64,000 nucleotides of DNA, taken from NCBI GenBank assembly GCA_013239625.1, contig MU053559.1, positions 2,586,324 to 2,650,323 of the forward strand. The letters are read 5' to 3'. Source of the DNA: Lama guanicoe. Its lineage: Eukaryota. Under the pieces are notes generated by a model. It saw only the letters and a program-made list of their open reading frames with translations, was not told the DNA's origin and did not search any database. This document shows positions 1 to 64,000 of the stretch, piece after piece (the stretch's first letter is position 1; each line of letters begins with the position of its first letter). A program made the position numbers and the translations under genes.

Positions 1-297
1 CCTGCTTCTCTTGAAAACCTACCCACCTCTATGTAAACATGCTCTGGCCTGAGAGACACATGACCCAGTCAGCCATGTTGCCACACCAATGCCATCCAAA
101 CCCTAGAAGTAGAGCCACCAGCGGATGGAGTGCCAGTTGCAGGTGTATGAGGGAGCCCAGCTGAGACCAACAGAAGAATTTGCCCAACTGAACCCAGATC
201 AAATTACCGGCTTGTGAGCTAAGTAGGTGGCTGGTGTGTTAAGCCACTCACTATGTTTTGGAGTGGTTTGTTACACAGCAGTGGTGAACTAACACAC
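1..297 (+). mobile_element. MaLR LTR 3' part (MLT1-type)
   Basis: Typical MLT1 end ttaagccact...ttttggagtggtttgttacacagca...aactaaca. Confidence 0.7.
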
Positions 298-455
298 ATA
301 GACTCTCAAGTTTTTGTTTCCTTTAAAATCTAGAAGGTGATCGTCTTAGTAAGAGAGGTAACAAAGGGCAAGTGTATCAAGAAATAATCATGTCCACTTA
401 ATCTTATTATACAAGTAATTGCTATCACTTTTGATTTTTAAAACATTTTCCATTA

Positions 456-607
456 GTGGAGGGTATAGCTCAAGTGGTAGAGCGCATGCCTAGAATGCAT
501 GAGGTCCTGGGTTCAATCCCCAGTACTTCCTCTAAATAATAGTAGTAATAATAATAATAATATAATAAACCTAATTACCTCCCTGCCAGGAAAAAAAAGA
601 AAAAAAA
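456..607 (+). mobile_element. tRNA-Ala-derived SINE (Vic-1-like)
   Basis: ggagggtatagctcaagtggtagagcgcatgc...gggttcaatccccagtac (A and B boxes), taaacctaattacctcc tail, poly(A). Confidence 0.9.
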
Positions 608-670
608 TTTTTAAAAATGTATTTTTCTCTTGTTGGTAGGGGTAGGCTAAGTGGAGGGTGTGACTGGCAG

Positions 671-1141
671 TGGCAAAGAAAAAATTATTCATGACACTTG
701 TTAAGGAACGGTGAGGCAAATGTTATTCAGGGCCATTGCTAGAGGTGTAGGGCCCTGCAATGGGGATTTGCAGTAGGGGAGAGGAATTGGGCTCAACTCT
801 AAATACAACAAAGAAAAGTTGGAATTTATAACCAAGGAGCAGAGGCAGGTTCAGAGAGGGTGGAGGCAGGGGGGAAGGGTCAGAGGATGGAAAATTACTA
901 AGAATCCTCAGAGGCTTCTTGTTGAGGTCAGGCCAGAGGGATCAGACATCACCTGAGGGAAGCTGGGGTAGCAAGAACCCCATCAGGTATGAAGGATGGA
1001 GGATTCTGGCTTAGAGAGATTCTTGCCAAAATTAAACAATGCAGAGATGAACCCAGAAGCCCAAAAGTAAAGGTCTAGTTGGGGAGAGGATTCAGAAAAG
1101 CCTGCCTGACTTAAGTTTGGTCAAGGAGAGACTCTTTGTCA
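671..1141 (-). mobile_element. ERV1-class solo LTR (MER67-like)
   Basis: Reverse strand starts TGACAAAGAGTCTCTCCTTGACCAAACTTAAGTCAGG, resembling the recalled MER67 5' end. Confidence 0.6.
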
Positions 1142-1427
1142 GTGGTTAAGGGACAGAATGTGAAAACAGGCATTCTTCAGCCTCTGTTTTCCACCCAGCA
1201 CTAAAGGGCACAGCAGCCAAGGGGCCAGAGCTCTCTGCCCTCACAGCCACTGGCCCTGAAGACTTCAAAGGCTCTTCTCTGTGTCCACCATCCTCAGAGA
1301 GAAGCCTGCCCTCCTCACTCTCCTGTGTCCTTTCCTGGAACAAGGCTCCATTCCTGCAGCAGAAGGACAGCATTCAGAAGCCAGCTTCTGTGAGGTTGCA
1401 CAGGGCCCACATTCAGAAGGGCCCCCA

Positions 1428-1890
1428 TGCTGAAAAGACTTAACACAGTAGGCTTATCCTTGGAGAGGCCTGTTTTCAAGGCTGACCCTTGGCTGGAGTC
1501 TGGCAACTTGGATGTTGGGGAGTTTCCCATCATTCCAGCTGATAAGGATGGTCGTGCTCATGCATGGTCGTGCCAAGCAAGGGATGCTCGTGTGGCCAGT
1601 GCCCAGTAGAAACACTGAGTGCTGAGTCTCTAATAAGCTCTCGTGGTTGGAAACATTTCACATGTGTTTTCATAACTCATTTATGACTACACCAGGAGAG
1701 GACTCTGGGAAAGTTGCTCCTGGTCTCCCCTGGACCTCTCCCTGTGTGCCTTCTCCCTATGCTGATTGTATTTGGTGCCCTTTAAACTGTAATAAGTCTG
1801 TCTTCACCCTAAGTACAACCATACGCCGAGTCCTGTAAGCCCTCCCATGCATCATCAAACCTGGGGGTGAGCTTGGGGACCCCCGATCCA
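1428..1890 (+). mobile_element. ERVL-class LTR (MER68/MER21 group), apparently nested in a degraded hAT (MER45/MER91-like) element
   Basis: tgctgaaaagacttaac...ccttggctggagtctggcaacttggat...caaacctgggggtgagcttggggacccc. Confidence 0.6.
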
Positions 1891-2040
1891 GCCTCACACT
1901 TTGAGATTTAAAGCTCTGCGGTCACCAGCTTGACATTCTTAGTAATTTTACCTTTGCATTGGTGTTTCCTAAGTGAAATCAGACAGGACAACAGAGCATG
2001 CGCCAGAGGCTTGGGCCCTCCCATCTTACTGGGATGGTTC

Positions 2041-2663
2041 TGATACAGGAAAAATGTGAGGCACAAGAGGATGGCCATCTCCCGGGTTCCAGGCGACTGC
2101 CTGGGACATGCCCTGCCAAGTGTGGGTCCTTGGCTTCATGCAGGAAAGAATTCAAGAGCCAGCCACAGTTGAGTAAAAGTAGATTTATTCAGAGAGATAC
2201 ACTCTTCATAGACAGAGTGCGGGCTGTATCAAAAGGCAAGAGAAAGGCCTAGGAGATAGCATTTCATAGGCAGAATGTGGGCCATCTTACTCAGAAGGGA
2301 GAGGGGACGCCTCAGACCATGGGATTGGCTAGGAAAAATGAGACTGGTCCCGAGGCATGCGGGTTGTTAAGTTTTTATGGGCTTGGTAACTTCATGTGCT
2401 AACAAGTGAGAGGATTATTCCAACTACTTTGGGGTAAGGGCTGAGATTCCCAGGAACTGGGCCATCACCCACTTTTTGACTTTTTACGGTCAGCCTTGAA
2501 ACTGTCCTGGCCCTTGTGGGAGTGCCATTAACAAGCTATTGTATTTCAATGAGCGGACGCTGAAGCTCAAAGTCTACTGGAAGTTGGATCTTCCACCCTT
2601 TTGGTGCTAATTGCTGTGTCATTCTTTTAATGAATGTGCCCTGCCCCCTTCCCTCCTATCTCA
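2041..2663 (-). mobile_element. ERV1-type solo LTR
   Basis: TG...CA termini with 4-bp TSD GTTC (2037-2040, 2664-2667); minus-strand AATAAA near 2184; shares blocks with the LTR at 16723. Confidence 0.8.
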
Positions 2664-5347
2664 GTTCCTGCCCCCTTCCCACCCCCGGCCATTGCTGCTG
2701 CACTCTGCCCCCAGCAAGGACCTAGACACAGGTATACAGTCCTGCGCATGGGCCCTGTGGTGTCTCTGGGTGGGGGACGGTGGCTGTGTCCTTGCCAGGG
2801 CTAACAGCTCCTCGGAACACTTAGTGAGTGATTCAGGGGGTGGAGGTGGGGCCAAGCCTCTCACCCACCACCAATCCAGAGACTGAGCACCTCCAGGCAC
2901 AGAGTTTGAAGTCCTTTGGGACTCGCTCCTTTTCATCTGCTGTGGGTTGCAGCAGTGGGCACATTGGAAGGGGAGTTGTCCAATAGACTTCCCCACCACA
3001 TCACCCTGTTTGTCAGTCTGGTAGCTGGAGGGTAGAGGGAACCAAATGTACTCGGTCTCAGGGCAAAGCCCCAGGGTGCCTGTGAAGGTGTGCATTTACC
3101 CACAGGACACATACCCCAGGGAGCAGGGCTTTAAACAGCAAATATAAGCAACATGACAGGAGGAGAGAGAGCATGGAAGAAGAGAAAAGGCTTTATATTT
3201 TGATATCTTTCATGGCACTTTCTTCCTGTTTCTTGAACAAGATGTCTCACATTTTCTTTTTGCACCGGGCCCCACGAATTCTGAAGCCAATCCTGACAAC
3301 AGCTGAATATGTTGAGCTCTTGGCACTTGGCCTGAATCATCTCCTTTCATCCTCACAAGTGTCCCCCAGGCTTTTGGACTGATATCCTAGAAGTGTGTTT
3401 CTCAACTTTTGAAACCATGACTCTGAGTAAGAAATATATTTTACATCATGACCCAGCCTGAGCCGAGCAAATGCTCCCACCTGCTTACTTGACTTCCCAG
3501 CACTGCACTGAAGTGAGGGCTGCCACAACCGGGGAGAGAGCTCTGCCATGGGACACAGAGGCAACTCTGACCCGGGATGGTGCCTGAGCAGGGTGGGGCG
3601 GTCACAGCTGGTACTTACACAGGCAGTGCATTGGGGTGGTCCCAATCTCTGATGGCAGCTGGACTGCCACATCCCACACTGTGATGCATACTGAGAGCCC
3701 ACTTGGGCTGCACCAGCTCTGTGGTGTGGGTCCACAATGGAGCAGTGGAAACTGGGGTTAGTGATTGGCTGTGAGGGACAAAGGACACTCAGACACAATG
3801 GGGGCTGCCATTACTGGAGCTTGAGGCACATCAAAGGCAGCCCAGACCTCTGTCTTCAGCTGGTCCACTGTAGCCAGTGTCCTGTCAGGAGCTGAGAGCC
3901 CACAGGCCCCTCTTGCTCCAGCATGCTTCCCTCTGGGGCAAGGGGCCAGTGCTGGGAGAAGAGAGAGGAGACACTTAAAGGGAACACAGTCAGATCAGAT
4001 TGGACAGTCAAGGCCTCTGCTCCATCAGTTTGGGCTCTGACTCCAACCCTGATAGGGCAGTGACAGTCACTGAGCAGAGGGGAAGCCCTGCCTCATATCT
4101 GGCTCTGCTCTAGCCCCTCCATCTTTAACCCCAAGTCCTACCAACGTGATGGCTACCAGTACACCCTGAGGAAAGATGTGACTTTTGCTCACTTCAAATA
4201 CTACTCTTCCACCAAAAGCACTGGGCATACACAAACTATACAGGGATGCTCCCACATAAGGACATCCCTTCAAGACCAGGATTGATAACTGTTTCACCAA
4301 ACTTTATACAGCTAGAGAAAATTAAGCAAAAAGGAAGACAGTGAAACTGGTCTCAATTGAAAGAGCAAGAGGAAAAATCCTGAAAAAATAAGTAATAAAA
4401 CAGAAATAAACAACTTACCAGATAAAGAATTCAAAGCATCAGTAACAAGAATGCTAACCAAATTAGAAAAAGAATAGATAAACAATGAGAATTTTAATGA
4501 GGAACTAGAAAATATAAAAAAGAATCAATCAAAACTGAAGAATACAATAACTAAAATGAAAATTATACTAGAAGGAATGAATATTAGACTAAGTGATGCA
4601 GAAGAGCCCATAAGTGATCTGGAAGATGGAATAAAGGAACTCACCCAATCAAAACAGCAGAAAGGAAAACAAATTTTAAAAAATGAGAACAGTTTAAGAG
4701 ATCCTTGGGAAAACTTCAAGTATACCAACGTTTGCATTGTAGGCTTCCCAGAAGGGGAAGAGAGAGAGAAGAGGGTCAAAAATATATTTGATGGAATTAT
4801 GGCTGGAAATTTCCAAAACCTGAAGAAGGAAACAGATATCCAGGTACAGGAAGCAAAATGGGTCCCAAACAAGATGAACCCAAACAGACTCACACCAAGA
4901 TGTATCATTAAAATGACACAAGTTAAATATAAAGAGAGAATGCTAAAGAGCAAGGGAAACACAAAGAGTCAAACACAAGGGTATTCCCCATAAGGCTATC
5001 AGCTGATTTTTCTGCAGAAACTTGGCAGGACAAAAGGGAGTGGCATGATGTATTCAAAGTGCTGAAATGGAAACACTTGAAACCTAAGATATTCTATCCA
5101 GCAAGATTATCATTTAGAATAGAAGGAGAGATAAAGAACTTCACAGACAAGCAAAAACTAAAAGAGTTCGTCAAAACTAGACCTACTCTAAAAAAAGGTG
5201 TTAAAGGGTCTTTTCTAAGTGGAAGACAAAGGCTATAAGAAGAAGTAAGAATCTATAGGAGAGGAAAAATCCCACAAGGAAAGGCAAATATACAGTAAGG
5301 GATGAGGATCAGCCACTTAAATAAGCTAGTAAGAAGGTTAAAAGAGA

Positions 5348-5520
5348 GGGAGGAGGGTATAGCTCAGTGGTAGAGTGTGTGCTTAGCATGCACAGGGTCC
5401 TGGGTTCAATCCCCACTACCTCCACTAAAAAACACATATGTAAAAAAATAAACATAATTACACTCCCTCAAAGAGCAAAAATAAATAAAATGCATGTGAA
5501 AAATTTTTTTTAAAAAAAAG
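5348..5520 (+). mobile_element. Vic-1-like SINE inserted in L1
   Basis: ggagggtatagctcagtggtagag...gggttcaatcccc; degenerate TSD (ttaaaaga on both sides). Confidence 0.9.
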
Positions 5521-5885
5521 ATTAAAAGACAGAAAAAAATTGTAAAAGCAACCATGACTACAATAAAGAGTGAAGGGAGAAACATAAAGATGTAAAATAG
5601 AACACCAAAAACAGAAAATGTAGGGGAGGGAAGTGAAAAAGATAGAACTTTTAGAATGTGTTTGAACTTAAATTTCCAGTTTAAAACAAGCAGACTGAGT
5701 TATCGGTCAACATATATGAAACCCATGAGAACCACAAGCTAAAAACCTACAACAGATACACAAAAACTTGAAAGAAAGAAACACGAGCATACTAATAGAG
5801 AAAATCATCATACTCATCGATAATTATTTTCAATGTCAATGGACTAAATGCTCCAATCAAAAGACATGTGATGGCTGATTGGATT

Positions 5886-6152
5886 AAGAAAACATGACCC
5901 ATTGACACAACATTGTAAAATGATTATAAATCAATAAAAAATGTTATAAAAAAAAAAAAGAAAAGAAAACACGACCCAGACACAACATTGTAAAATGATT
6001 ATAAATCAATAAAAAATGTTATAAAAAAAAAAAAGAAAAGAAAACACGACCCAGACACAACATTGTAAAATGACTATGACTCAATTTAAAAAATGTTTTA
6101 AAAAAATAAAAATAAATTTCCCTGAGGGAAAAAAAAAAGAAAACAAGACCCA
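5886..6152 (+). repeat. Three tandem ultra-short L1 3' tails separated by four copies of a 16-bp target sequence
   Basis: aagaaaacaNgaccca at 5886, 5963, 6038 and 6137, with gacacaacattgtaaaatga...poly(A) between them. Confidence 0.85.
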
Positions 6153-6330
6153 TCTATAAGCTGCTTACTCACTGCAGAGCTAAAGACATACAGAGACCGA
6201 AAGTGAGGGGATGAAAAAAGATACTTCATGCAAACAGAAACCACAAGAAAGCAAGGGTAGCAATACTCACATCAGACAAAATGGACTTTAAAACGAAGTC
6301 TACAACAAAAGACAAAGAAAGGTTTTATGC

Positions 6331-7320
6331 TCAATAACAACAGCAACAATAAAAACAACCTAATGGCAAAGTGGGCAGAAGACTTTCTAAACAGACGTCT
6401 TTCCAATGAAGACATAGAGATGGCCAATAGGCACATGAAAAAAAATGCTCAATATAACTAATTATCAGAGAAAGGCAAATCAAAACTACAGTGAAGTACC
6501 ACCTCACACCAGTCAAAATGGCCATCATCAAAAGTCTACAAATAATAAATGCTGGAGGGGGTGTGGAGAAAAGGAAACCCTCTAACACTGTTGGTGGGAA
6601 TGTAAATTGGTGCAGCCACTGTGGAGAACTGTCTGGAAGTTCCTTGGAAAACTGTATGGAAATTCCTTTAAAAACTAAAAATAGAGTTGCCATATGATCC
6701 TGCAATCCTATTCCTGGGCATATATCTGGAGAAATGTCTAATTTAAAAAGACTCATGCACCCCAGTGATCAGAGCAGCACTATTTACAATAACCAAGACA
6801 TGGAAGCAACCTAGATGTCCACTGACAGATGACTGGATAAAGAAGATGTGGTATATTTATACAATGGAACAATACTCAGTCATAAAAAATAATAAAATAA
6901 CACCATTTGCAGCAACATGGATGGACCTAGAGATTATCATACTAAGTGAGCCAGAGAGAGAAAGGAAAATACCATATGATATCACTTATATGTGGAATCC
7001 AAGAAAAGGACACAAATGAACTCATTTGCAAAACAGAAACAGACTCAGACATAGAAAACAAATTTATGGTTACCAGCAGGTAAAGGGGGTGAGAAGGGAT
7101 AAATTGGAAGTTCAAGATTTGCAGATACTAACTACTATATAGAAAATACATGAACAACAAGGTCCTACTGTATAGCACAGGGAACCATATTCAGTACCTT
7201 GTAATAGCTTATAATAAGAAAGAATATGAAAAGGACTATATTTATATATGTGTAAATGATTCACTATGCAGTTCACCAGAAACTAATACAACACTGTGTT
7301 TCAATTAAAAAAAGAAAAAG
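6331..7320 (+). mobile_element. LINE-1 3' fragment (ORF2 C-terminus + 3' UTR + poly(A))
   Basis: ORF2 CCHC-region peptides (YHLTPVKMAIIK; AALFTITKTWKQPRCP); 3' UTR ending in an A-rich tail. Confidence 0.9.
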
Positions 7321-7339
7321 GATGAAGGAATAGAGAAGG

Positions 7340-9740
7340 AAAAAACTAGCATAGTACTGGCATAGAAGCAGACACCTAGATCGATGGAGCAGACTAGAGA
7401 GCGCAGAAATAAACCCATGTGGCTATGGTCAATTAACCCACGACAAAGGAGGCAAGAATACACAATGGATAAAAGACAGTCTCTTCAATATGTGGTGCTG
7501 GGAAAACTGGACAGCTACATACAAAATAATGAGATTAGAACATTTCCTCACACCATATACAAAAATAAACTCAAAATAGATCAAAGCCTTAAATGTAAGG
7601 CCTGAAACCATAAAACTTCTAGAGGGAAACAAAGGCAGTATGTTTTTTGACATTGGCCTTAGCAATATTTTTTGGAATATGTCTTCTCACGCAAGAGAAA
7701 CAAAAGCAAAAATAAACAAATGGGATTACATCAAACTAAAATATTATTGCGCAGTGAAGAAAGCTATCAACAAAATGAAAAGGCTGCCTACTGAATGGGA
7801 GAAGATATTTGCAAGTGATATATCCAAAAAAGGGTTAATATCAAAAATATGCAAAGAACTCATACAACTCAACATCAAAAAAAAAAAAAAAAACAAACCT
7901 GGGTCTTAAAAAATGGACAGAGGGCCTGAATGGACATTTTTCCAAAGAAGACATACAGGTGGCCAACAGGCATATAAAAAGATGTTCACCATCACTAATT
8001 ATCAAGGAAATGTAAATCAGAACCACAATGAGATATCACCTGACACCTGTCAGAATGGCTATTATCAAAAATACAAGAAATAAGTGTTGGCGAGGATGTG
8101 GAGAAAAGGGAACCCTCATTCACTGTTAGGAATGTAAATTGGTGCAGCCACTGTGGAAAACAGTACGAACATTCTTCATAAAATTAAAACTGGAACTACC
8201 ATATGATCCAACAATTTCCCTTCTGAATATTTATCTGAAGAAAATGGAAACAGTATTTTGAAAAGATACATGCATAGCTACAGCATTATTTACAATAGGA
8301 AGCATCCTAAGTGCCCATCAATAGATGAATGGATAAAGAAGCTATTATATATATATATATATAGTGGAATACTACTCAGCCATAAAAAAGAATGAAATCT
8401 TGCCATTTGCAACAACATGGTTGGCCCTCAAGGGCATCATGCCAAGTGAAATAAGTCAGACAGAGAAAAACAAACACTGTATCATTTCACTTACATGTGG
8501 GATCTACAAAAACCAAAACAAATGAACAAATATAACTAAACAGAAACAGATTCATAGATACAGAAAACAAACTGGTGGTTGCCAGAGGGGAGGAGGTGGG
8601 GGGATGAGTGAAATAGGTGAGGGAGATTAAGAGGTACAAACTTTCAGTTACAAAATAAATGAGTTGGAGGTATGAAATGTACAGAGTGGGGAATATAGTC
8701 AGATGTAGTATCTCTGCATGGTGACAGACGATAACTAGACGTATCATGCTGGTCATTTGAAATGTGTAGATGTATCAAATCAGTAGTGTTTGTACCAAGA
8801 ACTAATGTTGTATTGTAGGTCAATTTTACTTCGAAAAACAAACAAACACATAGAAAAATAGATTAGCTTTGTGGCTATCAGAGGCAGAAGGTTGTGGGGA
8901 GAGGGAATTAGATGAAGTTAGTCAAATGGTACAGACTTCCAGATATAAGACAAATAAGTACTAGGGATGTAATGTATAACATGATAAAGGTAATTAACAC
9001 TGTGGTATGTTATATATGAAAGTTAAGAGAGTAAATCATAAGAGTTCTCATCACAAAGGAGAAAAAAGTGGTTTTTTTCTATTTCTTTACTTTTTTAACA
9101 TTTTTTATTGATTTATAATCATTTTACAATGTTGTGTCAAATTCCAGTGTTCAGCACAATTTTTCAGTTATGCATGAACATATATATATTCATTGTCACA
9201 TTTTTTTCTCTGTGAGCTACCATAAGATTTTGTGTATATTTTCCTGTGCTCTACAGTATAATCTTGTTTATCTAGTCTACAATTTTGAAATCCCAGTCTA
9301 TCCCTTCCCACCCTCCACCCCCCTGGCAACCACAAGTCTGTATTCTCTGTCTATGAGTCTATTTCTGTCCTGTATTTATGCTTTGTTTTTGTTTGTTTGT
9401 TTTTGTTTTTTAGATTCCACATATGAGCGATCTCATATGGTATTTTTCTTTCTCTTTCTGGCTTAGTTCACTTAGAATGACATTCTCCAAGAGCATCCAT
9501 GTTGCTGCAAATGGTGTTATGTTGTCGGTTTTTATGGCTGAGTGGTATTTCATTGTATAAATGTACATCAGCAGGTGACTGGATAAAGAAGATGTGGTAT
9601 ATTTATTCAATGGAATACTACTCTATTTCTTTAATGTTGTATCTTTATGAGATGATGGATGCTCACCAAACCTATTATGGTAACCATTTCATGATGTATG
9701 TAAGTCAAATCATTATATTGTACATCATAAAAAAGAAAGA
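7340..9740 (+). mobile_element. Older LINE-1 ORF2 3' half + 3' UTR, interrupted at 9090-9621
   Basis: ORF2 peptides ([20 protein letters not shown]); L1M-type 3' UTR resumes after the TSD at 9634. Confidence 0.85.
9090..9621 (-). mobile_element. Younger LINE-1 3' end with 5' inversion
   Basis: Poly(T)-led minus-strand 3' end to ~9568, then ~50 nt of plus-strand L1; perfect 12-bp TSD tctatttcttta (9078-9089, 9622-9633). Confidence 0.85.
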
Positions 9741-10777
9741 ACCAAAGCTGCCTTATGAAATGTCACATCTCCCTTCTCTCATGTTGAAGAATCTTTTTGC
9801 CAAGTTGAAGGCCCATGACTAATGCAAGTGTCATGGGCTACAAAGGTCTTTCCAGCTATCATATTGGCCAACTCTACAAATGATGGTAAGCCACGTCCAG
9901 AGGATGTACCTGTGACCATTAGCCAGGGGACCCCCACGTAGTTTGTGTATCTGATAGTTCAAACCTGTGAGGAGCTGGCTGGGGCAGCCCAATCCATTCC
10001 AACTCTTTCTCATCCAACAAAGAATCAAGGCACAGAACTCAGATTCGTTCCCCTACAGCGAAAAGCTGCCTCTTCTGACTGTGTCACAAGTAAGGAAAGG
10101 AAACTGCAGTCTGGAAATGGTTTGGGAATGAGAAGTTTGTAAAGAAAAGCACCGAGGGCCCATCCCAGCCTGATGGTCTGCTGCTAAGATCACATTCCAA
10201 CCATCCTTGGCAACTTTGCAAAGAGTCTGCCTGTTGGCGCTCATCTCTTTGCCGAGCAAAAGGCCTGGCAACTAGAAGACGCTAATTGGTTGATCTCATG
10301 CAGAGCACAGAAGCTTTTTCCAAGAGAAGGCAGTTAGGAAACAATTAAAAGAAGCCGAAAGGATTGTCCCCAGTCTCAGGTCCTCAGGGGCCATTGAAGT
10401 TTGTTCCACTCGTTGGACCATAACCTCTGTGGCTCATCAGATTTCACATTCTGCCTGGTACAAGTCATCTGGTTTTGATCATAAGACAAGCAGAGTAAGC
10501 AACTATAGCTGGACTGATACAAACCCTCAACCGCTCCTAGAAAACTTAGCACAAATATACTTTATAACAGCGGTCAGTAACGCCGTGTCCTGCTGGAAAA
10601 GAGAGCACAGCCCAGACCTCAATTCCCCACCCAGAGCTTTCCCTACTACGAGAGGAATCAGGCAACCTAAGACTTTCACAGGCAGCCTGGTCAGGTAGGA
10701 ACTATCTTAGCATTTCTGAAGGGGTATGAGCAACATGAGCCTGGAAAGTTTCTTCTAGAAAGAGTTCCTTGTTCAAA

Positions 10778-12165
10778 AACTTATTTACAAACCAGAGACA
10801 GACTCACAGACATAGGAAAAAAACCTGATGGTTATCAGAGGGGAAAAGAGGGTGGAGGGATAAACTGGGAGTTTGGGATTTGCAGATACAAACTACTATA
10901 TATAAAATAGATAAACAGCAAGGTTCTACGTAGAGCACAGGGAATTATATTCAATATCTTGTAGTAACCTATAATGAAAAAGAATATGAAAAGAAATATA
11001 TGTATGTATATGTATGACTGAAACATGATGCTGTACACCAGAAATTGATACAACCTTGCAAACTGACTATACTTCAGTAAAAAATAATAAATTTTTTTCC
11101 AGTTTTATTAGGTAGAATTATTACAGTTCAACTACACAGACACATTATATTGCATGTAAATACATATATACAGTATACTGCACATTTTTTAGTTTATGTA
11201 TATGTACTGATTATTGTTTCTAAGAACAGATTAGATCTTTAGCTTTTTAAACTTACATCGTTATCAAAGGAATAAAGCCAACTACTAAATAAGAATCAAC
11301 AGAATGCAATAATACAATCATAAAGGACAGTCAAATGTGCTTACACATATTCAAGAAATCAAAATAATAATCAGTTCATTTGTGTCTTTATTATTATTGT
11401 TATTACTTTTTAGATTCTTCATATAAATGATGTCATATGGCATTTTTCTTTCTCTTTCTGGCCCACTTCACTTTGAATGACAGTCTTCAGGTCTATCTAT
11501 ATTGCTGCAAATGGCATTATTTTATTCTTTTTTATGGCTGAGTAGTATTCCATTGTATAAATATACCACATCTTCTTTACCCAGTCACCTGTTGATAGAC
11601 ATTTAGGTTGTTTCCATGTCTTGGCTATCGTACATAGTGCTGCTATGAACATTGGGGTGCATGTGTCTTTTTGAATTTTATTTTTCTCTGGATATATGCC
11701 CAGGAGTGGGATTGCTGGATCACGTGGTAAGTCTATTTTCAGTTTTTTAAGGAACCTCCATACTGTCCTCCATAGTGGCTGCACCAAACTACATTCCTAC
11801 CAACAGTGTAGGAGGGTTCCCTTTTCTCCACACCCTCTCCAGCATCTACCATTTGTAAACTTTTCAATGATGGCCATTCTGGCTGGTATGTATACGTATG
11901 ACTGAAACACGATGCTGTACACCAGAAACTGACACTTTGTAACTGACTATACTTCAATAAAAAATAATTTTTAAAATTTAAAAAACAAAAAATAGATAAA
12001 CAACAAGGTCCTACTGTATAGCAGAAGGAATTATACGCAATACCTTGTAATAGCCTCTAATGAAAAGGAATATATATATAAAATGTATAACCGAATCACT
12101 ATGCTGTACACCAGAAATTAACACAACATTGTAAACCAACTATACTTCAATTTAAAAAAAAAAAC
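10778..12165 (+). mobile_element. Nest of LINE-1 3' UTR fragments enclosing a minus-strand L1
   Basis: Canonical 3' UTR blocks (gactcacagacatag, aaggtcctactgtatagca, tatacttcaa-poly(A)) repeated around 11092-11886. Confidence 0.85.
11092..11886 (-). mobile_element. 5'-truncated LINE-1 with atypical 3' tail (copy A)
   Basis: ORF 11497-11787 is the L1 ORF2 C-terminus ([15 protein letters not shown]...); 11100-11362 differs from other L1 3' UTRs here and is homologous to 58339-58592. Confidence 0.88.
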
Positions 12166-13039
12166 TTGGAGGAAACATTGCATACTAGTCCCCTAGTCCC
12201 TTCTCTTGGAATTTCTTAGACCATTTTGACATTTCAAGAGCTCTAAAAAGCCCTGCAGTTAAATACAACAGCAGCAAAAACCACATTTGTGCAACCATAG
12301 AAGTCTTTATTCTTGTAAAACCTATGAGCATTCTTGCAGACCTTTTTCACAGAGCACACTTCAAGAAACACCGAGGCTCCTCCACATGTATCTTCCCACT
12401 CAGCAGCTCAGTTCTTGACGCTGAGTCAGTCTGGAAGACACGACTCTCAGAAGAACAAGGTGGCCCCAGGCCCATTTGAGCCTGGTGTTGACAGCAGCCA
12501 CGGGGGCAGAGGAGTCAAGTCCTCCCTTTGGTGTAGGGGGTGTTCACTAGACTGAGCCCAGAGCCCTGGGTTTAAGTCTAGGTCAAGAACTTCAGAAGAA
12601 GCCCAGAGTCCTAAAATTATTAAATATCCTACCTATGTATACTATAATTCAAAATAAACCCAACTCAAATTGTAAAAACAGATCTAAGGAAGTATAACAG
12701 AATTCTGAGTGGTTCCCTTAATAACAACTTCAACATTTGAAATCTCAAATTCTTGCCAAAAAATTAATACTCCGGCTCTGCCAGTGCTCTAAACACTAGT
12801 ATCCCCTTGCATTCCTATCCCAGGATCTGCTCATCAACTGACTTCTCTTGGCCCCAGTTAAAGTGGCACGGGATTGCTAAAATGACTTCCAGCTCTGAAG
12901 TTCTGTGATTCCTCCTGCTGTATTAACCCCTGACACTGCAAGATGAAAGGCTTTCCTGAAGTAATCCCCTCCGTGCCTACGGTCGGTCGTACACACTGTT
13001 GACTTCTCACCTTGGTGGAAACTGTGGATGCCCAGCCCA

Positions 13040-13618
13040 CCTGCCCTTGGCACTTCTCTCCTTCCCATCCTAACTGGTGGCTTCCAACCTCAGACACTGC
13101 AACACTTAGCCTGAGACCTTCCTCCAACTACTGACAGCCTATGTGGGGCAGGCTGGAACTACCATGGAGTTAATACCCGCTAGAGCAGCCCTCAACCAAT
13201 GGCGGATGAGAGTTGGTCTGGAAATATCCCAGCTCCCTGCTCCTCAATCAGAATAACGCTGAGGTGTACGCTCTCCACTATCTCCCAGAATTCCCCAGCA
13301 GGACTGAACCCTGGTTGTCCACAGTGGTAGCTGGCTTGGCAATGTACTCTTCTGGCTTCTTTCACTTCCCAGATCTTTCTTTTTTCTTTTATGGAGGTTC
13401 TGGGAATTGAACCCAGGACCTCATGCATGCTAAGCATGTGCTCAACCACTGAGCTCTACCCTCCCACCTTTTTTTTTTCTTTTCGGTTCTTTTTTTTTTC
13501 TCTAAATGTATTTCCCTATCTTAGCTCTCTCCTCCCCTATCAGTGTTTCCTGAGGTCACCTCTCAATCCTCAGATCCTCGTTTCAAAGTTTGTTCCTAGG
13601 GCACCCAAACCAAGACAC
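13040..13618 (+). mobile_element. ERVL LTR (LTR16-like) interrupted by a SINE
   Basis: gcagccctcaaccaatgg...cccagaattccccagcaggactgaaccc...cccaaaccaagaca. Confidence 0.55.
13378..13468 (-). mobile_element. Vic-1-like SINE
   Basis: ttgaacccaggacctcatgcatgctaagcatgtgctcaaccactgagctctaccctccc. Confidence 0.9.
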
Positions 13619-13629
13619 TAGCCAGCATT

Positions 13630-14105
13630 CATTTCCCCTACTTCTTTCCTTCCTAACCACACCTTGTTTGGGATTAGCTGCCCACTCTGCAAAAAAAAAA
13701 AAATGTTCTCCCACATGGTAATCTCAGTCCTCTTCACAGTGATGGGGTAGGATTTGATCCAGTTCTAGCCAATGAGATCTGAAGGGAGAATTCTGGGAAA
13801 CAGCTCCTTGCTCCAGGAAAAAGAGAGGTGTCTCCTAGTCTTCTGCTGGAAGTTGACATGTATGAATGTGATGCCCCAAACTACAAAACCTTATGAGCAA
13901 GGGAGCCAACCTGGTCGGAAAACGGACACACCTAACATGTAAAGTGGAGAGATGATAAGATCCTATCTCCTCAATGACATATTTGAGCTGCTGGAGCCCG
14001 CTTAATCTCCGGACTTCTCACATAGATAATGTATTTTGTAGTATTTGGGCAAATATTAGTAGCAATATTCTGTTACTTCCAGTTAAAGATACTCTATCTG
14101 ATATA
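13630..14105 (+). mobile_element. Old MaLR LTR (MLT1J/K/L-like)
   Basis: ccagttctagccaatgagatctgaagg...tttgagctgctgga...ctgttacttccag. Confidence 0.5.
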
Positions 14106-14447
14106 CCTTCCCAAGGATTTCAAGAATGAAAATAAAATGTTTGTTTTGAAACTTTGCAGCTTGAGAAATCAAATCCTGTATAATTGTTTTAACCCTGTGT
14201 CATTTTTAACAGCTGTCTTAATAATCAGGACTGGTTCAATAAATTATGACCCATACTATACACCCATGAAAAATCTACCTTTAGGAAAAATGTTTCATGA
14301 CACAGAAATTTCAGTGTATTTTTAAGTTAAAAAGCAAGTTAGGTATAAATGCATTGAAAAAAAAATGTTCAAGTTCATACCTATAACTGTTAACATTTAC
14401 TTTAATTTTTTCCATCTACCAAGTTTTCTATTAAGAAGATGTGTTGC

Positions 14448-14615
14448 TTTTTTTTAATTGACGTATAGTCAGTTTACAATGTGTCCATTTCTGGTGTACA
14501 GCGTAATGCTTCAGTCATACATGTACATACATATATTCATTTTCATGTTCTTTTTCATTATAGGTTATGACAAGATATTGAATATAGTTCCCTGCGCTAT
14601 ACAGAAGGAAGTTGT
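14448..14615 (-). mobile_element. Short LINE-1 3' end
   Basis: Poly(T), attgacgtatagtcagtttacaatg, ttcctgcgctatacag; degenerate TSD gaagRtgtRttgYttttt. Confidence 0.8.
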
Positions 14616-15524
14616 TGAAGGTGTATTGTTTTATACTTGAAAAAAAAAAGGGACACAATTTTTGAAAAAGTAACCCAAGCTCTTCAAGTGTTCCTTCTCT
14701 TTCCTCCCTCTCTGGGAAAGAACCAAGTGTCCACCATCAAAGGACAAACCTAGAGGCAGAAGGTGGCCTGGATTCTACAGCAACCTAAGTTTCAAAAGGT
14801 CAGCTTTATGAGCTGTTCAGGGCAGAGTTGTCATGGAAGCCACAACCATGTCTCTTCCTACTTAAAGGTTATGGGCAACGTAGGAAGGCTTCCAACAGCC
14901 TGATGGGCGTGTCTAGGTTTGCGTTCCTGCCTGAGCCACGCATCACTGGGAATACTATAGATACAAACTGGTCTCCTGGTCTCAGGAGAGGTGGCAGGCT
15001 TTGAGGAACATCTTCTAAGAGCTAGTTTCCTGGAGAGGAAATAGCATTTTTATTTTTGTTCTTGTTTTTACCTTGTTTTGTTTTTGTCTTTGCAGGATGG
15101 AAGGGAAAACTTCAAAAGGGAAGCCAGGATAAGAAAGCAGAGAGAAATTAAAACCAGCCTCATGACAGTGATGGTGAATGGAGAAAAATAACACACGATG
15201 GAAGAAGGAAGAGAAACCGTATTAAGAAGCCCAATGGCAACCTCTCTTATGGTGAGTCCTGGACATCTGAAGTCGCTGACACTTCGTGACATCATACAGA
15301 TCTTCACAGGTGCCAGCAATTTGCATAGTAGTCCCCGATGGGTAGAGCAGAGAGGGCACAGGCTAGTCCCACGTGGCTGATTCTGAAGTTCACCGTGTTC
15401 CTTGGGTATGTTGTCAAAATGCGTGGAAAGCCTTCTGAGAACCCAGCGCCACTTCTGCACATCTGGGAAGGCAAGTTAGACTCCCTGAAACCACCAGTAC
15501 AAACTCAAACCACGTCTTGAGAGG

Positions 15525-15770
15525 TGCTGTGGTAGAGCAGATGGTGCGCTGTATTATGCTTCAGAGGAGCTGAGTTCAAGCCTCAGGTCTGGCATTTACT
15601 TCAGTTGGAGTGACTTCAGTTGTCCATTACGCATCTCTACACCTCAGTTTCTTCAGTTAGCTTTGAGTCTTCCTTCACAAGTTTCTTACAAGATTCTTAT
15701 GGACAATAAATGTGAAAGCACTTCATGAAACTACAGAGGTCTCCGCATTGTAAAGTATTACTAGTGATTT
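15525..15770 (+). mobile_element. MIR SINE
   Basis: gagctgagttcaagcctcagg...cctcagtttcttc...aatgtgaaagcact. Confidence 0.6.
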
Positions 15771-15804
15771 TGAAGTCCTGGTCAGGAAAATTAAAGACAG
15801 AAAC

Positions 15805-16520
15805 TAGGAACAAAACGAAAAGACAACCTACAGAATGGGGGAAAATATTTGCAAACAATGTGACTGACAAGGGCTTAATTTCCAAAGTATACAAACAGCT
15901 CATACAGCTTAATATCAAAAAAGCAACCCAATCAAAAAATGGGCCTAAGACCTACATAGACATTTCTCCAAAGAACACATACAGATGGCCAATAGGCACA
16001 TGAAAAGATGCTCAACGTCACTAATTAGCGGAGAAACTGATTTTTGACAAAGTCACAAAAGTACTTCAATGGAAGAAGGCTAGTCTTTTTCACAAATGAT
16101 GCTGGAGCGGTTGGACACCCTTCAAGAAAAATAAGAACTTTGACCTAATCATCTCCTATATAAAAATTAACTCAAAATGAATCATAGACGTCAATGTAAA
16201 ATTATGAAATTTTTCTAAGAAACCATAGGAGAAAATCTTTGGGACCAAGAGCTAGGTGAAGAGTCCTTATACTTAACACTAGAAGCATGGTCCATAGAAG
16301 GAAAAATTAACAAGCTGGCCTTAACCAAATTAAAAACTTTCACTCTGCAAAAGACCCTATTGAGATGGAGGACAAGTCACCACCTGGGAGAAAATATTTG
16401 CAAGCCACATAGCCAACACAGAAATAGAATCTAAAATTTATAAGGAATCCTCACAACTCCACAATAAAAAACAAACGCCACATTTCACCGAGGATACACA
16501 ATTAACTACTAAGTACATTT
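15805..16520 (+). mobile_element. Two adjacent LINE-1 ORF2 fragments
   Basis: [26 protein letters not shown] in ORF 15725-16003; a second, older ORF2 stretch from ~16036. Confidence 0.8.
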
Positions 16521-16722
16521 AACCATCAGAGACCTGCCCTTACCCTACTCTTCCCATGAATCTTAGCAAAACTCCCCAGCTCTTCAAAGGCCCTCCCCAG
16601 CCCCTACTTTTACCTCCGTTTCCCCCTCTCCCAACCCAAGCCTGCCTTCCCTGATTTGGTCCTCATAAGCTCTCACTACATATTCTTAAATTGGCACTTC
16701 CATCTGCTCCATGCTATGGACC

Positions 16723-17571
16723 TGTTAGCAGATGGAGGGACCCCTAAATTAGGAAGCCTACCAAAGTGTGGGTCCTTGCCACTGGCTGTGAAATAATTCG
16801 AGAAACGGAGGCAGAGGGATGAAATGAACAGCCACTTTATTTGCTCAGAAGGGAAAATGGAAGAAAAGCACTTGAGCAGAGAAAGGAGGTACTCAAGGAG
16901 GGAGCTGTCAGCCAAGATGGCCGGTAGAGACAGCTCCCATCTGGGTCAGGACATGTGGACTTTTATGGGAGGCTTCTGTCATCGCGTCCTCCTTCCGGGA
17001 GTGATGGAGCCAATCAGTCTTTGTACAGGCTTTGCTGGTGGTTGTCATGGCAATCGTCAACTGTCATGGTGCTGGTGCTAATATATTACAATGAGGCTCA
17101 AGGTCCACTGGAAGTCAAATCCTCCACCTTCTTGGGCGTTGGTTCTAACCAGTTCTTGTTTCTTCTCCTGGCAGCTGCCTCCTGGGACTTAGATAAGAGT
17201 AATTGGTTTCTATTTGAGGGAGGGGCAGGGGTATGATCCTGGGGGCAACAGCCTTGGTAAGAAAAAGAAAGTTTGCTTTCAATCAGAATGCCTGCAATCC
17301 GGTGGACTCAGCATCCCGCCCACCCTCCAAAAAAACCATCTCCAAACATTCTGTTCAGCCATGAAAGTTTTAAAAGGAAATGGGGGAGTAATCTCAGTTA
17401 ATCGTTGAGCTAGGTGGTCAGAGTCGTGGCCATCCCCTAGTGCCTGGAGGCCTATCCTAATCAACTGTCTGAGCCTGCTCTTCTGTGACTCAGGGAGGCC
17501 TGGGAGACGCCAGCTCCTCTATAAACAAGAGGCAGGGGGTGGGGATGCCCCCAAGGTCTTGCTTGGTATCA
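16723..17571 (-). mobile_element. ERV1-type LTR (possibly composite) upstream of DIPK2B
   Basis: TG...CA ends; flanks gacc / gatc (near-TSD); shares gtgtgggtccttg and the tccactggaagt...tccacc block with the LTR at 2041; minus-strand AATAAA near 16836. Confidence 0.65.
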
Positions 17572-17859
17572 GATCTTATCTTGGTGTCAGGAGGAAGGCA
17601 ACCCCGAGGCAGTGTATCTCCACCAAGTCAAGCCAGCCACTGACAAGTGTGGCAGGGTGGTAAAGAGGGACTTTGAGGCATGGGGGAGAGGGATGGACAC
17701 AGCTGGGTGCAGACAGAAGGATCTTTCCGGTGTGTTCTCATCGCACCAGAGGCCACCGGGACCTTTCCTCCCCTTTCTTCTCAGATCAGCGGAAGCAAAC
17801 TTGAGTTTTTCGACTCCCCAAGCAGTAAAAAGGCTTCACCTTTTAAATCAGTATCAAAT

Positions 17860-18434
17860 GTACCACTTAATGGCCAGCCAAGTGACTTCTAGTTATTTTA
17901 TGGCCAAATATGGCTGGTTAAGGGGTAGGCCAAGTTATCCACTGTGGGGAGGGGGAGGGGGAGGTGTGTGTGTATGACCCACAGGGACAGGTACACCCAT
18001 GATTAAAACAGTGGAAGGCGGAGGCCTTCAGGATTCTTTGAAACTCCCAGGTGGAAACCAGGTCAGACATACATCCTGCATGGACCTTTTCTGCCCAGCC
18101 AGGATATCCTGTGTTTGTCAAAAGGACAGCACAGGGAAGCCCTGGCCATTGTCCTCTCTGAAATCTGCCAGTCGGCCCCTCCCCAGCCTGCGGCAGCGGC
18201 CCCAGGGCAGAGGAAGAATAACTCTGGAAACTGTGTTATCAGCATCCTCCATGGACTTCCTCACCTCCTCCCCAGCCTCGGTAGCCCCGAGCTCCTCAGC
18301 ATCCTCCAACAGAAACCCGGGAAGCTGGGATGGGGTCAACGCCCTGAAGCCAGCCCTCTCTCTTTTGCCAAGACCTGCCTCTGTGCAGCCCTAAGTGGGC
18401 AGCCGAGGGCTGCAGCTGGAGTCCTGAGCCGGTG
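17860..18434 (+). promoter_or_regulatory. Putative DIPK2B proximal promoter / 5' UTR
   Basis: Apparently repeat-free DNA just upstream of the ATG; CACTTAA (NKE, 17864-17870), CArG CCAAATATGG (17904-17913), G-rich box near 17946-17963, ETS-like ACTTCCT near 18255; TSS not determinable. Confidence 0.5.
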
Positions 18435-18667
18435 ATGGAGCCCTGGCTGGGGCCTGAGGCTGCCGGCCTCCGCCTGGGCTGGCCGGCCCTGCTGTTGTGG
18501 GTCTCCAGCCTGAGCTATTCTGCCTCCTCGCCGGCTTCTCTCGCTCCTTCTCTGGTGCCCCGAGTCCGAATCAGCTACAATTTTGGAAGGACTTTCCTCG
18601 GTCTTGATAAATGTAATGCCTGCATCGGGACATCTATTTGCAAGAAGTTCTTTAAAGAAGAAATAAG
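18435..18667 (+). CDS. DIPK2B: DIPK2B coding exon 1 (signal peptide-like N-terminus, Cys-rich CNACIGTSICKKF motif)
   Basis: ATG at 18435 in strong Kozak context (gtgATGG); translation MEPWLGPEAAGLRLGWPALLLWVSSLS...FLGLDKCNACIGTSICKKFFKEEI(R) matches recalled CXorf36/DIA1R; donor AG|GTCAGA at 18668; 233 nt, phase 2. Confidence 0.96.
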
Positions 18668-18984
18668 GTCAGAATCTCAATCAGATAACTCTGAGGGGCA
18701 CAGTTCCGTTCCCTTCACGTGACAACGTCCAGGAGTTTCTGGAAAACAAGGCAGGTTGTAATTTATGGGTGGGAGGCCATTGAATCAGATAGTGGTAATG
18801 GGTTAAAGTTGGGGTGTGGGGGGTGGTAAGGTGTGAAGCCAAATTCCAGCTCTAAATGCTAAATCCAACGTTTCCTTTTGAAATGGGAGCTTAACTGTTT
18901 CTTCTTTATGACTGGAGTAGCCTGGGATGATTAAGTTTATCAAGTTCATTTCTCATAGTGGGAGGGAAATCAAGTTTATAGAAA

Positions 18985-19175
18985 GCTGGCTATGTGACAG
19001 GCATTTGAAAGCTATTTTGATTTTTCTCCCCACAACAATCCTGGGAGTTAGTGTTTTGCACCCATGATTCTGAGAGTGAACTGAGACACGGCAAGGTTCA
19101 ATGACTGGCCCCAGGTCACCACTTAATCAGTGGCAGATCTGGGGTGCAAACCCACGCGGTTTGCTCCAAAGCTTC
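18985..19175 (-). mobile_element. MIR SINE
   Basis: cacaacaatcctgggag...aactgagacacggcaaggttcaatgactggccccaggtcac. Confidence 0.7.
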
Positions 19176-20859
19176 TGCACCAGGTTTCTGTTGTGAGATG
19201 TTGCCTTGATCAGAGGAAATCCTAAGTTGAGGAAATCTCCATGCACGTGGCTCTCACCAAAAAAATGGTCCCACATTTTGGAACACATGGTCAATGAGCC
19301 TTTCCTACGGCCAAGACCCAGCACGTGCTGTAATGACATTGCTGTCACTCTGGTCACTGCCCTCCAGGGGCTCAGGGGTGGGGAACAGTGTGACAAATAA
19401 TAATAATAAAGCCTGATTCAATGCAGGCCGGGAGCGAAGTGTAAAGGACCTCAGGGAGCTCCAGGGAGAGGACGTTAATTCCAAATGGGGACTGGGAAAA
19501 GGCTTCTCCCTGGGGAGGGGTTCTGAGCAAGGCCTTGAAGGATGAGCTGAAATGTAGGGGGAGGAGAGGGGCTTAAGGTAGAAGGATCAGCTTAAGCAAA
19601 GGCCCAGAGGTGTGGGAAGAGTTGGGGAGTACTTGGTGGCTGGAATATGGGGCACATGTGGAGGCGTGGCCAAAGGAGGAGGCTGGAAGCGGCAGATGGG
19701 GCAGGGGGCCTTGAATGCCGTACCAAGGAATTGGGATCTTAATCTGGGGGCCTGTGGTTCCCAGTGTTTTCCATAGTAAAGACCATTTATAGTAGGCCCC
19801 TTCTCCTATGCTCTCCCCCAACGACCTGCCTCTGGCTTGTGAGATTTGGTGACCAAAGAAAATTAATTTACAATAATTTTGTTTCCAATCTGTATTAACC
19901 AAAGACACATTTGACTATTTAACTAAGTTACTAAACAGAAATAACAAATGGAAAAATACCAATAAAAATGCTGAACTTCTTTTGTGAGATGGTAGATAGT
20001 ATATGAAGTTGATGTGAACTTTTCCCATGAGACTATTTCTTAAGGTATTTTGAACGTTGAAAAGTTGAAAGATCTCCAACTGGGGAGGCTTTGTTGCAGG
20101 CAATGGTGAGGGTGTTAAGTAGAGTGGGGACCAAGATCTTACGGAAAGTCGTGTGAGAATGGCGTGGTGATGTTGGAAGGGGCTGCCAGACCAGGTCTCC
20201 TGGTCCAAGAGAAAGGTCTTTGGGAACAAAGCAGGGCAGGAAGGGTGCAAGTGGGTTCAGCTAGAGCATCATTTTGTGGACCAATTCAATTTTGGGAGAG
20301 GAAATAAAAATGGAGATGTTGAAAATGAACGCAAGATTGCCCACCTAAGAAACTGGGATGGAGAGGACCAAAAACACACATGAAGTGGGACTGATTCCTT
20401 GGGGGAAGAAGGCAGTGAAAATACGGACATATTTTAAGATAGGAGGGAGGGAAATCAAGGGATTTGACTGAGAAAGAGCTCCGAGTTCACATCCTCCTCC
20501 AGATAAGTAAACACGCGTATTCGAATCTTACAGTGGACTTTTTACCACGTGGAAATCAATGAGGTTTTTCTTTCCAGGCAAATATTGGCCAAATGCAGGA
20601 AGCATTCCCCCAAATAGGTTTGTGTTCCAGTCGAGTTCAGGATATTACTTCAGCTCCCTCAGAATTGATTTTCCATGTGCGCCTGCCTGAAAGGGAAGTG
20701 TCAGATACCAGCAGGAAAAGACCAGGCGGGGCAGGTGGGGGTTTGGAGTGCTTTATGCTGAGAAGTCACATCCTCAGGGCAAGGAAGCAGAGAGGGGCAG
20801 TGAGCAGGTCTGGGAACGTGGATTTGTTTATAGTTCTATTGTCTACACTGTAAATACCA

Positions 20860-21740
20860 TTTTCCTTATTTTAAAAGTGGTATCTCTTTATTTTCAAATT
20901 TTCAGGAAATATTGATTAAAGAAAACACAAAATAAAAATTCTTCACCTAAAGATCACTCCTTAGTGAACATGTTGGTGTATGATCCTTACCACCTTTTTT
21001 TCTAAGTGTCGATTAAAAATGTTTTCAACAAAAATATGATCATACTATGCATACTCCTTTGTAAACTTTTATGTAACAGTATATCGGGAAAACTTTTCCA
21101 CAGTACCTTTTTTGTTGTTGTTGTTGTTGTTTGGTTGGTTTATTGAGGAGATAATTAGGTTTATTTATTTTAATTTTTTAAATTTTTATTTGAACCCAGG
21201 ACCTCGTGCATGCTAAGTATGCACTCTACCACTGAGCTACACCCTCCCCGTTCACATTAACTATTCTTTGCCGCAGTTTGAGTTTTAGTGGTTTCGTGGT
21301 ATTCAATTGTATCAATCAATCAGAATTTATTTAACTAATCCACTCCTGTGAGACAGCTAGATTTTTTTTCACTTTTCATTATTATAAACAGAGCCATGTT
21401 GAACATCCCCGTGGCTAGACTTTTATGCACATCAGTGACTAATTCCTATAACAAATTCCTAAAAGTGAAATTTCCAGGGCAAAAAAATAATAGCAAATCT
21501 TTAGGATTGTGAGATATAGCCAAATGGAGACCTCTACCCATAGAACTTACTTTTTGCATACTCCGAAATGTTGAATATGACGGCCATGTTTACTTTGTCT
21601 TCCTTCTCAGTATGTCTGAGCTGAGCCCTTTTTTTCAGGCTTCTTGGCCATTTGTATTTCTTCTTTGTCTCTAAGTTCACATCCTTTGCCGCGCTTTCCA
21701 GTTGTGTGTTTGTTTGTCTTGTTCTTGTTCATCTCCAAAC
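20860..21740 (-). mobile_element. Old LINE-1 (L1M-type) 3' region
   Basis: atgatcatactatgcata, ttttcattattataaacagagccatgttgaacatcc, ttggccatttgtatttcttct. Confidence 0.6.
21108..21249 (-). mobile_element. Vic-1-like SINE (internal deletion)
   Basis: taattaggtttatt...tgaacccaggacctcgtgcatgctaagtatgcactctaccactgagctacaccctcccc. Confidence 0.88.
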
Positions 21741-22699
21741 ATGTCTCCACTTTTGTAAATGATCATGATGAGACCTTAAGAAAAAAGCTCATCCGAAACT
21801 TTCAGGTGTTAGACTGAAATGCTATAGCCAGGCAAGCATTAGCTTGTCCTCCTTAAGGACTGGCCAATGCTTGTTGCTCAGCAACAAACAAGAGAGTTTG
21901 AGCTTCCCGGCGTGGTTGGGTAGACGGAAGACACGTGACTGGGAGATAGATGTCACCTTTCCTTCTTTCCCTATCTTTTCTTTGGTAAGAATGCTAAAGA
22001 TGATTTGGAGGCTTCTGGTACTCAGCCAATGATCTTTGACCATTTGAATATTTTCAGTACCTTTTTTTCCCCATGCGTTCCATGTTGACTTTCAAATCCT
22101 CAATGAAAAAATTAAGGGAAGCTGGAAAAATGAGTCAACCTGATTGACAGATTCTTCCTCCTGAAAATATCCCTATATAGAAAATCCTAAAGGGCCACTT
22201 AAACTGGTAAGATCTACCAGGGTCTGATTGATCAGGACTTGGGATATGCAGGTAACAAGTAGGGGGAAAGGGTGGAGGATGGAGTACTTTATGGCAGTAT
22301 TTCTGATCAGAATCACTCCAAAGGATTCCTGGGCTCTTACCAGGATGGATACCTTACTTTGCCTTCTTTACTGTATCCACTTGAACTTACAGCCCCACCG
22401 CCTACTCCCAAGATCTTGAAGAATGTTTAAACACATCTGAGTGGTGGAGGACTCACAGCAAAAGAATTAAACCATCAGGCTTGATTTTGCCTTCCCTTCT
22501 CCCTTGCCCTTGTCTGTCTCCTTCACCACAGAAGGTGATAGTAATTATACCTTTAATTCACTTTCTCAAATCAATTCAGAGGTCTTGGGACCTTCAGGGT
22601 CCCAGAGCTTAAGGCAAAAATATCCGTCTACACAGCAGTCATCCAAACATGTGTCCATCCATCCACCTGTTCATCCAGGTATTCTTCCATGCATTTTTT

Positions 22700-23400
22700 C
22701 ACCCAACCACTACTCTGTCCATCCCATCCATCCAGCCCTCCCTGTATCCCTCTACTCATTTATCCATTTACTCATTCAAATACCCATCCATCCAACTAAA
22801 ATGTGTTGGGTACTAACTCAATACGAAGCACCCTGCTAGGTACTGAGTTACAAAGTTGAAAGAGGCCCAATCCTGGCCCTGAAGGCGTTTACTTTCTACT
22901 GAGAAGACAAGAGCCATGAACCAATGATTAAAGCAGTACATGAGGACTATATAAAATGTCCTACACAGGGTAAGAGGGAACCTATCTCAGCCGCAGGGAC
23001 GACGGAGTAAGAATCAGAAGAGATAATGCCTGTCTGGGTTTTAATGGGTTGGGGAGGAATTATCCAGGCGAGAAAGAAGACAAAAATGTCTCAGACAAAG
23101 GGATCAGCATAGGACAAGGTGAGTGAAGGCTTGGAGGCCCAAAACGATATGGCTTAGCCAAGGATGGTCAGTGGTTTGGTGAGACCAAAGCAAGCTTGTA
23201 AGGGGAGCAGGAGGTGATGGGCCTAAGAAAAGCAGTGTGAACTGCTCTAAGAAGTATGAATTGTGTCTGGAGAGTTTGGGGAAGATGCTGGATGTTTTAA
23301 GGGTCCTGGGCAGAGCTGAGGGATGAGGGAGAGGGAAGAGAGGCATGAAATATTTAGGAAGGCATAGCTCCAAACTTAATGTTTGACTGGATGCAAGCAT
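22700..23400 (-). mobile_element. L2 LINE 3' region
   Basis: (catc)n/cattc tail, atgtgttgggtactaac...ctgctaggtactgag, tggccctgaaggcgtttac. Confidence 0.55.
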
Positions 23401-24236
23401 GCAAAGTAGACAAAAGAAGAGAGTATTTTATTTTTATTCCAACACTGTCACTCCACCCCCATCTCCATGTTGAAGGGTTTTGGGGGAAGGGATCACGTGA
23501 CCTTCATGCTTCCTTCCACCTCTGGGAACCTATATTCTTGCTCGTGCATTTTTCCAACCAATAAGAAACTCAGCCGGCCTCACTTCGAACGTGCCCATGA
23601 TCTCAGTTCAGAAAGGAGGAACAGAACTCCGTCTCTGTTTTGTGGTTTTCCAAATGCCAGGATATTCACATTTTGGTGACTAAAACCAGGGCCCATTTTC
23701 TCACTGGCTCTCAATCAAGGAGGTACTCAGAGTTGTAGGAATATTCATTTTTTCTCATTGAGCACCATAAATTTATTACTATTTGGAATGGGAGCGAAAT
23801 GTGGCCTGTGAACCCGCTTCTTTGTCCTCAACTGGTCCTGATGGGATGCCTTGAGCCACTGCTGAACACACACTGGGCATCCCTGAATGTGCACCGAGCA
23901 TCCCCTGAACGTGCACAGCTCACTTGCCAAGTCAGTTCTGTCCTCTTGGTGGAGCCTCCTCGGGAGATGGGGACAAGAAAAGAAGACAGGAAAAGGTGTA
24001 ATAGGAGGGTTTTTTTCTTTTGTTCGGAGTTTTCCTTTATTCCTTTGGTCTTCTGGCTTTTTCCTTTCCCCTTCTTTTCTCCTCCACAGGCCAGCTCAGG
24101 CCTTGTCCCCGCATCATCCCCATAACAGGGCCCCCACCTCTTCCATCCGCTTACAGCATGCCTCCGAGGCAAGAGCTCAGGCCTGCAGACGAGGTTTCAG
24201 TGACAGGGAAGGGGTTTTAAAAATAATAATAATGAG

Positions 24237-24365
24237 AGGGGAGGGTATAGCTCAGTGGTAGAGCGCATGCTTGTTTCAATCCCCAGTACCTTCATTAAAA
24301 AAATAAATAAGTACACTTTATTACCTCCTCCCACAAAAAATCAACTTAAATTTTTTTTTAAAAAT
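24237..24365 (+). mobile_element. Vic-1-like SINE (lacks ~20 nt between A and B boxes)
   Basis: ggggagggtatagctcagtggtagagcgcatgctt|gtttcaatccccagtacc. Confidence 0.88.
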
Positions 24366-25054
24366 GAATGAAAAGAAAGCCAAGTCTTTGTCAGTTTCCA
24401 CCCCTTCAGATCCTCAAAGGGTTTGCAAGGTTTTGCTGATCTGGGTTCAGGAGGAAAGTTTCCTTGCCAGCCTGGGGTCAAGACTCAGACCTGCTGAGCG
24501 CAGAGGCCCTCCCAGCCCCCAGGCTGCCACCACCCCGGGGCTGGGGGCCTAGCCTTACAGAGGCTGCAGACCGCTGGGGTGCCCACCAGCAGGAAGCCCC
24601 TCTCAGGGGCCAGAACTCCTTAGCCAGCGTAGATTCCGCAAGCAGGACTGCGTTAACTAAATAAAGCAGTTGCAGAGTTTTGATTTTTTTACAGCTTTTT
24701 TCCCCCCAAAATGATTTGTAGTTGTGTGCGCAGCCCTTTTCCCTGATACGTGTGCTCTACAATAAAAACCAAATCTAATCTATTTTGGGGGAAAAAAAGC
24801 GTACCCTACAGGGCAGGAAGTCCCCCCCCCCGGTCCCACCCCCACCCACTGGGAAACAAAGATCCCTGAGATCGGGTCCTCTGTCACTATGTTGTTTATG
24901 ATTCTTCAGACAAGTCATCTTCAATGTTCTCATCCTGAAAAGACCCTGGAGCAAGGGACAGGGACAAAAGAATCCTTAAGGACCCTGCTAGCTATAACCC
25001 CTCATGATGTTACCAATATGTTCCCACAAGCTATTCATAAAATGGATGATAGAG

Positions 25055-25300
25055 GACTAAGTAGCAGCAAAATGGTGTAGGGTACAGCCTCTGGAGCCTT
25101 GAATGCCACTTCTTCGGTTCCTGGCTGTGTGACGTTGAGCAGATTGCTGAAGTTCTCTGTGCCTCGGTTTCCTCATCTGCGTGGTAATAACGGCACTGAC
25201 CTCGTAGGTTGGTTGAAATGTTTAACTGAATTGATGCACATGAAGTGTTTAGCAAAGTGGCTGCTAAAGTGATTCAGAAACGTGTATTGCTATTATTTTT
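25055..25300 (+). mobile_element. MIR SINE
   Basis: ggctgtgtgacgttgagcag...tctctgtgcctcggtttcctcatctg...aagtgtttagca. Confidence 0.75.
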
Positions 25301-25328
25301 ATCTAAGAAAGCCCCCTAGTTGTAAATC

Positions 25329-25640
25329 TGTTGCCGACTCCAAACTCATTCGGCTTGCCTCACGACAGGCCAATAAATCGGGAGACGAGCTGTTGGCGCA
25401 AGGAGTAGCGACTTTATTCGGAAAGCCGGCAGACCGAGAGGACGGCAGACTGATGTCTTGGAGAACCATCCTGCTCTAGTCAGAATACAGGCTCCTTTTA
25501 TACAAAAAACAAGGGAGGGGGTGTGGTTGGTTGTTGTAAACTTCTTGCTGCAGGCATTCTTTGTTCTTGCAGCCGCCCACGTGGGCAGGTCATGGTGTCC
25601 CTGCAAACCTCCAACAAAACAAAGGTTATTCTCTATTACA
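25329..25640 (-). mobile_element. CpG-rich ERV1-type solo LTR in DIPK2B intron 1
   Basis: TG...CA ends, exact 4-bp TSD AATC (25325-25328, 25641-25644); minus-strand TATAAAA (25496-25502) and AATAAA (25413-25418). Confidence 0.85.
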
Positions 25641-26118
25641 AATCCTTAGTCTCGGGCCCTGAGGCAGGGTGGTGGTGACGGGGAAGTTGAACCCCATGAA
25701 CAAGAGCAGATGGAGGAAACAGACAGGCCCTCCTGGAGGCCCTAGGCCCTTCCTTACCCTCCTGGGGTGGGGGAGGATCATTTCCCATGGTTATCCTAAA
25801 AACTGCAGTAAAATTGCCTCCTTGCAAGTTTTCCGCGTTTGGTCTTTTTAAACAGATCTGTGGCCATGTCCTTGCACAGAATTCTTTGTGCCTCCTTCCA
25901 CTGCGGTTTGAACAGTCCTGCATTGCAGAAGGTGCTTACTGACAGCTTCTGTGAGAGCCCTTTCTTTGAAAAGCTTACAGTCTCTTAGGGTAACCGTGTC
26001 ATAGAAGCGAGGACAAGAGACCATCTAGGGCTTAGAAATAATCAAAATGCTCATTCTTATAAAACTCATTATTACCAGCTTGCCCAGTAATGCCCAATGA
26101 TAGGAATTTAAAGATTCC

Positions 26119-26259
26119 TTTTTTTTTTAATTGAGGGGGAGGCAATTAGGTTTATTTTTAAATTTTTCATTTATTTATTTTAATGGAGGCACGGGGGATT
26201 GAAGCCAGGACCTTGTGCATGCTAAGCATGCGCTCTACCACTGAGCTATACCCTCCCCC
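26119..26259 (-). mobile_element. Vic-1-like SINE
   Basis: Full body; TSD core GAATTTAAAGA at 26104-26114 and 26262-26272. Confidence 0.92.
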
Positions 26260-26732
26260 AAGAATTTAAAGAATCTTATTGAAACTAAATACACAATATA
26301 TCTTATGAGCCTAATGTTCATTTGCACTCTAACCCTCAGTTATTAATAATAATGCAGATAAACATTTTCTTAGTAATTTTTCATACATGAATCAGAAGAT
26401 TCGGCATTCTTCCCTGATGGAAATTTCAGTGCACAGCTGAAGGAAAGACTGGAGAAAAGGGTCAAGGTGGAGCTTAGAAAAATCATCAGATGCTAATAGG
26501 CAGTACCTCTCCCCTGGCCGGGCTATTGGGTGGAATTAAACATCCCCTGGATCCCAGATAGCTTTGAATTCGGCGACCCTTTGACAGCCACTGTTCCCTG
26601 AGACTTGGTTGGTACTGATCACTTAAATCTTTGGGCCGAAAGTAAAATTGATGGGGCTGTTTGGGTTCGGATACGGAGAGGCAGAACTCTCCCCAGTGCA
26701 GGCCGATAAGCATCTTCAAGAACCAGGGTTTT

Positions 26733-26812
26733 GGGGGGAGGGTATATAGCTCAGTGGTAGAGCCCATGTTTAGCATGCACGAAGTCCCAGGTTCAATCTC
26801 CAGTACCTCGGT

Positions 26813-26857
<45 letters not shown>

Positions 26858-26918
26858 CCCTCCCTCCCCCCCCAAAAAACCAGAATTGTTACCTGAATCT
26901 TTATTAAAGAAAAAAAAA
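26733..26918 (+). mobile_element. Vic-1-like SINE with (TAAA)n microsatellite
   Basis: A/B boxes, ~10 TAAA units at 26815-26857, degenerate TSD aagaaccagggtttt / aagagctatggtttt. Confidence 0.9.
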
Positions 26919-27116
26919 AGAGCTATGGTTTTAAGACCTCACAAAAAGAGTTTGGACCACCCCCATCTAAAGAGAAAAAAATGGATCAGACCAGATGTTG
27001 TCCCCCGTCTCCCCATCCCTGGGCTGTGCTGGCTCCGGCACTGTGACTGGGCCCTGCTGAGTCCCTGCTCCCTCTCTCTGGCTCCCAGGCTGATCCGCAA
27101 AGGGCTATTCTTCCAG

Positions 27117-27381
27117 GTTTGATGAGCGGCTGGACTCCCACCTCGGATTGCGTCCGGACGACTTGCCGTCTTACCCTGCCAACTACTCCGATGATTCCAA
27201 AACCTGGCGCCCTGTGGAGGTCTCGAGGCTGGTCAGCAAACACCAAAACGAGATCTCGGACCAGAGAATCTGTGACTCCGCAGCTGCCCCCAAGACCTGC
27301 AGCATCGAGCGCGTCCTGCGGAAAACAGGGAGGTTCCAGAAATGGCTGCAGGCCAAGCGCCTCACACCGGACCTGGTGCAG
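27117..27381 (+). CDS. DIPK2B: DIPK2B coding exon 2
   Basis: Acceptor ttcttccag|G; restores AG+G = Arg then FDERLDSHLGLRPDDLPSYPANYSDDSK...KWLQAKRLTPDLVQ; donor CAG|GTGAGT at 27382; 265 nt; contains NYS N-glycosylation sequon. Confidence 0.96.
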
Positions 27382-27829
27382 GTGAGTGTCCCGGTCGCCG
27401 GAGCGAGGGTGAGATCCACTCCCGGCTCCGGGCTCAGTCTGTCTGGGGAAAAGGAGTTGTAGCCTGTCTTCAGTGGGACAAAACGATGCCGTGAAACAGA
27501 GTGGCTTGTGACAAGACGGGGACCAAACAGGTTTAGAGATAGGGACCCTTCCTACTGTCATTCTCCATTCTCTCGGCGACTCGTTGGGGAACAATTCCTA
27601 GCTGCCACTTCTGGTCTGAAGATCTAATGGATGATCCTCACCCGCCTTCCCCTTGCCCTCCCCCCTCCACAAGGCTTAGCTCATCTATGACATTCTGGGG
27701 GAGGGGGGAGCTTTGCCAACCCCTCAACTGTGCCCACTCTCATAAGCTCCCATATACCTCCTGTTTCACAATAGAGACCCCACTTTGAAAACCGGCTGCT
27801 TCTTTGATCTCCCACCATAAAGAAGAACC

Positions 27830-27988
27830 ATTCAGTATCTCGTAATAACCTATAATGAAAAAGAATAGGAAAAAGGGAAAGAATCTGTATATGTATATAT
27901 ATGTATAACTGAATCACTATCACTATTCTGTACACCTGAAACTAACACAACATTATAAATCAACTATACTTCAATTGAAAAAAAAAAA
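27830..27988 (+). mobile_element. Short LINE-1 3' end
   Basis: gtaataacctataatgaaaaagaata...caactatacttcaattg-poly(A); degenerate TSD aaagaagaacca / aaagtagagcca. Confidence 0.8.
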
Positions 27989-30116
27989 GTAGAGCCAAAC
28001 TTCAGTCATTGCAGAAGCAGACTCTGATAACATGGCGCCCTCTGCCCATCGGAGAGCTCCCACCCACTCCCACGAGTAGGCTGCCTTCAGAACTTCAGCG
28101 TGTTGCCAGTATCATCTGTCTTTCATCCAAACCATCATGTACCTCCACACATATCCAGCTGGGCCCCTTGGGACAGAAGATGTCACCTCAGAGGATTGAG
28201 GAGCTGCTCACCTTCAGCGAAGATGAGAAAGGAGAGGCTCACCTCAATCTCCCTGCCATGATGAGGCTGGAGGATTTGGCATCCCTCAGGGGCATGCCAA
28301 GGCCATTTCTTGAACTTCCTAGGCCACTCGCCCCTTCACATATGCACGTAAGGCCGCCCAGGTAACTTCTGAGCACTAACAGACCTTCCCCTTGGCCTCT
28401 TCAAGATGAGTAATGCAGAACAAAGAAAAATCACTGGTCCCTAGATATCTCGACCATGTGGCTTTGCTCTAAGTTTGTGTGGAAACTGCTTTGAAACCAA
28501 GAGGAATCGAGCTGCCGGTGACATGGTCATCATCTGACATTGAGCTTTCCAGGGTGGTCCTTTTGTACTTTGCACTCTATGAATCTCACTGGCATGGAGT
28601 GGGGAGAAGATGAGCCAGGGGAAGTCAAGCTACTCCCAGGCTGGGGAGATGGTGGCAGGACCCAACTTAAGGGTCTCTGAGTTGGTATGGGAGATAGGAA
28701 GTGGAGGTTCCGGTGGGAGGAACCCTATGGGGGCTGCAAAACCCTGGGCAGAACCAGAGGACAGAGACAGATATCAAAGCCCGCACCGTGGTACACAGCC
28801 TAGGTGTAATGCCTTTACGCCTCTCTTCCTGCACCTGCAGACAGACGACCCTCCATGCACTGGCCTGGGTACCCAGCATCTGCCATTCTTAGGCTGCCCA
28901 CAACTAGTCCTGAGGCATGAGAAGGAGCAATAAGAGACCTCCTCTGCTTTGCTTCGAACACGTGCTCAGGAATAAAGAGAAGTCTTCAGGAAGAGCAAAA
29001 CAAGATATACACAAGGCACTGTTTCAGAACCCCTTGAAAATCCCATCACCTCTTCTTTCCCCCACTGTTATCAGGTCCCACCCTGGAGGGCACAGTTCTC
29101 CCAAGGCCCTGGCCCCAGACTCCCTCCACCTGGGACCTGGACCATGTACCAAAGGACAGAACTTACTGGTTGGTGCACAAGATACACTTGAGATTTTACA
29201 GAAAGTGGCTAGACCGGCCTTGGGCTTTGAGCTAAGGGAACCTCCCCCTTTCCTTCATTTTCTAGACACTTCCATAATACAGTAGGGATTATCCCAGGGG
29301 GGCCTAGAAAGTCCAAAGCAACCTGCCGGGTACATCTAGTGTCACCTACCTTGATGAGTAGAGACATTGTGATAGAGGCAAAAGGTCCCCGGAGCCTGGA
29401 AACCGTGGTTGAGTCCTGGCTCAGCCACTAAAAGCTGTGGCAGAACACAAAGGAGCAGTGATCCAGGAGGAGCAAAGAGCTTCTGGTTCCTGTTCACCCA
29501 TGCAGCAAGTTCCAATGCTGCACTCTATCCTAGGGACACAAAGAGGAATCAGGTGCAAGCTCCGCCCCCTCCAAGAGCATGTGGTCCAGTGATGAGTACG
29601 GACAAGAACACAAAGCACAGCGAAGTGTTATAGTGGATGTTGTGACGACAGCCTATACAGGGACAAAGGACAGACTATTGACTTGGGTCCTTCACTCACT
29701 GACCAGTTGACCTTGCATGTAAGCCTAGGACTTCCCCACTCTGCCGCGACACCCTGTGTTGGGGGGAAGGCAGCTGGATAATCTCAAAGGGCCTCCCAGT
29801 TCTGACATTCTTTGACTTGGTATGACTCTGTTTCACTTATTTAAGGAACCCTAATCCTATCACCAGGCACTGTGCTGGGTGCCTTGATTTCCTGTTTCTC
29901 AAAAGGCAGGAAGCAGTGCCTGCTTTATCTTGCTCCACTCATCCTAGTGGGCTTATCGATATGAAGATGCTTTAGAAAAAGTCCAGCACCAGAGAAATGC
30001 ATGGCAGTGCTATTGTCATCAGCAAGTCCCTTTCTTCAGTTTGTTGCGCTAAAACTTGCTCTATGGATTCTGTCATCTTGCATTAACATACAGTGAAACA
30101 AGCTCTCCTTCTTTCT

Positions 30117-30281
30117 TTTTTTTTCTAACTTAAAAAATTTTTTTAATTTATTTTTTATGGGGAGGTAATTAGGTTTATTTATTTTTTTAATTTAATTTTT
30201 TCAGCAGAGGTAGTGGGGATTGAACCCAGGACCTCGTACAAGCTAACCAGGCACTCTACCACTGAGCTATACCCTCCCTGC
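30117..30281 (-). mobile_element. Vic-1-like SINE
   Basis: 18-bp TSD caagctYtccttctttct at 30099-30116 and 30282-30299. Confidence 0.92.
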
Positions 30282-30834
30282 CAAGCTTTCCTTCTTTCTG
30301 GTAAAAAAAAAAAAGCATCCATTAACAGCATGCTGTTAAACATAGCCAAAGCCATAACCATGTTCTTTCTTTTCTCTTCTTTTTTTTTTTTTTTGCAGGG
30401 TGTGGGGGGAGGCCTCTCTTTGCCCATCTTTTCATCCCCACCAGAGATTTTTCCTTTCCTTCTAAAACCCAGAAAAATATCAGCAGTCATTCTATAAATT
30501 TTGGACAAACCCCTTCTTCTTCCATCCACCAAGCTCAAGGTCATTGCTGTCCCATTTTGGCAACGTCTCCTCCCTCTCCTGTCCTCCTTTCCAGAGACCC
30601 TCTGTCCTTAGGATCCCAGAGCATATGCAAGATGCTCTACACCTTTTCCCTCCCGGACCTCAGCCAGGCAGCCCCCAAACTCCTGCTCGTTTCTTCTTAG
30701 CAAAACTCACCTATCAAACAGTTTTGAATGGGTCCATCATCACCAAAGAGGGGGGGGAGGGAAAAAAAAACTTCACCTATTTATTCAAGAGAGATGAAAA
30801 CAAAAATTTTTAATTTTTAATTTTAATTTTAAAA

Positions 30835-31355
30835 AAGAGAGGTGAAAACAGGTGTGTGAACAAAAACTTGGATGTGGGTGTTTATTATGTTATTATTCAC
30901 AATAGCCAAAAGGTAAAAACCCAGATGTCCATCAACGGATGAATGAATACACATAATATGTTATAGCCACACAATGGAATACTATTCAGCCATGAAAAGA
31001 AAGGATACATGCTACAGCATGGATGAACCTTGAAAACATCATGCTAAGTGAAAGAAGCCAGATGCAAAAGGACAAATATTGTATGATTCCATTTATAGGA
31101 AATATTCAGCATAGGCAAGTCCACAGAGACAAAGAGCAGATTAGTGGCTGCCAGGGGCTGAGGGGAGGGGAAAATTAGGAGTGACTGTTTAACGGATACA
31201 GGATATCTTTTGGGGATGATGAAAAATTCTGAAATTAGATAGTGGTGATAGTTGCCCAACCTCGTGAGTGTACTAAAAACCGCTGAATTTTACACCTTTA
31301 ATGGTCAAGATGGTGAATTTTATGTGATGCAAATGTTAACTTAATTAAAAAAGGG
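30835..31355 (+). mobile_element. LINE-1 3' end (L1MB-like)
   Basis: cagatgtccatcaacggatgaatg...ggatgaaccttgaaaacatcatgctaagtgaaagaagccag...ctgaaattagatagtggtgatagttgc. Confidence 0.8.
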
Positions 31356-34300
31356 AAAAATAAGCCATTAAAAGAAACATCACCAACCCTGTGACTCCAT
31401 TCTCGTAGAGCCCTGGGAGGGGATGAGCAGCTAATTTAATCATTTAATTCATGCCAAGATGTTAAAAGCTAATAGCATTTCACTGTTAGCCCTCCATGAA
31501 GCCATTTGTGTGTAAAGCCAATATTGTCACGCTCCCACTAACCCATCCCATGACTGTCTCAGACTTTCCTAATACATCCCTGCATTATTCCCCCCGCTAA
31601 ACCCAGATGTGGCCCCAGATTCCTTTTCAACAGCATTCCAAGCAAGCAGCCTCTGCCATGATCGCAACTAAGCTATGAAGCAAAATCGATTTCTGAGTGA
31701 CTATTCATCCCAGATTTGGCCACATTTTTTTCTGATTACCCTATTTTTCTGATAACCTCTCAGACATGAAGTCCTCGTTTCTAATTTGGAAATTATGATA
31801 TTTCTCTATCAATATGGGAGTTTCAGGAACCCCAGTGGAGAGAGATTGTAGGATGGACCGTACAGAGACTCGCCTCATCCCTCAACTCATAACAAATAGC
31901 CCAATGCCAACTCAGCCTACCAGCTGCACCAGCCCCCGGGGAATCCTCTCGGCTCGTGACTTAAGTGTGTTTTCTTTGATTTCCTCAAGAGCCATTTTCC
32001 ATCAGGGATCTAGGCCAAGGCCCTCAAGTGTGAGTCTTTGAGCGTGGATGTGATGATGTGTGTTTGGAGGAGGCAGAAGGGGCCACAAAAAACTCACAGG
32101 TTGGCTCGGAGAACTGGCAAGGCAGAAGAGGGGAGAAACCATCAAAGAAATAAAAGAAAATCGAAGGCAGGAGGGATCTGACTTGTGCAGGGGCCTCACA
32201 ACCTTGATTGGCAGTCCTTGGATGAAAAGCCTCCGTGATCGCCAGCAAAGGCTGAGCCAGCGAGTCTGGGGCCTGCCTCCTGCAAAGCCAAGTGCGGCTT
32301 TGTATTAAGAACCTGCTCTTGAGCCGCAAGTAAAGGGCTGCTGAGGAGACGGGACAGGACCAGGTATCAGCAAGAGGGTGGAACAGTGCAGTGTGTATTG
32401 CTTATGTGTGTGTGTGTATGTGTGTGTCCCCCTAATGCTAATAAAACCATGACTTTTCTCCTCTAAAAGCTGCATTGTTCTGATGGGAATATCCCACCAG
32501 CCTAAATTACTAGCCCACAAACACAGTCACCGCCAAGAACAGCACCCAGAGTTTATCACGATGTGCTTGTTCACAAAATCACAAAGAGGGTTTCCTCTGC
32601 CAAACGCAAAAAGGCCACCACCCTCAGCAGCACGTGGCTAATCAGAGGAAAACAGATATCCTCGGTCCAGTCCCCCTCCCACCCCCTCAACTGCCAGCCG
32701 CTACTGACGCGATATTGACGCGCTACTGACGTTGTTAATATCCAGACCCTGTTTCTTCCTCACGCGGGAACCGGCTGGATGGCCCTGAAGACTTTCGTCC
32801 CACTAGATGGTGGTAGAGAGTGTTAGGCAGCTTTGTTTAAACGAGGATAGCTAGTAATTTTACTTCCTCAGGCTCGATTTTTTTTTTTTAACATAGATAC
32901 AATAAGGAAAATAAGCAAATTAACCAAAATGCACGTTAAGCATTTTAATCAGAATACAGCTTTAGAGGTAACTGTGAAACAAATAAAATACACTTTTGTT
33001 TAAATTTAATTCAAAAATATGTAAGGGGTATTTGCAAGATATATGCTAGGCTCTAGGAGGGTATAAGGGTTTCGAGACAAGGTCCCTGATCTTGGAGATG
33101 ACACCCCAGTGAGGGAGACAGACCGTATTCAACTCATCCTGTGATACCAAGACAGGTTATGATAAAGTGTTTGAATGAAGATGGAAATTTTATATTGAAG
33201 TCACAACTAGTTTTCAGACTATAAATATTTTAATCCTTCACAAACTACCAGGTCAAGGACCCTTCGAAAGAGTTGCATTTGTTTTAAAAATAATAACATG
33301 GTTATAACGATGCTGAAAGGAAAACAGCTGATTGGTAACTGTAACATTTTCACACTTATCTAATGCTGGAGTCAAAGAGGAAATGACTATTGGTGGAAAA
33401 GGAAATTTAAGCAACTAAAGGGGCCCTCACACAGGGCAATATTCCCAGGACATCAGTGCACATCCTTGGGCTGAAAGGTCTCCAGAAAATAGAGCCCCTT
33501 CAGAGGTACACTGTGACTGTGAGCTCATGAGACTTTGCTCCCCGAGACCCTTGGCAAATAGTCACGGTGCATCTCTTTTGTTGTCATGGGAGTTTCAGGA
33601 GTCAACTGGAAAGAGGTTACGGCAGGGATGTGAACCATCCCCCAACCTCCAGTCCATTTCTCCTTCCAATCATAGAATTGTTGAGAGTTGAAACAACTAA
33701 GACTTGAAATTGTGGGATTTGTTTAGGATTAAAACCACAGAGACTTTGTCATCACTGGCATTTGTGGCAAAGGGATTATTTGGAATGGGACAGTGACTGA
33801 ATTATTCATCTCCCGATCTCCATTGTATCATAAACTCAAGGAAAAAGGATTCATAGGTCATCCAGACTGTCCTCTAAAATGACTCCTAAATTATTCTTGA
33901 TGGATCTCATGAGTGAAAAGGAGATAGTGAAAGGTTTCCCCAGCCTTGACACAGGCAAGTTGGGAAAGAAAAAGGAGGCAAGAGATGACCGAGGGAAGGT
34001 ATACGTGAGATGAGTTTGCCAGTGGGTCCTCCAAATGAGTCTCAAATGCAGAATAGAGGCAGCCCCCAGCCAAAGCATCACTGAAGCCTGGTTAATCACC
34101 AAGACGGACCATCCAGAGCCAACTGTGTCTTCATGGGGCTTTAGCTTTCCCTGAACTTAGATGTTAGCCAACCAAGCTCCTTCTTAAATAAATCAAGCCA
34201 TCCTTTGTTCTTTCTATGATTGTTTTCCTTGCTATTGCGATGCACTCGGGAACAAGTGGTTTTGCTAGAGCATGACTTGGCTCAGTGTCCTGGGGATCGG

Positions 34301-34919
34301 CGATGCCTCTATGTGTGTCCACATAATATGAAGTAAACAGAGGTTAAACTATATAGTATATAACATATTTATAAAGATATTGACTTGAAAAATTAATGAT
34401 AGAAATAATTGATATATTGGTTACATTCTAAAAATTGTTTATCGGACCACAAAAACAGCCAATATATTTTAAAAAGTAGAAATATCAAAGACCATTTTCT
34501 CTGATTAAAAGTCAATAAAATCAGACATTAACAATAATTTTTTAAAAAAAGCAGAGGGGAGAAATCCCCAGGACCTACCAAACCAGGAATTTAAAAACAT
34601 TATCTTTTGAACCACAGAGCAAATAACTGAAATTGTAATCATCTCAAGAAAGTAACAATGATGAAAACTCTATCTATCCACAATCTATGATTTACCTTTG
34701 CCAAATCGCTGCTCAGAGGAAAACTGGAAGTCAATTCAGTGTTGTGTTAGGCAGCTATCAATATAAGTTTGGTCGTTAATGGGGAGGGATAATACAAAAA
34801 GATATCAAAATGGGGAATTGCATGTCAATTTGGTCCTAACATAAGACAGCAGACCACAGAGCAATGTATCAATCTGTTAAAGATCAAGAAAGGTTTCTAC
34901 CCACTAAACCATACATATA

Positions 34920-35990
34920 TCATAGATTCTTGGAGTTGACAGAATCTTGAAAGCTCACCAGTTCAAACTCTCAAAATATTTGCATCCTTTGCCCTACAGA
35001 AAACTTACTGCCTTCAGAAACAGTCTATTCCTTCTTTGAACCAAATGGATCGTTAGGAAGTTCATCTCAGATCTGTCTTCTTGTAGCTTTCACTCATGTA
35101 AATTATCAAATCATTCCTCCTCCTTGGAGTTACATATGACATTTACCCCTCCCATATATTCACCTCCTAAAATTCTGACTTCCCAATCGAAATATTCCCA
35201 GTTCTCTTTCCCATCTTGGTCATCCCCCTCACATTGATACATACTAAAAGTTATGTCAGCTAAAACCCCTTCTACAGCGAGATTTTAGTTTTCAGGGACA
35301 GAACCATTTATTTATCCCATTAAATATGATCTTCTTAGATTAAATCCATCACAGCAGCCTGTCAACTTGAATGTGCTACTGATAGTTACTGTCAACCCAA
35401 CTACACATCATGTTCAATTTTGATGAACACAAGTTTTATCTAGGTCGTAGACATTAATAAAAACATTAAACAGAACAGGGCCACCTGAAACTAACATTGT
35501 ACATCAACTATACTTCAATAAAAAATTTTTTTAAAAAAAGAACAGGGCCAAAGAGAAAACCTTCTTGCTCTGTAAGGATTAGGCCATTCATTGTTAGGTA
35601 AACTCAGTTAACCAACTAGTAATCATCTTAATTTTCTACGCAGTCAAAATCTTACTTCCACATCTCCTTTAAGAGTTATCACTAGAGTTACCATTGAATG
35701 CCTCACTAAAGTTATATAGTCCTTAAGTCGATTGCATGTCTGATAAAAAGTCAAATAACCAGCTCAAAGAAAAAAAGTTAAGTTAGTCTAGAATGATTTG
35801 GTTAAATGAATCCTCAGTAAGTACTTAAGAGCATCACGTTTTTTTCCTAGAGAGGAAAATCATCCTATTAATACCGTGTCTTAGAGTATTTCCTATGATC
35901 CAATAACTGGTAAAAAAAAAATCTAACCTCTTGCTCCTCTGAATATCAGCAATGGATTTTCATGCCTTTTCTGTTCTCTGCTTTCACTGC
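34920..35990 (-). mobile_element. CR1/L3 LINE remnant
   Basis: catagattcttggagttgacagaatcttgaaagctcaccagttcaa resembles the L3 end; aaaacattaaacagaacagggccaaag resembles the L3 RT region. Confidence 0.5.
35484..35538 (+). mobile_element. 55-bp LINE-1 3' tail insertion
   Basis: Perfect 12-bp TSD agaacagggcca (35472-35483, 35539-35550) around cctgaaactaacattgtacatcaactatacttcaataaaaa. Confidence 0.85.
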
Positions 35991-36618
35991 CCAAGATTCA
36001 GAAGTATCGTTCACAAGGTCTCTGTGACTATTCCAGGTGGGGAAACTCATTCCGAACAATGAAGGCTTGCTTTCTGCAGTCTGATGTCCCATTCCTGTTC
36101 GCCACTTGTTTGCTCCACCCTTTTCAAATCAAAGGTCCAATACCTGTCAAAGTACACAAGCAAACATTAAGAATGAAAACTGGTACCAAGGTCAACTTCA
36201 GAGGCAGTGGAAAATCTTAGTACTATTGAATTAGAAGTTAAAAATATTACTAGGAAGAAAACATTGGTCCCAGGTGGCTTAACAAGTGAATTCTACCAAA
36301 CATCGAAGAAAAAGGTAATCCTTATTTTTATAGTACATACACTGGAAATATAACTCAACGATGCATTTTAAGAAGCTTGCTGGATGCTGATTCCAAAATG
36401 AATAAAACCAGTGTATGAAGGGTAGACTCAGAGGCCAATCTCTCACTCATTAACATCAATGCAAAATTCTCCCTTCAAATATTCCTACGACAAATTCAAT
36501 AGCCTATATGAAGTGATTATGATTGAGTTCGGTTTAGCTCAGAAATGAGAGATTGATTTTACATTTGAAAAGTGAATAATGATTTATAATATTAACAGAT
36601 TTGAAGACGAAAAGCCGG

Positions 36619-36772
36619 TGGGGGAGGTTGTAGCTCAAGTGGTAGAGTGCATGCTTAGCATGCACAAGGTCCTGGGTTCCATCCCCGGCACCGCCATTAA
36701 AGTAAATAAATAAATAGACAAGCTTAATTACCTCCTTACCCTCCAGATAATAATAAAATTAAATAATTAAAA
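36619..36772 (+). mobile_element. Vic-1-like SINE within an old L1 ORF2 remnant (~36150-36900)
   Basis: A/B boxes; TSD aagacgaaaagcc / aagaagaaaagcc. Confidence 0.88.
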
Positions 36773-37009
36773 AAGAAGAAAAGCCATAATGATTATCTCT
36801 TTTGATTCAGAAGTAAAAAGCATTCAATAATAATTCATAATTTAAAAATAGGAGATAGCAATAAAATTACAAAATACAAAACAAAACTGAAGAAAAAAAA
36901 AGAATGAAAATTGGACCTTCATTCTGTTACCCACCAAAATTCTCCCCATGAGCCCTTTCAAAAGGCCTTTAGTGTCTTTGCACCCTATGCTTTGTAAAAT
37001 ACAGCATTT

Positions 37010-38600
37010 TTCAAACTTTTTAAATCAAAGTATAAATGGCATACTTAAATGCATCAACCTTTCTTGTACAGCTAGATAAATTTTTACATGTGTTCATTCA
37101 CGTAACCACCATCCACATCAAGCTACTGGATATTTCCAGCCCCTCAGAAGGCTCATTCATGTCCCCTCCCTAAAAATACCCCTTCTAGGGTGACCAGCCA
37201 TCTGAGTTTCTTAAGACTATCCTTACCTTGGCACTGGAAGCCCCACATCCTGGGAAATCCCTTAGTCCCAGGCAAACTGGGATCACCCTACTGCTTCCCA
37301 ATCAATGGTAACCACTATTCTGACCTAAATCACCACAAATTAATTTTACCTAGTTTTGACCTTCATTTAAATGGAATCACACAGTATATACTCAATGTGT
37401 TGCCATGCTATTTATCCATATTGCAGCAAGAATCGGTAGTTTGCTTTTTCATTGCAGTAGAATATTCCTCTGTCTGATGATGTCACAATTTATCATTCCA
37501 CCGTTGATGAACGTTTGGGTTGTATTTAATTTGGGCTATTGTAAATTAAGGCTGCTGTGAACATTTTTGCCTATGTCAGTTGGAGAGCGTTAAGTTTACA
37601 AAAGTGAAGCTTCTGGGCAGAGCATGTATATATGGACAGATTTAGTCAACATAGCCAAGCAGTTTTCCAAAGTGGTTGTACTGATTTCCTCCTGCTAACA
37701 ATGGAAGGGAGAGTTCCATTGTTTCATATCTTCATCAACCCTTGATATTTTTAGTTTTTCATTCTAATCATCTTGGTGGGTGTCTAGCAATATCTCATGT
37801 GGTTTGAGTTTGTATCTTTCTCAGTACTTACAATATAAAGACCTTTTTCATATATTTATTGGTGGCTTTGACTTCATCTTATGTAAAGTGTGGGCATAAG
37901 TGAGTCATTTCTACTGGGCTGTCTGTCTTACTGACTTGTAAAAGTTATATTTATATTCTGGTTATGAGTTCTTTGTTGGATATGTATATTACAAATATCT
38001 TCTCCCAGTCCGTGGCTTGCCTTTTCATTGTCTTAGTGGTATCTTTTGATGAGTTGAAATTCTTAATTTCAGTGAAGTCCAATTTATTAATTGTTTTATT
38101 TTCAATGATTATCCCATGGTTACAAAGGTAGCCCCCTGTTTACTTCTAGAAGCTTCCATGTATTATCTCTCGTATATAGCTCACTGATCTTATGTTCTGC
38201 TGTACCCAGTTTGGTGTTAAATCCAGTCAATAAGTTCTTAATTTCAGATATTGCATTTTGTATTTCCAAATGTCTATTTAATTTCTTTATACATTCCAAT
38301 TCTCTGTCGAAATTCTCTCCCTTTCATTAATTTCGTCTGTCTTTTTCTTCTATTTTCTTAAAATCTCAATCATAGTTACTTTAAATTCTCTACTTGCTAA
38401 CTCTAACATCTGGATTCTCTCTGATTCTACTTCTGTGTTTGTTGGTGGTTTTCTACTTTCTTGATTATCAATAGTTTTTCTTGCTTCTTCCCATTTTTGG
38501 GTAATTTCGGGTTGTTTCCTGGATTTTAAGGAGATAATACATTGTAGAGGTTCTCAGTAGTGTTATCGTCTCCTAAAGATTGTTGTGTTTTGTTCTGGCA
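37010..38600 (-). mobile_element. Old LINE-1 (L1M) 3' UTR/ORF2 fragments, with a MER94-like hAT element at ~37186-37290
   Basis: gtttgggttg...ggctattgtaaat, aaatatcttctcccagtccgtggcttgccttttc; tagggtgacc...tcacccta terminal inverted repeats. Confidence 0.7.
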
Positions 38601-38625
38601 GCCAATTAAATTGTTCACCTAAACC

Positions 38626-38847
38626 CAGAGTTTCTCGGTCTCCTCCCCGTTGAGATGGATCATTATTTGCTGGGGGTATGGAGGTGAGGCTGTTTTGTGC
38701 ATTGTAAGATGTTTAGCAACGTACCTAGCCCCTCCCCACTAGATGCCAGTAGCATCACAACCCCCAGTTGTGACAACCCAAACTGTATCCAAATGTTGTC
38801 AAACATCCCCTGGGGGAGCAAAATTGCCCCGTAGCTGAGAACCACTG
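38626..38847 (+). mobile_element. MER20 hAT DNA transposon
   Basis: gtgcattgtaagatgtttagca...ccactagatgccagtagca...ccagttgtgacaacc...gagaaccactg. Confidence 0.85.
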
Positions 38848-39821
38848 CCTTAATCCTGTTGATGCTGGGTTTTGGGCTGCGTTAGTGAGGGTCTCTTGCA
38901 GTTTTGCCCTGACTCCTAGGATGTGGTCCTTGCTGGTAAGACATGAGCCTTACTACTGGACTGTGGACTTCCTGAGGTCCCATCAAAAGCCCAGGATGCT
39001 AACTGAGCTGTCTAGCCCAAACTCCAGCCTCCATCTCGCCAGCACCATGTGGCTTCTAAAATCTCTGCTCAGTGACCTCGCCTTCTGGGGTGGTCCTCTG
39101 TAGGGCTCGAGAGTCCCACCCTGTTCCTGTGCCACTTGGGAGTTGGCCAAAGATCTGAGGGGAACTTTTACATATATTTTCGTTGCTTCTTCTCTGTGGC
39201 TTTTCCTTTACAGGACCCTGCTCTCCCAAATCCCAGCTACTCAGGCAGCCCCCAGATTCTGATCACGGTTTCCCTTACCTCGCCAGACCCTCCACTGCAG
39301 CTTGGAAAATGCCCTCAGAGGAAGAGATCCCACAAGTGTGGGACTCAGCTCGCGCGCATCCTTTCTCTCAAGGATCATTGCCCTCTGTTGGTCGTGGTCC
39401 AATGCCCGCAAACAAGTTGTTTTATGTATTGTGTCCAGGTTTTAGAGCTATTTACATCAGAAAGCTAAGCCTGATACCAGTTACTTTGTCCAGAACTAAA
39501 AATCTCAAACTAATCTACTCTCTAGGAGAGAAAAAAAAATGGTGCTATTGCATTCATATATCCAAATCCTAAGTATAGCTCTGAAAGCCGTCTTTCTTGC
39601 TTTTGAAAATCTCACCTTATTCTAAAAGGCTTTGGCATTTTGGATATTATTTCAAGGATTTCAAGGCTGAAGAAAGTGTGGGGAATACCTGTGGCTTTCA
39701 GCCCAGTACATATGAAAGGAATCAAGCCTGGCATGGCAGCCAGAGGAGAATCTGAATTAATAACATACTTACAGCAGACCAGAAAAGCACTCTTTATAGA
39801 GTACATGGCATTGGTTTCCTC

Positions 39822-39947
39822 CCCTCCCTCCCTTCCTCTTTCTTTCTTTCTTTCTTTCTTCCTTTCTTCCTTTCTTCCTTTCTTCCTTCCTTCCTTCCCT
39901 CCTTCCTTCCTTCCTTCCTTCCTTCCTTCCTTTCTTCCTTTCTTTTC
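39822..39947. repeat. (TTTC)n/(TTCC)n polypyrimidine microsatellite
   Basis: Direct reading. Confidence 0.95.
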
Positions 39948-42900
39948 TGTTTTTGCCTCTCTGACCAGACAGGGAGGTGCTTGAGGGCAGGAACTGCATC
40001 TCATCCATCAATATCTTTCCTCACACACATCTGACATGGAGTAGATGCTTTCTAATTGTTTGGGAAATGAAGGAGTGATCGAAGTCATGAACGAATAGGA
40101 CATCATTCACCACTCACTAGTCATGGCTTCAGGGTGACTCTCGATCCAATCAGTGCTAACACCCCAGTCATCATCTAGAGATTTCAGAGTCTCTGAAAGT
40201 CCTGTCTTTCCCCAAGAGAGCATCTTTACTGGCGTGACTCAGGTGTTAACAAGCCTGAAAATCCCATGGCTCCTACTCCTTGGAATATGAGTCTTGATAC
40301 CAGAAAGGTCCACCTAATTTGGGTAAGGAGGGATGGTGACACATTTTTCCATTAGCCTTTCAAGGGCTTGATCTCTCCATAGTTATTTCGGAAGAGAGAT
40401 AACTGACGCATTTTGAGCCAGGGCAGGGGAGGAAGAAATAGATGGTGGCGGGGCTCTTGCTCAGGAGGACAAGGGGTGGTTTGTTCCTCCAGGGGCTTGC
40501 CTGGTAAGCTGACCCAAGCACTTCTGAGGACAGTGCCTCAAAGAGAAGATAAGACACCAAATGGAAAGGTGAAGGGCAAGGACCAAGTGCCCTTCAATCA
40601 CTTTCTCTAGGTCAGCACTGCCTCCTACCAAGAGGCTTCTGGGAAGGTCAGTGGTTCAGGGTGACCCTGCATCCAGGGGCCCCCAAAATGGCACCGGCTG
40701 TGGTGGAGACTTTCTGCACACTGTCGCTTACTCAGATTCAGCAGGTGATCATTTATCTGTGGCACTTTCCAGTTCTGGGGACAAGACAGTGGGCAGCATG
40801 TATGCCATTGGTGGAAGAGGTCTCTAGACAATAAATGATTTGTTAATTAACCAGTAAATATAACTGCCTTATAGCACCTTGAGATTGGTACCTTCTTTTC
40901 AACCTAAAACTATCATCCTTTCCTCAGGGTTCTGGGTCTAAAGAACTCTGTACGTGCAGCTACCTGCTTTTTGTAGGATCAGACGGCTGCAGTCACGGGG
41001 CTTACTTCATTCTTGACATTCATTGTCCTTGGGTCCATCTGCTCTCTCCATCCTCCTTGAAGTCCTGCCCATTACCCAATGGTGAACAGTCTATGGCCTC
41101 CCCTTTTTGTTGTCTGTTTCGCCTTAATGTCCCCAGCCCTCATACCTCAGGAAGCCATCAGATTGCCTGAGCACAGGGTGCAGGGGAGTGAGGGCAGTAA
41201 AGAGGGGGAGCTGGAAATAGGGGTTGGGATTGGAGACAGAAAGGAGGCTCAGCCGATCAGGAACCAACCAGACAGTGCATCACCATCACCGGCTCCGATC
41301 CGAGCTCTGTCCGATGGAGTGCTCCTCACCCGCCACCCTGACCCAGAGCTGCCTATCCAAGCCTGCTCCTCTAGTCAAGTTTTTCCCAGGACGGTAAGCC
41401 TCCATGCCCCAAATATACACTTACGGTGGTCAGAGCCCAGTGAGAGACTTTTCAAAGAAGACAAAAGTCACCAAGAGAAAAGTAAAGAAGCCAAAGGGCT
41501 TGTGGTGGCTTTGTAATGTGGCAAAGTGGCCAGGCTGAACTACATTTCCCAGAATTCCCTTCCCTTATGTTTCCGGTTACAGCAAGCCATAGAGAAGATT
41601 CTACTGAGGGTTTGGAAGGGCAGAAGGGCAACAGTGGCCATTTTGTGGTTGACACACAGTGTGGCCTGTGTGCTCTGGCTCCCCTTGGGGGTGAGGCAGC
41701 AGCCAGGCCTGCAACTCAGCCTCTCCCTTGGCTCTTCCTTCAGTTTCTCTGACTCCCGGGCTAGGTTTACCACCACACCCAAGGGCCCCAGTTTCTGCAG
41801 GTCTCCACACCATCAAGTTCAGGGGAGGTAAGAACTGGCATGGATTTCAGTCCATCCTCATGAACTCCATCTTGTGCTTGTGGGTTCAACCTTGTCCTTA
41901 ATCTCCCCCCATTTTGCATCTGTCTTCCCTTCCCAACTGCCTGCCTATGGACTTCAAGCTGTAGCATCATCTGGGAGAACAACAGCCTTACAGAGACGAC
42001 TCAACCTGCTTGTATAAGTGTATAAGCTCAAATCCTGCTTTTAAAAAAAAATCTAGTGATTCTGCTTCTCTGATTGAATCCTGACTGATCCAGATGGTAC
42101 AACCTCAATGGAAGGGGAGGGAGTAAAAAGAAGCCTGGAAGCCCCAGACTCAAGGCTGGTTTGAAGGTTTTCCTGACAATCAGAATTCTGTCTTGGCTTC
42201 CTGGACCACAGGACCTTTGCACAGCAAAAGCCACTGAGCTTCTACGGAAGTTTCTGCAAGTTTGCGTGCACAAATGAGTTGTCAGAAGCACTGGCTTCCT
42301 GTCTTTTGATTTAAAAAGAAAGAAAGAGAGAGAAGGAAAAAAACAGCAGCCTATAAAATGAAATGGCCCAGTGGAGAATTATGACCAGCTTTGGTATACC
42401 TGAATCAAAATGACAGACCATGAAATAATGTGTTTTACTCTGTGTCAGCTTCCCTGCCTGTCCCAACTATCAGCTGAATTGCCTGCCACAATGATTATTT
42501 CATCCACCACAGTGAAAATCTTGGAGCAGCCCACAAATGCTTCTGTGGCAAAGCCTCTAGGGTCCTGGAATGGAGGAGGATAGAGGACAAGGTGGGAAGA
42601 CAGAGACAGACTCCAATAGAAGGAGGAAGCTAGTCAACACTTCCACCAGCAGGGTCATCCAAGATGCGCACTGCACCATGGAAGAAGGGGCTATGATCAC
42701 CACCAAGTAAGGCTTCAGCTGCCAAAGCTTTAACATTAGGGGCACAGGTATTCAAGGGGAGGTAGCCCTGACCAGGGCAGATCTTCCAGAGAACAAAAGA
42801 GCATGCTGAGCAAAGCCACAAAAGTGAGAATAAGATGCAATTGTGGGAAGTAGCAAGTGTCATGACCCCTGATCACAGTATGTGTCAAGAGCAGTGGGTA

Positions 42901-42959
42901 AATGTTGCAGTGGTAGGACTGGGCAGCGGGGTGGGGGGACTAAACTTTATTCTATAAGA

Positions 42960-43092
42960 CAGTGGTTCTCTCACTTGAGCGGACATCAGAATCCCCTAGA
43001 GGGCTGCCTAACACTCGCATTGCTGGGTCCCAGCCCCAGCGCTTCTGACTCAGCAGGTCTGGGGCAGGCTCCGAGAATTTGCGTTTCTAAAG
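42960..43092 (+). mobile_element. MER5A-like hAT element
   Basis: cagtggttctc...catcagaatcccctagaggg...tctgactcagcaggtctgggg...gagaatttgcgtttctaa. Confidence 0.75.
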
Positions 43093-44536
43093 AAAAGTGA
43101 TTTGAAGATCATGGATCTTTCCACAAACGGGACCTAGAAGTGGTATGCAGGGAGGGACGGGCAAAGGAGCGAGGTCAGGGAGGCAAAAGTAAGGCAGGAT
43201 CCCCCCAAAAAACACAGCTGCTGGAGAAGAAAGCAGGGGGGAGAGGCACATCCAAGAGGTGTGACATCCGCCATATTGTGTCCCCACCGATGCTCGGGGT
43301 TCCTGGAGAAATGAGGACACACAGGATCGAGGTCCTGCATTTGAGACCAGACCACCTGGCAGGATGCCAGACAGAAAGCCCAACAAGGAGGCTGAGGTTC
43401 AATGCAAGAAAGCAGAGCTCAGACAGGCCTGGGGTCAAATCCTGGCTCCACCACCCAGTAGGGTTCCTCAGTGGAAGACAACTCATATCAGAAGCCTGTC
43501 GGGTGGGCTGATCCGAGAGGGAAGTCAGCCAAGTGATCCTCAGTGGCCTGGCCACCTGCCCACGGGCTGCACTGCTGGAGGCCATGGGCTGGGTATCCTC
43601 TTCCCCAGGTCCCGAGGTCAACTCCTGACTCTCGGGATTTCCCATCTGAGTGCCCAATCTCAGCAATCTCTTATGTCTACGTGGCCACTCCAAATAGGGG
43701 ACAAGATGATAACACTCACCCCCCCAACCCTTTTCTCTGACGTTACCTCCAGTTTCCCGAATAGGGCTTCCTGGGGTTCCCAACTATTTTTTTTCCAAAT
43801 TTAAAGACAATCCTGGGTCAGCCCTAGTCACAGTGTGAAGTTCATTTGTTTGACCCTCCAAAGGCAACTTTGTTTCCTACTCAGAGATCCAATTTATTGT
43901 GAAATTTGGGGAGGGGGCAGATTATCATTGACCCCATTGAGCCTTGGAATTGACAACAGTACCGTGTGTTTACAAAGCACTCCACAGTCAGTAAAGCACA
44001 GTGAGACGTTTACCATGCGTTCAGGCAAACTGTAGCAGGTGCCTACGGCATCCAGACACCCAGCTAGAGCCGGTCAATGGAGTGATGTCCCTGGTGTAAG
44101 CCAGGCATCAATCTCAAGCCTGCATGAAAAATGAGGAAAGAGCCTCAGAAAGGGAAAGGGACTTGCCTAAAGGCACACCCCGGGGCCAGCTCAGTGCAGA
44201 GGGATCGCAAGCTGGGGGAGAGGTGACTGAGGTCACAAATGGACACAAGTTAAGGCATGTTAGCAGTCACAATGATGACAGCACAACTTGACACGGGGAA
44301 TCAAAGATGGGAGAGATCGGCCATTAAGACAAGGAAGTCAAAAACAGCTCCAGAGATTCTAACCTGGAAGACTGGGAGAATAGTAGGGTCACTTACAGAA
44401 GTGGGACACGTGGGAAAGGTGCTGTCTTTGGGACAAATAATAGCACATACCCACAGAGCCCTCCCCGTGCACCAGACACTTTTCCCGCAGATTTCACCCC
44501 TGCCCCATGCCCTGATGAGATGGGTACCATAAGTAC

Positions 44537-44670
44537 TAGGGTAACCATACATTCAGATTTGCCTGAGACAGTCCCAGCATATGCCAGCTGTCCTGATTTA
44601 ATTATTAATATCATCCCTTTCACTCTCAAAAATATCCAGGTTCAGAACATAAGTCATATAGTCCCCTTAA
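44537..44670 (+). mobile_element. MER81-like hAT element inserted in a MIR (MIR continues to ~44815)
   Basis: tagggtaaccatac...aattattaatatcatccctttcactctcaaaa...gtcccctta; flanking MIR cttgccccaggtcatg...gagctgggatttgaacccaagcag. Confidence 0.65.
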
Positions 44671-45122
44671 TTACTATCTTTCAGTTACACAGGAGGAACC
44701 CGATTAATTAAAGGGCTTGCCCCAGGTCATGCCGTTGTTAAGTGACAGAGCTGGGATTTGAACCCAAGCAGCTTGCTTCTACATGACAGGCTTGTAACTA
44801 CATCGCAGTGCCTCTCAAAGGTAGTATCGAATCCAGTTTTTCACCTTTGCAGTTGGAGGTGAAGGATGCCCACCCTTCTAGGCAAACACCCCCTCCCTAG
44901 GCCGATGGATTCCAAGATGGAAGAGGGGGGAGCAGGCAGTGGACAGATATGGGGAAGAGCCACCAGGAGGCAGGAAAAAGGATAAAGCCATATGACTCCA
45001 CACGTTCGGGGTGGGGGGGAATCTTCATTACTCCCGTCCTGGAACCCTCCCCATCAATTTAAACAGAACTTCTCGAACATTCCATCAGGGCTCAACCCAA
45101 AAACTCTGCAGAGTATCAAGAA

Positions 45123-45335
45123 TGCAGAATTTGCACATACTAAGCACTATATATAAAATAGATAAATAACAAGGTCCTACTGTATAGCACAGGGAAATAC
45201 ATTCGATACTTTGTAATGGCCTATAATGAAAAAGAATATGAAAAGGAATACATATATACATAAATGAATCGCTATGCTGTACACCTGAAATTAACACAAC
45301 ATTGTAATCAACTACACTTGAATTAAAAAAAATCT
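45123..45335 (+). mobile_element. Short LINE-1 3' end
   Basis: aacaaggtcctactgtatagcacagggaa...acacaacattgtaatcaactacacttgaattaaaaaaa. Confidence 0.85.
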
Positions 45336-46004
45336 AAACAAACGGAAGCCATACCCAAGGAAAAAATGGCAACCCGAGTTAGAGGCTCTATTTTACATGG
45401 ATACAGGAGTTCTGTCAGAGACAGGCCTTCCAGTGCAAGGAAAGCATTTTACATCCCTCTCCCCACCCAACCAAGTCTATTTAGTTTGTGATCTAATGTT
45501 ATTTTAACAGCCATTCAACCCTCCTGGGCATGTTACAGCCACTCTCAGATGGTCCAAGGCCAACTCCAAATTTTAGACCCACTCTTGGCTGACTTCCTAT
45601 CCTTGTTTCTACCCTTTGTGACTAAATTTCCATTCATGACTGAATTGATCAGATGAGGCAAACAGTAGCAGCGAGAAACTTCCTAATGGGGGAAGGGGCC
45701 CATCATAAATCTACCATATCTTATGGATTCCAAAGCAAAATTGAAATAATTTGGGGACCATCTATTGTCCAAATTTCCCTCCCTTCTCCAGTACCATTAA
45801 CACCCGCTGGGATGATCTGCGTCATAAAGTAACATGAACTAAGAGTTACGAGGACATTCTTAGACGTCTAAACTTTTAAAAGCATCCAAATGGTTTCTCC
45901 AAGGTTATCACTGTGGCGGCCGGCACTTGTAGAATGAAAAGTTAACAAACCAAGAAACCTCACTTTGAGTCTATGTTTCAGAATAAAAAAAAAAAAAAAG
46001 ATTA

Positions 46005-46066
46005 CTGGAATTTGACACAACACTGTAAAATGATTATGAATCAATAAAAATGTAAACAAAAAAAAA
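46005..46066 (+). mobile_element. Ultra-short LINE-1 3' tail
   Basis: ctggaatttgacacaacactgtaaaatgattatgaatcaataaaaatgtaaac-poly(A); flanked by aaaaaagatt on both sides. Confidence 0.75.
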
Positions 46067-46495
46067 GATTGGAAAGAATTTTAATAAAAGAGCAGGGGGA
46101 AGAATCCATCTACTGAAGTAGAAAAAGAACTGTGAGCTGTTTCTCTTCGTAACATAAACCAAACAGGGCTTTTCATGGTTTTGAATACGATGCAGCTTGA
46201 AGGAAAAATGTTGAGTAATCTGGGGCTTCATTATCTACAATTAATACAGTTATTGACTCGTCATTGTTCTAAGTATGACATGATTAACTATGAGACGCAA
46301 TTAACCTAAAGCCTGCTTCACAAGCATATTTAACAACTAAATCACGTGAAAAGTGTTGAGGTGTGCAACACTTTTTTTTTTCCTGGTTATCACTACATGA
46401 GTTCACCAAGAGGACAGAGGTTTCATGCACCAAGAGAAAATGGCCATCCTGGACATGTTCACTGTGAGATAGTCAAACGCTATGGAATTGTAGCA

Positions 46496-46610
46496 GGGGA
46501 GGGTAGAGCTCAGTGGTAGAGTGCATGCTTAGCATGCACGAGGTTCAATCCCCAACAGCTACTCTAAAAATAAATAAGTAAATAAACCTAATTACCTTCC
46601 CCCCAAAAAA
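46496..46610 (+). mobile_element. Vic-1-like SINE
   Basis: 19-bp TSD caaacRctatgRaattgta at 46474-46492 and 46611-46629. Confidence 0.92.
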
Positions 46611-47344
46611 CAAACACTATGAAATTGTACAATGTAAAAGAGAAAAAAAAAAAAAGCTTATGTCGCTGCCCCTACAGGCCACCATTGTTACATGTGGAAA
46701 TGTATGAACACACACGTAGTGACACCAGGAGGAAAATAAAAAAATCAGAAGTCAGCTTTCCCAGAAAGAAGGGTGCCCTGGTCAGCTCAATTTGAAAGGC
46801 CAAGGGAAATCTTCAACAAATGAGTTTTTACTTTTAGTGAATTTACAGAATTTACAGATTATCAGATGCTCTTCCAGAACGAAGGGAGAAGAGAAAGGTC
46901 TAGCGCTAACAAACCTTCCGATGGGACCCTCCAACTGGGCAGATCTCACCCATGGCATGGAACCTGAGAAGGCCTAGGGCAATTCTGGCAAGATTATTGA
47001 AGAGCCACATAACTTTGAAGTTGTGGTCTGCTCTGAGGAGACCTCCTTCCTCCTCTCGTGGACTCTCTCATCTCTAGCTTCTAGGGAGGAAAAACCAGCA
47101 TAGCTCTTTTACTTTTTAAGTAACTTGAGAGTTACAAAATCATTTGTCCAGACAATGTAACTTTCATGCTTCCCTTCTGGTAAGGACCCTTTAAATGAGG
47201 ACACTGCTGATAGCTGGTGCTGTTTTTTGAGCAAACACATTGGAGGATGTGGATAAAAGCCAACCGAAGGTCACTGGGGAAGTTACGTCTTGTGTACTCA
47301 GATTTTACTAGAGGCTTCAAAAGCGAAAGCAAGTCTAGATTTCC

Positions 47345-47953
47345 ATCTCAGTTGCTGTGGTTTCCTCAAAGAACAAGTGCTTTTCCCCTGATGCCAGTGT
47401 ATATATATGTGTATTACATATATGTAATGCATATATTATATTTTATATATTATATAAATATATACCATTAATGTATTAAGCAATATTAATAAATATATTA
47501 TTAATTTAGTATAATATAATTAATAAAATACAAAAATATAAAATAATTGCATGTAAATAATATATAATTATATATAACATATAATATTATGTTATATTTT
47601 ATGTACATGTGTATTTATAAACAGATTTATTTCAAAGAATTGGTTTCTGAGATTTGGGGACTGGCAAGTCCAAAATCCACAGGACAGGAGACCCTTGTGC
47701 AGGACCTGACATTACAGTCCACAGGTGGAATTTCTTCCTCCTCAAGGAAACCTTAGTTTTGCTCATAAAGCCTTTCAACTTCTTGGATCAGGCCCACCCA
47801 CGTCATCAAAGATAATCTCCTTCACTTAAAGTCAACTGACTGGCTGGTAACCACCTCTACAAAATATGTTCACAGCAACACCTAGGTTAGTGTTTGATTG
47901 AATAGCTGGGCACCATAGCCTGGCCGGGTTGACACAGAAAACTGACCAGAGCA
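47345..47953 (-). mobile_element. ERVL LTR (MLT2-like) containing an expanded AT-rich tract (47398-47620)
   Basis: gatttatttcaaagaattgg...ggcaagtccaaaatc...ggcccacccac...ctaggttagtgtttga...gttgacacagaaaactgacca. Confidence 0.75.
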
Positions 47954-48319
47954 ATGACAAACCTGTTAAATTTCATTGACTGTTTTACCAGCTATTAGGG
48001 ACTGTGGAGAAGCGTGACAATCACTCTTGGGTACCACCCTGTGCAGAAGCCCCCTGTTCAGTGATAGTGCAACAGAGCAAAAGCCCAGTCACTGGGACCA
48101 CACCAGGAAGGCCTTGCCCGGCTGGCTGGTTCCCTAAGGATGGCATCAGACAGGAAACACAAAGATGAGGAAACCGGCCATGAGAGGGGGAGGGGCAACA
48201 GAAGACCAGGGTTTGGTTTTCCTTTTGCCTTTCATTGGAAGACGGTGAGTTAGCCGGGTCCAACATGAGCGCTCAGCACCCTCTCCCCCTCCCGGGGTCT
48301 CTCCCACCCCCTCCTGCAG

Positions 48320-48493
48320 GGTCTGCCCAGCCCTTTCTTGCGCTGCCCATCGCAGCGACTCCTGGACCGTGTGGTCCGGCGCTATGCCGAGGTGGCCGAC
48401 GCCGGCAGCATCTTTATGGACCACTTCACAGACCGCGACAAGCTGCGTCTGCTCTACACGCTCTCTGTCAACGCGCATCCCATCCTCCTGCAG
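48320..48493 (+). CDS. DIPK2B: DIPK2B coding exon 3
   Basis: Pyrimidine tract + ctgcag|; GLPSPFLRCPSQRLLDRVVRRYAE...LLYTLSVNAHPILLQ; donor CAG|GTACGG; 174 nt, phase 0/0. Confidence 0.96.
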
Positions 48494-49104
48494 GTACGGG
48501 GAGGGGGTTCACGTCGGACTTCAAGGGGGCGGGCCCTGGATTGAGCCCTCTCTCCTTTCACTGTACACCTTGGGGCCACCAGCCCACGTTAGTACCTTTG
48601 TGGCATTCAGTAAATATGTGTTGGCTTCCGCAGTGGGAGAAGGCTGTGGTTGCTGTAGAGGAAAGAGGTGTCGGAGCTGGGGAGCCGGGTCCGCAGAGAA
48701 TGGCCACTTTTGCTGCCAGAGGCAGCCCTGCCCAAAAGGGCTTTGACCTGTGTGCCTCAAAGATCAGTAAGATTTGAGCAAGCTCAGGAGGTGAGGAAAT
48801 AACCAAAGAATGGCCCACCCGGAGATGTGCTCTGCAGCTGTGCTTAGAAAGAAGAAAAAAATGGAAGTAACCTAAAAGTCCATCAATAAGGTAACGGTCA
48901 AATCAGCAAGGATGCACTGAAACTTGAGGATACACTAGTCAGCAAGACAGGCATAGTGGCCCCTGCCTTCATGCACCTTTGCATCAGTCAGTAGAGACAG
49001 CCGCTTAATAAGTCGGCCAGCATCCATAGAACACCCGGAGTCTAATCACACTGGTTTCCCCAGGTCCCAATATTCAGGACACTATATAATGGGCACAAAG
49101 GAAA

Positions 49105-49500
49105 CTGGGAAGTGGGAGGGAGGAGCAGAAAAAGGAGGAGGGAGGAAGAGAAAGGAGAGGAGGAGAAGGAGGAGGAAGATGAATAAGAGGAAGAGAGAGA
49201 GGAGAGAAAGGGGAAAGAGGAAAACAGAAGAGAAGAGAGAGAAGGTGCAGGTAGAGGAAGGGGAAGAAACCATATGATGGCACTTAATAATTATTATTAA
49301 CTATATTATAATTATTTATAATATAGTAATGATTATACTTTATATCATAATTATTTATAATGTATTATATTTACAATGTATTATAATTACTTATATGTAT
49401 TATAATGATTTATAATGTATTATAGTATTATAATGATTTATAATGTATTATAATTATTTATAATATATTATTATATTTTTTAATTTATGATATACTGATT
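49105..49500. repeat. GA-rich low-complexity tract followed by an AT-rich (taatgtatta-like) minisatellite
   Basis: Direct reading. Confidence 0.85.
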
Positions 49501-49504
49501 GTAT

Positions 49505-49745
49505 AACAAGTCATTTACTGAGCACCTGCTATGTGCCAAGCATTGTGTTAAATGTTTTACATCATGATCTCATTTAATGCTTACAACAACTCGACAACCT
49601 CAGAGGAATATTATTATTGTCCCCTTTTCCAGATGAGGTAAGTGGCGCTCAGAGATGTGAAGTGACTTGGCCACAGTCCCTTAGCCAGTTATCAGCGATG
49701 GAACCTAAACCCAGAGCTGTCTGACCCAAGGTCCACATGCTCTTT
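49505..49745 (-). mobile_element. MIR SINE
   Basis: catttactgagcacctgctatgtgccaagcattgtg...ccccttttccagatgagg...gaagtgacttggccacagtc. Confidence 0.8.
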
Positions 49746-50602
49746 CTGCTAAAACCTGCCCAGTAATGCGGGCATTTTAAATCCTAGAGGAGAAGGAATC
49801 GCTGGTTATCCTGCACCCTCAGAGGTCTTCTTCTCCCACTGTCCTAGCCTTGGTGGCCAAGGCAGGTGACCTGGCTACTTCTAGCCCTGGCTCCTGAGAG
49901 GCCTGGTTTGGGACCCTCCATCCACCCTAAACTCTGCCCAAAAAGGGCATGGCTTGCATCTGCCACCAGCCCAGGGAGGACTCGTAGCTGCATTTAGACG
50001 TCACCAGGGGGGCCAGGGGCCTCCCTGCACAGCACACAGTGGGAGCAGTTCCAGTGGGCAGGGGAAGCAAGAAAGCTTCTTTCCCAACATGGCGAGTGGG
50101 CTAAAATGGCACAAAGCCAGAGAACAATGATCAGAAAGGGGGATGACTTTGTTTTTTTAAGAAGGAAAATAAAAAAAAAAAGTGCCAAGTATTTATAATT
50201 CCTGTCACTTCTCCCATAGTTTAAAGAAATGCCATTCTAGGTACAGCTGCCTCGCTATTTGACTATTTTAGTCAAAAAAAAAAAAAAAAGACCAGCCAGG
50301 ACTCCCTCTTCTCTTTTTCGTCTCACAAATCCACACGTTTGGAGCTCTTACAAGGAGACAGGAGACTGGTTGGGGCTGTGTGCTTCCCTAGGCCCGTGTT
50401 AGGCTATTGGAACATTCCAGTCAGCGGGGGAGCACCTGTGAGTATGTAGTTAGCCCGGCCAGGCAGATCCATCCCGGGCCAGTGCAGTGGTCCCCGAAAC
50501 TTCAGTCCCCCAAGGGCCACCGTCATGATTTTTGCCTTCTCCCAGAACCTAATGCCTGCACTTTTATTTTTGAAAGTCTTTTTCTTTAAATCAGCACTGA
50601 GA

Positions 50603-50762
50603 GGGGAGGGTATAGCTCAGTGGTAGAACACGTGCTTAGCACGCACAAGGTCCTGGGTTCAGCCCCCAGTACCTCCATTAAAAAGTAAATAAGTAAATAA
50701 ACCTCATTACCTCTCCCCCCCTACAAAAAAGAGAAAATCATATAGTTATATAAATAAATCAA
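50603..50762 (+). mobile_element. Vic-1-like SINE
   Basis: ggggagggtatagctcagtggtagaacacgtgcttagc...cctgggttcagcccccagtacctccatta. Confidence 0.9.
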
Positions 50763-51278
50763 TCAATTAGCCTGAAGTTGACCTTCTTTTTTTTGCCCCC
50801 ATAACCTCTTCCTAAGCAGTGATATTTGCAAAATCTGAAATGCTGGTCTTATTTTTTTCAACCTATGCAACTCTTAAAATAAACACATTCCCTGAATCCT
50901 GAATACTTTCCGAAGTCACGGAAAGTGCTACATCGGCATTCTCTTACCTGGCTTGGGGCAACTCTGTTGAAATGTGACCCGCTGTATGGAAAGAAGAGCT
51001 TCCTTTTCCGAATCCCTCCATCAGCAATGGGATGAACAAGTTGTGGTTGGCCGGCGGGGCAGGAGAGGATGCGGGGAGCAGAGTGTTGCCGCATTCCAAG
51101 AGGTGTGAACAAGGTTAAAGGATGCTTTGCTGATGTGTCTTGACACGGAGGGTACCTGTGTAAGGCTGATCTTTCTGTCTGCGCGTGGTGAGAGGCAGAG
51201 AGAGAGAGGGTGCGGAGGGGGCTGTCTTCAGTTCTTTTCTCTCTGATCTTCTACTGCCTCCTCCTCTCGGCTTGGCAG

Positions 51279-51567
51279 ATCTTCCCAGGCGCTGAGGGAT
51301 GGCCGCTGCCCAAGTACGTGGGCTCCTGTGGCCGGTTACTGGTCAGCACCAGCACCAGTCCGCTGCAGGAATTCTATGGTGCGCCCCCAGACCAGGCGGC
51401 CGACCTGGCTTACCAGGTCCTGGGTGTCCTGGAGTCTCTGAGGAGCAACGATTTGAACTACTTCTTCTACTTCACCCGCGTTGATGCGGCCATGTTTGGT
51501 ATCTTCAACAACGGACATCTGTTCATCCGGGATGCCAGTGCACTGGGCGTCATCGACAGGCAGGAAG
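51279..51567 (+). CDS. DIPK2B: DIPK2B coding exon 4 (core of kinase-like domain)
   Basis: Acceptor tggcag|ATC; IFPGAEGWPLPKYVGSCGR...FIRDASALGVIDRQE(G); donor AAG|GTACCC at 51568; 289 nt, phase 1. Confidence 0.96.
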
Positions 51568-52704
51568 GTACCCAGCATGGATTCTGGCTAAGCAGCTGCC
51601 GGAAGGGAACAGGAGCTGGGGAGGGGTGACAAGGGGGTGGCCCCACTGGGCCTCACCAGTCTCCATGTGTCACAGTGAGAGCAGCTCAAGTTCGAGGAAG
51701 AGGGGGGGTCCCTCTCCCTCTTTGGAGTCTCTGCTCCAGCTCCAAAGGGGAACTGGACTTGATCTTGTCCATGGGGTAGGGGGAGATTTGCATCATGGTG
51801 GCCCCAACTGCACCCTCCAAGGGCACTGCTGTTGTCCAGTTGGGTCTGGGTGGCATGGGGTCCTGGCCTGCCCTCCTCACACATGTACATCCCCAGATCC
51901 GTCTCCCCCTTCCCAGCCTTTCTCATCAGATGCTTTTAGACTTTATCTGAACTATCTGGCTGTTTCACTGGTTAATTTCACAACCCATTTTGACACCTTT
52001 GCTTTTTATAAAGGTTTCAAATTGAAAAGCATGGCACCGAATGAGGTGTATGAATGAATCGTGTTGCTCGTGATGTGCACAGATGCATCCAGGGTCCTAG
52101 AACCCTTCAAACATCCCAGTCTCTAATGGTGACCAGATTTTTCTTAGCCTGAGAATGGGACAGAGGATTTTTCACCTCCAATTTCTGATTTTGTTTACAT
52201 GAGAAGGCCTCCAAAGATAGACCAATTAAACCACACTTACTCATGATCTGATTTGCCTTTACTAAGAAGGCTCAAATTAGAAGGAATGAGGTTGATTCCA
52301 GAATATCTGGGACCATTGAATATCAGTTGAATGCATATTCTGGATTCCCTGTTCTTTCTGTGGACTTTGTATTTAACAAGGGCAAATGCAACTGGCCCTA
52401 GGAATTTCCTGAGTTCCCTAATTCAGTATAATCACACTATGCGTGTGAGCCCTACAATTAGAAGCCCAATTTCTGGGAGGGATAAGTGTGTTTTCCGTGC
52501 CGGGCCTCATCTTACTGTAGCAGTGAGAGCTCCCCACAGGCTCTCAACAGGGGGCCATTGTGTCCCTGAGCCCTGCATCTCCTGCTGACAGGAGATGCTA
52601 AGAGACTAAACCACTTTGCCCAGTAATTCTCATTAGCAGCACCCCACCCCCCTCCCAAGGAATACAGGTGGTAGGGTGTGTAAGAGCATCCATCTCTCTT
52701 CTAG

Positions 52705-53045
52705 GCAGCCAAGCAGCCACTAGGGCAGAAGAGAATAAAGACATCTTCAGCTGCCTGGTCTCTGGCTGCCAGGTGGAGCTGCCCTCCTGCGACACCGTCC
52801 CTGAGAAGCAGAGCCTGGTGCTGGTGTGCGGGCAGGTGCTGCCTCGGCTTCTCCAGGCCAAGTTCCCGTCCCCAGTGCAGGAGGAGATCGACGCTGCGCT
52901 CGCTCGGTGTGGGGAGGGCGCCCGCCCTGACTCGGAGGTCCTCGGGGCTGCCAGGCAGCTGAAGGACGTCCTGAGGCCCCTGAGAACCTGTGACCCCAGA
53001 TTCGCCTACCGCTACCCAGACTGCAAGTATGATGACAAGTTCTGA
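52705..53045 (+). CDS. DIPK2B: DIPK2B coding exon 5 (terminal)
   Basis: Acceptor ctcttctag|GC completes Gly; SQAATRAEENKDIFSCLVSGC...RTCDPRFAYRYPDCKYDDKF then TGA at 53043-53045; 341 nt; total spliced CDS 233+265+174+289+341 = 1302 nt (433 aa). Confidence 0.96.
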
Positions 53046-54799
53046 GGGGCTGGAGCCCTGCTCGCCTCTGGGGACCACGTCCTTGGCCTTCCATCACCCG
53101 GTTGACTGGCTGGACTGCAAGGATGAAAGCCGTAGCAGCCGCTTAGACATCGGCAGACATGCGCATCCGTTTCCCAGGGGCGGAAGAACAGGCCAATGAC
53201 TGGGGAGGGCGGCTGCATGACACGGGGTGGTGTGATCACCCCCACAGGCCAGGACATCATGGAAGAACCCAGGGGTGGGCATCAGAAGGCCTTGGGGGTG
53301 CATCCTCACTCGGCCTCTTTGAGCCCCAGTTTTCTCTCTTCTCCACCAGACTCTGGAGTTAGTGAAAGAAGACAGAGGTATGAAGGGCCAGGGACATGTG
53401 CTCCCTCCCCCCAGCCCACGTGGTTGCAAAGAATGTTCCAGAAGCATGCACATGCAGGGCAAAGGAGACAGAGCCATAAAGGTGAAAAGGCTGGCATGGA
53501 GGGAGGACGATGGGAAGGTGAGGCCCCAGGCCAGCAGCACCTCAGACCTGGACAAGAGGAGCCCCCTCCCTGCTCCCTGTGCCCCCAGGCTCAGCCCTTC
53601 TGTCACGCTCCCCACACTGCCACGGTGAGGAGTGAGGAGACTGCAGGCCAAGGGGACGTGTGGACAGGACCACACCCTGGGTGCCCGGGACCCTAGAGAG
53701 GCACTTCGTGGTGTGAGAAGGAGCCAGGGGTGAGAAGAGAAGAGGGGTGGGCTGGGTGGGCTGGGGGTCCCATGTGTCTGTCCAGGTCCTCTGAGAACCA
53801 GCTGTCAAGCCGGGACTGATGGCATTAAGGAAGATGCCTGTTTGGAAGGGAAGGAGGAGGGAGCCAGAGCCAGCTGGGCCAGCCATCAAGCCACGCTGCA
53901 GGCAATCGAAGGAAGGCTCGGCAAGGCTGTCAGGGGGTCCTCGGGGCAAAGCCAGCCATCAGAGTGGCCACCCAGGAAGGGATGGCCCTTCTGTCCCTGC
54001 TGCAGGGAACTGCGTGGCCTCAGCCCAACCGCAAGGACAGATTTCAAACCTCAGCACGGGATGCTCAGCCAGTTCTGCTCCCCAGAGTCTGAGGTCTGTG
54101 AGTAGGACATTGTGATCGCAGCCACAGCCGGGGACCAGGGCCAGCTCTCTCCCCACCACAGCCTCCAGTGTAGGACACTACAAGTCTGAGAATATTCATT
54201 CAAACTTCGCCTTACAGGTCGTTCTAAAAATGTGTTTTCCAGGTCAGCCAACAAAACATCTTTTATGCAATACGTGGTGTGTGGGTCCTCCATGTATACC
54301 CTTGCCCGGGCCCCTCAAACACTAGTGGGGGTTCCTGGGACCTTTGCCCGGCCTCCCTGTCCGTCCTCTACCCGCTGGGACCTGTCAGTTGGCCTCCTTT
54401 TTTCTACCTCTGAATCATCAATTTTAAGGTCCGGATGCCTGGCTTCGTAAGCCTCATGCTGCAGACGGGGAAACTGAGGCCCATGGAGAAAGAATGACTT
54501 GCTGAGATAGTTTCAGAACTCCTGCTGCCAGTCCAGGCTCCTCTTGCCTCCCCCTTCAGCCTTTGTCCTGTCCAATCCTGGTCCCTTCGGTCACATTTAA
54601 AAACGAGCAAAGAATAGTCTAATTTTGTGGTGCGCTACGTTGCCTTTGGGGCTTCCCTTCGGATTGCTCTAGGCCAACTACTTCCGGGGCAACTGTGAAA
54701 GTGAGGATGACAGGCCAAGCTTCCGGAAGGGCAGGCTTGGGCTGTCTCAGTGTCTCTGAGACAGTTGCCTACCGGTGTGGTCTGGAGACAAGGATTGAT

Positions 54800-54944
54800 C
54801 ACCCTTTCCAACACCTTGCTTTTAGTCCAGTGAAACTGATCTTAGACTTCTGGCCTTCAGAACTCTGGGAAAATAAATTCCTCTTGTTTGAAGCCTCTCA
54901 GTTTGGAGTAATTTGTTGTAGCAGCCACAGGAAACAAACGCATA
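54800..54944 (+). mobile_element. MaLR LTR 3' fragment (MLT1D-like) in the putative 3' UTR
   Basis: ccaacaccttg...agacttctggccttcagaact...aataaattcctcttgttt...aatttgttgtagcagccacaggaaac. Confidence 0.75.
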
Positions 54945-55413
54945 CCCCGAACTCCATCTTAGTGTCTGCTTCCAGAGAACCCCACTTGCAATGCTCCCCT
55001 ACTTCAGTCTAATGTGACGGATTCCAACGCCAGACCTGCCAGCAGGGAGTGTGTTATGCAGCTAAACCCGGGGTGAGGCTTGGATGGTTCTGTTCCTCCA
55101 CTTATTAAGCCTCGGGCATCATTTAAGACCCTGAGTCCTGCCTTGACCCAAAACGTTTCCTGACAGCCCGGCCCCCAGCGAGCCCTTTCTGAATCCCACG
55201 TCTGTACCCCTGAGCCCCAGGCCTATGCCCATTTGAGGCTAATCCCAAGGGTATTCCAGAGACTCTGTGCAGTGCCTTCCTATCCAGCTCTTTTTGTTCC
55301 CCGCAGCAGCCAGCACAGGGCTGGGCACAGAGCAGGTGCTTGGAAAACGTTCTTGCTGAGAATAACGACTGTGTTCTTCAGTCCTTTTTGTTTGGTGTTT
55401 TTCATGCACCACA

Positions 55414-55777
55414 TGCTCTAGACTGAACACTTGTGTCCCTTCCAAATGCGTAAGTTGAAATCCTCATCCCCAATGTGATGGTATTTGGAGGTGGGAACTT
55501 TGGGAGGTAACTAGGTCATGACGATGGAGCCCTTGTGAATAGAGTTAGTGCCCTTATAAAAGAAATCCCAGAGAACTCCCTCACTCCTGCCACCATGTGA
55601 GGACACAGCAAGAAGGTCCTAGCTAGGGACCAAGAAACTTGCTCTCAGCAAACACCAGATCTGCCAGTGCTGTGATCTCGGACTTCCCAGCCACCAGAAC
55701 TATGAGAAATAAATGTTTGTTGCTTCTAAGCTACCCCGTCAACGGTATTCTTACAGCAGCCCGAATGGACAAAGACA
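55414..55777 (+). mobile_element. Complete MaLR solo LTR (MLT1A-like) in the putative 3' UTR
   Basis: TG...CA ends; gttgaaatcctcatccccaatgtgatggtatttggaggtggg...gacttcccagccaccagaactatgagaaataaatg; flanks ccaca / ccatg. Confidence 0.85.
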
Positions 55778-55970
55778 CCATGCTGGCCATGTACAGGACA
55801 CAGCCACGTCCTGGAGCCCAGCTCTTTCCCCTCAGTAGCCAGGAGACAAGTAAATTGACACCCAAGAGACTTCAGCCAGAACACAATCCTTGTAGTATAT
55901 TCTCAGTCCCCTGGACTCTGATTGGAAGGGTTATTTTTCTGAGTTTTGCCAGCCACTGTCTTTTCGCCTA

Positions 55971-56116
55971 CAGGACTGGCTACATGATTTGCAGGGCCCA
56001 GTGCAAAATGAAACAGTGGGGCCTCCTGGCATCGAGACTTGCAACATGGGGCCCAGCAGAGCATTAAACTAAGGGCAGGCAACTGTCTAGGTTACATGCC
56101 TGAGAAGCCAGCCCTG
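55971..56116 (+). mobile_element. MER45-like hAT-Tip100 element
   Basis: caggactggct...tttgcagggcccagtgcaaaatgaaa...gaagccagccctg terminal inverted repeats. Confidence 0.65.
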
Positions 56117-56455
56117 GGTGCCCGAGAATCCTGATTCACCTCTGCGGAGACGGTACTTGGGGTTTACCGGGAACTCACCTGACTTTCATAACCAAGGGCA
56201 GTAACCGTGGGGCCAGAGATGATATATAAAATATTTAATAACTGCCATCTGACATAGGAGAACACACTCCAATGCCTGCAGTGAGCCCTGAGGTCGAGTC
56301 CTGCTTTTCAAATGGGGAACCTGGTGCAAGCAATTTGCTGAAATCAACAATTTTGGTTGATTTTTAGGTCTCCTGCTTTCCCAGCCCTCCTCGTAGCATC
56401 TGATTTCTGCCTACCAGTGACTGCAGAAGCCTGAACGCTTCTTCTACAGAGTTAA

Positions 56456-56461
56456 AATAAA
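56456..56461 (+). terminator. Candidate distal polyadenylation signal of DIPK2B
   Basis: AATAAA in non-repeat-looking DNA ~3.4 kb after the stop, followed by T/GT-rich sequence (tcctttgttggatttgtgttcatttt). Confidence 0.5.
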
Positions 56462-56494
56462 TCCTTTGTTGGATTTGTGTTCATTTTGGAAAGA

Positions 56495-56695
56495 TCTAGA
56501 AGCCTGGAATCAGACAGGCCCAGTTTCAAATCATGACTTGGCTGGTTACTGTGTAACCTCGGGCAAGTTGCTTAACCTCTCTGAGTCTCCCTTTCCTCCA
56601 TCTATAAAGTGATGAGAAAAAGATTTACCCTGGCAGGGTTATTGGCCTGTTTAAATAATACATTGTCTTTTAAGAGCTTGGCACATCTGGGCATT
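56495..56695 (+). mobile_element. MIR SINE
   Basis: ctgtgtaacctcgggcaagttgcttaacctctctgagtctccctttcctccatctataaagtg. Confidence 0.8.
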
Positions 56696-58327
56696 CTATA
56701 TTTGAAAGTGAATGCAAGGAAAGAGCAGAGGGTTTCCCGGCAGGAAGGTCTGCTGACACAGCCAAGGCGATTGCTGCAGCCTCTCGGGAGGGACCCTGAT
56801 CCTCGCCCCTAGGCTCTGCTCCAGCCCAGAGGAACCACCAGATTGCCAGACGGTCTGACTGGGGCCATTTTTCTTCCCGCTCACCATCCAGACTCTGGGT
56901 TGATTGTCAATGACAGCTGGGCAGCCAGTACACTTGCCTCTCCAGCCTGGCCCTCCACCAGGCTTTGAAGGGGATCCTTCTCAAGCAGGTAACGTTGGGA
57001 GCCCTGGGAAGTCCACCCGTGCTCAGCGTCCAACAGATCCAAGTATCCAGCTTGGCCGGTGGAAAGCTCCTGACTCACATGCGATGTGGCTTTTCTGCCC
57101 ACGTCAGGCCTGTTGCCCGCATATAATGGCACAGCTGAGCCCACGTGCACACACGTCTCCTCTGCTCTGCCCACAGCTCTTTGTGTCATTACTGAAAAAT
57201 GATTGCGGCCGCAGGCTGCATGGAAGAGTCAACACCCAGGCGAGGGGCCCCAAATTTGCAGATATAATGACCCTTCAAGAAGGCAACTTGGAGGAATAGG
57301 CTGGCAAAGAAGGACTAAGTGGCCCGCCCATTGGCACGTTTCAGGTCCTGTGCCAAGTCCATCTTACCAAAGTCAGTGCTTCACAGTTATTGATTGCAGC
57401 ATTGTCAGTCATTGCTGATGCTGGAAACAACCTAAATGCCCGTACACCGGAGAGTGGTCGAATAAGCTGCAGTACATCCACACTGTGGAGTGCTGTGCAG
57501 CTCTACAAATGAATAAGGAAGATCTCTAGGAACTGGTATGGAATGATTTGTAAGATATACTGTGAAGTGAGGGCAAAAAAGCAAAGCACACAAGGGTATT
57601 TATAGGATGCTACCTTTCATGGAAGAAAGGCGATATAAGAGAATATTTATGGATCTGCTCACCTATGATGCAAAATATAGACATATAGACATAAAGTCAT
57701 ATAGACATAAAGAATAAACCAGAAGCTAATGAGATTGGTTACCTACAGGGGATGGGTGTCAGTGGGGTGGAAAAAGGGAGGAATGGGAGTGGAGTAGTAG
57801 GGATGAGGAGGGGGTAGAACTTTTCTGAGTATATTTTTTTGGTATAACTCTGGCTCTTAGAACCGTGGGAATTTCCCCCATAACGCACAAGTAAATAATT
57901 AAGATCAACCAGGATGTGGCTTGAACTCAAATGAAATATAAACAATAACAAATGGACCCAACTGTGTTACAAATGAACAAAATAAGTACATCAAGGAACA
58001 GACCTCAGTGACTTGGAAAGGAAGCATTTTGACTACATAGTATAAGACTAAAAACAAAAAGAACTGTACCCACACTTTGAAACGGTTAATTTTATATTGT
58101 GTGGGTTTCACCTCAATTTCAAAAGAGAGAGGAAAAAAGAACCACATACAAAGATTGTGCTCTAGTTAATATTTCTCCCAGGAGGATCTGGGTTAGCAAT
58201 TCTGAAACTACTTTAGATTTTGAGCAAGTAAGTAAATGTATTGTGGATAATGACAGATAGGCTTCTCATTGTTGGAGAAAGGAGTTACAAGGAAGGAAAG
58301 AGGGAATTTTGTGTCACCTCTAATTTT

Positions 58328-59472
58328 TTTTCCTTTTTCAGTTTTATTAGGTAGAATTATTACAGTTCAACTGCAGATATACATTATATTGCAGGTAAAC
58401 ACATATATACATTTTTTTTTAGTTTACATATATGTACTGATCATTGTTTCTAAGAACAAATTAGAGCTTTTGCTTTTTAAACTTACATAGTTATCAAAGA
58501 AATAAAGCAAAGCACAAAATAAGAATCAACGGAATGCGGTAATCCAATCATAAAGGACAGTCAAATGTGCTTACACATATTCAAGAAATCAATCATCTAA
58601 GTTATAAATAAGTAGTTCATTTGTGTCCTTTTTTTTTTTTTAGATTCCACATATGACTGATATCACATGCCATTTTTCTTTCTCTTTCTGGCTTACTTCA
58701 CTTAGAATGACATCCTCCAGGAGCATCCACGTTGCTGCAAATGGCATTATGTTGTCGTTTTTATGGCTGAATAGTATTCCATTGTGCATATACACCGTAT
58801 CTTCTTTATCCAGTCATCTATTGATGGACATTTGGGTTGTTTCATGTCTTGGCTATTGTAAATAGTGCTGCTATGAACATTGGGGTGCATGTATCTTTTT
58901 GAATTAGAGTCCCCTCTGGATATATGCCCAGGAATGGGATTGCTGGATCATATGGTAAGTCTCTTTTCAATTTTTTAAGGAATCTCCATACTGTTTTCCA
59001 TAATGGCTGCACCAAGCTACATTCCCACCAACAGTTTAGAAAGGTTCCCTTTTCTCCACACCCTCTCCAGCATCTATCATTTGCAGATTTTTTAACGATG
59101 GCCATTCTGGTTGATGTGAGGTGATACCTCATTCTAGTTTTGATCTGCATTTCTTTGACAATTAGCAGTGCTGAGCATTTTTTTCATGTGCCTATTGGCC
59201 ATTTGTATGTCTTCATTGGAGAATTGCTTGTTTAGGTCTTCTGCGCATTTTTGGATTGGGTTGCTTGTTTTTTTGATATTAAGGTGTATGAGCTGTTTGT
59301 ATATTTTGGAAATTAGTCCCTTGTTGGTCACATCATTTGCAAATATTTTCTCCCATTCTGTAGGTTGTCTTTTCGTTTTGTTTATGGTGTGCAAAGGCTT
59401 TTAAGTTTAACTAGATCCCATTTGTTTATTTTTGCTTTATTTCCATCACTCCAGGTGCTGGTTCAAAAAATA
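58328..59472 (-). mobile_element. 5'-truncated LINE-1 with atypical 3' tail (copy B)
   Basis: ORFs 58842-59150 and 59134-59394 are the L1 ORF2 C-terminus; 17-bp TSD gtgtcacctcYaatttt at 58311-58327 and 59473-59489. Confidence 0.92.
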
Positions 59473-60518
59473 GTGTCACCTCCAATTTTGAATCCTGTGA
59501 TGTTAGACTGGAATTGGAGCTATCATCAACTCAGGATTTTTGATACACAGATATGGATAGATATAGGAATAGATAAAGATGTGAGTGTATGGAAATATAT
59601 TTCCTAGCTCTGTCTCTGAGAGGGTCTATAAGCAATGATGCCCCAGTACCCAGTGCCCAGGTCTTGGTTTCTTCAGTAAAAGAAGCCAGAGCTTTTTGGA
59701 GAAATGGCTGATTCCACAACTAAGACAGGGAAAAGCACAAGACGAGCCTGGAATTATCTTGTGTAGCCAGAAAGGAAGGAAGTGCTCAAAAAACTAGGGG
59801 CATGTCAGAAGGACACAGTAGCCAACTTGAAGGGGCTCCCAATAGCCAAATAGCTATAAAATAAACAATGATAGTAATGGACTATAACCTATAGAATAAA
59901 ACCAGTTCTTATGAGACCACACTGATATAAACAAACAACAAAATAAGTCAATAAATGGGGAAGGCAAGAGCTGGTCCTTACAGTAGAATTCTAGTTAATC
60001 AATGTGGAAGAAATGATGGGAGTGAAAAGTCACCACTTGGCAAACACCACAGCAATCATTTTTATAGGCAAAGAATCATCAGTGGGGGCTAAAGCTAGTA
60101 GATCAAAGTATGAGAAACAGGATGTTTGCATAGTCTCAAAGTTATCTCGCTACAATATGCTCATTACTCCCAAAGGGAAAAATAGTAAATTTCTGCAAAA
60201 CAAAGCTGGCAGATAATTTTAAACCAATGATCACGGTCAAATCACCAATGGTATGGCACACAGACATCATGTACCTGCTGACAGAATGCACCGAGAAGAG
60301 CACAGCATGACTTCCGTGCTATTCTTCCCCCAAATGCAAAACCTCAATTGAATCATGAGATAACATCAGACAAATTGAGGGACAAGCTACAACTAGTCAT
60401 GAGAGACAAAGAATGACGAAGGAATTATCACAGACTGGAGGAGACTAAGGAGACAGGAGAACTACATGCAACATAAGGTTCTCAGTTGGATCCTGGACCA
60501 GGAAGAGGACATCAGTGA

Positions 60519-61116
60519 TGTCACAACCCACCAGCCCAGACTCACCAGGAGCACACTTGTAGTTGAACAAGTTGGGTTCATTGCTCATTGAAACAAGGGA
60601 GAACACACACCATGGAGCAACATGAGGTGTCTCAGTAAGAGGGGGTTTGAAAGGACTTCACGGAGGATGGGGGCGCTTTAGGTGATTTGGGGGAGGGTTC
60701 AAGGAAACGGGGCTTTGCTCTAGGTACGATGCTGTCAGGAAATGGGGGTAAATCCGTGATTGGCCATCTCAATAAATCTCATCTATCAAGCAGGAGGAAT
60801 GAAGCAGGCTAACACTGTAGTTAGTAAAGCAGGAGGCACTCATAGTAGACAGGATGGGAGGGTGGTGTTTGGTCATTTTGTTTAAACAATATTCATGTAC
60901 TCCATACATGAGTACGGAGTAGCCTTGCTTGGTCTTGACTCATCATGGTCACAGAGTGACCCTGTTTAATGTTAGTGAGCTGAGAAATTGTTTGTGTTCA
61001 AGGAGAAGGCAAAGACCCCGCTGGGAGGGCCAGGCCAGCTCTGAGCAACACCAAGAGGGAGGCCTGATGATGCCAGGCCAGTTCCCAGCTCCTGTGGTCC
61101 ACATTTCTCTTTCTCA
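60519..61116 (-). mobile_element. Solo LTR (ERV1-like) inserted in old L1
   Basis: TG...CA ends, flanks gtga / gtgg; host L1 sequence ggacatcagtg...ggacagttggtggaatc rejoins when the LTR is removed; strand and family inferred. Confidence 0.65.
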
Positions 61117-62839
61117 GTGGGACAGTTGGTGGAATCCCAATAAGGTCTATTAGATTAGCACATAGTTTTGTATCCATGTTAATTTCTTAGTATCAACCAT
61201 TGTACTATGGTTATGTAAGATGTTAACGTCAGGAGCAGTTGGATGAAGGAACTCTGTATACTATTTTGGAACTTTTTTTGTAAGTCTAAAATTCTTGCAA
61301 AATAAAAAGTCAAAAAAGCAACTCAGCGCATGAAGCAGAGATTGTTCGTTACCAGGTGAAGAAGCTGGCTTGCACACTGAGGCTGTGCTATATAAAAAAC
61401 AAAAGACACATCCCAAAACACAAAAGCATTACATGTGTGACAAGATGGTCCTGACTATGAGAAATACATGAGTTGAATTAAAAGGAAGATTCGGGTCTCC
61501 CATTTAGGGCTTACTCCAGAGAGATGCTCAGTGAATAAAAGCACCACTGCACCATTTCCATTATTATTGCTCTTTCTCTCCTGGTCTCTTATTCAATTTG
61601 CCCAAGTGGATGGGGCCGTACTAGAACCAGGCTGCCCCTACCACATTGGAAGGCAGTAGAGACCTGGGGCTCACATGCTCACTTCTGATTTCTTGCCTTC
61701 TACATACAAACCACGGTGTCTTATGTAGACAGGGCATCTCACATGAGTTGAAATCTCCCTTCCCAGCCCCACCCTCACTTGGCTGAATCCACCTTTCTGC
61801 TTCATGCCCCTACCTGGAGCCCCTCTCCGAAAAAAAAATCACTCTTCGGGGGAAATTATGCCAAAACACATAGTTTTGTATATTTTTTAAAAAATAATCC
61901 TACCCAAGGCAGGCAAAATTTCAGGAAAAGAGGCAAGTCATGGAAACTTGGTGAATATAGAATCCTATGGAAAAGCAATTTGGCAATGTTCATCAAGAGC
62001 CTCAAAAAGGATTGCATTTTCTACCCAATCATTTCACTTCTGGGACACTGTCCAAAGGAAGTAATCAAGAATGCAGAGCAATTTATGCACAGACTGACTG
62101 TTCAAAATCATGGGTTGAACACTTGTAACCCCTCCTAAAATGAGAGTAAGTGGAATTTTTAATGGGCATAAAGTATCACACAGGGGGAAATGAGAAAGGA
62201 GAAAAATAGAAACAAAATTTTGAAAGCTGGAAAGCAGATGACAGAACCAAAAGAAGTGAATTCTAAGCTGGCAGCGAAGGATGCTGAGAAACATCCCAAA
62301 TTATTCCACAAAAATCTCTCAAAAGTTTGAGGAATTGACGGCACTAGAGCCCTCAGGAAGTGAGGGAAAAGGCAAAAAGAAGGGTGAGTCCTAAAAGGCC
62401 ATTTTAAGAAGCAATTGGATCCTAGGTTTCTCTTCACCCTCCACCCTTCATAGCCAGGGAGTGGCTGGGTGATGGCCCTTCAAGACCCAACAGAAGAGTA
62501 GAACCTTCTGCCCTGGAGAGTCAATCCAAGGGTCTTCATGGACAACACAGAGAATGGGGCAGCAAGTCACATTGAAAACTGGAGGATCAAGGGCACGTGT
62601 GTACAGTGGCTGCCAGCTCCCTGCCCTCCCCTGCATTGACAGCCTAGCCTCCCCACCCCTCGCCCCCACCCCGAGGCAGGAGAAGTGAAGACAGAGCCTC
62701 CTGGGAAAAGACTAAAAGATCCCAACATCGGGAGCCCCTCAACGACCCCACCCAGCCACGTAAGGTCACAGCTGGCAAGCCCCACTGGCTGTCCAGAGCA
62801 TCCAGTCATTTTTAGTTCCTTATTTCTTTTCCTTTTTTT

Positions 62840-63925
62840 CTAATATCATTTTAAAATAATTTAAGACTTTCAGAAAAGCTGAGAAATAGTACAGATAACT
62901 CCCATATACCCTGTAGCCACATTCCCAACTGTTAAATTGTTCCCTGTGTTTGCTTTACCATTTTCTCCCTCTCCATTTCTCTCTCTCCCAGCCCTCACCC
63001 ACCTTCTCCATTTTTTTCGGAACACTTTTAGAATAAGTTGCAGATGTGCCCCTAAATGCTTCAAAGTATATATATATAGCCTAAAAATTAAATAAAGGCT
63101 TACAGAACCACAGTACAATTCTGAAAATCAGATTAACATTAATACAATACTATTATTTAGCTACAGGCCATATTCAAATTTTGCCAATTTCTCCAATAAT
63201 GTCTTTCATAGAAAACTTTTTTTTCTGGCCCAGGATTCAATTCAGGATCATATATTGCATTTAGTTGGCATGTTTCTCTAGTCCCCTGTAATGTGGAACA
63301 GTTTCTCAGCCTCTGTGTGCGTTTCACCACTTTGACATCTTTGAAGAGGAAAGACTGGATATTTTGTAAAATTTCCCTCAATTTGAGTTTGTCTGTTGTT
63401 CCCTCATAATTCAATTTAGATTTTTTGGTTTTTTTTTTTTTCATTTTTGGCAGGCATGCCTCAGAAGTGATGCTGTGAGCTCTTCACTGCAGCCTATCAG
63501 AAGACACACGAGGTCTGTTTGTCCCATTATTGGTAATATTCAGTTGGTTAGGGTGAGGTCCACTACATTTCTCCACTGTACATTTACTATGTAGTTGGAG
63601 TGGAAATACTTTGAGTCTGTGTAAATGTCTTGTATTCATCAAACTCACACCCACTCATTTTAGCATCCATTGATGATTCTTGCCTGAATCAATTATTACT
63701 ATGATGGTTGCCAAGTGGTGATTTTGTAATTTTATTATTCCTTTTGTATTTATTAGTTGGCACTCTATTGTAAAAAAAAAATTTCTTCCCTTTTACTTAC
63801 TTATTCATACATTTTAAATAAATACATGTGGACTTGGGGATTCTTATTTTATTCAGTGATTGTAATTGATTATTATCATTTATTTTGGTGATCGAAATTT
63901 TCCCAGGTTGGGCCAGTGGAAAAAC
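62840..63925 (-). mobile_element. Old LINE-1 (L1MC-like) 3' end
   Basis: aataatttaagactttcagaaaagctgagaaatagtacaga...atattgcatttagttggcatgtttctcta...ccattgatgattcttgcctgaatcaattattact. Confidence 0.75.
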
Positions 63926-64000
63926 TCTCAAGAATTAGAGCAAAAAGTCAAACTAGAAATGAGAGAAAAAAATTGAATTATAGAATTAGTCCAGGAGGTC

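Follow-up and report, generated by a model that had tools for sequence, protein, structure and literature searches.

A minor lineage of L1 elements in this genome (F1) ends, in place of the usual distal 3′ UTR, in an unrelated AT-rich tail that is joined to the L1 body in one shared junction zone. We consider the following history likely. One full-length L1 with the usual tail would have lost the distal ~290 nt of its 3′ UTR, G-rich tract included, and gained ~265 nt of unrelated AT-rich host sequence ending in an ordinary polyadenylation site, the L1-host join lying at a short AT-rich match. The hybrid could have continued to copy itself because a mammalian L1 3′ end needs just a poly(A) tail (PMC5135761, in the part of the paper available to us). 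It would then have run as a second lineage beside the main one, through the subfamilies C0, C1, B and A, before dying out and leaving roughly 1,000 copies long enough to include the 5′ half of the tail. From the C1 stage would have come a non-autonomous, HAL1-like derivative (F2), in which antisense pieces of an older L1 stand in place of ORF2 and the tail is reduced to its final ~185 nt.

Two F1 copies, A and B, lie in the window, the whole 64-kb stretch of DNA analysed here. Their parts and the elements compared with them are as follows.

7010-7310, plus strand: comparison element, a usual-tail L1 3′ UTR with its G-rich tract
11002-11088, plus strand: 3′ terminal part of an L1 with the usual tail (10778-11094); a second copy lies at 11886-11968
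11092-11099, minus strand: short A-rich end of copy A
11100-11362, minus strand: foreign tail of copy A, youngest, A-type subfamily, ending in AATAAA and ACTG
11363-11372, minus strand: junction zone of copy A, short form, 14 nt absent relative to the B-type
11373-11885, minus strand: L1 body of copy A, ORF2 C-terminus and proximal 3′ UTR, 5′-truncated at 11885
11886-11968, plus strand: second copy of the ~87-nt repeat that flanks copy A
58311-58327, minus strand: 3′ target-site duplication (TSD) of copy B, 16/17 identical to the 5′ one
58328-58338, minus strand: terminal AAAAAGG and A-run of copy B
58339-58601, minus strand: foreign tail of copy B, older B-type, the unambiguous foreign part starting from CTTAG at 58601
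58602-58613, minus strand: junction zone of copy B, AT-rich, like the usual TATTTACAA with small duplications
58614-59472, minus strand: L1 body of copy B, ORF2 C-terminus and proximal 3′ UTR, 5′-truncated
59473-59489, minus strand: 5′ TSD of copy B

Alignment of the two tails (11100-11362 and 58339-58592) gave 231 identities over 254 aligned columns with 9 gap positions, and their local score of 369, against 22.1 ± 3.0 and a maximum of 37 in 200 dinucleotide shuffles, bears out the homology claimed in an earlier note on this DNA. Self-BLAST of the window returned a single 802-nt match (84%; 11095-11885 against 58334-59113), which comprises the ORF2 end and the tail and stops at the flanks of both copies. 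As that note had also stated, both tails terminate 5′-truncated minus-strand L1 copies and copy B has a 17-bp TSD of its own. No short TSD was found for copy A; the direct repeat of ~87 nt on either side of it, 86% identical, is possibly a long TSD. Local or segmental duplication, or chance, might be suspected behind the similarity, since A and B are 47 kb apart in the window and one contig (C1178) holds four matches of the tail 3′-end motif inside 215 kb; but the two copies belong to different subfamilies and have different flanks, copy B carries its own TSD, and hundreds of copies are dispersed through the genome, so that we count this explanation as refuted, in agreement with the earlier note.

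Compared with five L1 3′ ends of the usual kind from the window, the tails showed no homology (20 comparisons, the best at 1/100 shuffles and the remainder at 5-98/100); their unlikeness to other L1 ends in the window, asserted before, is thus upheld. The G-rich tract is lost: G counts in the new tails peak at 6-7 per 25 nt, with no GGG run, compared with 13-17 G per 25 nt in four of the five usual tails, the fifth being truncated. Tail GC content is 27%, and AATAAA stands ~10-20 nt upstream of the A-run. The motif TGTA occurs 8 times against 2.1 expected (0/1000 mononucleotide shuffles, the only control applied), an excess that may just reflect the TA/TG-repeat character of the tail. The longest stop-free stretch is 40 aa, and Rfam gave two sub-threshold matches to the tail, none near threshold. 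Predicted RNA folding was not significant (z = −1.03 for B and +0.90 for A) and the structures of A and B differ, so that the conserved 3′ stem-loop of a stringent-type LINE is not seen here. Part of the tail was present in 19 of 24 listed sequencing runs; we did not count this as evidence.

The break point falls within an AT-rich zone of 10-15 nt after GAACT, where a short AT-rich stretch of the junction matches the usual UTR. Copy B has the longer, older form of the junction and copy A lacks 14 nt of it, so the common junction proposed for the two copies holds as to the zone and fails as to its exact form. Splicing was ruled out as the means of joining, since a GT is lacking from the usual UTR at this point.

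Genome-wide, a motif from the 5′ half of the tail had 819 matches and one from its 3′ end 1,207, each with a control of 0; the usual junction motif had 15,332, a count that lumps several subfamilies of different age. From the 819 tail-specific matches, F1 numbers about 1,000 copies; an estimate of 1,500-2,600 was abandoned, as F2 has the same tail 3′ end. With 819 matches against 15,332, F1 is a minor side lineage and not the large family that the earlier note had expected. At ~1,100 copies, 0.034 would be expected per window and chance alone would place two in ~18 windows across the genome, so that two copies in 64 kb are no sign of a large family.

All 67 distinct loci, out of 80 fetched, share one junction zone; these were best-scoring matches, so their divergences are biased low. 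At least 40 nt of L1 body adjoin the tail in 52 of the 67 and the anchor only in 7, and among the 8 scored as having neither, visual inspection revealed a degraded anchor in 5, the other 3 being truncated within the junction zone. An A-rich 3′ end was present in 66/67 loci, and TSD-like repeats in 35/67, compared with 17/67 in a swapped-flank control. 5′ truncation is variable (median shared upstream length 269 nt), with copies reaching up to ~3 kb into ORF2. F1 is placed among L1s by the C-terminal part of ORF2 immediately upstream of its 3′ UTR, and the distal 3′ UTR with G-rich tract that marks the usual-tail elements is absent. The dispersal of the copies, their single junction zone, the clustering of their ORF2 ends and their A-rich ends support the earlier proposal that a source L1 swapped its distal 3′ UTR once and then amplified.

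Tail and ORF2 end change together through the successive subfamilies, whose members lie 5-8% from their own consensus. In a tree of the ORF2 end (428 columns), all 32 new-tail rows fall on one side of a branch with 96/90 support, together with one of the just 9 usual-tail rows included, and form a ladder that begins with C and old B and ends with A. The group-majority ORF2 ends are open over 135-138 codons, and old and young groups differ by 7 silent and 8 replacement changes, a comparison of 15 differences in total. Among top-tier protein matches (78-82% identity) the new tail was found in 4/4 checked, and among long-open-frame matches (480-897 aa, 68-75%) the usual tail in 8/8 checked; the main lineage with the usual G-rich tail is apparently younger than F1. 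When three of six long F1 candidates were extended, one proved 5′-truncated, one 5′-inverted and one rearranged, the last attaining the 5′ UTR and ORF1 as a double module and having no TSD; no intact full-length element was seen among the three.

The want of an intact element and the rearrangement of the single copy that reaches the 5′ end are what one might see if F1 had never been autonomous, being instead a fixed chimeric RNA copied in trans by main-lineage proteins. We find this improbable, since the majority ORF2 end stays open throughout the series, silent change exceeds the neutral-drift level (albeit in small numbers) and the copies extend far into ORF2. We infer that F1 was an autonomous, minor side lineage of L1, parallel to the main one and now extinct.

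Regarding the origin of the tail, an upstream-exclusion pattern had 95 genome matches, none of them a donor (16 were fetched and the others judged by their matched letters); of the 16, 11 were family copies, truncated or variant, and the other 5 matched by chance over 17-22 nt. A downstream-exclusion pattern had 40 matches, likewise with no donor, and the 5 that were fetched were 3 F1 copies and 2 that led to F2. The rough power to detect a donor was 45% for the former pattern and 25-30% for the latter. With an old-type copy as query, none of 40 scored matches was a donor: 39 begin in the L1 part and 1 is a known truncated copy. Metagenome scans for a tail homologue in host DNA gave 0 and 0, at a power so low that they carry no evidential weight.

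As to the capture route, we lean slightly towards a fixed 3′ transduction, in which a deletion would have fused the L1 with a host poly(A) site further downstream; to this we give about an even chance. Alternatively, the tail could be a cellular mRNA 3′ end, reverse transcription having started from the mRNA poly(A), switched onto L1 RNA and reached the L1 5′ end. The mRNA-end-like character of the tail (its GC content, AATAAA and TGTA motifs) and the short AT-rich match at the junction agree with such a switch, and the absence of a donor from both sets of exclusion matches speaks against it; we rate it a tenable but weaker possibility. It is rather doubtful that the tail came from the 3′ UTR or a fragment of an older mobile element by recombination between repeats. 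L1 UTRs have been replaced by unrelated sequences elsewhere (PMC5753468, in the text accessible to us) and this lineage does acquire old L1 debris, as in F2, but the tail is unlike other repeats in the window, had no Rfam match near threshold, and was L1-linked or part of a truncated copy at all full-tail loci examined. Three old copies (L094, L120 and L121) have a second end point in common, located further downstream, which fits either deletion or template switching.

In F2, the end of an ORF1 is followed by old L1 debris in antisense and then by the F1 tail, of which the final ~185 nt are kept and the 5′ ~85 nt are lacking. Its motif had 789 matches genome-wide (control 0), and a 282-nt chimeric query was covered almost fully, at 89-93%, by 40/40 scored matches, the self match aside. 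The copies are multicopy and dispersed with an A-rich end, as expected of a HAL1, and 3′ flanks differ in 2/2 copies. A sense inter-ORF stretch followed by antisense ORF2 debris is common to 3 of 5 copies examined, and the ORF1 C-terminus was present in one, the one fetched far enough upstream. Read from the ORF1 end onward, the sequence appears HAL1-like, and F2 probably represents an independent origin of a HAL1 whose parts can be traced.

Measured in two F2 copies, the divergence of the tail is 6-7% relative to the C consensus, 9-10% relative to that of B and 12-13% relative to that of A. Given that F2 carries an old tail type and is about as numerous as F1 by motif matches, one could suppose that F2 or its source locus is the older and gave its tail to L1. 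This order of events seems very unlikely to us: the 5′ part of the tail is absent from F2, and F1 includes the older C0 tail on an ancestral-looking body (L096), compared with the C1 type in the two F2 tails. Derivation of F2 from the C1 stage of F1 remains our preferred reading.

What is known of L1 3′ UTR turnover comes mostly from old families with unrecognisable donors. F1 is young and its junction sharp, and an outgroup comparison could identify its donor and so tell transduction from template switching. The ~1,000 copies made without the G-rich tract are a natural test of that tract; the main lineage, which kept it, outnumbered and apparently outlasted F1. A more ambitious version, in which L1 captured an identifiable host mRNA 3′ end, traded a conserved G-quadruplex tract for a strong host poly(A) site, survived as a lineage of its own for millions of years and spawned an undescribed HAL1 in which antisense L1 RNA had overwritten ORF2 in the course of reverse transcription, is in our judgment unlikely as a whole; if true, it would offer a dated, traceable case of the origin of an L1 3′ end and of a HAL1. 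Both families are relevant to repeat masking, since the tail could be mistaken for a gene 3′ UTR.

Events of both kinds, the replacement of a UTR and the independent origin of a HAL1, are already described, going by the portions of the literature available. Mammalian L1 families with a 3′ UTR replaced by unrelated sequence (PMC5753468, seen in part) resemble F1 in their shared ORF2 end, non-homologous distal UTR and subfamily series; unlike them as there described, the F1 swap marks a minor, ended side lineage, lost the G-rich tract and is recent enough (5-8%) that recognition of its donor may still be possible. In megabats, Peromyscus and early primates (PMC4072516), two L1 lineages likewise ran in parallel, one or both later going extinct, but the excerpts at hand do not mention a captured 3′ end as their mark. 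Repbase alpaca L1 entries, L1-2_Vpa among them, appear here by name alone (PMC6726744, in part); they concern the same animal group if this genome is that of a camelid, and may already include F1. No description of F1 or F2 was found in the available literature text, and the supplements of PMC8605555 may list them. HAL1s are non-autonomous, ORF1-only half-L1s of several independent origins (PMC5753468 and PMC13756887, both in part), and none from camelids is named in the accessible parts of three camelid repeat papers. F2 is like them in its ORF1 end with a short inter-ORF piece, non-coding sequence, A-tail and hundreds of dispersed copies, and unlike them in that its 3′ part is antisense old-L1 debris with a borrowed tail; neither a 5′ UTR nor an intact ORF1 was seen in the F2 copies examined.

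L1 3′ transduction carries along downstream host sequence that ends at a host poly(A) site. Ordinarily the L1's own UTR and A-tail are kept ahead of the extra piece, and it is in this that F1 differs, both being absent ahead of the new tail. At one locus (L093) a usual tail directly precedes the new tail, a single case that fits insertion into an A-rich end.

The tails of the two minus-strand L1 copies, A (11100-11362) and B (58339-58592), were identical at 231 of 254 aligned bases, with a local score of 369 compared to a shuffle maximum of 37, which bears out their claimed homology. Self-comparison of the window showed that the match runs on through the ORF2 end and breaks off at the flanks. 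Five L1 copies in the window with the usual 3' end served for comparison with the two tails; in all 20 comparisons, covering both strands, similarity stayed within the shuffle range. The 17-bp target-site duplication (TSD) described for copy B in the earlier note was also recovered.

58328-59472, minus strand: copy B, bounded by TSD copies matching at 16 of 17 bases
~11092-11885, minus strand: copy A, within the A-rich terminus of an L1 with the usual tail, with a ~87-nt repeat on both sides

The direct repeat around copy A (11002-11088 and 11886-11968; 86% identity) represents either an unusually long TSD or a second short usual-tail insertion. Elsewhere in the window, at 5886-6116, an L1 3' end piece of ~77 nt occurs three times in tandem within an older L1, which a tRNA-like SINE (~5348-5470) also interrupts.

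DNA searches of the 2.05-Gb genome, taken to be a camelid's from its SINE type, with the tail of this family (F1) returned 2,353-2,846 first-look candidates each, of which the best 40 per search were scored. In pattern counts allowing up to two mismatches, the usual junction matched the genome 15,332 times, a motif at the 3' end of the new tail 1,207 times and a motif in the 5' half of that tail 819 times, against 0 for each control. Since the 5'-half motif was found in 65 of the 67 loci with the best scores and in 10 of 13 older ones, its matches correspond to roughly 850-1,100 F1 copies extending that far. With this number, about 18 windows are expected to hold two copies by chance, so the pair seen here reflects chance clustering and, contrary to the argument of the earlier note, does not imply a large family: the tail is indeed multicopy (819 matches), but the family is small beside the 15,332 usual junctions. 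Around the window, the 3'-end motif occurs four times in 215 kb (G000:C1178:2527128-2742066, contig C1178), more densely than the genome mean of about one per 1.7 Mb.

A common junction with L1 was confirmed, the same junction zone being present in all 67 distinct loci out of 80 fetched. At the break, the usual UTR reads GAACT-TATTTACAA-AACAG and the new family, in its old form, GAACT-ACT-TAT-TATTTATAA-CTTAG, which places the break in an AT-rich zone of 10-15 nt; no splice donor was found within it. Fourteen nt of the junction zone are missing from A-type copies (n=29) and retained in B-type copies (n=38). No tail donor was found in genome pattern and DNA searches, all of limited power, and its identity is a testable question. 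We slightly prefer deletion plus transduction as the origin of the new tail, as it requires common events only; template switching onto an mRNA is plausible. In a single case (L093:1-531), the usual L1 3' UTR is followed directly by the new tail; here the new tail may have inserted into an A-rich end, or the arrangement may be left over from a transduction intermediate. The oldest copies (L094, L120 and L121) share ~10 additional bases beyond the usual end point, which suggests a second cleavage site deeper in the donor sequence. Another fetched locus, L081, carries what we take to be a U6-like sequence inside an old L1 ORF2 fragment.

A C type, older still than the B type, surfaced during the donor searches. 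Mean divergence from the respective consensus in the 3' half of the tail was 4.9% for A, 5.0% for B and 8.3% for C (9 copies), and the three consensuses lie 3.6% apart per step. The closest pair among 50 copies still differed by 2.9%, thus no recent activity was seen. The mammalian substitution rate is near 2.2e-9 per site per year, which suggests an age of roughly 20-35 million years for F1. Such an age predates the camelid split, quoted as 16.3 million years in a passage of PMC6726744. The alpaca list in an excerpt of PMC3183009 is without very young families, consistent with the lack of near-identical F1 copies here.

In a midpoint-rooted tree of ORF2 ends (41 rows, 32 new-tail and only 9 usual-tail), a 96/90 branch placed every new-tail row on one side, together with a single usual-tail row (L103), with subfamily A as the deepest-nested group. 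Group-majority ORF2 ends are open over 135 codons (A) and 138 codons (old) and differ by 7 silent and 8 replacement changes; these small numbers (15 differences) hint that new-tail ORF2 may have been under purifying selection. A protein search gave 150 scored matches in two tiers, with a longest open frame of 897 aa. Tails were checked in 12 of them: all four upper-tier matches carried the new tail, and all eight chosen for long open frames carried the usual tail, one ending before the G-rich tract. From this check, the main lineage appears to have retained the usual tail and outlasted F1. Its long-open-frame copies (L108-L113, L118 and L119) have an altered proximal UTR in common, and seven of the eight possess a strong G-rich tract. 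No intact element was found among three extended long F1 copies, which counts against full F1 autonomy. L097, upstream of the F1 locus L023, holds a tandem pair of related 5' UTR-ORF1 modules (80-82% alike); the second takes the place of a short early-ORF2 stretch and joins mid-ORF1 to ORF2.

The new tail has 27% GC and showed no GGG run, significant RNA fold, Rfam family or reading frame above 40 aa. Its AATAAA, ~10-20 nt upstream of the A-run, and eight TGTA motifs resemble host poly(A) sites. According to PMC5135761, poly(A) is the sole 3' requirement of mammalian L1 and the function of the polypurine tract is unknown, and PMC4407331 locates sequences with quadruplex potential in the 3' UTRs of L1; on these grounds a tail swap is tolerable in principle. 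The new-tail feature is real and of a known kind: according to PMC5753468, L1 5' and 3' UTRs have undergone replacement by unrelated sequences, and HAL1 has several separate origins. L1 lineages coexist occasionally according to PMC4072516.

Two loci from a genome search for the tail donor (downstream-exclusion) had a common upstream sequence distinct from the F1 body, revealing an additional, HAL1-like family (F2) beyond the two copies. With a 282-nt query across this upstream sequence, 40 of 40 scored matches were near full cover, at 89-93% identity excluding the self match. An F2 motif had 789 genome matches, hence at least 789 copies, and no F2 copy was detected within the 64-kb window. 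No description of F1 or F2 was found in the literature searched; a Repbase or Dfam consensus may exist. The F2 structure (copies L123, L124 and L125-L129) from the ORF1 C-terminus onward, 5' to 3', is as follows.

Part 1: ORF1 C-terminus, seen in L127
Part 2: ~60 nt inter-ORF sequence, in L127, L128 and L129
Part 3: ~300 nt of ORF2, antisense
Part 4: linker, ~55 nt
Part 5: ~170 nt of ORF2 end, antisense
Part 6: final ~185 nt of the new tail

In L125 and L126 the copy is cut short at or past the inter-ORF stretch. Since the antisense pieces are 72-79% identical to the L1 bodies examined, compared to 80-87% between F2 copies, they derive from an older L1 copy. At the ORF1 end, F2 shares 88% identity with the module that lies 5' of a long F1 copy, F1 being the sole lineage compared, and the consensus nearest to F2 tails is C. 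On the simplest reading of these sequences, F2 would be an ORF1-only element derived from F1. At a separate locus (L089:247-328), only the tail's 5' ~82 nt are inserted, followed by an A-run and with a TSD on both sides; this partial tail stops near the start of the share found in F2.
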